DNA of 64,000 bases, from assembly GCA_963782525.1 (NCBI GenBank), contig CAWAKC010000001.1, positions 64,001-128,000 of the forward strand, in the 5' to 3' direction. The DNA comes from Candidatus Bathyarchaeota archaeon. GTDB lineage: Archaea > Thermoproteota > Bathyarchaeia > Bathyarchaeales > Bathycorpusculaceae. The notes under the pieces are model-generated. The model was not told the origin of the DNA and searched no databases. It worked only from the letters and a program-made list of their open reading frames with translations. The translations under genes were made by a program, and so were the position numbers. Positions 1 to 64,000 of this stretch are shown here, piece after piece. Position 1 is the first letter of the stretch. Every line of letters begins with the position of its first letter.

Positions 1-2
1 GA

Positions 3-584
3 TTGTATATTCAATCACCATACGATTCAAAATATTCTGGCTCTCTAAGCAAATCTATTCCACTTTGGATTGAAGCAGGTCTTCCAGCAGGTGCGCCAGC
101 AGTTGTTTCCATTAGCTACAGTCTTGATGGACGTGCAAACGTTACCTTTCCTAAGTTGACACATGAGACGTATTATCCTACCCCTTGCAATGTTCCGATG
201 AATCCTGACATTTATTTTAATAGGGATGTAACGTTGGATAATTTAACTGATGGAACCCATACGGTAAAAGCTTATTCTCTTGATGCCAATGGTAATGAAA
301 TGTCGGCTTCAGTAGTTTTTACAGTTAGCTCATATTTTGATCCAGACATTTATACTAAGGGAATTTATCCATCACCAACCCCAATAGTTAAGGCGGAACC
401 AACTAAGATTACAGAAACCCCAACCACAAACCCATTAACTGCTTCTCCAACTCCAGATCAAGGCATAGATTCTAATTATTGGGTAAATCCAATTGCTCTT
501 ATTGCAATTGCTTCTGTGATTGTGATTATAGCTGTAACTTCAATCTCCTTGGTTTACTTTAGGAGAAGGAAGGGGAAGCCATGA
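3..584 (+). CDS. Array surface protein, Ig-like domain + P/T stalk + C-terminal TM anchor (5'-truncated by window edge)
   Basis: YSLDG and LTDGTHTVKAY framework motifs, PT-rich linker, TM + YFRRRKGKP tail. Confidence 0.85.
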   Translation: MYIQSPYDSKYSGSLSKSIPLWIEAGLPAGAPAVVSISYSLDGRANVTFPKLTHETYYPTPCNVPMNPDIYFNRDVTLDNLTDGTHTVKAYSLDANGNEMSASVVFTVSSYFDPDIYTKGIYPSPTPIVKAEPTKITETPTTNPLTASPTPDQGIDSNYWVNPIALIAIASVIVIIAVTSISLVYFRRRKGKP

Positions 585-1261
585 AGAGAAGATATGCTGC
601 ATTTGTTGCAATCTTTGTTGTCTCAATATTGACTGGGATACAAGCAGTGGAGGATGTGAATGCTAATCCAGTTCCTCCTCCTTGGATGAATGCAAAACTC
701 TCGGTTACTATTGAAAGCCCAGCAAACGGCTCAATCCAAAGTCGGTCATTTCTGGTTAGGTTTCATGCCGATGGCTCTCAATTTTCACTCACAAATAGTA
801 GCATTGGAGGTTATGGTGGAGATTTCTTCTATATTTTAGATAGTCAACAATGGAGCGATATGCGTTATTCAGGAGCAAAAATATGGGATACCAAAATTGA
901 CGATAACCATAATTTTACCGGACAAGTTTACCTGAGTAATATTGCTGCGGGAAGCCATTCCATAACCGTCTATTGGGGGGTAAAAGTCAACGTTGGAATA
1001 TTAACTGATGCAGCTTGGGCTGGAACTTCACAATTTAGTGTGGACTCAAAGTTGACACCCCAACCAACAAACAACCCAACAGCAACCCCCACACAAACAC
1101 TCTATCCATCACCATTAGAAATCTCATTGCCAACGGCAAATCCGACCGTGACTTACTTGTTGACAAATTCAACGTTTCTAACTGCAATAGTTGTTGTAAT
1201 TGCAACAGTGGCAATTGCTTCAATCTCAATAGTTTACTTTAGAAGAAGAGGGAAGCCATGA
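581..1261 (+). CDS. Array surface protein (signal peptide-ANP, Ig-like core, TM anchor)
   Basis: ATGA overlap with upstream gene; MKRRYAAF signal peptide; IESPAN and GSHSITV motifs; YFRRRGKP tail. Confidence 0.9.
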   Translation: MKRRYAAFVAIFVVSILTGIQAVEDVNANPVPPPWMNAKLSVTIESPANGSIQSRSFLVRFHADGSQFSLTNSSIGGYGGDFFYILDSQQWSDMRYSGAKIWDTKIDDNHNFTGQVYLSNIAAGSHSITVYWGVKVNVGILTDAAWAGTSQFSVDSKLTPQPTNNPTATPTQTLYPSPLEISLPTANPTVTYLLTNSTFLTAIVVVIATVAIASISIVYFRRRGKP

Positions 1262-1899
1262 AGAGAAGATATGCTGCATTTGTTGCAATCTTTGTTGTCT
1301 CATTATTGATTGGGATACAAGCAGTTGAGGTAGCAGATGCTAATCCGTATGGGTTTACTTTTCCCACCAGTACCTCTCCACCTGACGCCTTTGTTGTTTC
1401 CATCAAAGTCCTAAGCCCAAAAGAAAATGCAACCTATACAACTGATACAATCAACGTTTGCTTCACCAAAGAAGTCAATAGCCTCCCTGGAATAACCACC
1501 TATGTGCATATAATAAGCACTTATCAGGGAGATTGGATGAACAGCAGTAAATGGTGCCCCTTCCCACCTGGGGCAGATGCGGAGCATTGGAACAGTTTTC
1601 AGGTCTTACAGCACAACTTTACCCTTACCCAAGTACCCCAAGGATACCACACGCTGACCATCGACGCTGAGGGACAAGGGAATTATAATGTAAACGGAAC
1701 AGAGTATAACTTTGGCCTCCAAAAGAAGGTAGACGTGCACTTCTACATAGATTCAAAGAATAATCAAACTTCAAATCCTGCTACCATAAATCCAACTCCC
1801 TCAATCCCAGAGTTCTGCATAGCAAGCGCCATATCTGTGCTAGCTGTTGCGTCTGTTTGTTTGGTTTCCTATAAGAGGCGCAAGCCTAAAACCGCTTAG
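1258..1899 (+). CDS. Array surface protein with IPEF motif before TM
   Basis: ATGA overlap; same signal peptide family as 581; YQGDW-type core; PSIPEF + TM + KRRKPKTA. Confidence 0.9.
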   Translation: MKRRYAAFVAIFVVSLLIGIQAVEVADANPYGFTFPTSTSPPDAFVVSIKVLSPKENATYTTDTINVCFTKEVNSLPGITTYVHIISTYQGDWMNSSKWCPFPPGADAEHWNSFQVLQHNFTLTQVPQGYHTLTIDAEGQGNYNVNGTEYNFGLQKKVDVHFYIDSKNNQTSNPATINPTPSIPEFCIASAISVLAVASVCLVSYKRRKPKTA

Positions 1900-1904
1900 G
1901 CAAA

Positions 1905-2246
1905 TCACTGTGGGTTGGCTTGCTGGTTAAAAGTTGATGGGGGTCTGTCGAGTTCTACCTTAATGTATCTGTCGACTAAGATTGTGGCTAATGCTATAGT
2001 AACTATCGAAATAAGGATAAGTGAGCCAAGATATAGTGGATTTTTTGTGAATAGCCAAGAAGTAAGTAACAGCGCTATGATCCCTCCTGTTAACCCGCCA
2101 CCGGCTGCGCCAATTGCGCTGTTGGTGCCCTTGTTCTTTACGCTCACCCTTGCTTTGCAAACTTGGCAGGTTATGGAGTTAAGGTTTGTTAGGAAGAAGA
2201 TTTTACGGTACTGAAGTTTGCTACCACAATTAGGGCAAATTACCAA
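1905..2246 (-). CDS. Small zinc-ribbon membrane protein, inverted within the array
   Basis: CPNC...CQVC motif followed by two hydrophobic helices. Confidence 0.75.
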   Translation of the reverse strand: MVICPNCGSKLQYRKIFFLTNLNSITCQVCKARVSVKNKGTNSAIGAAGGGLTGGIIALLLTSWLFTKNPLYLGSLILISIVTIALATILVDRYIKVELDRPPSTFNQQANPQ

Positions 2247-2310
2247 GATATCCCCGCTTTAGTTTAATCGTACTCTGCTTATAGTTTTTTCAGTCAAAGG
2301 GTCCAAAATG

Positions 2311-2365
2311 AAGGAAATGTAAAACTTCATAAGGCAACAGTAACCAATAGCGATTGTTGGATATG
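2311..2365 (+). repeat. Intergenic repeat A copy 1 (probable promoter + RBS)
   Basis: AATGTAAAACTTCATAAGGCAACAG-AACCAATAGCGATTG; recurs near 6209, 7526, 14022, 15548. Confidence 0.9.
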
Positions 2366-3001
2366 AGTAGAATAGCTGTTTTAGCTGTACTTCTTACAGT
2401 CTTTATATTGGTTGGCATAGGAGTAGTTGGTATAGCAGATGCTAACCCCTTTGCTTTCTATTCACCTATCGAACCAATCCAAGGAACAATTCCGCCAGTC
2501 ATCACCATTTATAGTCCAAAAAACGACTCAATCTATCCAGGCTCAATTGACGTTGGCTTTAACGTTAGCAAACCAGAATTAGAAGACGCATACTTGACAA
2601 ACGTTGTTAGCGTTACCTACTCTTTAGATCAAAATGAAAGCATTGAAGTCTACTCCAACTACATCCAAGGACATGGGACAGAAGGAATACCAGCGTTTAA
2701 CACGACTTTTACGTTACCTCCGTTGCAAGCTGGAAATCATAAGTTAACAGTGACAGCAACTGGAGTAGTGCTAAAAGCACTAGTACCGAAACCTCAAGGA
2801 TTTGGAGACATAGGCGTTTTTTACGTAAAAAGCAACTCAACAATCCTTTTCATGGTAGGCACTCCAACGATACCGCCACAAGCTTCAGCTAACACACTTG
2901 AGCCAATATTGCTTATTGCAATACTTGGGATAGTGACGATAGTAATTGTTGCGGCAGTCTTATTGGTTTTCTTTAAGAGGCGTAAGTCTAAAACTGCTTA
3001 G
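2363..3001 (+). CDS. Array surface protein
   Basis: ATG at end of repeat A; ADANP; IYSPKN, YSLD, AGNHKLTV; TM + KRRKSKTA. Confidence 0.9.
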   Translation: MSRIAVLAVLLTVFILVGIGVVGIADANPFAFYSPIEPIQGTIPPVITIYSPKNDSIYPGSIDVGFNVSKPELEDAYLTNVVSVTYSLDQNESIEVYSNYIQGHGTEGIPAFNTTFTLPPLQAGNHKLTVTATGVVLKALVPKPQGFGDIGVFYVKSNSTILFMVGTPTIPPQASANTLEPILLIAILGIVTIVIVAAVLLVFFKRRKSKTA

Positions 3002-3110
3002 CCAAAACCTTGACTAACCCCAGACAAGAAAGTTTGACAATAAACCACTTAAGCAAACTCTATCTCTTAATAGCAATAGGAAGGTATATGCCAAAGAAAC
3101 TGTTGGCAAC
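3001..3110 (+). repeat. Intergenic repeat B copy 1 (probable promoter + RBS + MPKKLLA start)
   Basis: AAACCTTGAC...CAAGAAAGTTTGACAATAAACCACTTAAGCAAACTCT...GGAAGGTATATGCCAAAGAAACT; recurs near 8472, 11375, 18638. Confidence 0.9.
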
Positions 3111-4059
3111 AACAATCATCATTGCAACAGTCATAGCGTCAGTCGTTAGCACACTTGGTATTGAGACAGTGAATGCCAATCCCTTCCCCATGTCTACTAT
3201 GGGAATTGGTTCCCCACAAAGTTATACCACGTTCATCTATCAAAATACAACTATTCCTCTCACAAATGCATTAAATCTTTGGAAGGATGATACTTCAGGG
3301 GCTTATCCTCAAATAACTCGCGTTACGTACAGTTTGGATAATCACGAGAACATAACAATATCAGAAATTCCCAAGTCAGGAACAGAAACCCCTCAAAGAA
3401 ACATTTTTGGGACAATTAAAGGATATATTCTTACTATATTAGTTAAAGCAACACTAACCAATCTCTTAGAGGGCAAACACACACTCAATGTATATTCATT
3501 TGATACTACAGGTGCAGCATTGTCAGATTCTGTTACCTTTGCTGTTTTAACCTCCTATAGTATACCTGAAGTGACAATTATTTCGCCTCAAGACCAAGTC
3601 TACAGAACCAGCGAAATCCCATTAACTTGCGCTGTAAAAGGAGATTATGAGCAGCTACGTTATACAATAGATTACCAGTATAACGTGACATTTTCGAGAA
3701 ATACAACCATAAACATATCGGGCTTACAAAATGGATGCCACACGATAACCGTTCATGCCACCACTCCTGGACGCTATGGCGGTTCAAGTTGGACCTACTT
3801 TATTGTTGGCACGATAAATTATTCCCTGCCAAATCCCACGGCTTACCCAACCAACCCTGCCCCTTCACCAACAGAAACAATCAATTCTACACCAAGCCCA
3901 ACCTCAAGCCAGAGTATGCCTACAATTAACACAGGTGCTACATTGCCTGTTGAGTTGAATCTCCCCATAGTCTATATCGTACTAGCTATCGTAATTGTAA
4001 TAGTGGCTGTTGCTTCAATCTCACTGGTTTATTTTAGGAGAAGAAAGGGGAAGTCATGA
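3088..4059 (+). CDS. Array surface protein, two Ig-like domains (MPKKLLA type)
   Basis: Start reassigned to ATG 3088 by homology with 8558 and 11450; two SP..Y / GxHTL units; PTINTG..LPVELN linker; TM. Confidence 0.9.
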   Translation: MPKKLLATTIIIATVIASVVSTLGIETVNANPFPMSTMGIGSPQSYTTFIYQNTTIPLTNALNLWKDDTSGAYPQITRVTYSLDNHENITISEIPKSGTETPQRNIFGTIKGYILTILVKATLTNLLEGKHTLNVYSFDTTGAALSDSVTFAVLTSYSIPEVTIISPQDQVYRTSEIPLTCAVKGDYEQLRYTIDYQYNVTFSRNTTINISGLQNGCHTITVHATTPGRYGGSSWTYFIVGTINYSLPNPTAYPTNPAPSPTETINSTPSPTSSQSMPTINTGATLPVELNLPIVYIVLAIVIVIVAVASISLVYFRRRKGKS

Positions 4060-4817
4060 AGAAAAAATATCCTTTATTTGCAGTAATCTTTGCAGTTTCA
4101 ATGTTGATTGGGATACAAGCAGTTGAGGTAGTGGATGCTAATCCGGTTCCTTGGCAGTTCACACCTAATCTAGAAAAGCCATTTTTAACAGTGATGGGTC
4201 CTCAAAACCTAACGGCCTATCCTACTTACAATATTCCAATTACTTATTCAGTGGTCAAACCTAGCTCATGGGATGCAACCTATTGGTATTGGCAATATAT
4301 TGGAGAGATAGATTCAGTTGATGTTAGGATGGATGGAGAACCTGTTGCTTACTATACAAAGTCCCAAGATGTTACTTATCAAGGTGGAATCAATAAAACG
4401 GTGTACCATTCAGAATCAGAAAAAAACCTATTAAACAATACAATAACACTCAATCAAACAACTATTGGTTTCCATACACTAAGCATTACCATTCTTTCCT
4501 ACACCTATTACAAGGGTCCTCTCTACTCAAATACTGACACTAAAACTTCTACAACCTCAAATGGGCAACCAATCTATCAACACCCAGTAATTGTATCTTC
4601 AACCATGTCCTTCACTATGAATTCAAATGGTTTGATTATTATTGCTCCAACTTCAACTCCTACTCTTAGTCCTACTGTAGAACCCCCAACCTCAGCTAGC
4701 GAAAATCCATCTATGGCTTTTTCTTCAAGCAATTTAGTAATAATAAGTTTGGTTGTAATAGTGGCAGTTGCTTCTGTCTCATTGGTTTACTTTAGGAGAA
4801 GAAAGGGAAAGACATGA
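4056..4817 (+). CDS. Array surface protein (ANPVPW subfamily)
   Basis: ATGA overlap; GIQAVEVVDANPVPW; TM + YFRRRKGKT. Confidence 0.9.
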   Translation: MKKKYPLFAVIFAVSMLIGIQAVEVVDANPVPWQFTPNLEKPFLTVMGPQNLTAYPTYNIPITYSVVKPSSWDATYWYWQYIGEIDSVDVRMDGEPVAYYTKSQDVTYQGGINKTVYHSESEKNLLNNTITLNQTTIGFHTLSITILSYTYYKGPLYSNTDTKTSTTSNGQPIYQHPVIVSSTMSFTMNSNGLIIIAPTSTPTLSPTVEPPTSASENPSMAFSSSNLVIISLVVIVAVASVSLVYFRRRKGKT

Positions 4818-5395
4818 AGAGACTTAGGTTAATGCTGACAGCATTATCTCTTTGCTTGTTGGTTGGTTGTTTGATGAGTATTGAAGTGGGAGAGGCTAAC
4901 CCTTTCATTTTCAATAAAATAATGGACCCAGTTGAAGGCACCATTCCCCCTGATATCTCTATTCTAAATCTAAGAAATCAATCAACTTACTCAGATGTAA
5001 TTAACGTGAATCTTCATGTAGATAAGCCTAGGTTGAATTCATCTTGGGCTTCTATAACATCCGTATATTACACGTTAGACTCAAATAAAAAAGTAGAAGT
5101 CTATTACTGTCTTGCCAATGGAGCGAAAACCAAAGGAGTTCAAGAGTATGATAATGCCTTTAACTTATACTTCTTGAGTGCAGGAAATCATAGCTTAACC
5201 ATAGAAGCAAATGGAGTAGTGATGCCCAATGGTGAGGGCTTGAGTTCAGACTTGTTCTGGATTAGCAGCAGCTCAACAATCAACTTTAATGTTGGAAACC
5301 AAGCCTTTCTCATAACAACAATTGTTTTAATTATTTTAGTACTGACTGCTTCCTTTCTGTTAGTTTACTTTAAAAGAAGGAAGAAGAAGCTATGA
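4814..5395 (+). CDS. Array surface protein (RLRLMLTALSLC signal type)
   Basis: ATGA overlap; core similar to the 2363 gene; TM + basic tail. Confidence 0.9.
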   Translation: MKRLRLMLTALSLCLLVGCLMSIEVGEANPFIFNKIMDPVEGTIPPDISILNLRNQSTYSDVINVNLHVDKPRLNSSWASITSVYYTLDSNKKVEVYYCLANGAKTKGVQEYDNAFNLYFLSAGNHSLTIEANGVVMPNGEGLSSDLFWISSSSTINFNVGNQAFLITTIVLIILVLTASFLLVYFKRRKKKL

Positions 5396-6159
5396 TAAGA
5401 AGAACTGCTCCGTTTGCTGCAATACTTGCAATCTCAATATTGATTGGGATACAAGTTGTTGAGGTAGTAGATGCTAATCCTGTTCCTTGGCTGTCTACGC
5501 CTAACCGAGAAAAACCTACTCTTACCCTTCAATTTCCAACAAATCAAACAACGTATAAAACCGAAGTTCCTGTCGACTTTAATGTGACTGCGCCTGAATC
5601 GTGGGCTACATACGCTACGCGATTGGTTGGAACCAATCACTATGTTGGAGAAGTGAAGTACATCGCGGTTTACTTGGATTCCAAACCTCTCATCAATTAT
5701 ACTACGGGCAGAATCGTGTCATATTTTTACGGAAACAAGACAAACTATTATATTAGTGGATTTGACGGTAAAAGTGCTCATTATTCGTTTAACTTGAATC
5801 AGACTACCTCTGGAAACCATGCGCTTAATGTTACTGTTTTCTCCTATACATATGCGGATGGAGACCCCACCGATGACACTGCCATTGCTTTCGAAACTGG
5901 TTTAATCAACGGCGAACCCATCTACGCGTACAAGTACCCTAATGTCGTTTCTGAAGTAGTTCACTTTACGGTAGAGCAACCAACCCCAACCCAAAATCCA
6001 AATGCTAACGGCTCTGCTTATTTGCTAAATCAAACAAATCTTATTTTGATAGCTATTGTGATTGTAATATTGGCTGTTGCTTCAATCTCGTTGGTTTACT
6101 TTAAGAGAAGAAAGGGCAAGCTGACAAGTAAGCCAGCCATAGTAAGAGAACCCAAGTAA
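5392..6159 (+). CDS. Array surface protein (ANPVPW subfamily)
   Basis: ATGA overlap; ANPVPW; tail identical to the 13220 gene. Confidence 0.9.
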   Translation: MIRRTAPFAAILAISILIGIQVVEVVDANPVPWLSTPNREKPTLTLQFPTNQTTYKTEVPVDFNVTAPESWATYATRLVGTNHYVGEVKYIAVYLDSKPLINYTTGRIVSYFYGNKTNYYISGFDGKSAHYSFNLNQTTSGNHALNVTVFSYTYADGDPTDDTAIAFETGLINGEPIYAYKYPNVVSEVVHFTVEQPTPTQNPNANGSAYLLNQTNLILIAIVIVILAVASISLVYFKRRKGKLTSKPAIVREPK

Positions 6160-6241
6160 GCAAACCCTACTTCTATTAGCCCATAACACTAACGGCTCCG
6201 CTTAACGTAAGGAATGTAAAACTTCATAAGGCAACAGCAAC
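6028..6241 (+). repeat. 214-bp direct repeat copy 1 (includes repeat A copy 2)
   Basis: Reads identical by eye to 13841-14054. Confidence 0.92.
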
Positions 6242-6260
6242 CTAACGCTAATTGGTGGAT

Positions 6261-7418
6261 ATGAGAAAGCTATTGTTGGTTTGCATAGTGATTGCGGCTA
6301 TTGCGATTTTGAGCATAGCAATGGCTGAGACCGAAAATTTTCCAGCACTCACACCTGCAGCTACAGCTTCGCCTTCACCTACAGCAACACCAACACCTAC
6401 GCCAACAATAGAACCAGGAAGCAATCTCACGTCTATCCCGATTAGTGTTCCATATGATTTCAAAATATCCGCTATTTCCAGCTTTAACATAACTCAGGGC
6501 AATTCCATGACTACCCAAATAGGACTATCAACAATTAGCGGAAATGCTTCAAGTGTAGATCCGCAGGATATCCTATGGAGAGCAGATAGCGGTTCAAGCG
6601 ATATGCACTTCGATTTCAAGACGTCATATAGTTACGAAAACGAATATTGGGCAATTTATTTTCCTGATAGATTCACCCCTAATGGTTTTAGTTGTATGCT
6701 CACGATTACTGTTCCAATTTCAACACCTACTGACAGCTATGGCATAAATATAACAGCTAAAATAGGCTCAAATAGTCACAGCATTTCTATGCTGGTTTCA
6801 GTTCCAAGTGCTACAGTTAGCGTTTCGGGAACAGTCGATACAAGCATCTTAGGCATAACCCCCTCCCAAATTGCATTTCGAGACCAAGCATACCCAAACA
6901 CTTACATCTACAAGGGAACACTAACAGGAAACACTTATTCAATTTCTGTTCCCAACAACCGAGAGTATCTTGTTATGATTAGTGACAGTACTGGATCTGT
7001 AAGCGGCTTAGGATGGTCCAACTGGATTAGTGATTCGTGCAGTGTAAAAGTACCTGTTGGAAGTACAGCGATGACCAAAGACTTCACGGTTCCCCCAAAA
7101 TCGGTCAATCCAATCGTTACAGTTTCGGGATCAATCATCGATGGCATCTCAGGCATAAAGTGGTCTCACTTGCAATTTCAAAACAGAGCAGCGCCTGCTA
7201 AAGTCTACTATGGGTCAATAACTGAAAGCGGAACATATTCGATCGACCTTCCAAATTATAGCGACTATCAGGTATGTATTGATAACGGCACAGCACCTTG
7301 GCATCTTGTTGAAATCGATTTCTCGGTGAAAGTCCCTGCTGAAAGAGTGACGCTGACCAAAGATTTCACGGTACTCCAACCTGTCACTTTCCCTGACCCT
7401 GACAAAATAAACCGTTGA
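6261..7418 (+). CDS. Secreted or N-anchored protein with PT linker and tandem beta-rich repeats
   Basis: ATG after repeat A with GGTGG RBS; N-terminal hydrophobic helix; duplicated VSG...TYSI..PN...VKVP...TKDFTV unit; no C-terminal TM. Confidence 0.85.
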   Translation: MRKLLLVCIVIAAIAILSIAMAETENFPALTPAATASPSPTATPTPTPTIEPGSNLTSIPISVPYDFKISAISSFNITQGNSMTTQIGLSTISGNASSVDPQDILWRADSGSSDMHFDFKTSYSYENEYWAIYFPDRFTPNGFSCMLTITVPISTPTDSYGINITAKIGSNSHSISMLVSVPSATVSVSGTVDTSILGITPSQIAFRDQAYPNTYIYKGTLTGNTYSISVPNNREYLVMISDSTGSVSGLGWSNWISDSCSVKVPVGSTAMTKDFTVPPKSVNPIVTVSGSIIDGISGIKWSHLQFQNRAAPAKVYYGSITESGTYSIDLPNYSDYQVCIDNGTAPWHLVEIDFSVKVPAERVTLTKDFTVLQPVTFPDPDKINR

Positions 7419-7525
7419 GCCCAGAAATACAGATAAATTGCCGGCCGACTGATTAAGCAGTTCTGTTAACTATTTTTACTGTCTCTTTGCTTATCTTGAG
7501 AGACAGAGTCTAAACTTGCCTATGC

Positions 7526-7578
7526 AGGAATGTAAAACTTCATATGGCAACAGCAACCAATAGCGATTGGTGACTATG
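7526..7578 (+). repeat. Intergenic repeat A copy 3
   Basis: AGGAATGTAAAACTTCATATGGCAACAGCAACCAATAGCGATTGGTGACTATG. Confidence 0.9.
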
Positions 7579-8472
7579 AGAAGACCGCTTCTTTGCGCTT
7601 CAATCCTTGTTTTTTCACTGTTCGCAGTCCTTTGTATATCGTTAAGCACCGTTGTTTTAGCCAATCCCGTCGGTATGGTCTTTCAGGAAAAAGAGATTTC
7701 TCCGACAGCAGTAAATGCACAACCGCCACAAATTATGTTTCAATCCCCAAAAGTCAATGCAACCTGTGGCGCTACCGTCTTACTGCGATGCAACATTACT
7801 GGCGGGGTATTCCAATCCAACAAGACGGCATTCATAAGCTACCTTAGCTATAAAGGAGATTGGGAGCAAGCTGGCACCGCAGTCCAGTTTAAGGGCGCTT
7901 GGGGAATAGATAAGCTGTATGTTAAAGGAGACTTAACTTATTTTTCTACGAACTTAACGGTGCCAGAAGGAAAGCATAGCATCACAGTTTGGGCAACCGA
8001 AGGAGGCAGCTATGAGCAGGATGCAGGTCAGAAATTTCAAGGCTCAGAACTTATAACAATATACACATTCCATTTAAGCGCCAGCCAGACAGTCGATTTC
8101 ACGGTTGACAGCACCTCTCCGACAATTTCGACCATAGCAAAAGAAAACACTACCTATACTACAAGTGATGTGCCTCTTGTCTTCAATGTCAATGAACCCG
8201 AAGCTACTTTTGCCTACTGCTTAGATGGACAGCCAGCAATGTCGATCGTGGGAAATAGTACCCTTAACAATCTGCCTAATGGATGTCATAGCATCGTAGT
8301 CTACGCTACTGACAAAGCCGGGAACGTTGGCGTTTCAGAGCCAGTGGTTTTCACGGTGGATGCGCAGCTTTTCCAATCTCTACAAGCTGTTGAAGCTGCT
8401 GCAATAGCAATGGTCGTCGCTGCGACCCTGATAATTCTTTTTTTCAAGAGGCGTCGGTCTAAAACTGTTTAA
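7576..8472 (+). CDS. Array surface protein, two Ig-like domains
   Basis: VLANP; YKGDW core; second domain YCLDG...NGCHSIVVYATDKAGNVG; TM + KRRRSKTV. Confidence 0.9.
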   Translation: MRRPLLCASILVFSLFAVLCISLSTVVLANPVGMVFQEKEISPTAVNAQPPQIMFQSPKVNATCGATVLLRCNITGGVFQSNKTAFISYLSYKGDWEQAGTAVQFKGAWGIDKLYVKGDLTYFSTNLTVPEGKHSITVWATEGGSYEQDAGQKFQGSELITIYTFHLSASQTVDFTVDSTSPTISTIAKENTTYTTSDVPLVFNVNEPEATFAYCLDGQPAMSIVGNSTLNNLPNGCHSIVVYATDKAGNVGVSEPVVFTVDAQLFQSLQAVEAAAIAMVVAATLIILFFKRRRSKTV

Positions 8473-8580
8473 CCGAAACCTTGACAAACCCTATCCAAGA
8501 AAGTTTGACAATAAACCACTTAAGCAAACTCTGTCTCATAATAGCACAGGAAGGTATATGCCAAAGAAACTCTTGGCAAT
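8472..8580 (+). repeat. Intergenic repeat B copy 2
   Basis: Near-identical to 3001-3110. Confidence 0.9.
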
Positions 8581-9403
8581 AATAGCTATAGTTTTTTTAG
8601 GGATTACAAGTCTATCCACTGAGTCTTTTGTTACTGCCAATTTTATTCCAACTCAACCAGAAATTAAAATAAACACGCCTATGCAGACAGAACTGAAAAT
8701 CTACCAGAACATTTCAGTGCCTCTACTTGTTGATATCAAAGAAACAGTAACTTCCTACATGCCCCGTCACTTTCCAGAAATAAGTCACATATACTACAAA
8801 TTAGATGGGCAAGAAGCTAAAGAATTTACCAACATAACAAAGTCTGAGGAAGATTGGTTTAGCGGCAGATGCATGCAGTATTTTGCATATACAACTTTAG
8901 ATAACTTAGACGATGGGAATCATACCTTAACTGCTTTCTGCCAAGATGATACTGGAAGACAACTAAGGTGCTCAAGAATTTTTGAGTACAGTACTCAATT
9001 CACAGCTCCAGAGGTTGGCCTGCTATCACCTATAAACAAAACATATCCTATAACAGACAAATTGCCATTAACTATTGTTGCTGATGACTTTATCACCTTG
9101 AGATATTCATTGGATGACAACACACTTTTAAATCACTGGTTTTCTCAAGATAACACAACCCTGACAGGACTAACAGAGGGCAAGCACACGTTATATATCA
9201 ATGTGCATACCAGAAGAGGGTTTGTTTCCCAAACAGCTAACTTTATTCTAAGTAACAATACTGATGATTCCCAGAACTTACAACCTTCTATGACGACAGA
9301 AGAAGCTGCATTAATTATTCTAAGTACTATAGTGGTTGCAGTGGTCTTAGCTGTTGCTTCCTTGTTATTGGTTTACTTTAAGAGAAGAAGGGGGAAACCA
9401 TGA
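8558..9403 (+). CDS. Array surface protein, two Ig-like domains (MPKKLLA type)
   Basis: ANFIP; YKLDG, DGNHTL, YSLDD, EGKHTL; TM + YFKRRRGKP. Confidence 0.9.
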   Translation: MPKKLLAIIAIVFLGITSLSTESFVTANFIPTQPEIKINTPMQTELKIYQNISVPLLVDIKETVTSYMPRHFPEISHIYYKLDGQEAKEFTNITKSEEDWFSGRCMQYFAYTTLDNLDDGNHTLTAFCQDDTGRQLRCSRIFEYSTQFTAPEVGLLSPINKTYPITDKLPLTIVADDFITLRYSLDDNTLLNHWFSQDNTTLTGLTEGKHTLYINVHTRRGFVSQTANFILSNNTDDSQNLQPSMTTEEAALIILSTIVVAVVLAVASLLLVYFKRRRGKP

Positions 9404-10104
9404 AGAGAAGGATAGCTACCTTTGCTGTACTTCTAGTAATCTTGATGCTGGTTGGAACAGAAGTAATTGGTGTTGTTATTGCTAATCCTATGGTCCCAAA
9501 AAATTCAGATAGCGGTTTTGAGAAACCAGCTATAATAATAAAAAGTCCACTAAACAATGAGGCGCTAAATAACACTAGCAATCTGTACCTTAACTTTGTT
9601 GTTAACTATCCCCCATCATGGAAAAAGATACAGATTGATAATTATACTCTAGGGCATGTAGATTCATTAGATGTATGTATTGATGGAGTAGTAAGCGACC
9701 ACTTTGTTAATAGCTATAGCTGCACTGATTCTAATTACAACTTTACAGATTTCTGCGTTAACTTAAAGACTTTAGACCCCGGCTCTCATCTAGCTAATGT
9801 TACAGTCTACACTCACTCATATTCCCTGGGATATATTGCGGGGATTAGCGACACTTCTTTTCCTCCCTTAGACACCTCTTTTGGGACTATGTATGGCTTC
9901 CCCATAACTGTCTTTGAGACAGTAAATTTTACTCTAAATGAACAGATTCTACCAAGCCCAACATTAGCCCAAAGTATACCTACAATTAACACAGGTGACA
10001 CATTGCCCGTTGAGTTGAATCCCTCCATACTGGCTATCGCAATAGTAATAGTGGCTGTTGCTTCAACCTCACTAGTTTACTTTAGAAGAAGAGGGAAGCC
10101 ATGA
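9400..10104 (+). CDS. Array surface protein
   Basis: ATGA overlap; ANP; KSPLNN, PGSHLANVTV; PTINTGDTLPVELNP linker; TM. Confidence 0.9.
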   Translation: MKRRIATFAVLLVILMLVGTEVIGVVIANPMVPKNSDSGFEKPAIIIKSPLNNEALNNTSNLYLNFVVNYPPSWKKIQIDNYTLGHVDSLDVCIDGVVSDHFVNSYSCTDSNYNFTDFCVNLKTLDPGSHLANVTVYTHSYSLGYIAGISDTSFPPLDTSFGTMYGFPITVFETVNFTLNEQILPSPTLAQSIPTINTGDTLPVELNPSILAIAIVIVAVASTSLVYFRRRGKP

Positions 10105-10781
10105 AGAGAAGCTATGCTGTATTTGCTGCAGTATTTGCTGTTTCAATATTGATTGTGGTGCAAACAATTGAGGCAGCAAAGGCCAATCCTGTTCCTTGGC
10201 CTTCTGCACCAATCTTCGATAAGCCTACTATAACAGTGCAGACTCCGCAAAACAATACAGTGTTTGCTTACAACGCCACCGATGTTTGGCTCAACTTCAC
10301 AATAGCAAAGCCTGACTCGTGGACGATACAGCATTTGGTTACAATTCCGATGGTGAAAGAAGAATCAGTGGAAGCCCAGTTGGATGGAAACGCAGTTTAT
10401 CGTGGATGGTCCCGAGAAAAGGTCGCCGTCAAACTGGATTTAAATCAGTCAGCCCCAGGGCTACATACGTTGAATGTAACTATCCTTATGAACAGTTATT
10501 ATAGGGGGGCAGCATACAACGGCTCCCATATTGTCTCCGATATCTATAGTAGTAGCGGTCCAGTCTACCAGTATCCCTGGGCTACCTCCCAAATAGTTTA
10601 CTTTGCAGTTGAGCAACCAACCCCAACCCAGACCTCACCTACAAATTCGGGTTCAATGTTGCCGGTTGAGTTGAATCCCGCAATCCCCTATATCATCTTA
10701 GCAGTTGTCATCGCTATAGTAGCTGTTGCTTCTATTTCATTGATTTACTATAAGAGAAAGAGAGGGAAATATGAGACTTAG
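10101..10781 (+). CDS. Array surface protein (ANPVPW subfamily)
   Basis: ATGA overlap; ANPVPW; VEQPTPTQ + LPVELNP hybrid linker; TM. Confidence 0.9.
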   Translation: MKRSYAVFAAVFAVSILIVVQTIEAAKANPVPWPSAPIFDKPTITVQTPQNNTVFAYNATDVWLNFTIAKPDSWTIQHLVTIPMVKEESVEAQLDGNAVYRGWSREKVAVKLDLNQSAPGLHTLNVTILMNSYYRGAAYNGSHIVSDIYSSSGPVYQYPWATSQIVYFAVEQPTPTQTSPTNSGSMLPVELNPAIPYIILAVVIAIVAVASISLIYYKRKRGKYET

Positions 10782-11328
10782 ATTAATGCTAACAGCATTA
10801 TCTCTTTGTTTGTTGGTTTGTTGTTTTACTATTGTTGAAGTGGGAGATGCTAACCCCTATAGTTACCCTTCATTATGGATAGAATCACCTAAAAACACAA
10901 TTTACAATACAACAGATGTCAAAATAGCATTCCACACAGACACACCAATTAGATACCCAGAAATTGTTAAAATGTCTTACAGTCTTGATGGTACAGCCAA
11001 CACAACACTAAGCATCTCAAAGACGCAGACCTTCCAGTTTGGAAGTTTTAGCGCTAGCTCACGCATTTCATACGTAGGAACAGGACTTTTAACGGATCTC
11101 AGCAATGGCACTCATTCACTTGACGTGTATGCACTTGATTCTAAAGGCACAACAATGACCTATCCCACAGGAAGAACTTTTCAGGTAAATATTACCCCTA
11201 AAAATGAACAGCCTCTACCAATAAGCAACATAACAATCATTCTAGTGATAACTATAACTGCTGTGACAATAAGCTCAGTTTTAACCGTCACACTTCTTAA
11301 TAGAAAAATGAAGAGAGCCAACAAGTAA
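10771..11328 (+). CDS. Array surface protein (RLRLMLTALSLC signal type)
   Basis: IESPKNTIY, YSLDG, NGTHSLDVYA; TM + basic tail. Confidence 0.9.
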   Translation: MRLRLMLTALSLCLLVCCFTIVEVGDANPYSYPSLWIESPKNTIYNTTDVKIAFHTDTPIRYPEIVKMSYSLDGTANTTLSISKTQTFQFGSFSASSRISYVGTGLLTDLSNGTHSLDVYALDSKGTTMTYPTGRTFQVNITPKNEQPLPISNITIILVITITAVTISSVLTVTLLNRKMKRANK

Positions 11329-11374
11329 GCAAAGTTCTCTCTAATTTGGTAGTGTTACTAATCATCGAGAAGCC

Positions 11375-11485
11375 TTGCTTATCTTAGAAAAGCAGGTTTA
11401 ACAAAAAGCACTTAAGCAAACCTATTCTGATAGCATAATAGGGAATTAGATGCCAAAGAAACTCTTGGCAACAACAATCATCCTT
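11375..11485 (+). repeat. Intergenic repeat B copy 3 (diverged)
   Basis: CACTTAAGCAAAC core and ATGCCAAAGAAACTCTTGGCAACAACAATCATC start. Confidence 0.75.
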
Positions 11486-12319
11486 TTGATAGCAATTACT
11501 ATGTTACCCTTAACTCCTGTCGCACGAGGAAATTTTATTCCTCCTACAAGTCCTGAAATTATAATTCTTGAACCAAAACGTCAGAACGTTATAATCTACG
11601 AAGACACGCCTATTCCCATAATAGTAACTATAACGGAGCCAGAAAACGTTTCACACTACCACCAAATCACTAACATCACCTATAGCATAGACGGAAAACC
11701 AGAAGTGGAAATTACCAACATAACAAAGAAGACCAATCAGGCATATTTTAGCGGAAAAACAGCCACTGATTATCTTGCATACGCTACCATAGACACCGTT
11801 GAAAGAGGCAGCCATATCTTATCGGTTTATGCCCTCGATGATGCTGGAAACCGTTTGCCAACAAAAACAGGATTTGCATACCAAAGCATTGACAAATATC
11901 CAAACGTCACCATTTTTTCTCCCTTAAATACGACCTATTTTAACACAACCAAATTGACCCTAAATTACACGGCTGATAACTTCATAATGGCATCTTATTC
12001 TTTGGATGGTGTAGACAATGTTTTTTATGACGCCCAAAATGGAACTGTGCACTCACGCTCAGGACTAAACAACGGAGAGCATACAATTCTGCTACGTGTA
12101 TCTACTGAATTTGGATGGTTCTCACAAACAATCAAATTTGCGGTATATGGAGCAGATTTCCAGGCACATTATCAGAATCTACCACTGATACCTTCTAGAG
12201 AAACTTCCGATAGAAGCCCAGTCCCGATTGTTTTGATTATCGTGGTTGCGGTTGTGGTTTTTTCAATTGGGGGTTTGCTGGTTTTCCTTAGGAGGAAGGG
12301 AATTAATGAGGCAAAGTAG
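11450..12319 (+). CDS. Array surface protein, two Ig-like domains (MPKKLLA type)
   Basis: Paralog of the 8558 gene; YSIDG and YSLDG; TM + RRKG. Confidence 0.9.
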   Translation: MPKKLLATTIILLIAITMLPLTPVARGNFIPPTSPEIIILEPKRQNVIIYEDTPIPIIVTITEPENVSHYHQITNITYSIDGKPEVEITNITKKTNQAYFSGKTATDYLAYATIDTVERGSHILSVYALDDAGNRLPTKTGFAYQSIDKYPNVTIFSPLNTTYFNTTKLTLNYTADNFIMASYSLDGVDNVFYDAQNGTVHSRSGLNNGEHTILLRVSTEFGWFSQTIKFAVYGADFQAHYQNLPLIPSRETSDRSPVPIVLIIVVAVVVFSIGGLLVFLRRKGINEAK

Positions 12320-13223
12320 TGCTCTTTTTGCCGCGGTATTTCTGGTCTCAATGTTGATTGGGATACAAGCAGTTGAGGTAGTAGATGCTAATCCTTACAT
12401 GTTCCTGCAATTTACAAGAATAAAGATTCATTCGCCTCAATCCCATGTCTATGTTTGTCCTAACGTAGACTTATCTTTTGACTATTACACAGAAACTAAT
12501 TCGCCCAAAGTTGATTCTTTCTCATATAGCTTAGATGGCAAAGCTAACTCTACATTGGTTAGTAGCAAATCAAGTATTCTTCATTTTATCAAGTATTCTG
12601 TCTTTAAGACTTTAGAAAACTTATCCAACGATAATCATAAGCTAATAGTTTATGCTCATTTTTCTAACAATACAGTATTTTCAATTTTGGACCAAAAAAT
12701 AGTTGTAGACACAGCATACATTCAACCCACTCCCTTTATGATTTCTCCTTTAAACCAAACAACGTATAATGCTAGAGAAATAGATGTAGCTTATACAATA
12801 GATGCAAAAATATTCTATTATAGGTATGACTTAGATAACAGATATAACAAATATTATGATTCTTCTAAATCAATAAGTGTTAATGATAGTGCAACCTTAA
12901 CTAACGTAGGTCTTGTGGGCAACACAACGTTAATTAACCTCTCTGACGGTTCCCACAAGCTAAAATTAATTTTGACAATACAGCCCTATGAACGCTATTA
13001 CTCTGAAACATGTTTTGTAACAGTCTACTTTAATGTGGATTCAGATGAGCCAAGTCCAAGTCTAACCCCAAATACTACTGCCTTGATGCCCACTGTAAAT
13101 AGTGGTCCATATGTAGATTTGGCTATGAGTTATTTTCCATATATCGTTGGATTGGTTGCTGTTGTAATTGTACTCATTGTGGGCTTATTGGTTTACTTTA
13201 AGAGGAGAAAGGGGAAGCCATGA
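12306..13223 (+). CDS. Array surface protein, two Ig-like domains
   Basis: Start reassigned to ATG 12306 (MRQSSALF...GIQAVEVVDANP); TM + YFKRRKGKP. Confidence 0.88.
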   Translation: MRQSSALFAAVFLVSMLIGIQAVEVVDANPYMFLQFTRIKIHSPQSHVYVCPNVDLSFDYYTETNSPKVDSFSYSLDGKANSTLVSSKSSILHFIKYSVFKTLENLSNDNHKLIVYAHFSNNTVFSILDQKIVVDTAYIQPTPFMISPLNQTTYNAREIDVAYTIDAKIFYYRYDLDNRYNKYYDSSKSISVNDSATLTNVGLVGNTTLINLSDGSHKLKLILTIQPYERYYSETCFVTVYFNVDSDEPSPSLTPNTTALMPTVNSGPYVDLAMSYFPYIVGLVAVVIVLIVGLLVYFKRRKGKP

Positions 13224-13972
13224 ACCGAAAATATGCTGAATTTGCTTCAGTGTTATTGGTCTTTTTTGTTATTAGTGAATTTGGCAGCTTTTTTGCTGCT
13301 GCAAACTGGGCGCCCATCTATGCTAACGTAGAAATCTCACCTCAGAGCGTTGGGGCAACACCGCCAACTATCACCTTTCTATCTCCCGAAAATGACCGAA
13401 CATATGGAAGAAACCTAACGTTGCACTGCAACATAAGCGTTGGAACCGTTTCCCACCAAAACATGTCTTGCGGCATAGAAAACCTCTACTATCAAGCAGA
13501 CTGGGAAACTCAACCGACAAAGGTCATACGGCTGCAGTTAAGCAAGGACGGTTATGAGTGGGATACGATAATAACAGGCACCGTAAACTCTGACTTTACC
13601 GAATACTCAAACAACCTAACAGCCCCCACTGAAGGAAAACATAGCATAACCTTCTGGGCAGCTGAAAAAGGAAGCTACCAAGTGGACATTGGAAAACAAT
13701 TCCCCGCAGAGAGAATAAACGTCTACACCTTCCATATCAACAGTTCCCAAACAGTAGCTTTCACCGTGAGCAACTCTCCACCAGTTGAGCAACCAACCCC
13801 AACCCAAAACTCAAACGCTACTGAGTCCGATTATTTGCTGAATCAAACAAATCTTATTTTGATAGCTATTGTGATTGTAATATTGGCTGTTGCTTCAATC
13901 TCGTTGGTTTACTTTAAGAGAAGAAAGGGCAAGCTGACAAGTAAGCCAGCCATAGTAAGAGAACCCAAGTAA
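13220..13972 (+). CDS. Array surface protein (core like 7576, tail identical to 5392)
   Basis: ATGA overlap; YQADW, EGKHSITFWA, YTFHINSSQTV. Confidence 0.9.
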   Translation: MNRKYAEFASVLLVFFVISEFGSFFAAANWAPIYANVEISPQSVGATPPTITFLSPENDRTYGRNLTLHCNISVGTVSHQNMSCGIENLYYQADWETQPTKVIRLQLSKDGYEWDTIITGTVNSDFTEYSNNLTAPTEGKHSITFWAAEKGSYQVDIGKQFPAERINVYTFHINSSQTVAFTVSNSPPVEQPTPTQNSNATESDYLLNQTNLILIAIVIVILAVASISLVYFKRRKGKLTSKPAIVREPK

Positions 13973-14054
13973 GCAAACCCTACTTCTATTAGCCCATAAC
14001 ACTAACGGCTCCGCTTAACGTAAGGAATGTAAAACTTCATAAGGCAACAGCAAC
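13841..14054 (+). repeat. 214-bp direct repeat copy 2 (includes repeat A copy 4)
   Basis: Reads identical by eye to 6028-6241. Confidence 0.92.
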
Positions 14055-14222
14055 TGAACTTGATTTGATTCTTGCTATAACTACGAATTATTTAACGCGT
14101 TGTTGAAATTGCTATCGCTAAAGGCAGGAAAAAAACGCTCCAGCATTGCTCAAAATTGTTTCTATGTGCAAACAAGCAATCTGTCGACATGTTCAAATAT
14201 GGTGAGTTATCGTGTGTTTCAT

Positions 14223-15542
14223 ATGAGAAAGGGCAACGCAGCAGTAATCATTTCTGTAATTATGATGAGCGTAACATTTTTTGCAGAAGAAACTTTGGTA
14301 ACGGCTAACCTGAATCCACCAGCAATCGAATGGAGCAAGAGCTATTCCTACGGCACGTACAGTGGAATCTACGCTATGATTCCAACAGCGGACGGCGGCT
14401 TCGCTTTGGGTGGCACTGTAACTCAGTTGGGTACGCCTGGAGCGACTACCAGCGATATGTGGCTGCTCAAGGTTAACTCCCAAGGCGATAAGCTGTGGGA
14501 ACAAGGCTTAAGCAGTGCATATCTCAATTTGGGGGGAATCGTCTCCCTTGTTCAAGCCGATGATGGTGGATACGTCTTAGCAGGCGAATCAGTGTTCGGC
14601 AGCTCGCATCTTGTCAAGACCGATTCGTCAGGTAATGTAGTTTGGACTCGGGCCTACGATAACATAGCTTTACAGACCGTCATAAAATGTCGAGATAATG
14701 GATATGCAGTCGCTGGCACAATTAACAATGGCAACTCAGACTTCTGGCTGGCTAAAATTACAGAATCCGGCGCAATGCAATGGAATCAAACTTACGGAGG
14801 CATAAACATTGACTTGTGCAACTCACTAATTCAAACTAGTGACGGTGGCTTTGCGCTTGCAGGTTCAACCTCTAGCTTTGGTTTAGGAAATGCAGACATG
14901 TGGCTAATCAAAACTGATAGTTACGGTTCAATGGTTTGGAACCAAACATATGGCACTCAAGAGAACGATGCTGCAGATTGTGTGATTCAAACCACTGATA
15001 ATAATTACGTGTTATCAGGATACACGATGCACACCTCAGGAAACAATTTTGAATCTTTTGCATTGTCTATGATTAAAACTGATTCCTCTGGTAAGGTTCT
15101 TTGGAGCAAAACCTACAGCCAACACATCGATACCACGTATTTATCTGTAATCAAGACGAAGGATAGCGGGTATGCTCTAGCAAGCGATTTTGGGATTATA
15201 AAAACCGATTCGTCGGGGGCAATTCAGTGGAGCCTACCCTATGGAGGGACGTATTCCCTAATTCAAATCGACAACGCCTACATCCTCGCTGGCACCACTT
15301 CTGGTTCGTCAGCAGCAAGCGGCTGGATAGCGAGCACAACTGAAACACAGACTATAGTTTCTCCGAGCACTCAGCCTGCCACATCCTCAAGTCCAACCTC
15401 TGCAGTGACACCGACAACACCTATAACTGGGCTATTATTCTATCAAGAAACCATGATAGCGGTTGCTTCTATGATCATAATAATAGCCGTTGCTTTTGTC
15501 ATATTCGTTTATTACAAGAGGCGTAAGTCTAATGCCGCTTAG
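14223..15542 (+). CDS. Membrane-anchored beta-propeller repeat surface protein
   Basis: Repeated DGG(F/Y)xLAG...WLxKxDSxG...WxxTYG blades; signal peptide-ANL; TM + KRRKSNAA; start reassigned to 14223. Confidence 0.88.
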   Translation: MRKGNAAVIISVIMMSVTFFAEETLVTANLNPPAIEWSKSYSYGTYSGIYAMIPTADGGFALGGTVTQLGTPGATTSDMWLLKVNSQGDKLWEQGLSSAYLNLGGIVSLVQADDGGYVLAGESVFGSSHLVKTDSSGNVVWTRAYDNIALQTVIKCRDNGYAVAGTINNGNSDFWLAKITESGAMQWNQTYGGINIDLCNSLIQTSDGGFALAGSTSSFGLGNADMWLIKTDSYGSMVWNQTYGTQENDAADCVIQTTDNNYVLSGYTMHTSGNNFESFALSMIKTDSSGKVLWSKTYSQHIDTTYLSVIKTKDSGYALASDFGIIKTDSSGAIQWSLPYGGTYSLIQIDNAYILAGTTSGSSAASGWIASTTETQTIVSPSTQPATSSSPTSAVTPTTPITGLLFYQETMIAVASMIIIIAVAFVIFVYYKRRKSNAA

Positions 15543-15547
15543 CCAAA

Positions 15548-15600
15548 AAATGTAAAACTTCATAAGGCAACAGCAACCAATAGCGATTGGTGGATATATG
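15548..15600 (+). repeat. Intergenic repeat A copy 5 (directly abutting upstream stop)
   Basis: TAGCCAAA-AAATGTAAAACTTCATAAGGCAACAGCAACCAATAGCGATTGGTGGATATATG. Confidence 0.9.
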
Positions 15601-16455
15601 CGCAGTTTATTGTCGCTGCTGACAATTCTGGTCCTACTCGGGGCAACTGCAGGCATGTTTTTACCCGTTAATGCTAACCCGAATCTAATTTTAGATCCAG
15701 TTCCAAGTGCGCCGGCTCCAGCGGGCGTCCAAATCATCTTTGACATGGAGGCCCCAAAAGAAAACGCAACATACGTCAACGGAACAGTTAACGTGGTCTT
15801 CAACGTAACAGTTGACGGACCAAGTCAAATTAACGGACAACCGCTCAACAAGCACCTTATGTTGACGACCTACCAGGGAGATTGGATGCAAAAAAGTGAA
15901 TGGGCGCCTTCGAGGATTTTCCAAACCTTACAATTCTACCCATATAACTTTAGCATCTTTGGCATACCATTTGGAGAGCATACTCTAAACTTCACGACCC
16001 ATGCACAAGGCAATTTTGTCTTAGCAAATTACTCTGGTCGCGTTTATAATCTGGAAAAAACCATCTCTTGCAAGTTCTTTGTTCTCGCAAATCCCATTAT
16101 TGAATTCTCTTTACCTCAAAACGCCAACTCCACAACCTCGTCTTTTCCCTTGAACTTCACCATTGACCACCCTGTTACAGAAATGTCTTACCGGTTAGAT
16201 GGGCTAGAATCCGTTCCAATCACCGGAAACACCACGTTAACCGACCTACATTATGGTCAACATAATGTTACTGTTTACGCAACCGACGAGTTTGGCTATA
16301 CTGGCAAATCAAACACTCTCCTCTTCAACGTTAACTCTCCAGAGGTTGGAGAATTTTCATTGGTGCCCTCGGTGGTTCCTTTCGCGATTGCCGCCATCGC
16401 GTTAACTGTTGCCGGCTTGTCGGTTTATTTTAAGAGAAGAAGAGGGAAGGTATGA
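15598..16455 (+). CDS. Array surface protein, two Ig-like domains
   Basis: First domain like the 1258 gene (KENATY, TYQGDWM); second YRLDG...GQHNVTVYATD; TM. Confidence 0.9.
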   Translation: MRSLLSLLTILVLLGATAGMFLPVNANPNLILDPVPSAPAPAGVQIIFDMEAPKENATYVNGTVNVVFNVTVDGPSQINGQPLNKHLMLTTYQGDWMQKSEWAPSRIFQTLQFYPYNFSIFGIPFGEHTLNFTTHAQGNFVLANYSGRVYNLEKTISCKFFVLANPIIEFSLPQNANSTTSSFPLNFTIDHPVTEMSYRLDGLESVPITGNTTLTDLHYGQHNVTVYATDEFGYTGKSNTLLFNVNSPEVGEFSLVPSVVPFAIAAIALTVAGLSVYFKRRRGKV

Positions 16456-17057
16456 AGAGTAGGATACCTCTTTTTACCGTGATACTTGCAATCTCATTAT
16501 TGGTTGGAGAATTAAACATTGAAGTAACAAATGCTAACTTTTATCCAATCCCTTCAATATACATCATAGGTTACAATCCAACCTATCCAAATGGCAACAA
16601 CTATACCTTCACTGTGGAAGCGCATATTTCTATGGATGCCCCAGGAATTGTTTCCATCAGCTACAGCTTAGATGATAAAAAGAACATCACCTCTTCTAAC
16701 TTAAAATACACCACTTGGATGAAAGATAATGGACCAAACAATCACCAAATTTACTCCATAACAGAATACCTCTATAACTTAGAGATTGGAAACCACACAA
16801 TCAATGCTTATGCAACGGATTCAACGGGAAAAGTACAATCAACTAATCATCAGTTTACAGTGGACAACTCAAATATCTCTAATTCAATTACTCCAACTAT
16901 AAGCCAAAACCCCCCAACAATTAACACCGGTCCCAAAACGCAAGTTGGGTTAAATCATTCTATAGTCTATATCACACTGGCCCTTGTGATTGTGATAGTT
17001 GCTGTTGCGTCAATCGCATTGGTTTACTTTAAGAGGCATGAGTGTAGAATGCCTTAG
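16452..17057 (+). CDS. Array surface protein
   Basis: ATGA overlap; ANFYP; SISYSLDD, GNHTINAYA; PTINTG linker; TM. Confidence 0.9.
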   Translation: MKSRIPLFTVILAISLLVGELNIEVTNANFYPIPSIYIIGYNPTYPNGNNYTFTVEAHISMDAPGIVSISYSLDDKKNITSSNLKYTTWMKDNGPNNHQIYSITEYLYNLEIGNHTINAYATDSTGKVQSTNHQFTVDNSNISNSITPTISQNPPTINTGPKTQVGLNHSIVYITLALVIVIVAVASIALVYFKRHECRMP

Positions 17058-17101
17058 AAACTATGGTTTGACGAAAAGCACAAAAACCAACCAATAAATA
17101 A

Positions 17102-18541
17102 ATGATCAAGATGACTGACAAATCATTATCGGCATCGCATGCGATATCTGGACAGACAATCCAAGAGGTAGCCGCATTATTTCTTGCTGTTCTTGTAATC
17201 TCGGCAATATTCGCTAATAGCGGATTGGCGAATGCACAGTCAACACAATGGAGCGAGTCATTCTCCTATAGCTATGGCAGCGGAAACTCAATAAACCGAT
17301 GTACCGATGGAAACTATGTGATCGCCGGAGAAAGCAACAGCCAATTTCTTATGGCAAAGGTCACACCATCTGGTGACTTGCTATGGTGGAAGGCCTACCA
17401 GAACGGTAAAGCCAATTGTGTCATAGGCACTTCTGATGGCGGGTATGTCCTAGTAGGGAGTGGCGATGTAAACTTCATCAAGACTGATTCGACAGGCAAC
17501 CTGCAGTGGACTAAAGCGTTTAACAAAAATGGCGTTTCCTTTTAAATCGAAAGCGCCATACAAACATTGGACGACGGATACCTTCTTGCCGGCTACACAC
17601 CCGCAGGAAATACACCCAGTTGGGATTGGACCTTAAAAATTGATTCAAACGGAAATAGCCTTTGGAATAAAACCTATGGAACTCGGTCTGGGCAATCATT
17701 AGCAACAGCTGTTGTTGAGGAATCGGGCGGATACGTTCTTGCTGCCAATAGCCAACTCTACAAATTGGATAACGAAGGGGCAGTACTATGATACCAATCA
17801 ACCGCACTTGCGAGTTCACTTGTAAAGACTGCCGACGAAGGGTACCTCTTAGCTTCTTCTACTGGTTCTATATTGGTTAAATTTGGGTCTGATGGCAACA
17901 TTTCATGGAGTAAAGACTTAGCTTACCCTCCTAACCCCAAGAAGATGCCCACAAGTTCTCCGACTTTTCTCCATTCAGCGATTCAGGCTCAAGACGGTGG
18001 CTATCTAGCTGTTGGAATGGCATTTCCTCTCTATGATGGGGTAGCTTGGATGGTTAAGACTGATTCAGCGGGTAACCAAGTATGGAATTGCGCATCTGAG
18101 GATTATACTGGGCACAACTGCAACATCAACGCAATAGTTGAATCGGCTCCCGGCGAGTACATATTAGCAGGTTCAATCTCCAGCGTAACAAACGGCGCCT
18201 ACAGGGAGGTTTGGATTGCCAAAGTCTCAAACACCATTCCATTGCCATCCAGCATCCCCTCGCCCAACAGCCCTGCAACTACACCGAAACCGGACCAAAC
18301 GACAACGCCGATGCCAACTAGCGGTTTGTCTCCAATACCAAATGTTAATCCAAGCTCCATAGAAAAGACACCCACAAACCCTAAAACAACACCTTCACCA
18401 ACCTCAAATCAAACCGCCGTATCAAATTTCTCATCTAACTCAATAGCACAAGTTGCAATAGCTTCCTTCGCTATTCTAATAGCGATTATTTCGACGTTAT
18501 TGATCTACAGACAGCTTAAGTTAAAGACCACTAAGAAATAA
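17102..18541 (+). pseudogene. Beta-propeller surface protein interrupted by two in-frame stops
   Basis: ORFs 17102, 17567 and 17873 share one frame; TAA 17543-17545 and TGA 17789-17791; same blade repeats as the 14223 gene. Confidence 0.82.
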
Positions 18542-18637
18542 GCAAATCATCATAAGGCGACAACACGCAGCTAAGCCAATTGAACTAAGAAAGCTGACTC
18601 CGCACGCTTTCTTCTGTTACCCTCTGTCTTTTTGTCA

Positions 18638-18705
18638 GCCAAAAACTTGACTAACCTTAGACAAGACAGTTTTATAAAAAACCACTTAAACAAACATAAC
18701 TCAAA
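18638..18705 (+). repeat. Orphan repeat B copy 4 at array end (no downstream gene)
   Basis: GCCAAAAACTTGACTAACCTTAGACAAGACAGTTT...AACCACTTAAACAAAC. Confidence 0.75.
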
Positions 18706-18738
18706 ATATAGCTTGAACTTAAACGACAAAAAAAACTC

Positions 18739-18824
18739 TTAGTGCCACCTGACGTATTTTGGAACTTGCACTCGATTGCCCTCTTGGGCTTGGCAGCAAA
18801 CTCTACTTTCTCAGGGACAGGCAA
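18739..18824 (-). pseudogene. Truncated, frameshifted relic of the AbrB-like gene
   Basis: Translates MPVPEKVEFAAK / GNRVQVPKYVRWH* versus MPLYERVSFTTK..RGNRFQVSKYVRW; same CTAG-TTGCC start context. Confidence 0.75.
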
Positions 18825-19031
18825 CTAGAAGAGTCCGCCTAACCCAACCTTCCCCAGACGCACCCAACCGAATCCAACCGCAACCAAAACCTACCCCACA
18901 ACCCAATCAACAAAACCAACCCAAACCAAACCCCCCACAAAATGCAACACCAAGTCGTCTTCTTCTTCAAAAGACAAAACGCATCAGTTCTGTGATCGCA
19001 CTTACTCTTTTTTATTAATGAAGATAATTGA

Positions 19032-19310
19032 TTAAAAAGGTTCTAGAGTAACATTCAACACATAGCCCGCAAGCTCAACTCCTCTATTTTGCATCAGAGC
19101 CATGTTTGTTTTGGGGATGACGATTCTACCGTCTTGGCTCATCCTTGCCAAAAAAACCTGTAAAGTACTCCATACACCAATGACATTGACGGTTACTTTT
19201 AGGGTTTGATTTGTTTCGAGCTTGTACTTCCACCGAACGTACTTGGAGACTTGGAAACGGTTTCCCCTCTGCAGCTTCGTGGTAAAGCTTACCCTCTCAT
19301 AAAGCGGCAA
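19032..19310 (-). CDS. AbrB/SpoVT-like swapped-hairpin DNA-binding protein (tandem motif)
   Basis: Two motifs KLQRGNRFQVSK and RMSQDGRIVIPK. Confidence 0.7.
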   Translation of the reverse strand: MPLYERVSFTTKLQRGNRFQVSKYVRWKYKLETNQTLKVTVNVIGVWSTLQVFLARMSQDGRIVIPKTNMALMQNRGVELAGYVLNVTLEPF

Positions 19311-19452
19311 CTAGACCAATCCTCCATTCCCAACCTTTCGCAGACGGACAAAGACGCAACCAAAGTCAACTCCCAAGCAGAAACGATAAAAGCAACTTAG
19401 AACAAACGTCCCCATTTTTTTGCTACAGCGGTGTTGTTGTTCTTTTAACATG

Positions 19453-22096
19453 TTATCCTCCTGGTTCATCAAACTGTTGCTGGTCCTCGATTAACTCAAA
19501 ACCCTCCCTTTGGCAGGTGTTGGCGACTTCCGTGAAATGGCTCACAGCCTTATCATGACAATAATAGCCTCTGCCAAGTTGGTATTTGGCTTCTCGTGCG
19601 CAGCCATATTTTTCACATGGATGAGGCTCATTGGGCGGCAGGATGTGGTAGTGGATTGGCTCAGGCATTATGAGTGCAGTCTCTTTAGGTTCAATCGGTA
19701 GATCTGCAAAAGAAGAAGAAGATTGATGCACGAGCACTTCTTCTTCTACCAATTCTGTTTTTTGATCGGATGCCTCAGCTACCGCAGATATCGCAGGTTT
19801 TTGAACATCGCAAAATATTTCGCCAGCGGAGCTAAGATTTTTTTGAAAATTAAAATTATCTGTGGTATCTGTGGTAGTTGTGGTGGTATTTAGTTGTGTT
19901 TGGTAGTTCTCAACTGGTTGATCGTTTGAAATCTTGAGTCGTATGCCTTTAAAGCCTCGGCCTTCCCTGCTGGTCTCATGATCCTTAACCTTTGGAGTAT
20001 CTCGCAGCCGCTGATAAAACCGGCGTTCAGTCTCTGGAGCCTTTCCAAGTTCCTGGTCAGCGTAGTTTTTGTAGTCTTCAAAGGCTGCTTTGCGTGACAC
20101 GAAACCTTCAGCATCATAGATGCAGTTGTCCTCTATCCAGGCGCTTATGGGATCGGAGGTTCGTTTGAATTCCAACATGACTTCTTGAGTAGTCTTGCTA
20201 ACCGAGAAATCATTGTTCTTCCAAAGGCGGTGCAACCCCTCGAGCATCCAATTGAAGATTCCTGAAACTTCCGCTGGGTCGCTTAGCCAGGTTTGCTCTA
20301 TGTTGTCGATTTGGTCTTTGCCCCTAAACGAGTTTGGAAACTTCAAAATCAAAGTTCGCTCTTGAAACGCTACCGATGAGTCGTTGATTTTTGGGAATTC
20401 GTTGCCTAAAACAAACACTTTGGCGACGTTACGAAAGCTGAGGCGTTTTTGTTTGCCCTTAACTTCCGCATCTAAGCTGTCTTCGCCCGTAATTTTCTTT
20501 AGAAGCGCAGTCTGCAGTTTTACGACGGTTGAGGGTTCATTGCAGACATTTACGAGCTTGCCGTAGAGTTGAGCGACTGAGAATCGGTGGTCACCGTCTA
20601 ATTCGCCCAGTTCGAGGTGGTAGCAGTTTTCTCCTCCTATGATTGCTTCTAGGGTGGCGATGACTCTGCCTTTGCCGTTTCTGCCGCCGCCGTAGAACCA
20701 CATCATCTTGTGCTTGGGCATAATCGGCAGCAAACAGTAGCCTAAGTACTCCTGTAGAAGTGCATGATCTTCCACGGGTAAAATTTGTGAGAGAAAACTC
20801 AGCCATTTAGGGCATTTAGCGGACCCGTCAAAGTGTACGTTGAGTTTGTAGGTGTAGATTAAATCGGAGTCGAAGGCTCTCAGCTCAAGGGTTTTCAAAT
20901 CTAACAACCCGTTCTGTACTGGAACAAGCCCTCGGTAAAGATTGAATTCGCCTCGATCCACAAAGCTTGCTCTGCGCAGGTGCTCTAAGATCTCGGTAAC
21001 AAAATGGCTGCTGACCGAAGCACCATACTCCCGCTCCAGCAAGCCCTCAACCAAACATTCCGCTGGTTTGTAGATGCCTTCACAGTAATAGTAGAGGTCA
21101 CGCAGGTCCATGGGCGTTTTAAAGGTGTACTCGTTGTGTAGGCGCTCTAAGACTTCTTCGAGTTTTTGCTCCTTGGCCTCTTTGGCGACACTTAGGCTTG
21201 CAAGTTTGCGCACACATCCGCCGCATTTGTCTTGGCTAAATCCAAAGACTTGGAACAACGGCGTACTGACGTGTCCCGTCTCTTGGTTCATCTTAGCGGT
21301 GCAAGGATGCGGTCTGCCCCCACGTTCATGGAAGCTGCGTGCACTGCCAATTTGGCTCTGCGTTATGCCCTGGTTATAGTCTCGCCTTGCTTCGGAGCTG
21401 TAGATTGTTTGGAAGAAGTCATGGATCTCATCATCCGAAAAATCCTTCGAAACCATAAACTGCGCTAAAGCCAACCGCTGAAGATGATCAAGCCGAATGT
21501 GCTTGCGGTCCACAACAGCGCACACACAGTTGAAACGCAAAAAATCGTAGCGCTCCAACTGTTCATCCAGAAACTTTTTGGTATCGGCTATTATGGTGTT
21601 GTCAACTTTTATGGGTGCATCAAACATCTTGATGTAGGGCTGTTTTTGGCCCTCACAATCTTCCGCAAACCCGCCGACGGCAACGTAGCCGCCGTTCTCA
21701 AACTCCATGTGCAGGTTTCGCTTGAACGGACTACTGTTCTCTTTCTCGGTGGTGGTGTAGAGCATGCGGTAACCCTTATTTGGCGTTTGGAACGTCAAGG
21801 TCTTAGCACGTTCAGCAAAGTGCTTACTATAACGGTAGGCTAAAAACTCCCAATCCCAATCCAGACAAACCAAACCCCCCAAGCCCGGTTCGGGGACCAA
21901 AATTCCAAGCCTCAACCTCACAGCCCAGCGCTCTTTCAACAAGCGCCTCCAAATCCTCCATAGACTGACAAGTCAAATCTTTCCAGGCACCTACCAAACG
22001 AGAAGGATTCTTCGACTTATCCCCAAGCAACAAAACCCAATCCGGATGAACACGCTTGAGCTCATAGAGCTGCGCTAAATCAAAAATAATTGTCAC
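19453..22096 (-). CDS. Plasmid/virus-type primase-polymerase-helicase (Prim-Pol + PriL-CTD-like + D5_N + SF3 helicase), one frameshift at 21875-21880
   Basis: NFGPRTGLGG/LVCLDWD and TPNKGYR Prim-Pol-like motifs; VQNGLLDLKT D5_N; Walker A GGGRNGKG; LYGKLVNVCNE; LKKITGED. Confidence 0.85.
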
Positions 22097-22434
22097 TCAA
22101 CGCATCCTACCTTTTTTCGCTAGACGAATAATGCTCCATATGAGTGCCAATCTGTTGTCTAGCCTTATATCGTATTTTGTCAGATAGCACCAAGCTTGCT
22201 AAAACAACGAAACAGAGCTAAGCTTGATTAACCAAGTTAATTATCCTTAGTTCAGTAGGACAAAATAGTTTATAAGCAACCCTTATGCCTGCGGCTTTTC
22301 TTGGGTCATTGTAGCAGTTTAACTTCTTTTACTGAAAAGGCTGTTGTTAGGCTATATGACGCGATGATTCGAGGGCGAGCAATTATGGAAATGCTTATGA
22401 CCTTATAACAGCTAAGCAAGATTGAGTATAGACA

Positions 22435-22944
22435 ATGTCTATAACAAGAATACAGAATAATTATAAAATTATCGCAATTATAATAATCATCTTGATAGTT
22501 CCATCGATTATTGTTGCCTACAATTGGCAATCAATCTTTCCATCAGAATATCCGATCGCTCTCAGTAACATCATCTTTTCAACGGACAAACAAATTGATT
22601 CTGTAACAATAGGTATCCAAACCGAAAAAGCAAACGAAACGAGCATAACAAATGTCATAGCTCTTAATACTACAGGCTTAGAGCCGTTAGCGACACCTCA
22701 AAACATTCCACAAGGCGGTAAATATGCAACATCAGACTACATAACACCAACAAAATACTCCATAGGCCAAACAGTTGTAATTGATAGAACATCTAACACT
22801 AGCCAGACACATGAACAGTTAACATTAACGATTACTTCCAAAATGCTACAATATACAGCAGGCTACTACGTTAACATGAAAACAACACCGGATGGTTACG
22901 CGATCGCGGTACCTATGAATGCGACGTGGGTTTCAATTCTGTAA
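22435..22944 (+). CDS. Hypothetical N-terminally anchored protein
   Basis: 169-aa ORF with N-terminal hydrophobic helix. Confidence 0.65.
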   Translation: MSITRIQNNYKIIAIIIIILIVPSIIVAYNWQSIFPSEYPIALSNIIFSTDKQIDSVTIGIQTEKANETSITNVIALNTTGLEPLATPQNIPQGGKYATSDYITPTKYSIGQTVVIDRTSNTSQTHEQLTLTITSKMLQYTAGYYVNMKTTPDGYAIAVPMNATWVSIL

Positions 22945-23126
22945 TTAGAGCGCATTTAAACTAAAATTCCATTAGGTTTACATGCGCGCTCGATTGAATT
23001 TATAAACTAATTTAGTACAGAGGCTAGAGCAATTGTCTTATGGGTACTACTGGTAATGTTGCAATAGCGGTTTTGATTTTTCTGAACCTTCAGGGCAAAA
23101 AACTGATTAGCAAATTTATAAAAAAC

Positions 23127-23663
23127 CTATACGCTATAGGTCAGATCAATTTGAATAGACACTGTTTTGGCATCTACACTTGCGCTACCGAACATTATAA
23201 AATAATTTCCACTTGATAAAGTAACATTGATGTTGCCTGCTGCCATGGGGAACAGGTCTTTGTTATAACATGGGCTGGAATCATGGCCGCTTAAGTAATT
23301 GATGAATTCCTTTTGACTCCATACTGTTACCACTACGTTGTTATTCGTGCTATTGCCCGTCGAAGTAAAGTTCCCCTGGAGAACTGGATTTAAAGCGTCT
23401 TCTGGAACACCAAAACCCGTGAAGTAGGCACCAGACATTGGAGTCAGAACTATTGCCCCTGAAATTATTTGTATAGGCATAGCGGGGGTATAGTTTGGGT
23501 TGATATTTTGGTTGCCGCTGTTTGTTGTGGCGCCACTTAATATTGCCGAAGTTAAAATTGCTGTGACCATGACTGCTACCACGACTTCTAAAACCAAGTT
23601 TCTAGCAAAATGACTTTTAGGTTTAATCGGGGTTTGTACAGGTAACGCTTGGAATGCTAACAT
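23127..23663 (-). CDS. Hypothetical membrane-anchored beta-rich protein
   Basis: 178-aa ORF, one TM then beta-rich domain (INVTLSSGNYFIMF). Confidence 0.7.
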   Translation of the reverse strand: MLAFQALPVQTPIKPKSHFARNLVLEVVVAVMVTAILTSAILSGATTNSGNQNINPNYTPAMPIQIISGAIVLTPMSGAYFTGFGVPEDALNPVLQGNFTSTGNSTNNNVVVTVWSQKEFINYLSGHDSSPCYNKDLFPMAAGNINVTLSSGNYFIMFGSASVDAKTVSIQIDLTYSV

Positions 23664-24111
23664 CTTGAATCCTAATAGGTATAATAGCTAATTTCCAAAT
23701 TGAGTTCTTGTACGTCTGGATTAGTCCATACAATCCGAAAAAACATGTCAAAGATTAATCGTCAACTATTTAACAAATTTTTGAGGAAGCGCCAATTAAG
23801 AGCTAAATCTTTTTTTGCTCCTGAGTCGTTTTCTGCTTCACAACAGATTACTATCGAAGCTGATTAGTGCCAATGCCAACCCCGTTGCTTCACAACCGAT
23901 TTCCTAATCTTCTTTTGCAAACGTTTATCATGCGCAAAAGTCTACGTTTAGAAAAAACATGGCTAACCTTCAGCACTAACTATTGTTGTAAGCTGGGTTT
24001 TGTTTATTTTAGAAGCGCATTCACGGTGTTCATGGACTTGTCCTTATTAGGTTGAGCAGACGATACTTTTCGGTAAGCCACAACATTAAAGGTAGCTTTG
24101 GGGATTAATCG

Positions 24112-24852
24112 GTGAATTTCAACTTGAACAAAAAAACCGCAGCTGTTTTGACAGCTTTGGCAATTGCGATTTCATTAATCCTGATCGCTCTGGTTTACAT
24201 CAAATTTCAGTTTCCGTTAGATTTTCAAGGAACCTATTTTATCCTTTTCCTCACAGCTTTCGGGTTAAACCTCATACCGTTTGCTGGTCCCTCAAATTTG
24301 TTGATTGCATCTACCGCTGCTATTGGCATCGCAAACGCCAACATGGAAAGTTTGCTGCTTATCGGTTGTATTATAGCGCTTGCAGCTGCGGCGGCAAAAG
24401 GCATCTATTATGTGGTTACCTTCTTTGTTAATAGGCATCTTAGCCAAAAAAGCAGGGCAAAATTAGATGCTGATGCTGTGAAGATTCGGCGTTGGGCGTT
24501 TTGGCTGCTTTTTTTGGCCGCTGCGACCCCAATTCCAGATGAACCTGTCGTTATTCCATTGGGACTTATGAAGTACAGTCCCACAAGATTCTTTACCGCC
24601 TACTTTTTGGGCAAACTCTCAATCACTGTGGCAGGGGCTTTTTTGGGTAGTTTTGCGGGCAGCCTCTTCTCTGAGTGGTTAAGTCCATTGGCTATGATAG
24701 TAGTTTCGATTGTGTTAACTGTCGTTATCACAATTATTCTTTTGAAGGTGGATTTGGGCAAGCTGGCGGAAAAGTACCTGCACAGAAAAAAGCCAAGCCA
24801 AAAACCCCAAGAACCTCAAGAAAAACTAAATAACCCCGTACCAACGCAGTAG
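24112..24852 (+). CDS. DedA/VTT (SNARE-associated) family membrane protein
   Basis: Multi-TM; FLAAATPIPDE...IPLGLMKY...F..YFLGK motif. Confidence 0.8.
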   Translation: MNFNLNKKTAAVLTALAIAISLILIALVYIKFQFPLDFQGTYFILFLTAFGLNLIPFAGPSNLLIASTAAIGIANANMESLLLIGCIIALAAAAAKGIYYVVTFFVNRHLSQKSRAKLDADAVKIRRWAFWLLFLAAATPIPDEPVVIPLGLMKYSPTRFFTAYFLGKLSITVAGAFLGSFAGSLFSEWLSPLAMIVVSIVLTVVITIILLKVDLGKLAEKYLHRKKPSQKPQEPQEKLNNPVPTQ

Positions 24853-24862
24853 AGAGACCAAG

Positions 24863-25354
24863 ATGCCTACAAAACAACGCCGATATCCCTTAAAGGCCAA
24901 GGAAGCTAAACAAATCATAGAGGAAGCCTCAAAAAAACTCAAACTCGATTTAGACTTGAAAGCCAATGTGGAAATCGTCGAGTCGGATGTCGGCGAAATC
25001 TACCTCATCGAAGGAAAACCAATCCTCTTCAAGACAGGCGAGAGAGTTTTGCCTACGTTGCTTTTTGCAGAGTTTATCGCTAAAGCGCCAAAAATCGTGG
25101 TTGATATGGGTGCCATTCCATACGTTTGCAAGGGCGCTGCTGTTATGGCACCTGGCATCGTACGCATCGAAGGGGAATTCGCTGTGGGTGACCTCGTTTT
25201 AATCGTGGATATGAAGCATGGTAAAGCCTTAGCGCTTGGCGAAAGCCTACTTGACGCTGAAATCGCCAAACAAACCAAAAAAGGACCCGTAGCAAAAACT
25301 GTACATTACGTTAGCGACAAAATCTGGGATTACATAAAAAATCTAACTGAATAA
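24863..25354 (+). CDS. PUA-domain RNA-binding protein (pre-PUA/DUF1947 + PUA)
   Basis: IVVDMGAIPYVCKGAAVMAPGI, HYVSDKIW. Confidence 0.88.
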   Translation: MPTKQRRYPLKAKEAKQIIEEASKKLKLDLDLKANVEIVESDVGEIYLIEGKPILFKTGERVLPTLLFAEFIAKAPKIVVDMGAIPYVCKGAAVMAPGIVRIEGEFAVGDLVLIVDMKHGKALALGESLLDAEIAKQTKKGPVAKTVHYVSDKIWDYIKNLTE

Positions 25355-25378
25355 ACTATCTTGATTTTTGATTCGAAA

Positions 25379-26860
25379 TTAAGTTGCCGGATCCAATTTT
25401 GCAAGCGGAAATTCAAGGGTAAACCGCGTGCCCTTTCCAACCTCACTGTCTACACTCACTTTACCATTTAACGCTTCAGTTAACTTCTTGACAACTGCCA
25501 ATCCGAAGCCTTGACCCTTCGATTTAGTTGTGAATAGAGGCTTGAACAGTTTGTCCATAGTTCCCGGTGAAATACCCAAGCCAGTATCTTCAACGCAGAT
25601 AATTATTTTTTCATCTTTTTGGACAGCATCTAAAGTCAAGCGTCCTCCATTAGGCATAGCTTGAATTGCATTTGAGCACAGATTAGTAAGTATCCGCTTC
25701 ATTGCTGAAGGGTCAGTAACTATTTTTTTAAAAAAAGGTTCAATCGAATAAGATGTTTTTGTGTTTTCAGGAATCTTGAGCGCTGAAAAAACGTCGTCCA
25801 CAATCTTTGTTAAATCGGTTTCTTCAAGAATTGGCTTTAGAGGTTTAGCGAAGTCTTGAAGGTCAGTGACAATCTTGTTGATGTAGAATGCGTTATCCTC
25901 GATGGATTGCAAGCATTCTTTAAGACATTTCTTGGCTTCGCTTTCAGGCAAGTCCTCTAGCTCCTTTTTTGAAAGGAACAAATCGCCAATCATAGCTTGC
26001 AACGGATTACGGATATCATGCCCAACCATGCCGGCGGTAGCTCCAATAGCAGCTAAACGTTCAGAATCCCGCAGTTGCGCCTCTAAATTCTTACGCTCAG
26101 TTACATCATTAAACAAGATTGCAACCTTTCGGATTTTTTCTTCGCCCACTGGAAAAGCAAAAACATCATAATAACGATTTAGCGCCTTCGCCTCATTAGT
26201 AAACCTCATTGAATCTCCAGTTAAAGCAACCTTACCGTAGTTCTCATACCAGTAAGCCTCGTGATTGGGAACAAGACCTCGCATCAATTTTCCTTTAACG
26301 TCATGCAGACCTGTCTGCCGCTCAAAAGAGGCATTGACCTCCAAAAAACAATAATCAAAGGGCTTACAAGCCGCGTCAAAAACCATTTCGACAATACAGA
26401 AACCCTCGTCGATTGAATCAAACAATGTGCGGTATTTCTCTTCGCTTGCCTTAAGCGAGAACGTACGATTTTCGAGTGTTTCCTCAAGTTTTTTACGTTC
26501 GACAGCATAGTTTATGGCGCGAACTAATAGCGCTCCATCAATTTTTCCTTTGATTAAATAATCTTGGGCGCCTTTACGCACTGCTTCCAAAGCCAAGGCA
26601 TCATTTGTGAACGCAGTTAAAATAATGATGGGGACTGTCTTAGCTATCGCTTGTATCCTTTCAAAAGTGTTTAGTCCTTGGCTGTCGGGTAATCCAAGAT
26701 CCAACAAAACTGCATCGATGTTTCCCGCTGATAAACGGTCTATTCCTTTTGAAAGCCTATCAGCCCGCTCAACATTATTCACGCCAATATTTTGCTCTCG
26801 CAACATCTCTTGGATGAGTCGGGCGTCGCCGGAATTGTCTTCAATTACGAGGATTTTTAA
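25379..26860 (-). CDS. Hybrid receiver-PAS-histidine kinase
   Basis: KILVIED / LLDLGLPD receiver, PAS, H-box GHDIRNPL, N-box, DTGLG, GQGFGL; start codon unclear. Confidence 0.88.
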   Translation of the reverse strand, partial: LKILVIEDNSGDARLIQEMLREQNIGVNNVERADRLSKGIDRLSAGNIDAVLLDLGLPDSQGLNTFERIQAIAKTVPIIILTAFTNDALALEAVRKGAQDYLIKGKIDGALLVRAINYAVERKKLEETLENRTFSLKASEEKYRTLFDSIDEGFCIVEMVFDAACKPFDYCFLEVNASFERQTGLHDVKGKLMRGLVPNHEAYWYENYGKVALTGDSMRFTNEAKALNRYYDVFAFPVGEEKIRKVAILFNDVTERKNLEAQLRDSERLAAIGATAGMVGHDIRNPLQAMIGDLFLSKKELEDLPESEAKKCLKECLQSIEDNAFYINKIVTDLQDFAKPLKPILEETDLTKIVDDVFSALKIPENTKTSYSIEPFFKKIVTDPSAMKRILTNLCSNAIQAMPNGGRLTLDAVQKDEKIIICVEDTGLGISPGTMDKLFKPLFTTKSKGQGFGLAVVKKLTEALNGKVSVDSEVGKGTRFTLEFPLAKLDPAT

Positions 26861-26866
26861 TTTTTA

Positions 26867-27328
26867 TTACTCCTTTGGCGGCAATTTTACTATTGTAAAC
26901 CAGAACTGTTCTAGTGCATGCATGATTTCGACGAAACGGTTTAGATCTACTGGCTTTGTGATGTAGGCGTTTGCATGCAGATTGTACGTCTTTATGATAT
27001 CTTCATCTGCTTTTGAAGTTGTAAGGACCACAACGGGAATATGCTGCAGTTTTGGGTCTTTCTTGATTTCAGCTAATACTTCGCGACCATCCTTTCTGGG
27101 CAAATTAAGGTCAAGCAGAATTAGGTCAGGCATAGGCGCGTTTGCAAAAGAACCTTGCCGATGAACAAATTGCATGGCTTCAACACCATCTCTAGCAACA
27201 TAAATTTCATTCAGTACTTTAGCATCTTTTAGGGCTTCCTTGGTTAAGCGGACATCTCCAGGATTGTCTTCAACCAACAGAATATCTACCGGGCGTGTTT
27301 CAGTTTTTTGGGCAATAAATCGCTTCAT
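26867..27328 (-). CDS. Single-domain response regulator (Rcp1-like)
   Basis: ILLVEDNPGD, LLDLNLPRKDG, LTTS, YITKP. Confidence 0.92.
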   Translation of the reverse strand: MKRFIAQKTETRPVDILLVEDNPGDVRLTKEALKDAKVLNEIYVARDGVEAMQFVHRQGSFANAPMPDLILLDLNLPRKDGREVLAEIKKDPKLQHIPVVVLTTSKADEDIIKTYNLHANAYITKPVDLNRFVEIMHALEQFWFTIVKLPPKE

Positions 27329-29535
27329 TTTTCTGAATTGCTCCTTTTTCTTTTACTTAATGTAAAGTAGATAGTTGAACCTTTTCCCACTTGCGATTCT
27401 ATCCAAATCCGTCCTCCATGTCGCTCAACGATTCTTTTACACACTGCAAGCCCAATTCCAGAGCCTGGATACTCTTCTCGGGTGTGCAAGCGTTGGAATA
27501 TTTTGAATAAGCGGTCATAATATTCAGAAGCTATTCCAATACCATTGTCGCGCACTGAAAACAAGTAATCGGTATCTCGTACTTGCGCTGAAATATGCAC
27601 ACGGGGCGCTTCTTCACCATGGAACTTTATTCCGTTTCCAATCAAATTTTGGAACAACTGAACAAGCTGCCCCCCATCAGCCATAACCGTGGGGAGTTTA
27701 TCATGAGTCACCACAGCTTCATTTTCAGCAATAGATGTTTTCAGGTTCAAAAGCACTATTTCAAGCGTAGATTCAAGGTCTATAGGCTCAAAAGGCTTGC
27801 CAAGTCGAGCCACACGAGAGTAAGTGAGAAGGTCATCAATTAAACCTCTCATTCGGTTAGCACCATCAACAGCGTAACCTATGAACTCGTCCGCATCCGA
27901 ATCCAATTTTCCCTTGTACCTTCGCTCAATAAGCTGAACATAACTTGCCACCATCCGCAAAGGTTCCTGCAAGTCATGTGATGCAACATAAGCAAACTGT
28001 TCGAGCTCTGCGTTGGATTGCTTTAGTTTTTCTGATGCTTGCAATATTTCAAATTCCATAGATTTGCGTTCGGTAATGTCTCGGTTGCTGGAGCGTCAAC
28101 CTAACCATTTGCCAGTACCATCAAAAACAGGCTGGCAAGCATGAGAAATCCAACGTACCTCACCATTACGCGTAATGATTCGAAAATCAATCTCATGCCG
28201 ATCCTCTTCAGTTATCAATTCAAAATGAGAGCCAACAAGCGCTCTGTCTTCTGGATGAATAATATTAGAAAACAGCTTAGAATCATCAATATACTCATCC
28301 GGAGTGTAACCAGTAAACTTTACACATGAAGGAGACATGTACAGCATCTTGCCGTCAGGTGCAATCCAGTATTCCAAGTCATACGCAAAGTCCGCAACCG
28401 TCCGAAGTTTTATTTCGCTTTGACGTAAAGCTTCTTCTGCTTTTTTACGTTCAGTAATATCTCTTGCTACAGCAAATACTCCCTGAATTTCTCCTTGAGT
28501 ATTTAGATAAACTCTTGCATTGTACAAAACGTCTATTATTTTACCAGATTTATTCATAATTGCGAGTGGGTAATCCGTGACTAAGCCTTCGGTGAAAACT
28601 TTTTGGTAACCTGCCCTTGCCTGCTCTGGCTCAGTGAAGTAGTCAGAAAAATCGCTGCCGATAAGTTCTTCACGGGAGCAACCGGTAACATCTTCAGTAG
28701 CTTTGTTAACATCAGTGATTTTCCCTTCCTTGCTAATCGTAACCAGGGGATTTAAACTTGCTTCCAGCAAACTCCTAGCGTACAATGAAGCAGCCAACAA
28801 CTTTTCCTCGGCAATTTTGCGGTTAGCGGTCATCTGGTTAAATGCATAGGAAAGCTCACTTACCTCATCCTGGCGCTTTGTTTCTATAACGTAATCAAGG
28901 TTTCCTGAGCTTACAGTGTTGATTCCATTTTGAAGTTCTGACACCGATTTTAAGGTCCTTCGGAAAACTAACAGGTAAATTGTCGCCAACAATGCGCCGA
29001 ATGCGCCTACGAGAGAAACAATGAGTATGGTGTTTGTATCGTTGGCTTGGTGAGCTTCAGTGTCAAATGAAATGGACATTTGAGAAGCGTCAAGGTTAAG
29101 CACTTGATTTTGTTCAGTCATGTTTCCCCATCTATCTTGGAAAGGTTGTAACTCCCTAACACTTACATTTCTAGAGGCGTTTTGCAGGTAGGAAACAACT
29201 TCTCCAAAAGTTATGTTGAGCCCTTGCAGGTCTCGGCTAATATTGGTTGCAAGCTGCTGTTGTTGGTCATTGTTAAGTTTCAAAGTTGAAAGATCACTGG
29301 AGAGGGAAGAAAAGTTGGTTTGCCATTGAACAATTGAAGTGTCTTGTTGGTAGAGAAAGTAATCGATAGAAATGCTGCTCAGATTCCCTGCACCTCTTTG
29401 GATATTGTTGGCGACGTTTTCTTGAGCTTTAAGACCAGCCACTCGCTGCGTGCTCGTCGCTACGGAAGCACCAATAATAACCAAAATTATCGTGAAGACC
29501 ACGATGCAAATTATAAACTGATTTTTTATTTTCAT
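27325..29535 (-). pseudogene. Membrane sensor kinase (TM-HAMP-PAS-PAS-HisKA-HATPase) split by an in-frame TGA at 28096-28098
   Basis: ORFs 28096-29535 and 27325-28059 are in frame: WLG*RSSNRDITERK; H-box ASHDLQEPLR. Confidence 0.8.
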
Positions 29536-29924
29536 GTTTCCTGCTCACAAAGTAGTACGTTTGGAGAAAACTTGCCGAACCTTGACTTATTTTCGCAAAC
29601 TCTGACATTTTTTTCCACTAAAGTAAAGCCTCGAAACAAACTCAATTGAACTATAGTAAAAAACTGCATTTTCATAAAAACATTTGCCATAATCACAAAA
29701 ACAGAAACAAATACGTTCAATCTGCAAAAACCCACTAAGGCTGCAAAAAAGGTCTTTCAGTTGACCACCTTTGCAATGCCCTAAAATCTGAAAACATCAA
29801 CCCGATTATCCAGAGTTTTTGGGTACTTGTTGTTTATGCACCCTAACCTACGAAGATAAGAGTGCTAAGAAAAGAAAATAAAAGAAGTTGTTTGCAGCCC
29901 GATGTTGGCTATATTGCTAATGTT

Positions 29925-29941
29925 ATTGGGCTTTGACGTAT
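29925..29941. repeat. 3' arm of 16S processing stem
   Basis: ATTGGGCTTTGACGTAT is the reverse complement of 31613-31629. Confidence 0.8.
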
Positions 29942-30005
29942 CCTGTGTTCTGCTCTAATGTTCTCCTTGCTCCTCCAATCAAGCACTTCTATGCGCTTTT
30001 TACTT

Positions 30006-31497
<1,492 letters not shown>

Positions 31498-31612
31498 TAT
31501 GCACTCCATATTGATTTCTGCGGATCTTTACTATCATGTTTTTTGTGTGGTACGTTCTGCACTTTTCGCATATCTATGCCTAACTGGATTTGGAGGAAGA
31601 AACATCCACATT

Positions 31613-31629
31613 ATACGTCAAAGCCCAAT
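31613..31629. repeat. 5' arm of 16S processing stem
   Basis: 17-bp perfect inverted repeat with 29925-29941. Confidence 0.8.
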
Positions 31630-31808
31630 TCAGACCTAACTGAGCAATTAGTCAGGTCCACATTTCCTATTTTTTGTCCCCGCAATTGGAGGCCAACTCC
31701 GTCATTCCTGCAAGGCGTAATCGCCGTTTCGGTAGGGGTTGAGCCGCCGCCATGTGAAAATTGCGGGGCTAGCAATTATAGCTGAATTCTAACAGAAGCC
31801 TAGTCACC

Positions 31809-31828
31809 TGATATAAACGTTTCTTTTC
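31809..31828 (-). promoter_or_regulatory. Probable rRNA promoter (BRE + TATA)
   Basis: Minus strand GAAAAGAAACGTTTATAT about 310 bp upstream of 16S, outside the processing stem. Confidence 0.6.
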
Positions 31829-32259
31829 CATCCCCACTAAGATTGACGAATCCACCTGGATGTTGTTATGGTGATTTGTTGAGGTATTGGATAAATAATT
31901 TAGGCGTTTATTATGGTTTTTTACCTTTTTTCAGATTTTTCTATTGCAGGAACACATTTTTTTCCAAGCTAAAATATCTGAGTAACCAGTCGTCGAAACT
32001 GGAAATTTGCTGTTTGCATAAACTTTTTTTAATTATGCATGAACCGCCCCCGCACATTTGCATTGAGACAAGCGAAGAAACCTACAACCAACTCAGAGTG
32101 CCTCAATTTAGTAAAAACAGACACTCTTTTCCACAGGGTAATGTAAGCGGAAAAAGCCAATTGCGACTTACCCCTATATAGAATCTGCAATGTAGTTTAA
32201 TAAGATCCAATTATGATGGCGCTACTAAGTGCATTAACAAAAAAGGTAATTTAGAAAAA

Positions 32260-32571
32260 TTATGGTTGGGAATTCTCAGTTGTTTCTTCTGCTTTGCGCT
32301 TCCTAAAGAGAATGAACACATGACCGCGAACTTCCACCAACGCAGAATTTGTTTTCTCAGCTGCGTCGGCTGCGATTGCTTGAGCTGTAACTGCATCCTG
32401 CATCGCTGCGGGCAAAATCCTGACTTTAACCATCTTGTTCCTCTGAAGTTGCTTCTCGATTTCGCCTGCTAGCTGTGGCGTTAAACCTTCTTTACCAACC
32501 CAAATCGTTGGGTTCTCATCTTTCAAAACATGCCTAACATGGCGTTTCATTCGGGTTGTTATCTTGCTCAA
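32260..32571 (-). CDS. yhbY: YhbY/CRM-domain RNA-binding protein
   Basis: PTIWVGKEGLT, MVKVRIL, VEVRGHVFILFR; next to rnp4. Confidence 0.88.
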   Translation of the reverse strand: MSKITTRMKRHVRHVLKDENPTIWVGKEGLTPQLAGEIEKQLQRNKMVKVRILPAAMQDAVTAQAIAADAAEKTNSALVEVRGHVFILFRKRKAEETTENSQP

Positions 32572-32917
32572 GTTTCTTTTGCTCCTGTTTCAGTTTTAAT
32601 AGCATACGAGTTTGGTTGCCGCAGTTTAAACATGTTACTACAACGTGTGGCTCCCTTTTCTGTTTTATCCTAACCCGGCAGTTTACGCCTTGCACGAATA
32701 GGCTGTTGCATTCTTTGCAGGTTCCGCGCCTAAACTCTACGGGCATGCGGATTTTGGCAGCCATAGCAATCTTTCTTGCTGACAAAACGTATTGTATAGC
32801 CAGTTTGGGGTTAGATCTACCGACCTTCGTGGCTTGCTCAAATAGAATTTGAATTCGTTGCTTCGCAATTTGCTTCACATTGGTTTGCTGCTTCATGAAT
32901 TTACCAAACAATCCCAA
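32534..32917 (-). CDS. rnp4: Ribonuclease P protein component 4 (Rpp21)
   Basis: IAKQRIQILF, CKEC...TCLNCG zinc ribbon; true start may be the second Met. Confidence 0.9.
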   Translation of the reverse strand: MGLFGKFMKQQTNVKQIAKQRIQILFEQATKVGRSNPKLAIQYVLSARKIAMAAKIRMPVEFRRGTCKECNSLFVQGVNCRVRIKQKREPHVVVTCLNCGNQTRMLLKLKQEQKKLEQDNNPNETPC

Positions 32918-32952
32918 AGGCGCTATCCGATTACATAACGCTTGCGTTTAAA

Positions 32953-33843
32953 TTAACTGGCTTTCTGAGATAGCTCCAACTTCAACTTTTTAAGCGATTC
33001 AGCCATTATCAGAGGCTTATTCTTCAATGTCTTCTGTGCCTTTGAAGTGTCAAGTGAGGAATCCATGGGGCGTTTTGCTGGCCAAGTGAATTGCGAAGAC
33101 AAAACCGAATCGATTAAACTTTTGTCTAAATCGAAAGTGTCGGCAATTTGTTCAGCAAAGTTTAATCGACTTACCCTCGTTGCACCGCACGTATGGTAAA
33201 TCCCAGTAAGTCGGCGCTCTATAACTTCCAGAGTCATCTCAGCTAGGTTAGTGTTAAGCGTTGGCGTGTTCCATTGGTCAGTTACGATTTTGACGTGTTC
33301 GCCTTTTCGGAGGGTTTCGATTAGCCAGAGGGCAAAGTTGACTTTTCCAGCTGCTGGTGTTGAGCCGTAGATGACGCTGGGTCTGCCTATGAAGTATTCG
33401 GGTTGGGTTTGAACGATTTCTTCGGCTTTCAGTTTGGTTAATCCATAGTAGTTGATTGGATCAGGTTTGTCGGTTTCTTTGTAGTTGCCTTTTTCGCCGT
33501 TGAAAACGTAATCAGTTGAAATGTAAATCATAAATGAGCCTGCACTTTGGGCGGCTTCAACGATGTTTCTTGTGCCTTCGACGTTTATTTTCCATGCGAG
33601 CTCTTTGTTGGTTTCGCATTTATCCACGTCTGTTAATGTTGCTGCGTGGACGACGACGTCTGGTTTTATGGTTTTGAAAACTTCATCAACCTGTGTCTTC
33701 CCAGATATATCGAGCTTAACAAAGTTGCCATAGACTGATAGGCTTTGGATGTCAGAGGAGTAAACCTCGATTCCTTTGGCAATTGCGAGTTTGGCAAGTT
33801 TTGACCCGTACAGTCCGCTTGCGCCGGTAATTAGAAGCTTCAA
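32953..33843 (-). CDS. rfbD: dTDP-4-dehydrorhamnose reductase
   Basis: ITGASGLYG, ISTDYVFNG, YGLTK; TTG start overlapping rfbB stop. Confidence 0.92.
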   Translation of the reverse strand: MKLLITGASGLYGSKLAKLAIAKGIEVYSSDIQSLSVYGNFVKLDISGKTQVDEVFKTIKPDVVVHAATLTDVDKCETNKELAWKINVEGTRNIVEAAQSAGSFMIYISTDYVFNGEKGNYKETDKPDPINYYGLTKLKAEEIVQTQPEYFIGRPSVIYGSTPAAGKVNFALWLIETLRKGEHVKIVTDQWNTPTLNTNLAEMTLEVIERRLTGIYHTCGATRVSRLNFAEQIADTFDLDKSLIDSVLSSQFTWPAKRPMDSSLDTSKAQKTLKNKPLIMAESLKKLKLELSQKAS

Positions 33844-34847
33844 TGCATTCCACCGAGTTTCCAGGGTGTTGGATGCAAGATAACTTCTGTGGCAAAGGGG
33901 GTCCACCAGTGCTCGTTGTCAAGGTACCATTGAACCGTCGACTCCAAAGATTTCTCGAAACCGCACTTTGGTTTCCAACCAAGTTCAGTTCTGATTTTTG
34001 TGGAGTCCAAGCTGTAGCGGGTGTCATGTCCAGGGCGATCTTCAACGAATGTGATTAGGCTTTCAGGTTTGTGGAGTTGGCAAAGGATTTTTTTGACGAT
34101 TTCAATGTTGGTTATTTCGTTTCCTGCTGAAACGTTGTAGATTTCCCCAGCCTTGCCCTTTTCAAGTACGACGCTTAGGGCTTCACAATGGTCCTGAACA
34201 TTTATCCAGTCGCGTATGTTGGTTCCTGCTCCGTAGATTGGAATAGGCAGGTCTCTTAACGCGCGGATAACTGTTTTGGGGATTAATTTTTCGGGTAACT
34301 GGTATGGACCGAAGTTGTTGGTACACCGTGTTATGGAGACGTTCAAGCCGAAAGTTCGGTGGTATGATAGTACAAACATATCTGCGGCTGCTTTTGAAGC
34401 TGAATAAGGATTTGATGGTTTAGGCGGGGTGGTTTCTGTAAATGAACCTTCAAGGGCTTCTCCGTAAACCTCGTCTGTGGATACCTGCAATAATCGGGCT
34501 TTGTGATTATGTCGTCTTATGGCTTCCAAGATAATGAATGTGCCAACAGTGTTGTTCTGTAAGAAAACGTTGGGGTCAGAGATACTTCGGTCAACATGGG
34601 TTTCCGCCGCGATGTTCACTACTGCATCGACTTGATGGATGAGTCGGTTCATGAGTTGTGGGTTGCAGATGTCTCCTTTGATGAAGGTGTAGCGTTTGTC
34701 GTTCTCTATTTCATGCAGGTTAGCTGGGTTAGCGCCTATGCCTATTTTGTCAACGTTTATCAGTTCTACGTCAGGGTACTTTGCAAGCATGAGTCTGCAG
34801 AAGTTGCTTCCGATAAATCCTAAACCGCCTGTAACTAACAGTTTCAT
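33840..34847 (-). CDS. rfbB: dTDP-glucose 4,6-dehydratase
   Basis: TGGLGFIGSNF, AAETHVDRSI, STDEVYG, YSASK, DRPGHD. Confidence 0.95.
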   Translation of the reverse strand: MKLLVTGGLGFIGSNFCRLMLAKYPDVELINVDKIGIGANPANLHEIENDKRYTFIKGDICNPQLMNRLIHQVDAVVNIAAETHVDRSISDPNVFLQNNTVGTFIILEAIRRHNHKARLLQVSTDEVYGEALEGSFTETTPPKPSNPYSASKAAADMFVLSYHRTFGLNVSITRCTNNFGPYQLPEKLIPKTVIRALRDLPIPIYGAGTNIRDWINVQDHCEALSVVLEKGKAGEIYNVSAGNEITNIEIVKKILCQLHKPESLITFVEDRPGHDTRYSLDSTKIRTELGWKPKCGFEKSLESTVQWYLDNEHWWTPFATEVILHPTPWKLGGMH

Positions 34848-34853
34848 AGTTCA

Positions 34854-35357
34854 TCACTTGTGGGGTGGGATATTCCAGTTCCAAGGTTTACCAACACGTG
34901 AATCATCTTTTTTACCATTTATGCTTTTGGGGATAAGTGTTGGGTCATCCCAAGCGCGGCGTTCTTCATCAGGGTCCTTTGCATCATACAAATTAGTTGT
35001 GAAGTAAAGCAACATCGCAGGTTCGTTGCCCACTGCTTTGAAACCATGCCAATAATGTCCTGGCATACGCACTACCTGCAAATCGGAGCCGCTGCTGACA
35101 ACTTCATCTAACTCGCCCGTTTCGTCATCAAAGGCGCAAATCTTTATCGTACCCTTTAGTGCCAAAAAATAGTCGTTCTGGCCCCGGACATGTCGGTGCC
35201 AAGCGCGAATACCTTCTGGGAAAGTGAACGAGTGGTTAGCTTGAACGATGGTATCTTCTTCGAAGAGGTCTTTCCAATCTTTCCGCATAACTTCTGTGAA
35301 GAAGCCTCTTTCGTCTGGAAACCGACGCAATTGTCTAATTCTTATCCCTTTTAACAT
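34854..35357 (-). CDS. rfbC: dTDP-4-dehydrorhamnose 3,5-epimerase family
   Basis: DERGFFTE, RAWHRH, WHGFK; operon context. Confidence 0.9.
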   Translation of the reverse strand: MLKGIRIRQLRRFPDERGFFTEVMRKDWKDLFEEDTIVQANHSFTFPEGIRAWHRHVRGQNDYFLALKGTIKICAFDDETGELDEVVSSGSDLQVVRMPGHYWHGFKAVGNEPAMLLYFTTNLYDAKDPDEERRAWDDPTLIPKSINGKKDDSRVGKPWNWNIPPHK

Positions 35358-35425
35358 AAGTTATACCCTGCTTACAGTCAATCTTATCGTTTAAAAAACT
35401 TTATAACGGTTGCCTTTTTTAGGGG

Positions 35426-36484
35426 TTAAACTTCCACTTCCGAGTAGTCGCCGACATGCAGTTTTATGGTTCTGTTTCTCTGGTTTCTAGTTACCTTGGC
35501 GTTTTTGCCAATTAAACTATCTTCAAGCCGCTCAACACCGTTAACCGTAACACTATCTTGTACAACGCAGTATTCTAGGTTGGAGCTGCAAATTTTTGAG
35601 TTATCGCCTATGCTGGTGTAGGGACCGATGAAAGAATCCTCAATCAACACGCCCTTCCCTATCACGCATGGTCCTCTGATGGTACTGTTTACAATTTTGG
35701 CTTCAAGCTCAACCTTCACTCTGCCATCTACCACGCTATCCGTTACTGTTCCTTTTATGTCTCTCTGAATGTATTCGTCAAGTATCCGCGCGTTGGCAGA
35801 TAAAATGTCGTCTTTTTTGCCCGTGTCAAGCCACCAAGAATTCAAGATTTCAGCTTTAACTTTAAAGCCCATGTTAATCATTTCTTGAATGGCATCGGTT
35901 ATTTCTAGTTCACCGCGCCATGAAGGCTTTATTCGTTCTATGGCTTCATGAACTTTATTGGAGAACAGGTAGGTGCCAATTATTGCCAAGTTACCCATGA
36001 AAGTTTTAGGTTTCTCCACAAGACGGATGATGTTACCTTCATCATCTAGCTGGGCTATACCAAAGCTTGAGGGGTTATCCACTTCCTTGAGAATAATGAG
36101 TGCATCAAGATGTTCATTTTTGAATTTTTTAACAAACGTTTCCAAGCCTTGACCCGTAACGTTGTCGCCTAAGCACATCACAAAGGAATCCTGACCGAGA
36201 AAACCTTTAGCGGTTTTAACAGCATGTGCCAAACCGAGTGGTTCCTGAGGAATGTAGGAAACGTTCAGGTTCCAGTTTGAACCATCTTTAACGTAATCCT
36301 CGACGAACTGACCAGTCTCGTGTGCTGTGATGATGCCGACTTTTTTTATGCTGGTTGATGCAACTTGGTCAAGAACATATCCCAAGATGGGTTTGTTAGC
36401 CACTGGAATTAGCTGCTTGGCACAGGTGAAAGTTAATGGTCTAAGTCTGGTTCCTTTCCCGCCGCTGAGAACGAGCGCTTTCAT
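35426..36484 (-). CDS. rfbA: Glucose-1-phosphate thymidylyltransferase (long form)
   Basis: LSGGKGTRLRPLT, KQLIPVANKP, RGELEITDA, WWLDTG. Confidence 0.95.
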   Translation of the reverse strand: MKALVLSGGKGTRLRPLTFTCAKQLIPVANKPILGYVLDQVASTSIKKVGIITAHETGQFVEDYVKDGSNWNLNVSYIPQEPLGLAHAVKTAKGFLGQDSFVMCLGDNVTGQGLETFVKKFKNEHLDALIILKEVDNPSSFGIAQLDDEGNIIRLVEKPKTFMGNLAIIGTYLFSNKVHEAIERIKPSWRGELEITDAIQEMINMGFKVKAEILNSWWLDTGKKDDILSANARILDEYIQRDIKGTVTDSVVDGRVKVELEAKIVNSTIRGPCVIGKGVLIEDSFIGPYTSIGDNSKICSSNLEYCVVQDSVTVNGVERLEDSLIGKNAKVTRNQRNRTIKLHVGDYSEVEV

Positions 36485-36647
36485 TTTAATCCCCCAATTA
36501 TATAATATCTGTAGTATGACTTACTTTTCCCTATTAAATAATTACATTAACCAGTTGTAGTTGCACAGGCACAACCACATACGTCTATTAACAAAAATAA
36601 ACAATGATTATACCAAGCCCTCATCCGCCAAAGAAAGGGGAGCTAAC

Positions 36648-36854
36648 ATGAAAAAATCGAAAGACCTTTTATTTTCTTCTTTGATTGATCGAAAAACGAA
36701 GTGTAAATTTATCAGCTTATGCAGCCTCTACTCGAGCGCAAGTTACACTTGCACACATACAGGCGGTAACTACTGTGGCAAGTACAGGAAATTAAATAAC
36801 CTTAAAGAAAAATTAGGGAACCAAAACCAGACATTAATCGAAGTAGCACAATAA
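36648..36854 (+). CDS. Small Cys-rich hypothetical protein
   Basis: GGGGAG RBS then ATG 36648; four Cys. Confidence 0.5.
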   Translation: MKKSKDLLFSSLIDRKTKCKFISLCSLYSSASYTCTHTGGNYCGKYRKLNNLKEKLGNQNQTLIEVAQ

Positions 36855-36891
36855 TTTTCCTTCTGAAACAACATATATTTTTTCAATTGAA

Positions 36892-38490
36892 CTATTCTAC
36901 TTTGAGATTCCTTTTTCTTTTTAAGGAATTCATCAACTTTTCAACTAAGTTAATTATCATAACCAACGGTTTTCGCAATGGGCCCATTGCGTTGGCAACT
37001 TCACGAATATTTACCAAGTCAGCCTTTTTTAGGGTTTGAGTGACCACAGCAAAAACTATGAAAGCAAACACAAAAAGAACTGCACCTACAATTAATTTTA
37101 TTGGATTGCTGAATGGTAATATAGAGATTGCAAAGTAAGTTAGGAGTCCAGCTACGGCCGAAGAAATGGTAATCTTTGCCGAAGAAACCCAATCCACCGA
37201 AACTCCGAAATTATTTTTAATAAACCGTAAGCTTAAGAAAAAGCTTGGAAGGCTAAACGTCGTTGATGCTACTATTAAGCCTATGATTCCGAATTGGGAA
37301 ATCAAAACAAAACTCAATGGAAAGCCTATGGCAACGCTGAGAAGGGTTAGTTTCAGATTGTATTTTGTGTGTCCTTGACCGTTAATTAGGTTAGTTGTGC
37401 TTAGGCTACCAAGAGCTGAAAAAAGATAAATCACCGATAGTAAGGCAAGATAAAGAGGCGCCTGAACATACTTGTCTTCGAAAATGGTTCCGATGGCGGG
37501 CTGCGCTAAGGCCATAACCAATACTGTGACTGGAACTACAATTAGGGCAGCGTACTTAACTGAAAATTGGAAAACATTCCGAAGGGTTTCTTTGTCTTTT
37601 TGAGCATCCAGTTTGGAGAATGCTGGGAACAACATAGTTGTTACAGGAGTTGCGAAGAATGTTATCAAGACAACAAAGTTCAATGCTACAGAATAATTCC
37701 CGATGTAAGCATTATCTGTAACGAAAATTGCCATTATAGTGCTGTTAAATTGGGTCAGAAAACCAGATAGAATTGCGCCAATGGAAAGTGGCAATCCATA
37801 TCTTAGCATGGTCTTAATCGTTTTCATTAACTCTAATGCACCAGTCATTGGCTTAGGCAGCGACTGATACATTACGAACATAAGCAAAACTCCAATTAAC
37901 CCTGCAAATAAAACGCCGACTGAAAACCCAATGACTGCGCCAAGAGTACCTAAACCTACAGCCACGAGGGCAATAATCAAGGCTGTTTTTACAATCGATT
38001 GAACAATCAACATGACACTGTTTAGGTGCATTTTCTCTAGGCCAGTGAAAGTGGCAGATGCAGTATTAACTAAAGCGCCTGTCAAGATAAACAATGAAGC
38101 TATTTGGATTAACTGAACGATTGCTGGTCGCCCATAGAATTGAGCCAGAAATTGGGAGAGTGCCAAAGACAAAACCGAAAGCGCTAAACCCACGATTATT
38201 TCGAAGGCCAATCCCGAAACGAAAACACTCCGTATTTTCGCCACGTTATTTTCGCTGTTAGCTTCTGCAGAATACTTTATCATCGCCGTGGTTACTCCCC
38301 AATCCCTAAACGTGGCGATTAGGTTGGGTGCGGCAAGAGCAATAGCGTATAAACCCATGTTGTCAGGGCCTAAAAGCCTTGCGATAACAATCGTGCCAAC
38401 AGCAGAGATAACGGTAGACATGACTAGACCCCAAAGTAGGTGAAAGCCTCCTTTGGCTGAAACCCGAGCCATCTCTGTAGCCTTAGACAA
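36892..38490 (-). CDS. Oligosaccharide flippase (MOP/Wzx family)
   Basis: Many TM helices; IARLLGPDNMGLY; IGNYSVA; LFPAFSKL. Confidence 0.88.
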   Translation of the reverse strand: MSKATEMARVSAKGGFHLLWGLVMSTVISAVGTIVIARLLGPDNMGLYAIALAAPNLIATFRDWGVTTAMIKYSAEANSENNVAKIRSVFVSGLAFEIIVGLALSVLSLALSQFLAQFYGRPAIVQLIQIASLFILTGALVNTASATFTGLEKMHLNSVMLIVQSIVKTALIIALVAVGLGTLGAVIGFSVGVLFAGLIGVLLMFVMYQSLPKPMTGALELMKTIKTMLRYGLPLSIGAILSGFLTQFNSTIMAIFVTDNAYIGNYSVALNFVVLITFFATPVTTMLFPAFSKLDAQKDKETLRNVFQFSVKYAALIVVPVTVLVMALAQPAIGTIFEDKYVQAPLYLALLSVIYLFSALGSLSTTNLINGQGHTKYNLKLTLLSVAIGFPLSFVLISQFGIIGLIVASTTFSLPSFFLSLRFIKNNFGVSVDWVSSAKITISSAVAGLLTYFAISILPFSNPIKLIVGAVLFVFAFIVFAVVTQTLKKADLVNIREVANAMGPLRKPLVMIINLVEKLMNSLKRKRNLKVE

Positions 38491-39157
38491 TCTCTCTTCC
38501 TGTCGCCTGACTCTTTATGGGTTAACTGTTGACTTTATGTATCGTTTATCACTTTTGGTGTCTCTACGGGTTTTTATTTCATTTTATTTGTGGTTATGGG
38601 TTTTTTTGTGCCACTTCTTTTTTGTTGTGTGATTTGTTGTGTTTTGTTTTTGGGTTGTTTTTTGCAAGTTGTTTAGTTGTGGTGTGGAGGTTTTGTTTCA
38701 CAAGTGTACATGAGGCTATGTTGTGTTAGGCGGTTGTGATAGCGGGGCATGTTGAGTTTTTTTGGGAATTCTGATGATTCCGTGGCTCCTTAACCGCGGG
38801 TGGAAGAACACCCAAGAAATTAATTAAGTTTAGTCTGTACTGAGAAGTATCTATTTCGCTTCAGCCAGTTTCTTGATTCCATACATGGTTGGCATCTTAG
38901 TCTTTGAAAGGCTTCTTTATTCTGGTTTTTTGGATATATTCTGCAGTCTGAAATATCCCTTTTAAGCCTTTTTCGACTTTGTTTTTAACATCGGGAGAAA
39001 AACTTTATGAGCTCAGCCGCAAAAACTTATACCTCGCCACTTGGCTTGTACGTCATTGTAGTAGCTGAGCAACCACATAAGTTAATATCTTCTTTCAAGA
39101 ATACTTGTTTAGAGCTAAGTTTTAGTGTAAAAAAATTGTTCGCAGGAGTTTTTCAGG

Positions 39158-39376
39158 ATGAAGTTTAGATGGGTATTCTTGTTAGCTGCAAACTTTGCAA
39201 ATTCTATATTCATGGTTTTCATTTTATTATCAATGTATCTCAAAAGTTCGCATACAGTTACTTTAATTGAGCCCAACGAACTCATCATAACAGCCGAAGT
39301 GTTCTTTTCAATCTTTATTGTAATTTCAAGCGTTACAGTGGCAGGTTGGAACTTTCTAAAACAAAATAAAGCTTAG
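39158..39376 (+). CDS. Small two-TM hypothetical protein
   Basis: 72-aa ORF, two hydrophobic segments. Confidence 0.55.
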   Translation: MKFRWVFLLAANFANSIFMVFILLSMYLKSSHTVTLIEPNELIITAEVFFSIFIVISSVTVAGWNFLKQNKA

Positions 39377-39401
39377 ACTGATTCGTCAACTGTCAAAATG
39401 T

Positions 39402-41120
39402 TTAGATCATGTAGTCTTGACTTTCATTTTGTTTCTCCGCTCCATTGCCATCTACGTCGCCTTCAACTATTTCATCGACAATTTCCACCGATATGTAACC
39501 TCTCTTAAAAGCCACAACTGACAAAACAAACAACACAGCCACAACCGAAGCCGCTATCACTATTGTCTGCGTGGAAAACAGGTTGTCTTGTGTAGAGGTG
39601 AGTGTGGGAGGTGGGGTTTGTGAGGATGGTGAAGTTGCGGTTGGAGTCGGAGTTGTTGTAGGTGTTGGGCTTGTGTTTGGCGTGGAACTCGACGTAGGAG
39701 TTGGCGAAGGTGCAGAAGATTCATTTGTTGTTGTAACAGTGTACAAGCCTGAATCTGCCCAGACATTCAAAGAGTTATTAGCGTACTCCCGAAAACCAAC
39801 AACAGCCCCAACCTTATTGTTCAAGGTTAACGTGGCATTGCCCCAGCATGGAGTAGAAGAGAAAGCCACCCAAGACGCATTATCCCACTGCCCAGTATTA
39901 TTCGTACTAAAAACATAGCCACCTCTCGACAAACTATATGTATCAGTCCAAAGAGCAGAAAAAGTCATACTAGTGCCCGCAACAACTGAAGTCGATAGAA
40001 ATTTTAATGCAGAGGGTGGAGGAGTAGCTTGGTTCCAATCTAACTCTGCAGTTGAAGAAGCATCAAGAGTTAAAGTTATCGTGTTGTTTTGACTATTCCA
40101 AAAGCCTGATGTAAAAACTGGGCATCCCATATTAGTCCATAAATTAATAATGGCGGTGCTGTTTGAAGTGAAAGTCAAGCGATTATCTGTAAAGAAGTCG
40201 GTACAAGTTACTAATGTAGAATTGCCGCCGTCTACTGGGTTGTCGAGGTGAATTAACAAGGTATTGTTTGTGGCTGAATCGACATACCTGTAGTAATCGG
40301 TTAAAGAGATAGGATCAGGCTGTGTGTATAAGTCCATGAGTTCAGGGGCGATTAAACTACGATTATATATTCTTACATCATCGATTGAGCCGTCCAAAAA
40401 TAGAGACCTACCGCCATTCCTTGCACCGATTGTGATATTGTTATTGGTACCGTAAAGAGCTACACCACCAAATGATTGCTGACCCAAAAAAACGCCGTCC
40501 CAATAGCCTTTCAAATAACCAGTTGTACTATCATAAGTTAGCACGGCTAAATGGAATTTGCTGTCGTTGTAATCTGAGGGCAGGGCAAAAGTAAACGGGC
40601 TTTCCGCAGAAGAAGTTTTCCACCAACCGGTAAGTTTTGTTAAATTAGCAATCGATAGGAAAGAGTGATTATCTGTGAAACCTACTATAGTTTGCTGTGA
40701 ACTATTCGAACTTTTTAACCATGCTGAAATAGTGACAGCGTTTCCTGTAATATTAAGACCCTGTTCGCTGCCACATGCTACATAGCCAAATCCGGTAAAG
40801 CTTAGGCTATCTCCAAATTTTCCCGCAGCCCACACAGCGTTGTTTATCGTTCCATTAACCCTATTTCCGCTTCGGTCATTCACAGCTAAACCAGACCCTT
40901 CATCGAAATTCCAATATCCAGCCAAACTATTGTCATTAATAACTCCCAGATAGGGAGAACTAAGCAAGTGTACAGGATGATTGAAATTAAAATAAGCGGA
41001 ACTCTGGAAACTCCACTGGTCAGTTTGTTCATAGTCTATATCTGAGAGGGCAATTGGAATACTTAACAAAAACGAAATGAGTAAAAAACAGAGGAGCGCT
41101 TTTTTGATAATTACATTCAA
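39402..41120 (-). CDS. LamG-like jellyroll surface protein with PT stalk and TM anchor
   Basis: GYWNFDEGSG, TISAW, GSIDDVRIYNRSL; start uncertain (TTG 41120 preferred). Confidence 0.85.
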   Translation of the reverse strand: MNVIIKKALLCFLLISFLLSIPIALSDIDYEQTDQWSFQSSAYFNFNHPVHLLSSPYLGVINDNSLAGYWNFDEGSGLAVNDRSGNRVNGTINNAVWAAGKFGDSLSFTGFGYVACGSEQGLNITGNAVTISAWLKSSNSSQQTIVGFTDNHSFLSIANLTKLTGWWKTSSAESPFTFALPSDYNDSKFHLAVLTYDSTTGYLKGYWDGVFLGQQSFGGVALYGTNNNITIGARNGGRSLFLDGSIDDVRIYNRSLIAPELMDLYTQPDPISLTDYYRYVDSATNNTLLIHLDNPVDGGNSTLVTCTDFFTDNRLTFTSNSTAIINLWTNMGCPVFTSGFWNSQNNTITLTLDASSTAELDWNQATPPPSALKFLSTSVVAGTSMTFSALWTDTYSLSRGGYVFSTNNTGQWDNASWVAFSSTPCWGNATLTLNNKVGAVVGFREYANNSLNVWADSGLYTVTTTNESSAPSPTPTSSSTPNTSPTPTTTPTPTATSPSSQTPPPTLTSTQDNLFSTQTIVIAASVVAVLFVLSVVAFKRGYISVEIVDEIVEGDVDGNGAEKQNESQDYMI

Positions 41121-41238
41121 TCTATTGATGTTCGGAGTTCTATCATGATAATTCCTAACAAATAACTGCCTGGGTAAAAGGCAATTTTTAAAATCTATTC
41201 GGTAACTTAGTGCTCCTTTGTATTCTAGTAGCATTGGA

Positions 41239-42273
41239 TCAAACTTCTTTATCTTTTACCAAATTCGCCATAAATAGTGGAAAATAAGACATCATTTTAT
41301 TCAGAGCCTCTTTATCGCTCACGCGCCTTGCATATTTTTGAACACTATAACGTTTTATTAGAATACTCCGAATATTTTTTGAAACCCATCTGATTCCAGA
41401 GAAAAATCCTTTTACTGCTCCATCTCGACTTCTTTTGGGGAAAGACAGGTAGTAGATAAAATTCATTGTTAGCGCAGGAATAACATAAAAGAACACGTTG
41501 GGTAGCTGATAGTTCTTCAATATAGTAGCTAATAGGTTCTTCGTTTGGTGAAAATAGCGGATTTGGCAAGAGACCGAAGACATGGTAGAGCTTACCCTGT
41601 GAATCACAGTGGCTTTTGAAAAACAAAGAACATGATAACCATTCAACCAAACCTTCCAAGAAAGGTCAAGGTCCTCACATAGAAAGAAAAAGTCTGCATC
41701 AAACAACCCCGTGACGTCTATAACTGATTTTCTTACCAAAAGGGCAGCTCCTTTTCCGTATGAAATAATGAACAAATTATCAAATCTTTTTTCGTAAACT
41801 CTGTTCCGCCCTATGCTAAATCCCCAACCGGTACGGTCGACTATGTAACCAAGAGAATCAATCACCTGAGTTTTCTGAGAAAGAATCAACTTCGGTTGAA
41901 CAATGCCAACGGTTTGGCAGTTCTCCATTACTGTTACCAGCTGCTTAATGCAGTCTTTATCAACCAAAGTATCGTTGTTAAGAAGGAATAGATACTTGCC
42001 ACTTGAAAAGGTGGCTCCGATATTGTTCGCCTCAGCAAACCCTGAGTTATAACCAAGGGGTACCAATTTTAAATCAGTAACATTCGGTCGTTTGAATTTT
42101 GGAATGTCCTCTTCGCTTATGTCACCTGATCCGTTGTCAACTACAATGATTTCTAATAGTGGGTAATCGCTCAGCACTAAGCTTTCTAAACAATCTAGCA
42201 ATAGATTACGATTCTTATAAGTCACTATAATAACGGATACTATCGGCTGGGTATTGCTATTCATTTTTAACAC
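41239..42273 (-). CDS. Glycosyltransferase family 2
   Basis: VSVIIVTY, VVDNGS, LLNND, EDLDL. Confidence 0.92.
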   Translation of the reverse strand: MLKMNSNTQPIVSVIIVTYKNRNLLLDCLESLVLSDYPLLEIIVVDNGSGDISEEDIPKFKRPNVTDLKLVPLGYNSGFAEANNIGATFSSGKYLFLLNNDTLVDKDCIKQLVTVMENCQTVGIVQPKLILSQKTQVIDSLGYIVDRTGWGFSIGRNRVYEKRFDNLFIISYGKGAALLVRKSVIDVTGLFDADFFFLCEDLDLSWKVWLNGYHVLCFSKATVIHRVSSTMSSVSCQIRYFHQTKNLLATILKNYQLPNVFFYVIPALTMNFIYYLSFPKRSRDGAVKGFFSGIRWVSKNIRSILIKRYSVQKYARRVSDKEALNKMMSYFPLFMANLVKDKEV

Positions 42274-42814
42274 TTTTGATTTTACTTAAAAGTAAAAAAA
42301 GGACAAACAACCAGAAACCCGATAGAAGTAAAAGAAAAACTGTAGGGGTACTTACATATAGAAAAGGTAGTTGTCCAATAATGTAATAGCTATCGTAGTT
42401 AAGATTTTGGGAATTTTGTGTCCATAATTCAAATAATTTTATCAATGAGTCATTGAAAAAGAAGAAAGCGAAAACTAAACTTAACACGCATGCAAGGACT
42501 AGAGCTCCGAAAAGTAACTTGAAGTAGTTGTCAAGTCTAAAGTGAAGTTGTCTACGACCAAGCGATACTTGGATATGGCGCTTAGAGATAAACGATCGAT
42601 TTTTCAGGTTTTTCCTAGTGTAAGCCAATCCCACTGCACAAGCAATCGCTAAAACTATTTCTATATGGCTATCAGCTAAAGTTGTCATAGATGATGCAGA
42701 ACCGTTCGTCAACTGCAAGTCAATGCCCCAAAGGTGATTAAAGGAAATAGCTATCGTTATCACCAATAGGAGCCACAACCCCATTTCAGTTATTTCTTCT
42801 TTGTCCATTTTCAA
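42257..42814 (-). CDS. Hypothetical multi-TM membrane protein
   Basis: Four hydrophobic segments; overlaps both neighbours. Confidence 0.7.
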   Translation of the reverse strand: MKMDKEEITEMGLWLLLVITIAISFNHLWGIDLQLTNGSASSMTTLADSHIEIVLAIACAVGLAYTRKNLKNRSFISKRHIQVSLGRRQLHFRLDNYFKLLFGALVLACVLSLVFAFFFFNDSLIKLFELWTQNSQNLNYDSYYIIGQLPFLYVSTPTVFLLLLSGFWLFVLFLLLSKIKSVKNE

Positions 42815-44838
42815 GAGGAGCTACCGTTGGTCCATAATGGGGAGACATCGATGAGTAATAAACGAGGATTTTCAAAGTCCAAAACAAGTGAGGCTGAATA
42901 AAATGGATTGACTTGTATCTTTAAGTCGTCAAACCAGACGGCAAAGCTGTTTGAGCTTGCTAATTGTGAAGTTTCTAAAACAATACTTTTAACGGAGCTA
43001 ATATTGAAGCCTGAATTCTGAGAAGTGAAGTTGTTTACATCAATTATTAACGGATTTACCTCGTTATTGTCAACTTTTAAGTTCCACCAACGCTGATTCA
43101 TCTGGGTATCTCGCAAGCGAATTGTGATAGGGTTGGCCTGGGTCGAATTGTCTTTTATTGAGAAAGAGAAGGATGTGAACAACGAGAAATCAATAGGTTG
43201 ATTAAAATCAAATCTGGCACCAGCGGTGGAGTTGCCGATCTTGGAAATTGCTGTCATACATAATCCATCTTCATTTAGTGATATATTGACAAGAGGTACA
43301 CCTCGGTCTATTGCCCAACCGGCTAAGTTCGTGTTCGCTTGCAATATGGAGTAATTCATGTTTTGGATTTTTTCAGTGCCGACTAGAGTGGTGGGGTTAG
43401 TGTAAACTGAATGAAGGAAAAAATTGGCTGAAGCAGTTTGATCGATAATTAAATAATGCACTTTATAGAATTTTATGACATCGATTATTTGCGATAAGTT
43501 ATAATAGTCCATACTCATAACTGTGGGCCGATTTGTATAGAACGTAAAAAGGGGACTTCTAGCCATTATTACATTGGAAGAAGACGTATTAGCGTTTAGC
43601 CATGCATATGCTTGGTTATAATTAAAGACAGAACTCCTTCCAACGGAATCCATAGATACATTAGAAAAGATCGAATATTGGGGAATAAAGGAACAGAAAA
43701 TTATTGTGAGAAGTATGCAAATTGATGCAATGTGTACCGTTGGGGATTTCATTTTAATACCTAGAAAGGAGCGTTGACCAGATTTAACCTCGCCAATAAC
43801 ATAGCCGATGGCGAAGACGACTACGATCGGAATCAGCCAAACAGTATACCTTTGGTTAGGGCCAGCTTCTGCGAAAGAGTATAATAGAATTTGCAATGGT
43901 ACAACTAACCACACTAACGAGCGGCGGAAGAACAGAACGATTCCAGCAATACCTAAAACGAAAAGAATGGGATTTGACAAGTATAAGAGGTTGACACCGT
44001 CAGAGATGGCTGGCAGTATTGAGCCTACACTTGTTGTTGTTGCAGAGGTTATTCTTAGACCCAATGGGCTCCCTGATGCAGCATAATTCATAAAGACGCC
44101 TGGAGCGCAGATGGCTATCAGAACGATTGTGCCGCTTAGTAGCCAGAGAGCATTCCTTAGTGTTCTTCGTTTGAAAAACCCGTATAGAATGAGGGGAGCA
44201 ATACTCATTAGTACAATTAATCCGTCAAGCAACCGACTTTGTATTGCAAGACCTGTAAATAGACCTGCAAATACTAGGAAAACACCGCGCTTATCAGGAT
44301 TCTTTTGGTAAACGATGGCGGCTATTAGCGACAGCGGTCCGAATAGGCACATAAGTATGCTGTTGGATGGGGAAATGGCATAAAAAATTTGTAATGGAAA
44401 CATAGCAATAATTAAACCAGCCACTAAACCAGTTTTGTTATCGAAGATAACCTTTCCTAAAAAATATATAACTGGTACAGTGAGGCTGCCTATCATAATG
44501 TTAAGGAACTGTATGCTGGCGAAAGAAACTCCGAGAATCTTGAATTGCCCTGCAATTAGCAGTGTGTACAGTGGGGAGTTAAAATTGTAAGAATGGCTTG
44601 GTGTAAGAAAGCCTGAAGCAGTATGCATTACTTCCCATGGATAACTTAGGTAATCTGTGATCCATCCATGTTGATTAACGAAGTTTGCAGATAAGTTAGC
44701 GTAGATTGCCTCATCTGTGTTCACAAAATCTTGAATAATGAAGTGAGCAATCCATTGAACAAAAAAAGCGATAACAAATAAAAGTAGAACGTTTTTGCCA
44801 TCAGTTTTCGTCGCGCGAAAAACAGCTTTTAGATCCAA
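42811..44838 (-). CDS. GT-C fold (ArnT/PMT-like) glycosyltransferase with C-terminal soluble domain
   Basis: DEAIY motif after TM1, PLYTLL, multi-TM, AYAWLNANT. Confidence 0.82.
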   Translation of the reverse strand: MDLKAVFRATKTDGKNVLLLFVIAFFVQWIAHFIIQDFVNTDEAIYANLSANFVNQHGWITDYLSYPWEVMHTASGFLTPSHSYNFNSPLYTLLIAGQFKILGVSFASIQFLNIMIGSLTVPVIYFLGKVIFDNKTGLVAGLIIAMFPLQIFYAISPSNSILMCLFGPLSLIAAIVYQKNPDKRGVFLVFAGLFTGLAIQSRLLDGLIVLMSIAPLILYGFFKRRTLRNALWLLSGTIVLIAICAPGVFMNYAASGSPLGLRITSATTTSVGSILPAISDGVNLLYLSNPILFVLGIAGIVLFFRRSLVWLVVPLQILLYSFAEAGPNQRYTVWLIPIVVVFAIGYVIGEVKSGQRSFLGIKMKSPTVHIASICILLTIIFCSFIPQYSIFSNVSMDSVGRSSVFNYNQAYAWLNANTSSSNVIMARSPLFTFYTNRPTVMSMDYYNLSQIIDVIKFYKVHYLIIDQTASANFFLHSVYTNPTTLVGTEKIQNMNYSILQANTNLAGWAIDRGVPLVNISLNEDGLCMTAISKIGNSTAGARFDFNQPIDFSLFTSFSFSIKDNSTQANPITIRLRDTQMNQRWWNLKVDNNEVNPLIIDVNNFTSQNSGFNISSVKSIVLETSQLASSNSFAVWFDDLKIQVNPFYSASLVLDFENPRLLLIDVSPLWTNGSSS

Positions 44839-44839
44839 T

Positions 44840-45988
44840 TCAATCCCGCTGCTTCATTTGCCATTTAACATAGGGTCCTTTAAAGATATATCGTAGAATC
44901 CCTACAACTTCTAGCCCATAAAAGAAGGCTCGCCTAACTACTACCCTTGAGAACAAATTCTTGAGCAACAGATCTACCACAAAAAGTAGTATCACTAAAA
45001 CTGAAAAGATTTCGGTATAAACAATTGAAGTATTTAACACCCGTATAAGAAGCCATAAAGAGGTAACTAATAAGGTAAAGAAAGCGAATGGCTCAAAGAA
45101 GACTAATAATAAATACCTGAGTAATATAAACGCTTCAAAATGATTCTGCTTTCTTCTTAGCATTAAAGAGTAAAATTTTCTTAACCCGTGAACGCGCCCA
45201 GCGAAGGGGCGGATAACATGTTTTATATAATCTTTTGTAAAGGTAGGAGGTGAAGAACCTTTCGCTTGAACAGTATCGAGGACTTTGACTCTATACCCTT
45301 GTTTGATTACTCTAAGACCTGTATCGAGATCAGTGCTAGATGACTCTGTAAAATCATCAATTAGGGACTTGCGTAGACATGCAAATGGTCCAGCGGGATG
45401 ACTAGCAGTTCTAATTCTGCTTTCCAAAACTCTAATATATTCACCTATTTGATGGAAAGCATTTGTTTCTTGACTCTTGCTCATAATTACCGCTGAAACG
45501 CAGCCCGTCGAAGGATTAAACAGTAATTCTTTTACGGACTCAACCAATGCTTCTTCGTTAAGAATTGTGTCTGCATCACTAATAGCAACTATGTCGCCTT
45601 TTGCAAGTTTAATTCCAGTCCTCAACGCAGCGGCTTTTCCCATTCTCTGATTTCTTATGTAAACAAGCCGTTTCTCTTCACTTTGCCAATGCTTTAGAAT
45701 CTCTGGCGTAGAATCAGTTGAACCATCATCGACAACCAAAACTTCCCATTCACCCGGATAAGCTAATTTAAACGTATTATCAAGCTTATTTACAATGGAT
45801 GTTTCCTCATTGAAAGCGGGAATAATGAATGACAAAAAAGGGAATTTATCGGGCAAAGCTGTGTTAGTTATAACTTTTTGTGACCTTGCAGCGGCAACTT
45901 TAAGAAAAAGAACATAGAAAGGTATTCCTGGGCAAAGTGTGACTAAGAAAAACAAACTCACAACCCACAAAACCAGTGCAATATCCAC
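44840..45988 (-). CDS. Glycosyltransferase family 2 (membrane-associated)
   Basis: IIPAFNEE, VDDGSTDST, GKAAAL, SDAD. Confidence 0.9.
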   Translation of the reverse strand: MDIALVLWVVSLFFLVTLCPGIPFYVLFLKVAAARSQKVITNTALPDKFPFLSFIIPAFNEETSIVNKLDNTFKLAYPGEWEVLVVDDGSTDSTPEILKHWQSEEKRLVYIRNQRMGKAAALRTGIKLAKGDIVAISDADTILNEEALVESVKELLFNPSTGCVSAVIMSKSQETNAFHQIGEYIRVLESRIRTASHPAGPFACLRKSLIDDFTESSSTDLDTGLRVIKQGYRVKVLDTVQAKGSSPPTFTKDYIKHVIRPFAGRVHGLRKFYSLMLRRKQNHFEAFILLRYLLLVFFEPFAFFTLLVTSLWLLIRVLNTSIVYTEIFSVLVILLFVVDLLLKNLFSRVVVRRAFFYGLEVVGILRYIFKGPYVKWQMKQRD

Positions 45989-46061
45989 TACAAATCACTA
46001 CTTAAACTATTGTTAAATCTATTTAGAACCGTCAGACTATCTAACTCAAAAAAAAGGTTCA

Positions 46062-47099
46062 CTACTTAATCAGTGGCCTAAGCTTTTTTACAAGTGACAC
46101 AGTTGCTTTGTTAAAGATCTGAATGTAAGAGCTATTGTATAAGTGAACTTCTTGACTGAAAGTCTCAACAACTTCTCTATCAGAAATTGTTCTTTGACTT
46201 TGTAATAATCTTCTTTGTTTCAGGATATTATTTCTAAATTTAAAGATATCTGAATACATCAGCATTTTATTCGAGAGCCAACCGTTCCTAAGAGAATATC
46301 CAAGTACACTGAGTTCTACTATTGAGAGCAAAGGCATTAACACTAACAGGGTATTTGAGGAATAATTTTTCAGGAGGGTAATCAATCTATTGCGTTCGAC
46401 TAGGAAAAGTTTTTTCTTAGAGAATCGCCCCCAACTATTTCCCCATTTATGGTAGACCTTGGATGAAGGGACATAATAAGATTTTATTCCAAACATTTTT
46501 CCACGCCAACCCCAATCTGCATCCTCTCCAAACGCAAAATAATCAAGATCCAAAAAACCTATTTCATCAATTACCTTTCTAGAGGTCAAAACGCAAGCGC
46601 CACTTGCATATGCAATTTCTGTTAGCCCATCATATTTTCCATCATCTAATTCACCAAAGCCGTTCGAATAGCATATTCCAGACATACTGATTGCATTCCC
46701 GACTGTATCTATGGTTGTAGGGTTATCAAGCAATAATATTTTGGGTTGATAAAAACCGCGATCATTTTTGTTCGCTTCTTTCAGTAACTCGTCTAACCAA
46801 CAGGGATCAACTATGACATCATTATTCAATAAAACGATATAGTAGCCCTTTGCATGTTTCAAGCCCACAAAGTTACCAATAGAGAAACCTGTGTTCTTTC
46901 CAGTTGCAATGAATTCAATATTTTTGTATTGCTTGTATTTACTTTGCGCGATTTTAAAACTATTGTCAGTAGAACCATTATCAACGATTATTATCTGCAA
47001 TTGGGGGTAGTGAGAATTCATTATTGAAAGAATACAATCAATCAAAATTTCTCCACCATTATAGTTGAGAACAATAATGCTCACCAGAGGAAGGGACAT
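46062..47099 (-). CDS. Glycosyltransferase family 2
   Basis: VSIIVLNYNG, VDNGSTD, LLNND, EDADW. Confidence 0.92.
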   Translation of the reverse strand: MSLPLVSIIVLNYNGGEILIDCILSIMNSHYPQLQIIIVDNGSTDNSFKIAQSKYKQYKNIEFIATGKNTGFSIGNFVGLKHAKGYYIVLLNNDVIVDPCWLDELLKEANKNDRGFYQPKILLLDNPTTIDTVGNAISMSGICYSNGFGELDDGKYDGLTEIAYASGACVLTSRKVIDEIGFLDLDYFAFGEDADWGWRGKMFGIKSYYVPSSKVYHKWGNSWGRFSKKKLFLVERNRLITLLKNYSSNTLLVLMPLLSIVELSVLGYSLRNGWLSNKMLMYSDIFKFRNNILKQRRLLQSQRTISDREVVETFSQEVHLYNSSYIQIFNKATVSLVKKLRPLIK

Positions 47100-47192
47100 T
47101 TAAAACTTATACCTGATTAAGACAGTCAGTAGGTTCTGAATTATCACAAGAACAGAAATTTGTCAAACGTATCTGAGGCAATAAAGACAACA

Positions 47193-48155
47193 TTAGCGGG
47201 GGTTAACTCTTTTGGATAACCTAGTTATTGCGTATAGTGTTATCGCAGTTGAGATCATAAAGCAGCCTAGCAGTAAGAATCCTATTGATGCCAAAGCAAC
47301 GTTGGTTACTATTCTACCTAAATCGACGTATAAGTTCATTAGCCATACTCCAAACAAAGCACCCATGATCAAACATATTATGCCGGGTAATCCAAGAAAC
47401 ATTATGGGTTTATCTTCGACAACAAGTTTAACGATGGACATTATTAAGCCCAAGCCATGAGTTATTGGGTTTTCTGTTGAGGTGGAGATGTCGCCGGTTT
47501 CATATTTGCATGTGCCTGTTACTTCACTTATTCTTAAGTTGTGTTTGCTTGCATCTAGCAGTATTTGCACACTTGCACCCATACCCACTTCGGAGACATT
47601 GAGCCGTTCTAGGGCTTGGCGATTGTATGCTCTAAATCCGCTCTGTGAATCGCTGACACCCTTTCGGGATGAGTTATTAACAAGTTTTGTTATTACTTTG
47701 GCGCCTACTTTGCGGTAGAAAGGCATTTCGGCGGTACCTTTGTCATCTATAAATCTGCTGGCTATCACGACATCGGAATTGCCTTTTATGATTGGGTCGA
47801 TTACTTGGGGAATTTCAGTGGCTGTGTGTTGTCCATCGCCATCCAAAGTGACCAACACATCTGCACCAGACTCCAAAGCCCGTGAAAACAGGCTTTTTAT
47901 GGCGGCGCCGTACCCTGAATTTTCTTCGTGACGAATGACGTCAGCGCCTAAACGTTCGGCAATTTTTCCAGTTAAGTCGCTTGAACCGTCATCGCAAACG
48001 ATTACTGTGTCAGCATATTTTTGTGCTTCGATGATTATGCGTGCGATGGAGTGTTCTTCGTTAAAAGCTGGGATACCCACGGCGACAAAGGGTTTCTGCA
48101 TTTCAGAAGCTACAGCAGCCACGTAGATACTTTCGGGTTTTTCAACAAGAACCAA
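47193..48155 (-). CDS. GT2, dolichol-phosphate glycosyltransferase-like
   Basis: IPAFNEE, DDGSSD, LDGDGQH, DSQSGFRAY; two C-terminal TMs. Confidence 0.9.
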   Translation of the reverse strand: MVLVEKPESIYVAAVASEMQKPFVAVGIPAFNEEHSIARIIIEAQKYADTVIVCDDGSSDLTGKIAERLGADVIRHEENSGYGAAIKSLFSRALESGADVLVTLDGDGQHTATEIPQVIDPIIKGNSDVVIASRFIDDKGTAEMPFYRKVGAKVITKLVNNSSRKGVSDSQSGFRAYNRQALERLNVSEVGMGASVQILLDASKHNLRISEVTGTCKYETGDISTSTENPITHGLGLIMSIVKLVVEDKPIMFLGLPGIICLIMGALFGVWLMNLYVDLGRIVTNVALASIGFLLLGCFMISTAITLYAITRLSKRVNPR

Positions 48156-48157
48156 AC

Positions 48158-48553
48158 CTAATTGCCTCCAACCGTTGTAAAATTAAGAGACAAAAACCTA
48201 GCAAACTCGCGGTCTGTGGCCCAAGATGAAGCTAAACAATTTCCCCATCTAACAGCTATTTCACTAATTTTTTGGGCTAACGCCAATCCAACAGTTCTCA
48301 CCAAATGCTCAGCCTTGCTTTCCATTGATATTTGCAGCTTTACAATTATGGCCGTCACTACCTGAGCCAGCTTTGTGCTTTTGATGTTGTCTACGTATCT
48401 TATGGTGAGGTCTATTATACCGCGTTCAACCCGACTTAGAGTTCTAAACCAGTGGCCATGTCTAAGAGCAAGTTTCTTGGTTTTAGCAAGCTCCTGAATA
48501 GAAGCTAAGCGACCAATGCTCCTCTTCGTAGATAGCCAACCTTCCTTTCTCAT
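48158..48553 (-). CDS. Basic hypothetical protein
   Basis: 131-aa ORF ending 2 bp upstream of the GT2 gene start. Confidence 0.65.
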   Translation of the reverse strand: MRKEGWLSTKRSIGRLASIQELAKTKKLALRHGHWFRTLSRVERGIIDLTIRYVDNIKSTKLAQVVTAIIVKLQISMESKAEHLVRTVGLALAQKISEIAVRWGNCLASSWATDREFARFLSLNFTTVGGN

Positions 48554-48707
48554 AGCTCAACTGTTGCGAATTAATGATATAAGGGATTTATGAATTACAA
48601 ATAAGTAACATCTAAAAGTTATCCACTACAATTTGTTTGAAAAAAGTTAAAAAATAAGTACAGAAATGAATTTAAAAAAATAAAATCATTACAGAAATTT
48701 ACATATC

Positions 48708-48925
48708 TTAGTGGAATTTTATGACTTCGGGATCTCGAAAATAGACCATGAGGAATAAAGATGCTAACACCACTTTTTTTAAAGAGAAAACTGTTACTAC
48801 CCAAGCCACCAATGTTAACGAGTATCGGAAACTTTGGCACCGCCTCCGGCAAGGATCATCCATACGGTCTGAGTAATGGTCGACTTTTAGCAACAGCATC
48901 CACAGTCGAAGATAACCGAACTAAG
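48708..48925 (-). pseudogene. Decayed copy of the 3' part of the 49292-49924 gene
   Basis: TTTTAGCAACAGCATCCAC, AGTAATGGTC and AAGGATCATCCA shared with 49443-49498; frameshifted. Confidence 0.65.
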
Positions 48926-49291
48926 GTTGAGGATTAACTTATATCAAAAAAGCATTTTTAGAGAATAGTTAGAGACACAGCCAATAAAAAGAAAACAGTA
49001 TTGAAACTTCAGGATATCGCCCGAAAGACAGAATTTACAACTTTAATAGAAATGAAAATGCTTAAAAACAATCAATAAATTAAAAAATTTCTCTTTAGTT
49101 CATCCCCTGATGCATTATCCAGCCTCACTCAATTAAGAGGACAGAACATAATTTTTAGGCCATTTATTTTTGACCTTTTTGATAATCTCTTAAACGACCA
49201 CTATCCTTAATCGCGCTACCCAATTTTCAGATCGAACAATAAGCCAAGTAATCAATTTTTTTAATAAAGAAAAGAGAGGGGGTTATCGCAT

Positions 49292-49924
49292 TTACCTTTC
49301 TACGCGAAACAAGGGATTGCGACGTTTTATCAATAATACTGCAGCAAGCACAACGATTATTACGACAGAAATGGTTACTGCCCAAGTCCAAACTGGAATA
49401 GATGATGTTGGTGCTACTTCAGTTGTGCCGCCTATCGCAAACAAAGGATCATCCACACTATTCAAAGTAATGGTCAACGTTTTAGCAACAGCATCCACCG
49501 TTGTGGCCAACGCAACATAACTATCGGTAGCAGGCAAGTACTTGTAAACAGTGTAGGGTGCTTTGACATTTTGAACATCGCTATCAGAATAATTTATAGT
49601 AATTGTCGCCTGCGAGAAATCTTTGGCAGCCATGTCAAAAGTCACAACGACGAAATGATTCAAAGAGACACCACTTGGAATGTTAGCTGAAGGTTGAGGA
49701 TTACCATTGTAGACCGCAGCGGTCACAGAGCCCGTAGCGCCAGGTGTTCCCTGAACAACATACGTAATACCCACATCATTGTCACACGCGGTACATGTTC
49801 CATTAGAAGCAATAACTAAATTAGTCGTCTTCTGTGTAGTGTATTGTGCAGCAACTAAACCAGCTGACAAAGATATCATGAGCACAGCTATTATTGAGAG
49901 TACGCAAATTTTTGATTTATTCAC
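49292..49924 (-). CDS. Secreted, C-terminally anchored surface protein
   Basis: Signal peptide, ATITINYSDSD...VYKY...TTVD beta domain, TM + KRR. Confidence 0.8.
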   Translation of the reverse strand: MNKSKICVLSIIAVLMISLSAGLVAAQYTTQKTTNLVIASNGTCTACDNDVGITYVVQGTPGATGSVTAAVYNGNPQPSANIPSGVSLNHFVVVTFDMAAKDFSQATITINYSDSDVQNVKAPYTVYKYLPATDSYVALATTVDAVAKTLTITLNSVDDPLFAIGGTTEVAPTSSIPVWTWAVTISVVIIVVLAAVLLIKRRNPLFRVER

Positions 49925-50036
49925 ACTTATTCCTCTTTTGACAAGACGTATATCATAAGACGCCTTAAGAGCTTTATGAATTTAGAATAAATAAAAACAT
50001 TCAAAATTATTTTGTGTTATAATTCAAGTCAACTAG

Positions 50037-51965
50037 CTACCAAATATTTACGTTAAATAAAAATCTCAAACCCCAATTCAAAAGAACCAGAAAAATTACC
50101 GCCAAAACCAAAAAAACAATCCACCGTCGCCAACTCTTCCAACCCCCCACAAAACAAATAACAAAAAACAACCCCAAACTAGACAAAACCACCCAAGGCA
50201 TCAAAAACAGGAACCTATCAAAAACAAAACTTTTAGCCGCAAATAAAATAGAAACACAACCCACAAATACCCAAGCAACTAAAAAATTCGAAACTCCAGA
50301 TTTAAACTTCACCAAAACCAGAAAACCAACAACCGATAAAACAATCAAAAGCCCACTTGCAAAAACCCCACCCAAAACAAAATCCACACTATTCTGCAAC
50401 CCACTCAAAAGAAAACCAACATCAGGGAAACCCAAACTAGACTGAGCAGTAACAAAAACAGAACTCGACGATCCAGCAGAGGACAAAAACCGCCGAGTCA
50501 AATCACAAATCAAACCAACACCTATGGTAGCAAGGACCAAAATAGCCTCACCCTTTACTCGATCAAACAACCGCCCCTTCCCAACCGCTAATCGCCACTC
50601 CAAAAACAAAAACGCCACTAGAGACAGCGCAAAAATAAACCAAGTCCAGGAATGGGAAAATAAAACAAGCACCGATACACTCAATAAACCAAGAAAGCCC
50701 AAACTGGACCACTTATCTAATAATCTAAAAAACAAAAGTACGTAAGCAAACACCAAAATTAACGCCAACATATTGGCAAAATAACCAGAATAAATTAAGC
50801 CCAGACCTTGGAAAGAAAAAGGCACTAACAAAACCCCGATAATCCAAACTGCCCTAAACTTACAAAGCAGCCTTAGAACAAAAAAACTAACTAAACCAAA
50901 CAATACAAGCAACAAAGCAGAAACGTACTCAATTACGCTTAAAGAAGAAACAAAAAAAGATAGGCCATAAATCAAAACCAAAAACAAAGCCCTATCATTA
51001 CCGAGAGCAAAAGATAGAGCAGAATTAACATCTACACTTCTCATGTGCTCAAGCCACTGAAAATAAGCTGGCGAATCAACGCTCACCAACATATTTGTCG
51101 GATTAACCCAAGGCAAAACCGTGAAAACAACAAACAAACAAGAAACAACCGAAGAAACCACAACAGCCAAAGGAACAGCCAAACGACCACGCAAAAAACT
51201 GGTCCCGATTTCACGGTTTAAATCAAATAAACCCCGTAAACGAGCTTCAAAGCCAACCAACCATCCGCCCCTAATTTTATTAAACAACCACTTCCCAGGC
51301 AAAACCATAACCACAAAAGCTGCAACCCCCAACAAAACAAGCATCAAATAAGCATACGATATAAACGGATAACCCATATTCGAAAAAACCAACTCAACAC
51401 TGCTCCAATGCAAGGCAGGACCCGACAGTTGAGGGTTCAAATTCAAAAATGCAGGAACATTAAACAAAATCAAAGCAGCCAACTCTTCAAACAAAACAAG
51501 AAAAAGGGTGCCTACTAACAAACTCTTAAACATGTAAAAGCGAGAAACACCAAAAAAAACAAAAGACAACAAAAAACATAAAACAGCAACCAAAATAGAA
51601 CCCAAAACCATAGCAAAAACATCAATGAACCCAAAAATGACCAAACCGACCAATACAACTAAACTACACGAAACAAAATCTGCCAAAATCCCGTAGATTC
51701 CCTTAAGCCTCCTAGAACCTAAACCATAAAAGAGCCCAACTAAAATAACCAAAACCGCCCCCTCCCAAACATAACGATCTAAACTGCTTGAAAACAAACT
51801 AACAATTCCGTTATGCTCAACCATACCTCTGTTAGTTAGAACAAAAAAAGACAAACCAAAATAACTCACTAAACTAAGCAACGAATATATCAGGCACAAA
51901 GCAAGCGAAAAACCTATTGCTAAAACCAACAGCTTTTGCTTGTTCAAACTTTCTGACAGCTTCAC
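50037..51965 (-). CDS. Large polytopic membrane protein (possibly GT-C/polymerase-like)
   Basis: 642 aa, many TMs, SVDSPAY and HSWTW motifs; strongly G/T-rich coding strand. Confidence 0.78.
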   Translation of the reverse strand: MKLSESLNKQKLLVLAIGFSLALCLIYSLLSLVSYFGLSFFVLTNRGMVEHNGIVSLFSSSLDRYVWEGAVLVILVGLFYGLGSRRLKGIYGILADFVSCSLVVLVGLVIFGFIDVFAMVLGSILVAVLCFLLSFVFFGVSRFYMFKSLLVGTLFLVLFEELAALILFNVPAFLNLNPQLSGPALHWSSVELVFSNMGYPFISYAYLMLVLLGVAAFVVMVLPGKWLFNKIRGGWLVGFEARLRGLFDLNREIGTSFLRGRLAVPLAVVVSSVVSCLFVVFTVLPWVNPTNMLVSVDSPAYFQWLEHMRSVDVNSALSFALGNDRALFLVLIYGLSFFVSSLSVIEYVSALLLVLFGLVSFFVLRLLCKFRAVWIIGVLLVPFSFQGLGLIYSGYFANMLALILVFAYVLLFFRLLDKWSSLGFLGLLSVSVLVLFSHSWTWFIFALSLVAFLFLEWRLAVGKGRLFDRVKGEAILVLATIGVGLICDLTRRFLSSAGSSSSVFVTAQSSLGFPDVGFLLSGLQNSVDFVLGGVFASGLLIVLSVVGFLVLVKFKSGVSNFLVAWVFVGCVSILFAAKSFVFDRFLFLMPWVVLSSLGLFFVICFVGGWKSWRRWIVFLVLAVIFLVLLNWGLRFLFNVNIW

Positions 51966-52477
51966 ATCACTTAGCCCAACAACTTATTCCATAATCATTC
52001 ATGGAGTAAGAGTAATAATCCATAGACCATAAATTAGTTGCCCTAATCAAGGAATTCTCACTCAGTACGAAGTCTGTTTCTTTGAGGCACTCGATGCCTT
52101 AACGGGGCATATTTAATTTGCTTTGAATATTGTTAACCAGCAAGAACCAAAGGCTTCGGAAACGCCTTGTTAAGGGCTCAATCCTTGTGCAAAACAGCAA
52201 GTTGCATAATAGATGAATGGACTCATTGAACTGGAGAAGCCAAGCACCCCCAATATGCTTTGTAACCGAGAAATAAAGTGTGGATAGAACTGTTTCAGCA
52301 TCGAAATGTAGACATGCAAAGTTATCAAGACCATAAGAAACTGCGATTAATCGGAGCCAAAAACCGTTTTGCCTGCAGTACTATCAATAAGGGTCAAAAG
52401 TTTTAATCAATTGTTGTAGAAAACCGTGATTTCAAGGAAATTGATGATAAATTATTGAACTGTCTAGCCAAAGCATA

Positions 52478-53816
52478 TTACCCTAATCCAATGGCGATAA
52501 ATTTCAATTTTTTTGAGAAGACTTCAGGGTCAAAAATTCTTCTGCCATCAATTAGGATGGGTTGCTTCATGTTTTTGGTGAAGTCATCAGGTGTCAGTTT
52601 TTTGAATTCTTCCCACTCAGTAACCAGAATGCATGCGTCAGCATTTTTTATACATTCAAACGCTGATTTAGCATAATGGATTTTGTCGTTAAAGATGGTC
52701 TTTGCAATGGGTGCGGCAACTGGATCATAAGCTGTCACGCTTGCACCTTCGCGTAACAATTGGTTAATGATGGGTATAACTCGTGCCTCTCTCATGTCGT
52801 CTGTATCTGGTTTAAAGGCTAAGCCAAGGATGGCGATGCTTTTTCCCTCGAGACTTCCAAGCTCCTCTCTGCAAAATGTAACTGCTTTCAAAGGTTGAGT
52901 TTTGTTAACCGCCTCAACAGAATCCAAAAGCTCAGGGTCATAACCCAAGCTCTTTGAACAAGCAATCAACGCCTTAACATCCTTAGGAAAACATGAACCC
53001 CCATAGCCCAAGCCAGCATCCAAAAAAAGGGCCAATACGCTTATCCAGACCCATCGCTTTGGCAACAATTTTAACGTCTGCACCAAGGATTTTTTCGCAC
53101 ATGTTAGCAATAGTGTTTATGAAACTGATTTTGGTGGCAAGCATGGAGTTGCTGGCATACTTGATCAGTTCAGCGGTAGAAAGACTGGTTCTAATGATCG
53201 TGGGTACGTGTTCACTGTAGAAGCCTTTGTATAATTCTTCTAAAACATCGCCCGAACGATTATCAAAAGAGCCAATAACGACTCTCTCGGCATTTATGGT
53301 GTCTTGAAAAGCGGAACCTTGACGCAAAAATTCTGGATTCATGCATAAGCCAAAATCTTTACCGGCAACTTTTCCTGATTCTTTTTCAAGAAGGGGGTTA
53401 ACAATATTTTGTGTTGTTCCAGGCACCACTGTGCTTTTAATTATTGTAATGTGATAAGTATCTTTTTTCTTAAGCGCTTTTCCAATGTTACTTGCAGCCG
53501 ACTCAATATATTTTAAGTCAATGCTACCATCGGGTTTACTTGGTGTTCCCACGGCAACAAACGTTAAATCCGTTTTAGAAATAACCCAATCTGTTTGACC
53601 AACTACGCCCTTAAGATGACCCTTTTGAATGCTCTCCGAAAGTTTCTCTGCCAGACTAGGTTCATAGAAAGTAGGAATCCCTTGGTTTATTTTTGTGATT
53701 TTTTCCTCATCAACATCGCAGGCAAGAACATTGTAACCCTTACTCGCAAAACCCACTGCTGTACATAAACCAACATAACCAGTACCGATAACAGATATTT
53801 TGGGCTGTTTTTCCAA
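52478..53816 (-). CDS. ugd: UDP-glucose 6-dehydrogenase, frameshift near 53022-53028 (T7 run)
   Basis: IGTGYVGL, NPEFLRQG, KYASN, GYGGSCFPKD, LAFKPDTDDMRE. Confidence 0.9.
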
Positions 53817-53909
53817 GCTAACATGACTCCTAGCGAATGATTGTTGGAAATTAGCTTGCATTAAATATATATGGGTTATACAAGAATTGGAGAGGGAAGG
53901 ATAATAGAA

Positions 53910-54779
53910 ATGGTGCTTAAAGTCGTAATCCCCGCAGCAGGTTTAGGAACCCGCCTATTTCCAGCAACCAAAGAGCAGCCCAAAGAAATGCTACCAATTT
54001 TCTCCAAAACTGCACAAGGAGAAATGACTGTTAAGCCAGTGGTGCAGTTGGTTTTTGAGCAATTGCATGAGGGTGGACTTCGCGAATTCTGCTATGTTGT
54101 AGGCAGAGGCAAACGAGGAATAGAAGATCATTTCACCCCTGACGCACAATGCATCAGAACCCTTGAAGTAATGGGCAAAAATGATTTAGCCTCTGACTTA
54201 GAAGGCTTTTACGAAAAACTTGACTCTTCAACAATCATGTGGGTTAACCAACCTGAACCCAAAGGCTTTGGCAACGCAGTTTTAATGGCTCAACCCTTCG
54301 TGCAAAACGAAAGTTGTTTGGTTCACGCAGGAGACAGTTGCATAATATCGGAAAAAATGGATTACGTAAAAAAACTTCTCGAAGCCTTCAACCGATTTAA
54401 CGCTGACGCAGCTTTTCTTGTACTTGAAATCAAAAATCCCAAACAATACGGAATTGTCGAAGGAGAAGAAATTGAACCAGGAATAATAAAAGTTGAAGCT
54501 GTTGTTGAGAAACCTGAAAAACCAAAAACGAACTGGGCAATTATGGCAATGTATGTTTTCCACCCAATTATCTTCAAAGCATTAGAAGCAACTAAACCAG
54601 GAAACAACGGAGAAATCCAGCTAACAGATGCTATCCAGAAACTTGTTGATTGGGGATTAAAAGTATACGCTATAAAATTAGATGAAAGTTATTCGCACCT
54701 GGACATTGGAAGCCCAGAAAGGTATTGGGAGGCACTAGAGCTTTCATACAAGCAATTCTGCAAGAGGACAACAACATGA
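53910..54779 (+). CDS. galU: UTP-glucose-1-phosphate uridylyltransferase
   Basis: VIPAAGLGTRLFPATKEQPKEMLP, VVEKP, EIQLTDAI. Confidence 0.9.
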   Translation: MVLKVVIPAAGLGTRLFPATKEQPKEMLPIFSKTAQGEMTVKPVVQLVFEQLHEGGLREFCYVVGRGKRGIEDHFTPDAQCIRTLEVMGKNDLASDLEGFYEKLDSSTIMWVNQPEPKGFGNAVLMAQPFVQNESCLVHAGDSCIISEKMDYVKKLLEAFNRFNADAAFLVLEIKNPKQYGIVEGEEIEPGIIKVEAVVEKPEKPKTNWAIMAMYVFHPIIFKALEATKPGNNGEIQLTDAIQKLVDWGLKVYAIKLDESYSHLDIGSPERYWEALELSYKQFCKRTTT

Positions 54780-55786
54780 TGGATTCCATAATCACCCAAG
54801 ACATTGATACAATATTGGGAGCGGTCAAAGGAGATAGCTTTGAGGGAAAAAAAGTGCTTGTCACAGGCGGCGCCGGTTTTATTGGCAGCTGGCTATGCGA
54901 CGTCCTCCTTAAGTTTAGAGCAAATGTAACTACAATAGATGACTTATCGACTGGAAGAATGAAAAACATTGACCACTTAAGTAAAAATTCACATTTTGAT
55001 TTCATTAAGTCAGATGTTTGTAAATTCGAGAGCCCAGAAAAGTTTGATTTTATCCTCCACATGGCTGGACACGCATCACCCGACGAGTATCAAGCGCACC
55101 CAATTGAAACACTCCAGACAAGTGCTCTTGGAACTTTTGCGATGGCTGAGTTGGCAAGAAAAAATGATGCCAAATTACTGTTTGCTTCAACTTCAGAGGT
55201 GTATGGCGACACAGAAGTAATTCCTACTCCAGAAACCTACTGGGGAAAAGTTAACCCCATCGGACCACGTTCATGTTATGACGAAGGCAAACGCTTCGCT
55301 GAAGCCTTACTTATGGCATATAGCAAGCAACAGGGATTGGATGTTCGAATACCCAGAATCTTCAACTCCTACGGTCCACGACTAAGAGAAGACGGATTAT
55401 ACGGCAGAGCCATGTCCCGCTTTATCCAACAAGCAATAACCAACCAACCTATAACCGTCTACGGTGACGGAAAACAAACACGGTCATTCTGCTACATAAC
55501 TGACACTGTTACAGGATTACTGCTTTTAGCTCAGAAACAAGAAGCTAATGGTGAAGTTGTTAACGTAGGGAATATCAAAGAAGTCACCATAATAGAGCTT
55601 GCACAGAAGATTAAAGCGGTAACAAAAACTAAATCAGAAATACAGTTCCATCCTTTGCCTAAGGATGATCCTAAGAGGCGTTGCCCCGACATCCGAAAGC
55701 TGGAGAGCTTGGTTTGTTGGAGCCCGAGCGTAAGTTTAGGGGATGGGTTAGAGCGTACAGTCAAGTGGTTTGCCGATAAAGTGTGA
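54776..55786 (+). CDS. uxs: UDP-glucuronate decarboxylase (UDP-xylose synthase) family
   Basis: TGGAGFIGS, STSEVYGD, VNPIGPRSCYDEGKR, DDPKRRCPDI. Confidence 0.9.
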   Translation: MMDSIITQDIDTILGAVKGDSFEGKKVLVTGGAGFIGSWLCDVLLKFRANVTTIDDLSTGRMKNIDHLSKNSHFDFIKSDVCKFESPEKFDFILHMAGHASPDEYQAHPIETLQTSALGTFAMAELARKNDAKLLFASTSEVYGDTEVIPTPETYWGKVNPIGPRSCYDEGKRFAEALLMAYSKQQGLDVRIPRIFNSYGPRLREDGLYGRAMSRFIQQAITNQPITVYGDGKQTRSFCYITDTVTGLLLLAQKQEANGEVVNVGNIKEVTIIELAQKIKAVTKTKSEIQFHPLPKDDPKRRCPDIRKLESLVCWSPSVSLGDGLERTVKWFADKV

Positions 55787-55848
55787 CTTTATTTACCCTT
55801 TTTTACCGTTTTTGTAATTACCAAAGCTCCCAGAGGGTGGAACCGAGC

Positions 55849-56070
55849 GTCGCCATCATGGAGTTTTATCCTTCTGTTCCTCTGATTGTGGGTTACTTTG
55901 GCATTTTTGCCGATTAAACTATCTTCAAGCCGCTCAACACCCTTAACCGAACCGCTCTCTTGAACCGCACAATATTCAAGGTTCGAACTGCAAATTTTTG
56001 AGTAGCCGCCAATGCTTGTGTGAGGTCCGATGAAAGAATCCTCAATCAACACAACCTTCCCAATCACGCA
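55849..56070 (-). pseudogene. Duplicated 3' fragment of rfbA
   Basis: Colinear with 35447-35668 (CVIGK.VLIEDSFIGP.TSIG...KLH.GD). Confidence 0.85.
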
Positions 56071-56436
56071 CAACCTTTTCTGTTGATGCCGGTTACCAAG
56101 TGTTAGGCAATCTAACGCTCTTAGATCATATGTTTAGCAACTTAATTGGTTCAGCACTTAGGAAACTAAAACTGATCCATTACAATTACAACGAACCAAA
56201 TCGACTGCTTACAAGGCATATTTGTTTGGTATATCGGTCAATACCCTAATTACTATTGACTGGGCGTGTACAATTAACCGATAACTTCATTGACAACAAA
56301 ATAGGAGCCATCTATCATACGGTCGGACCAGACATCTCTTACAGCGGAAACCACGGATATGGCACACCTTCTTAGTGCAGAAAAGGTTTTTATTATAAAG
56401 CTTTTTTAGATTAAAAAGGCTGCTTAAAGAAATTTC

Positions 56437-57770
56437 TTAATTAGATATCTGTTTTTTGACAAAACAAAGCGCACTTTCTACGCAAGCATCCATATTAAGA
56501 TACTTAAATTCGGAGAATCTACCGACTAATCCTATCCCTTTTTCGTCAAAATAGTTATTGATAATGCTAAGATTAGCATTGTAGTTGAGGTCATTGATAA
56601 CATAGGCATATTGTGTTCTATGCACCTTTGCAAAACCGACATCTTTCTTGTTGATTAAGCCCAGCCATGACAAGTCATCGACCGTTCGTTCAACGATGTC
56701 TTTATCAGACATCTTCCAAATAGGGTCACCAACATTACAGGTTATTTCTGTTAGCACCGACGATTTCTTGAATGGAGCAACGCATGGGCTATAGTTTGAC
56801 GGGAAGCTTATACGGTGAGTGAGAACTGCCTTGTCAGAGATATAAAGCCACGAAAGATCATTTAATTTATCCTTGTTTATACCAAGCATTACCACGATTA
56901 GGGAATTATACTTTAGAGAACCCGCTGCCTCCTTTACTTCTTTGGGGGCATCAACAGCGCCAACCAGGTTTTGGATCGGCATTGTGGAAACTATTCTATC
57001 AAACGATTTCTCAATTTGACCATTGGAAACAATCCACTGGTTATCTTCATAACTAACACTTTTGACCGGGAAGTTCAAGATTATTTTTTCTTTGCCGATT
57101 TTGGTTTCAAGCGCTCGTATTATCGCTTCTATTCCTCCTGTTCGAGAATAGTAGAAATGCAATTGGTGAGTGTAACCTTCTGTCTCTATGCCCAACGACG
57201 ATTTTATTATGTCTTCGACTGGAGGATCAGGGATTCTCTTACCCAATTAATACCCATTTCCTCTAGGCGATATTTCCAGATCTTTTCATTATAGGGTACA
57301 AGATATTTTTTAGCGATTCCCTCACCGAAGGTATTAAAAAACCATTCACTTAGATTTTTAGAGTTAACCGATTGGCATTTGGCCTTTCTTAGAAGCGACT
57401 GGATGAACCCATTCAAGCACTCAAAGTTTTCTTCCTTTGACAAGGCAGCTAAGCCGTTCTCAAACGGATACTTAACGAGAAGTTTTTTGTATAAAACCTT
57501 TGTATTGCGTCGATTTTTGATTTTGTTTTGCCCCAAGAGGTCTGTAAGAAAATTTAGCGCGTCAATATTCTTTGAAAAGATTATATGAGAGCCTGCATCG
57601 TCAAAGGTAAAACCGTCTTGTTGACTTGAACGCATCAAACCGCCGCATGCTTGATCCTTCTCGAGGATTTCAAAACTCAGGCCCTTCTGATTTAACAAGT
57701 GTCCTATTGTTAGTCCAGATAGCCCTCCGCCAAAAATACCAGTTTTAACTTTGGTGCTTGTTCTGATTGC
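56437..57770 (-). CDS. FAD-dependent oxidoreductase (protoporphyrinogen oxidase/UDP-galactopyranose mutase-like), frameshift near 57240
   Basis: GGGLSGL, GGLMRS..GFTFD.AGSH, PYNEKIW, GRFSEFKYLNMD; start unclear. Confidence 0.82.
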
Positions 57771-57945
57771 AAGTCCCTCTGAATTGCTGAGAAGTTATAA
57801 AATGCCTAATATTAATATTCTACCCTTTCCTGCGGAAAAGAGCGCATACCTAAAATAAAACTCAAAAGGAAATATGTTTAAATTTCAAATTTATACTTAG
57901 ATAACTCTCAAAAGTTGCGTCTGACTGTCAGATAGGCAGGTAACG

Positions 57946-60916
57946 ATGATACTCACAAAAAAAGAACTTCCCTGCCTTGTTCTAAACCCAAGAATCGAGA
58001 GGTATTCCGTGCGAAATCTACAAGTTACCGTAATCAACCATTGCCTAGTTTTCATACGGAAATTCTGGCCAGTTTTAATTGTTTTCGCTTTGGGCTTAAC
58101 ACCCTTGTTGTGGTTTAGATCCGGTTTTATTGTCGTCTGAGGAGATTACTTTCCTTTCGTTAACCCTCTGGCTAACTCTAGATTCATGTATACATGGTCA
58201 GATGCCACAGCACTAGGAGCGTCCCGCAAGCAGGCAATCCTACTCCAATGCAGAGCATTTGGTTTGCTCTCTGGTATATTTTAGCGAGCGCCGGATTGAG
58301 CATCGGTTCCATCCAAATTATTCTCCAAGTAACTTACTTCCTAGGCGCAGGACTATCAATATACCTTCTTGCGTCAACTGTCTATAAACAGGGGAAGTGA
58401 TGCCATTTGTGGCCAGCATTTTTTACATGTTTAACTTAATTATGTTCTTTAGAAACTTCAACGACGCGGCTTCTTGGTCTTAGTATTAATACCGTTAATG
58501 ATCTTCTTTTACATAAGAATCATCCGTAATGTCAGACAAGGCCACAGAATAACCGGTAACGTAATAGCTCTCTCGGTAATTTCAACGGTGCTTTTGAGTT
58601 TTTCACTTACCAATCCAGCTTATACTGTGTTAACCGTAACTGTGTTCTTTGTCCTTTTTCTGTATTCCTTAATCACGGAAAAAGGTTTACGCTTGAAAAT
58701 TTTCAAGGCCCTATGTTTTCTTTCCTCTGTAACCCTGCTCATGAATATATGGTGGATAATACCGCTCATAATTGAAATCACATCCTACGCTGGCGGCTTT
58801 ATCCAGCTAGGAACAACTACTAACGTAGTTGGATGGTCGTTCGTTTATGGAAGATCAAGCTTTCTTAACCTATTCTGGCTCAACGGCATTTGGAACTGGA
58901 CCCCAGAATATTTCCCATACATCGGTACTTATGCTAATCCAATCCTGCAAACGCTACTCTTTATCCCTATAATTCTTGCGTTTTCAGCGCTATTTTTCAA
59001 AGGAAAATACCGAAAAATCAATCTTATTTTTGCTGCAACAATAGTTGTCCTAATATTTCTTGCAAAAGGTCTGCATCCACCACTAGGCCACATAAATCTT
59101 TTTGTATATAACCACCTACCAGGCGCATTTCTTTTCAGAGAGCCCTTCTTAAAATTATACGACTTCCTTCTCATTCCCATGGCACTGTTAATTGGGTTTG
59201 CGACAACTTCAGTTGTGCAGAAGATAAAAATCTCAAACTTACCATACAAAAAAATCCTCTGTCTATTGCTAGTCCTCTTCTTAGTATCAAGCTTTATCAT
59301 CTCAGTTTTCCCTCTCTTCAAAACCGATCTTTTATTCGGCAAAACCGAAGCTCTTCCATTTTCATCGTACGTCCAAATACCTACTTATTGGTACCAAGCC
59401 AGTGATTACATAAATAGCATTTCAGGTAATTTCAGAGTCCTCCAGACGCCCGGAGACGATTTCTATCAAATTCCCTATATATGGGGATACTACGGTTCAG
59501 ACGCCATCGCTTCCTCTCTGATCACAAAGCCTGTACTGCAAAACAGCTTCGGCTATGCTAGCGTAAATGACATGGCATCATTAATTTACCAAGAATTTGA
59601 TGCAAACGAATCGGTGGCTTTTGTTAATACAATATCACTCTTGAATATCAAATACATTATTCAAAGAAATGACGTGTGGTGGAACTATAGCGGAAGAACC
59701 ATACATTCTCCAGAGTACATGAAATCGTTCCTATCTAACACAAGCGGTATTAAGCTTGTGACTTCCTTTGGTCCACTCGACATTTTCGAAGTCTCAGACA
59801 ACCTGTCCCTTCCAAGAGTTACACAACCAATAGCCAAATATTTACTGACAACTCAATTACTGATTACACGCAGATACTTTCAGCAACAATACATCAATTC
59901 ACTCGGCATTCTTCTGTCCGACAAGTTAAGTGCCTCTCAGGATCAGTTTTTCACGGGGTTTGCCAAATACATTGATCAACAACAAGACTGAAATAAACTA
60001 GCATGCCGGAAACGGTAGAAAACTTTCATTCACGTGGGACGACTTGATACCTGGAAGCCTCCAAATTAGGTATTATTCTGGTCGGAAAAATGTCATAACG
60101 GATGGTAATGAAACTCAGGACACTTTAAAATTTCCGTCACTAGACTCATGTCCTTACGAATTTTCCTCTGCCTACAATGAGACCGGTTGGGCCGCGCATA
60201 ATTCTACATTAGTTTTTCTAAAACAGGAAGTGGGCCTATGGCAATCGGCGAAATGCTATGTGGAGGACAACCAATACCCGATATAATGGGTGTATGGTGG
60301 CAAACAGGTTGGGAAGGCATGGGAACAAAACATCTACAGATCCCAATTATAATTCCAGCTAACCAAGAAGCAATAATTCAATTCCACCATATCCTCACCG
60401 AGAATATCACAATAGTGAGCAACCCAATTCCTTTTAAGACTAACTCGCCATCGGATAACAAATTGTTTGAGCAAAACTGCCCCAACTTGAATTCAGAGTA
60501 ATCAATCCCACGTAAGTAGAAGTAACAATAAAAAATGCAACTCAACCCTTCTTTCTTACTTTCGGAGAAAACTATGATCCTCAATGGAAAGCTTATGTCA
60601 TAAATAATGGTGAAGGTGTGAGTCAAAACGGATTCCCAATCCAAGATATCTCTTATCTATTTAATCAACCGATAAGCAATCAGTATCATTTCATAGCTAA
60701 TGGATATGCGAATGCATGGTACATCGACCCCCTTCAATTGCATGAAGGGACAAACTTACAATCACTCTCTTCTTCGTTCCTCAAGCCTATTACTATATAG
60801 GTGAACTAGTAACCGTAGTAACAATAGTCTTAGCAGCTTGCTACTTACTTTTGACTTTTGTAAGGAAGAAAAGCGTCGAAATATTAATATTACATAGAAA
60901 AGTTCGATGGCTTTAA
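57946..60916 (+). CDS. Large membrane GT-C-type protein (YfhO/AftD-like), fragmented
   Basis: Multi-TM, LFREP, IPTYWYQASDYIN, IKYIIQRND, ENYDPQWKAY, ANGYANAWYI; several frame breaks. Confidence 0.7.
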
Positions 60917-60973
60917 ATGACCCAAATAACATTTAGGGTTCCAAATAAACACTTTGCATTTGGAGTGCTATAA

Positions 60974-62118
60974 GTGGATATTTTGTTCTCAGGAGCGGTA
61001 TTTTTCATCCCGAATGGAAAGGCGGCGAACCAGTTATCGGAAAAGAATTAATTCGCTTTTTATCAAAGAGACATAATTGTCAAATCTCCAAATCTCTTCC
61101 ATTTGCGCTTGATAAAACGAGATCTATCTTTCGTTTATTGAAAAAGACAATTTGCGTTTATCGTGATTAATAGAGCAAATATCTCAAAAGCGAATGTTGT
61201 CTTATCTTTTTATCATTTTCGACTCATCCATAATGAATGAGTCCTTAAAAAGAAAGGTCCCTCTTATTATTACCCAGCATATCTATTGGGGGCTGTGTCC
61301 CAAATTCGATTTTTGGAACAATGCAACTAATTGCTCTTGTCAAAAGTTGAACCTCAATCGCGAGATTGCAAGGAATGCATTCAAAGCAGATAACCTTGGA
61401 CCTCAACTCGTCTCCAATTGTTGAAAAAATTGATTAATAATTTAAGAAATAACCGCAAACCAACTCTTTGCGCATGTGATGCGATTGTCGTTCCCAGCAA
61501 TTTTATGGTCGGATTATACAAGAGGAACTTGGCGATGTAGACGTAAGAGCAGTGCATAATGGAATCGACACAGAATTGTCTCATCCAACAGAGAGAGACG
61601 TTACCGCTAAAAAACGGATTCTCTATGCTGAAGCAAGGACTAATGTCAAAGGTTATCACCATTTTGTCAAATTAGCAACTGAAGTCTCCAAATTAAGGGA
61701 TGACGTTGAGTTTTTAGCCTTCGGCTACGGCAAAGGCTCGGCACATAATAGCGTAAAGGACCTTGGCTTTCTTAGAAATCTGATGTCCCGAAGGCATAGT
61801 AGCTTATACGCTCTAATTTTCCCGCGTTGTGTGATGACCCCTTTGGTCGATTCCGCTTGAAAGCATGGCCTGCGGATGTCCTGTAATAGCTTATGGCTCG
61901 GGCGGCGTCTCTGAAATGATTAGCACGTAAAAACGGCAACTTGGTTTCAACAGGCGATTTTGATCAACTACTAAAAACGACCATAATCTAGTCGATAACA
62001 CATCAAAGGCAGAACAAATGAGGCTGACATCAAGGCAGTATGTAGAGAAAAATTTCTGTTAGATTCAATGTCAGAAACTACGAAAGGATTATTGTAGAAA
62101 TAGCAAGATAACTTTTAA
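60974..62118 (+). CDS. Glycosyltransferase family 4, fragmented
   Basis: IVVPS, VHNGID, KGYHHF, LESMACGCPVIAYGSGGVSEMI across frames. Confidence 0.7.
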
Positions 62119-62124
62119 TTATTT

Positions 62125-62733
62125 TAGACTTCTTATTTTACGAGCTGGCGCACCCGCAATAACGGTATACGCGGGGAACGAAGAGGTAACAACGCTATAG
62201 CGCCAACAACACAGTGCTTTCCTAAGGACACCCCTTAAGAATAAAGCTATGTGCCCCCAAAAAGCAGTCATCGCCAATTATGATTTCTTTTGGTTCATCG
62301 ATGCCTTGCATAAGAGGCGGGATATCAATGTTTTCAGAAGCATGGTTATGATCTATTACTGACACATCTAAGAAATTAGGCAGTTTTTGCCGATCGTAAT
62401 TTTTTTTGCTGCGCCCATACTGAAGTCGTCGCCGATATTGGAATTATCGCCGATATCAATCGTGGGGTTTGCGTTGGTACCTAAGGGTATTGTCATTATT
62501 GATGCCCTGTAACCAATTGATACATTGTCGCCTATGGTGACGTTTTGCAGGTTGCATTTCCAGAGTGAGTAGCCTGGACCGATAAGGATGTTTCCCGGCT
62601 TTTCCGACTCTGATGTGGAAGGGAAAGCTCATGAGGTAAAAAACGCGCTCTCTCCTTTCCTAATTAGTTTTGAAGACAATCTGGTTTTATCGTTTTCCCA
62701 GCCTGGGCGTCGAAGCCCATCTTTGCTGCCCAT
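62125..62733 (-). CDS. Hexapeptide-repeat acyltransferase, fragmented
   Basis: VTIGDNVSIG, IDIGDNSNIGDD, IIIGDDCF, VIAGAPARKI across frames. Confidence 0.7.
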
Positions 62734-62789
62734 GTTTAGCCTCTTTTTTACGTATACATTATAGCTGTTATATATACGCTTGTGAATCG

Positions 62790-64000
62790 AGTTTATTCCA
62801 TTTTTTGACGTTAAACTTGCGTTCTCTAGTTCGGGTTACTTATGTACTCCAAAACATTGCAACATTAATGTCCCAGTCCCAACTTTTTGCTAATTCCAGA
62901 GCTTCTTTGGGATTTTGCAATAAAATCGCCGCCGGTTAACAGCCGCAGTACTGATTTGCGAATTCTTTGGAATTTTTCAGTGGGACTACCATCATTCCTT
63001 TTGGATACGCGACCCTTAAAGCAGGAATATCAAACCTTACTGTCGGCAAACACAAGCCATCGCCTCGGCCGCAGTCATCCCAGAATTATCGTAAATTATG
63101 TGTGAAGAAAAACTTTGCTTTTAAGAATTTTATATTTTTCGACGCCATCCACATATCCAAGACAATCGATATTTGGTTAGATTTTTGCTCTTTTAGCTAT
63201 TTCCTGGCTTATTTTTTCTTCAAAATCTTTTGATCCATTACCTATTAGGGCTAACTCCCCGTCAGGCTTTGAACTTTACAAACGTTCTCCCAAATCTCAA
63301 TAAATAATTAACGCCTTTCATCGGGTGGATGCGCCCAACAAAGCAACCATCATACTATGCTTTTTTGCTCAGGCACTTGTTTGATTTCTTCTGACCTCAG
63401 CCACCAAAAGATTGCCTTTAGCCTATCTTCGGGGAAACCTTGATTAGTAAAATATTTCTTATCCGCATCGTTAGTAACAAATATCAAATCAGAAAAGGTT
63501 ATCGACCGATAGTGGATGGCTTCTCAACAAAATAGTTTGCGAGCGTTTTGAAATCGGGTAAAGTTTTAGACTTATTCCGTATGCGTATTCAAACCCTTTA
63601 AACGGACTTGGAATAGGTACATAATAGCTGCTTTACCCAGAGCTAGCCAATTCTTTTCGACAAACGCAGCGGGTATAACATCGGGCCAAAAATTTGTAGC
63701 TGAATAGATTAAAGTTTTCTTCTGGGAAGTGTCTTCCCTTCACCTCCCTAGATGCATAAAAAGTCTGAAAGTGACTTGACACAGGGGTCTACCAAATTTT
63801 TCAATTCTCGAACAGGAGATTATGGAGAATTCAACATTGTTAACATTCTAATTTTGGCAGGTAATGTAACCGCTTTCTGAAGTAATAATGTGGATGTCGA
63901 CTGCTCTGGGCTGCCCATCTTCGGGCTGAATTCAAGAAGGATTTTTGTATCGCCGCCCATTGTGCCCGGAGGACTAATCGACATAGCGAAAACATAAAGA
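62790..64000 (-). CDS. Glycosyltransferase family 4, fragmented, 5' end probably beyond window
   Basis: GRIHPMK-like motif; DNSGMTAAEAMAC..PTVRFDIPAL across frames. Confidence 0.62.

What the first reader, a model, noticed from the sequence alone, without database searches (positions are those of the whole stretch)
1..18705. Candidate new system: tandem repertoire of about 21 surface-protein cassettes with constant junctions and hypervariable cores
Seen: over 18 kb of co-oriented genes, open at the left window edge. Nearly all have a signal peptide ending A-N-(P/F/L/W), one or two beta-sandwich domains, a P/T/S stalk, a TM helix and YF(K/R)RR. DNA similarity between paralogs is confined to the TM tail, the intergenic or overlap junction and the next signal peptide; for example 573-625 and 1250-1302 are identical over 53 bp. 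The mature domains are barely alignable, the reverse of ordinary paralog decay, where signal peptides and spacers diverge first. Inference: the junctions act as recombination handles for gain, loss and exchange of variable ectodomain cassettes. That would be an integron-like or antigenic-variation-like repertoire of adhesins or virus decoys in an archaeon, with no attC, RT or invertase visible. I do not know of a description of this, but could not search the literature.
Basis: partly seen in the sequence, partly recalled or inferred. Interest (0 to 1): 0.9.

Follow-up and report, generated by a model that had tools for sequence, protein, structure and literature searches.

The report
Recombining surface-protein gene array in Bathyarchaeia
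A soil archaeon carries a long tandem array of small immunoglobulin-like surface-protein genes whose shared gene-to-gene junctions act as crossover points, so that the variable middles are swapped, gained and lost between close relatives, much as in bacterial surface-protein gene clusters.

Summary
Window 1-18541 is part of a roughly 29 kb run of co-oriented genes. Most encode a Sec signal peptide ending A-N-(P/F/W/L), an Ig-like core, a P/T/S linker, a TM helix and an aromatic-basic tail. DNA similarity is concentrated in the junctions, including an exact 53/53 match. The cores share a median of 19% amino-acid identity.

The recombination reading is supported. In the closest relative (G010, genome baseline about 90% nt identity) the same locus holds about 9 genes in a different order. 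All 11 homology-tract ends lie in junction zones. Single genes are three-part mosaics. Synonymous sites of the class-A signal peptide are far more conserved between species (0.84 same codon) than in housekeeping orthologues (0.44).

The integron-like reading is not supported. I found no nearby recombinase, no reverse transcriptase and no hairpin sites. The pattern fits general homologous recombination in a tandem paralogue cluster, as modelled for the Staphylococcus aureus lpl cluster, with the conserved segment shifted to the gene junction.

The family has no Pfam model above threshold. It is largely restricted to one genus among the genomes searched and is very diverse in metagenomes (1368 clusters at 50% identity with E<=1e-10). 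Function and any within-population switching remain untested.

Verdict: a new archaeal variant of a known kind, of moderate to high interest.

The parts
1..584 (+). g01, 3' part in the window (start at window -99). MPKKLL-type signal peptide, Ig-like core, TM plus YFRRRKGKP tail.
581..1261 (+). g02. Class-A signal peptide, ATGA overlap with g01. Its start region is the first copy of the exact 53-nt repeat.
1258..1899 (+). g03. Class-A signal peptide, 90% nt identical to that of g02, with a core not close to g02's. Tail of the KRRKPKTA type (end of a coupled run). Counterpart in G010 at 86% nt identity, but behind a g16-like gene.
2316..2371 (+). D8 promoter/5'-leader-like element. Copies in the window at 2316, 6213, 7529, 14026 and 15549. 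The 29-mer occurs 8 times in the genome, all inside this locus. Seven copies lie 18-20 nt, and one 144 nt, upstream of an ATG that opens an ORF; for the eighth no such ORF was found within 150 nt.
2363..3001 (+). g04. First gene behind a D8 element. Weak Big_7 match (23 bits against a cut-off of 24.1).
2939..3123 (+). Junction module of the second type: KRRKSKTA tail, about 85-nt spacer, MPKKLL start. Repeated at 8410-8593 (81%) and partly at 11394-11499.
   Evidence: D10, D11, D12
3088..4059 (+). g05, two-domain member with MPKKLL-type signal peptide.
4056..6159 (+). g06, g07, g08: three genes joined by ATGA overlaps (4056-4817, 4814-5395, 5392-6159). The g08 core is 88.6% identical to a G010 gene that carries another signal peptide and another tail.
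5971..6246 (+). 276-nt tract, 95% identical to 13784-14059. It covers linker, TM, tail and 87 nt downstream, and is shared by g08 and g17, whose cores are each closest to another gene (g06; g10).
   Evidence: (D6)
6261..7418 (+). g09. Secreted 385-aa protein behind a D8 element. No TM tail and no Pfam family.
7576..8472 (+). g10, two-domain member behind a D8 element.
8558..11328 (+). g11 to g14 (8558-9403, 9400-10104, 10101-10781, 10771-11328). A four-gene block shared with G010 at 96.8% over 2.9 kb.
11450..12319 (+). g15, two-domain member with MPKKLL-type signal peptide.
12306..13223 (+). g16. Core 96-100% identical to a G010 gene whose signal peptide is of a different class. Identity jumps at 12396, the A-N-P codons.
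13220..13972 (+). g17. Core closest to g10's first domain, tail identical in kind to that of g08.
14223..15542 (+). g18. Beta-propeller-like core (weak SBBP-repeat match) in the same signal-peptide and tail frame.
15598..17057 (+). g19 and g20 (15598-16455, 16452-17057). Right-flank homology with G010 begins inside the g20 tail, at 16973.
17102..18541 (+). g21 and g22: one beta-propeller-like gene with PT linker and TM tail, split in this assembly (17102-17545, 17873-18541). Its G010 counterpart is broken at a different point.
19453..21942 (-). Right neighbour, a P4-family primase (TIGR01613, E 4.9e-56). Present beside the array in G010 too, where it is split. I do not count it as part of the array.

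Best explanation
The locus is a lineage-specific multigene family of small type-I membrane proteins. Each has a Sec signal peptide, one or two Ig-like domains rich in N-glycosylation sequons, a P/T/S stalk, and a C-terminal TM helix with a basic tail. The genes lie in tandem runs, many joined by ATGA stop/start overlaps. Several runs are headed by a locus-specific promoter-like element (D8).

Three kinds of junction module alternate with the variable cores: (1) tail, overlap and class-A/B signal peptide; (2) tail, about 85-nt spacer and MPKKLL signal peptide; (3) D8 and signal peptide.

The junction modules are needed for anchoring, coupled translation and export. Because they are alike at the DNA level they also serve as homology tracts. 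General homologous recombination at these tracts moves whole cores into new frames, makes mosaic genes, and adds or removes genes. This includes unequal crossing-over, gene conversion, and exchange with related lineages.

Shown: the architecture, the mosaicism, the breakpoints, the turnover between relatives, and the excess synonymous conservation.

Inferred: that ordinary recombination proteins do it; that the products form a variable glycoprotein coat; and that viruses or cell/substrate recognition select for the variability.
For: Architecture:
- Searches give the gene models and domains.
- Of 21 adjacent gene pairs, 9 overlap by ATGA and 2 by 11-14 nt (coordinates).

Fold:
- The AlphaFold2 model of g13 with a 71-row alignment has pLDDT 86.5 and is a beta-sandwich between an N-terminal and a C-terminal helix.
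- Foldseek finds only generic Ig/FnIII-like domains, best E 2e-3.
- Big_7 is matched by 25 of 71 family members.
- Sequon density is 2.76 per 100 aa, against 0.70 genome-wide and 1.46 expected from composition.

Decoupled histories within the array:
- The nearest neighbour by signal peptide equals the nearest by core in 1 of 20 genes. The same holds for tail against core, 1 of 20. Mantel r is only 0.24 and 0.29.
- Same codon at identical residues: signal peptide 0.52 (expected 0.41), tail 0.52 (0.41), core 0.39 (0.365).
- For g02 against g03, 22 of 24 identical signal-peptide residues use the same codon, while neither core is the other's closest.

Turnover between relatives:
- G010 has collinear flanks at 94.6-97.9% nt identity, but about 9 genes in the order g00a, g16, g03, g11-g14, others, g08, g21/22, against 22 or more in G000.
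- All 11 tract ends lie in junction zones that make up 31.6% of the array.
- The g16 and g03 tracts overlap by 42 nt exactly at a junction in G010.
- The G010 g08-like gene is a mosaic: g00b-like leader and signal peptide (84.7%), g08 core (88.6%), g20 tail (95.7%).
- dS per cassette ranges from 0.02 to 0.36, so cassettes differ in age.
- The island is more similar (95-98%) than the genome baseline (89-91%), which points to exchange between lineages.

Across species:
- Class-A signal peptides keep the same codon at 0.82 of identical residues between genomes and 0.83 within genomes.
- G000 against G002 gives 105/125 = 0.84, against 120/272 = 0.44 in right-flank housekeeping orthologues of the same genome pair.

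Environment:
- Sixteen metagenome contigs carry the exact 30-nt signal-peptide motif on diverse cores. The same g13-like core occurs with two different 5' modules (L029, L037). g03-like cores follow five different upstream tails.
Against: - No structural variant was shown within one population. The run with near-identical sequence (X4: 24 of 45 laid contigs at 99% or more) contributes none of the 15 listed joints. Its pieces are only about 240 nt long, and 37 further joints were not listed.
- dN/dS of shared cassettes is 0.17-0.58, with no sign of positive selection at whole-gene level.
- Junction codon conservation is as high between genomes as within them. So there is no genome-specific homogenisation, and selection on the DNA or RNA itself cannot be separated from gene flow.
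- Breakpoints at gene ends are partly expected from selection for intact genes. BLAST tracts also run into any conserved junction.
- I defined the junction zones after seeing the data, so the binomial P values of about 3e-6 are only indicative.
- Paralogue pairs are not independent.
- Both genomes are metagenome-assembled, and G010 has several broken frames.
- Joints from contigs laid at 88% likeness come from related organisms and could include assembly chimeras at shared words.
- Function is inferred only.
Confidence: 0.7

Rival explanations
1. Ordinary birth-and-death of a secreted protein family. The junctions are conserved only because export, anchoring and coupled translation constrain them, and recombination there is incidental.
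For: Signal peptides and TM tails are constrained at the protein level. The class-A signal peptide is conserved across species as much as within a genome. dN/dS is below 1. The ATGA overlaps suggest coupled translation.
Against: Synonymous sites are not saturated in the junctions. The signal peptide keeps the same codon at 0.84 of identical residues, against 0.44 in housekeeping orthologues of the same genome pair. Cores that are 96-100% identical sit behind signal peptides of different classes. Nearest neighbours by signal peptide and by core agree in 1 of 20 genes.
Confidence: 0.13
2. A dedicated site-specific system (integron-, shufflon- or invertase-like), with an unrecognised recombinase acting on a short site at the A-N-P codons, the tail or D8.
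For: Identity jumps sharply at the A-N-P codons. D8 is a 29-mer confined to this locus. Several contig joints end at D8.
Against: The nearest tyrosine-recombinase hit on the contig is at C1:2818-3339, about 50 kb from the array start. There is no reverse transcriptase in a 95.8%-complete genome. Zero of 6 junctions fold better than shuffles, z from -1.2 to +1.0. Breakpoints are spread over signal peptide, linker, tail and spacer rather than one site. All repeats found are direct, and I did not search for inverted repeats.
Confidence: 0.05
3. The array is cargo of a mobile element, marked by the P4-type primase next to it. It spreads between species as a block, and the variability reflects different element versions.
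For: A primase lies directly to the right in both genomes. The island is 95-98% identical where the genome baseline is 89-91%. In other species of the genus the arrays lie elsewhere, not near the PUA-gene anchor.
Against: No integrase was found within about 50 kb and no tRNA in the window. I did not look for flanking direct repeats. Similarity varies cassette by cassette, dS 0.02 to 0.69, which is not block-wise. This rival can hold alongside the main explanation.
Confidence: 0.1
4. Assembly artefact: repeated junctions misled the assemblers, so the order differences and mosaics are not real.
For: The junction repeats are 50-180 nt long. G010 has broken frames. One contig in another MAG is visibly chimeric (L023).
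Against: The G000 contig is 616 kb and the G010 contig 396 kb. The two share a 2.9-kb four-gene block and both flanks. Independent metagenome contigs show the same kinds of mosaic.
Confidence: 0.03

Closest known systems
Staphylococcus aureus lpl tandem lipoprotein cluster on the nuSa-alpha island (Tsuru and Kobayashi 2008, PMC2568036; abstract and section 19 read)
   Same: A tandem array of paralogous surface-protein genes in which a conserved nucleotide segment recurs once per unit and serves as the site of homologous recombination. Phylogenies of the variable parts on either side of it are incongruent. Between genomes there are deletions, conversions, translocations and substitutions, explained by repeated unequal crossing-over, circle excision and reintegration, and exchange between strains.
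   Different: In lpl the conserved segment lies in the middle of each ORF, and the unit that moves is 3' variable part, spacer and 5' variable part. Here the phase is shifted: the conserved segment is the gene junction (tail, overlap or spacer, signal peptide) and the moving unit is the mature domain. The host is an archaeon, the proteins are TM-anchored Ig-like domains rather than lipoproteins, and the junction is conserved at synonymous sites across species.
Borrelia hermsii vmp antigenic variation with upstream and downstream homology sequences (PMC6011951, abstract read)
   Same: Short conserved sequences at the 5' and 3' borders of variable surface-protein genes are the proposed crossover points for exchanging the variable body.
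   Different: In Borrelia one expression site is served by about 60 silent copies through non-reciprocal gene conversion during infection. Here every gene is a complete ORF with a start codon, there are 8 promoter-like elements, and no switching has been observed.
Integron gene cassettes
   Same: A co-oriented row of exchangeable units behind promoter-like elements.
   Different: No integrase nearby and no folded attC-like sites. The crossover points lie inside coding sequence. My description of integron features is from general knowledge, not from a call.
VARTIG modules of Thermococcales and multi-gene PKD surface-protein loci of Methanosarcinales (Makarova et al. 2021, PMC8416519; abstract and section 13 read)
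   Same: Archaeal Ig-fold proteins that are hypervariable through recombination between genes of related organisms. That paper also notes mosaic surface proteins in multi-gene loci whose terminal parts are conserved or homogenised.
   Different: [quoted passage not shown] Here there are many small one- or two-domain proteins with a variable middle and constant ends. The paper states that it found no comparable Ig variability outside Thermococcales.
[quoted passage not shown]
   Same: An archaeal island of surface glycoprotein genes that differs between co-existing lineages through homologous recombination and mobile elements. The authors interpret it as a response to viruses.
   Different: That island holds heterogeneous large glycoprotein and envelope-synthesis genes. 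It is not a tandem array of one small family with constant junction modules.
Eukaryotic variant surface families with constant ends (Giardia VSP, Plasmodium RIFIN/STEVOR) and conotoxin precursors
   Same: A constant signal peptide and/or a constant TM-plus-short-tail with a hypervariable middle. One window protein gave a sub-threshold RIFIN match through its tail (17.4 bits against a cut-off of 32).
   Different: No homology. The comparison is recalled from general knowledge and rests on no call beyond the weak hit.

Membership tests
Tandem paralogue cluster diversifying by homologous recombination at a repeated conserved segment (lpl-type model) | Tandem, co-oriented paralogues | tested here: met
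Tandem paralogue cluster diversifying by homologous recombination at a repeated conserved segment (lpl-type model) | A conserved nucleotide segment recurring in every unit | tested here: met
   15 tail copies, 9 junction copies; exact 53-nt match.
Tandem paralogue cluster diversifying by homologous recombination at a repeated conserved segment (lpl-type model) | Incongruent relationships of the parts on either side of the conserved segment | tested here: met
   nearest neighbours agree in 1 of 20 genes (signal peptide against core) and 1 of 20 (tail against core). No formal tree-topology test was run.
Tandem paralogue cluster diversifying by homologous recombination at a repeated conserved segment (lpl-type model) | Rearrangements between genomes with breakpoints in the conserved segment | tested here: met
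   11 of 11 tract ends lie in junction zones. Only one genome pair was compared in full.
Integron | IntI-type tyrosine recombinase beside the array | tested here: not met
   8 PF00589 hits in the genome, the nearest on the contig at C1:2818-3339, about 50 kb from the array start.
Integron | attC sites that fold as hairpins at cassette borders | tested here: not met
   0 of 6 junctions fold better than shuffles (z from -1.2 to +1.0).
Diversity-generating retroelement | Reverse transcriptase | tested here: not met
   no RVT_1 hit in a genome that is 95.8% complete.
Expression-site antigenic variation (Borrelia vmp type) | One expressed copy plus promoterless or truncated silent copies | tested here: not met
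   the genes are complete ORFs with start codons, and the locus holds 8 promoter-like D8 elements.
Expression-site antigenic variation (Borrelia vmp type) | Switching within a clone on a short time scale | not testable with these tools
   no run holds more than 14% of the words; contigs only.
Pfam Big_7 (PF17957) Ig-like domain | Score at or above the gathering cut-off (24.1 bits) | tested here: inconclusive
   The best window protein, g04, scores 23.0 bits. Twenty-five of 71 family members match at E<=0.01, best 2.2e-8. The fold is a generic Ig-like sandwich.
Archaeosortase/exosortase substrates (PGF-, PEF-, VPXXXP-CTERM) | Signature motif before the TM helix, recognised by an NCBIfam CTERM model | tested here: not met
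   no CTERM model hit in the 9 array proteins scanned. Two exosortase-family genes exist elsewhere in the genome. A PVELN motif precedes the TM helix in only some members.
VARTIG | Large multi-Ig protein (1000 aa or more) with a hypervariable C-terminal Ig domain and variable downstream genes | tested here: not met
   the array proteins are 185-439 aa, with constant ends and a variable middle.

The most novel reading that the evidence does not exclude
The junction modules may be kept identical at the DNA level by selection for recombination itself. The locus would then be an evolved cassette-shuffling device, the first archaeal counterpart of programmed surface variation. It would rearrange often enough to make cells of one population differ in their coat, and would draw on a shared pool of more than a thousand core types that crosses species borders.
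Probability: 0.2. Interest if true: 0.85.

Novelty: new variant of a known kind. Interest (0 to 1): 0.6.

Why it matters
Bathyarchaeia are abundant in soils and sediments, and almost nothing is known of their cell surface.

This family is large. G000 alone gives 45 matches, and 1368 clusters at 50% identity score E<=1e-10 in the protein library. It has no curated Pfam family above threshold. Among the genomes searched it is largely confined to one genus.

It offers a clear, testable case of modular surface-protein evolution in archaea. The same ectodomain is found in different export and anchor frames. Cassettes of very different age lie side by side. The frame sequences are conserved at synonymous sites across species.

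It also extends a bacterial model (lpl) to archaea, with the conserved segment moved to the gene junction. It bears on how viruses or cell-cell recognition shape archaeal envelopes. Finally, it qualifies the published statement that comparable Ig variability was not found outside Thermococcales.

Tried and rejected
Structure: the first structure model (alignment A1, 11 rows) had pLDDT 59.4 and was not used for fold search. Foldseek on the better model gave only generic Ig/FnIII folds and no functional lead.

Family and RNA searches: Pfam and NCBIfam gave no family above cut-off for the array proteins. Rfam found nothing in window 1-24000.

Sequencing runs: the run search found no run holding more than 14% of the sampled words, and none on record as RNA. 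So expression and within-population variants could not be examined. Parts of the array without cover in the laid runs mean nothing. The habitat labels of those runs (wetland, soil, freshwater sediment) rest on small shares. After laying, only X4 shows near-identical pieces.

Integron, DGR and invertase ideas: rejected.

Shine-Dalgarno idea: I considered that the purine-rich tail codons double as a Shine-Dalgarno site for the next gene. The 16S rRNA 3' end reads ...GGATCACCTCCT. The AGGAG in the tail lies about 15 nt from the ATG by my own count, which is too far for a canonical site. I leave this as untested. D8 has GGTG three to four nt before the ATG, which could pair with that end; this is an inference only.

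Literature: eight searches found no description of this family or of such arrays in Bathyarchaeia. That holds only for the held library and those terms. Supplementary tables of PMC8416519, which list archaeal multi-Ig loci, were closed and may bear on novelty.

I did not use the search for homologous proteins, the listing of cluster members, the protein-atlas search or complex prediction.

Full report
**What is there**

The window is G000:C1:64001-128000. From its first base to 18541 it carries 22 co-oriented gene models. The run continues to the left, to about C1:53639, with further secreted, TM-tailed proteins.

I used 20 models for statistics. I dropped g00a (no A-N motif), g09 (no TM tail) and g21/g22 (one split gene). 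Among the 20:
- 18 signal peptides end A-N-[PFWL], and two end E-N-F or G-N-F.
- 11 tails read exactly YF(K/R)RR, 7 are close variants and 2 deviate.
- Of the 21 adjacent gene pairs, 9 overlap by ATGA and 2 by 11-14 nt (coordinates).

The junctions come in three module types:
- A YF(K/R)RR(K)GK tail that overlaps the start of a class-A (MKRRYA..IGIQAVEVVDANP) or class-B (MKRLRLMLTALS..) signal peptide.
- A KRRKSKTA-type tail, an 85-nt spacer and an MPKKLL signal peptide (D10-D12).
- A 45-56-nt element, D8, just before the ATG of g04, g09, g10 and g19.

The first 29 nt of D8 occur 8 times in the genome (up to 4 mismatches allowed), all on the + strand inside C1:58327-79549. It looks like a locus-specific promoter and leader. 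That is an inference.

**The proteins**

Pfam and NCBIfam give only sub-threshold Ig-like matches (Big_13, Big_7). Among 71 family members, 25 match Big_7 at E<=0.01.

An AlphaFold2 model of g13 with a 71-row alignment (pLDDT 86.5) shows a beta-sandwich between an N-terminal helix (the signal peptide) and a C-terminal helix (the TM segment). Foldseek finds only generic Ig/FnIII-like domains (best E 2e-3).

The ectodomains carry 2.76 N-X-S/T sequons per 100 residues. The genome average is 0.70, and 1.46 would be expected from their composition. I therefore take them to be N-glycosylated surface proteins. That is an inference.

No archaeosortase-type C-terminal signal was recognised, although two exosortase-family genes exist elsewhere in the genome. 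g18 and g21/g22 put a beta-propeller-like core into the same frame, so the frame is not tied to one fold.

**The pattern within the array**

Direct repeats are concentrated in tails, junctions and signal peptides.

| Segment (190 pairs) | Median aa identity | Same codon at identical residues | Expected from the segment's own codon usage |
|---|---|---|---|
| Signal peptide | 0.30 | 0.52 | 0.41 |
| Core | 0.19 | 0.39 | 0.365 |
| Tail | 0.38 | 0.52 | 0.41 |

So the ends are younger, or are kept alike at the DNA level, while the cores are near saturation.

Relationships are decoupled. The nearest neighbour by signal peptide equals the nearest by core in 1 of 20 genes, and the same holds for tail against core. 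Examples:
- g02 and g03 share a 90% identical signal peptide, yet each core is closest to another gene (g00b; g04).
- g08 and g17 share 276 nt at 95% covering linker, tail and 87 nt downstream, yet each core is closest to another gene (g06; g10).

The cores are nevertheless homologous. They share a common Ig-like scaffold and fall into subfamilies.

**Relatives**

A profile of 11 members finds 45 matches in G000. It matches 17 of 18 other genomes of the genus, with counts from 1 to 37. In 12 genomes of other families of the order there are only weak hits, in 4 genomes. Records that carry the junction motif are titled Candidatus Bathyarchaeota MAGs. That is 9 of 10 stretches, from 5 MAGs. The tenth lies on a visibly chimeric contig of a MAG labelled Gammaproteobacteria.

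The PUA-domain gene to the right of the array locates the same locus in G010. The flanks are collinear at 94.6-97.9% on the left and 95.7% on the right. The G010 array, however, has about 9 genes in the order g00a-like, g16-like, g03-like, g11-g14, three unrelated ORFs, g08-like, g21/22-like. The following have no close counterpart in G010: g00b, a 119-aa ORF, g01, g02, g04-g07, g09, g10, g15 and g17-g20.

All 11 ends of the homology tracts inside the array lie in zones that I defined as signal peptide, last 110 nt, or spacer. These zones make up 31.6% of the array. The zones were defined after seeing the data, and BLAST tracts tend to run into conserved junctions, so the P value is only indicative.

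Sliding identity shows sharp steps:
- g16 rises from about 45% to 96-100% at 12396, the A-N-P codons. In G010 its signal peptide is of the D8 class, not class A.
- g08 rises at 5468 and falls near 5980.

The G010 g08-like gene combines a g00b-like leader and signal peptide (84.7%), the g08 core (88.6%) and the g20 tail (95.7%). In G010 the g16 and g03 tracts overlap by 42 nt exactly at the tail/start junction.

**Ages**

Synonymous divergence between G000 and G010:

| Region | dS |
|---|---|
| Left flank | 0-0.02 |
| g13 | 0.02 |
| g12, g16 | 0.06 |
| g08 | 0.18 |
| g03 | 0.36 |
| PUA and histidine-kinase genes (right flank) | 0.37-0.38 |
| Surface gene at C1:53639 | 0.69 |

The nucleotide baseline away from the island is 89-91%. 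The island is thus a patchwork of recently shared and old segments, which fits exchange between lineages. dN/dS is 0.17-0.58, so there is no whole-gene signal of positive selection.

**Across species**

The class-A signal peptide keeps the same codon at 0.83 of identical residues within genomes and 0.82 between genomes. For tails the figures are 0.63 and 0.75.

For G000 against G002 the signal-peptide figure is 105/125 = 0.84. Right-flank housekeeping orthologues of the same genome pair give 120/272 = 0.44. The same control gives 0.60 for G001, 0.54 for G012 and 0.79 for G010. The pairs are not independent, so I give no P value weight.

This excess can come from selection on the DNA or RNA itself, or from continual conversion and gene flow. 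My data do not separate the two.

**Environment**

The profile finds 3557 cluster representatives at E<=1e-3, 1368 at E<=1e-10 and 52 at E<=1e-30. Of the 150 listed, 123 are 360 aa or shorter. Of these, 108 have the [AG]-N-x motif in residues 16-50 and 68 have an aromatic-basic tail.

Sixteen metagenome contigs hold the exact 30-nt class-A motif. The cores behind it include g03-, g13-, g08- and g04/g07-like ones and several with no more than 34% identity to any G000 core. L029 and L037 carry the same g13-like core behind a class-A signal peptide and behind an MPKK/class-A hybrid signal peptide. g03-like cores follow five different upstream tails.

Contigs of four runs from three studies, laid at 88% likeness, give 15 listed joints. 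Twenty of the 26 joint ends that fall in the array lie in junction zones. These contigs come from related organisms and may include assembly chimeras. X4 holds near-identical sequence (24 of 45 contigs at 99% or more) and contributes none of the listed joints, but its pieces are too short to bridge a junction.

**Mechanism**

I found no dedicated machinery:
- The nearest tyrosine-recombinase hit on the contig is about 50 kb from the array start.
- There is no reverse transcriptase in the genome.
- There is no tRNA in the window.
- There is no Rfam match in 1-24000.
- Zero of 6 junctions fold better than shuffles.

Breakpoints are spread over the conserved modules rather than fixed at one site. 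The simplest account is general homologous recombination at the repeated junction modules. Unequal crossing-over would give loss and duplication, repeated rounds or excision and reintegration would give reordering, and double crossovers with DNA from relatives would give replacement.

This is the model drawn for the S. aureus lpl cluster (PMC2568036, section 19), with the conserved segment at the gene junction instead of mid-gene. The UHS/DHS elements of Borrelia hermsii are a functional parallel (PMC6011951, abstract). Here, however, there is no single expression site and no archive of silent copies.

In archaea, the variable surface island of Haloquadratum (PMC4535781, abstract) and the VARTIG and Methanosarcinales Ig loci (PMC8416519, abstract and section 13) are the nearest precedents.

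**Verdict**

The recombination-handle idea is supported on an evolutionary time scale. The integron-like, new-system framing is not supported.

I file the locus as a new archaeal variant of a known kind of locus. It encodes an undescribed, very diverse Ig-like surface-protein family. The open points are whether shuffling happens within populations, why the junction DNA is so conserved, and what the proteins bind.

Noticed in passing
window 30006-31497 (-): Complete archaeal 16S rRNA gene (RF01959, 1487.8 bits). It explains the G+C peak of 0.527 at 30001-32000. Its 3' end reads ...GGATCACCTCCT.
   Followed up: partly
window 19453-21942 (-): P4-family primase (TIGR01613, E 4.9e-56) directly right of the array. 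In G010 the counterpart is 95% identical but split into several ORFs. No integrase or tRNA lies nearby.
   Followed up: partly
window 50001-52000, ORF 50037-51965 (-): Extreme strand composition (GC skew -0.43, AT skew +0.51) over a 642-aa ORF with no Pfam family. It is probably a low-complexity repeat protein.
   Followed up: partly
window 1905-2246 (-): A 113-aa ORF on the opposite strand inside the array, with weak double-zinc-ribbon matches (18 bits, below cut-off) and a hydrophobic C-terminal half. It has no counterpart in the G010 locus.
   Followed up: partly
G000:C1:63390-63749 (window -610 to -251): A 119-aa ORF between g00b and g01 that has no signal peptide and no counterpart in G010. 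It was not scanned against any family library.
   Followed up: no
G010 locus, between the counterparts of window 22305 and 22346: G010 has about 3.8 kb extra here, including another secreted protein with a TM tail (485 aa). A further 3 kb within its array (between the g14-like and g08-like genes) holds three ORFs unrelated to the G000 array, two of them on the opposite strand.
   Followed up: partly
L023 (genome-contig hit): This contig of a MAG labelled Gammaproteobacteria is high-G+C bacterial-looking sequence over most of its 8 kb, but carries two family genes with class-A signal peptides at one end. It is probably a chimeric contig.
   Followed up: partly
G000:C9:4835-6747 (-): An exosortase/archaeosortase-family gene (PF09721, 112 bits) lies next to a 285-aa ORF ending in a PEY..TM..basic tail. 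This is a possible sorting enzyme and substrate pair, unrelated to the array.
   Followed up: no
G000:C1:44001-53451 against G010: The left flank of the island, including non-surface genes (49877-53211), has dS of 0 to 0.02 between two genomes whose baseline identity is about 90%. This suggests a recent transfer of 10 kb or more between lineages.
   Followed up: partly
window 25379-29535 (-): A cluster of two-component signalling genes (hybrid histidine kinase, response regulator, histidine kinase, HAMP-PAS sensor) about 7 kb to the right of the array.
   Followed up: no
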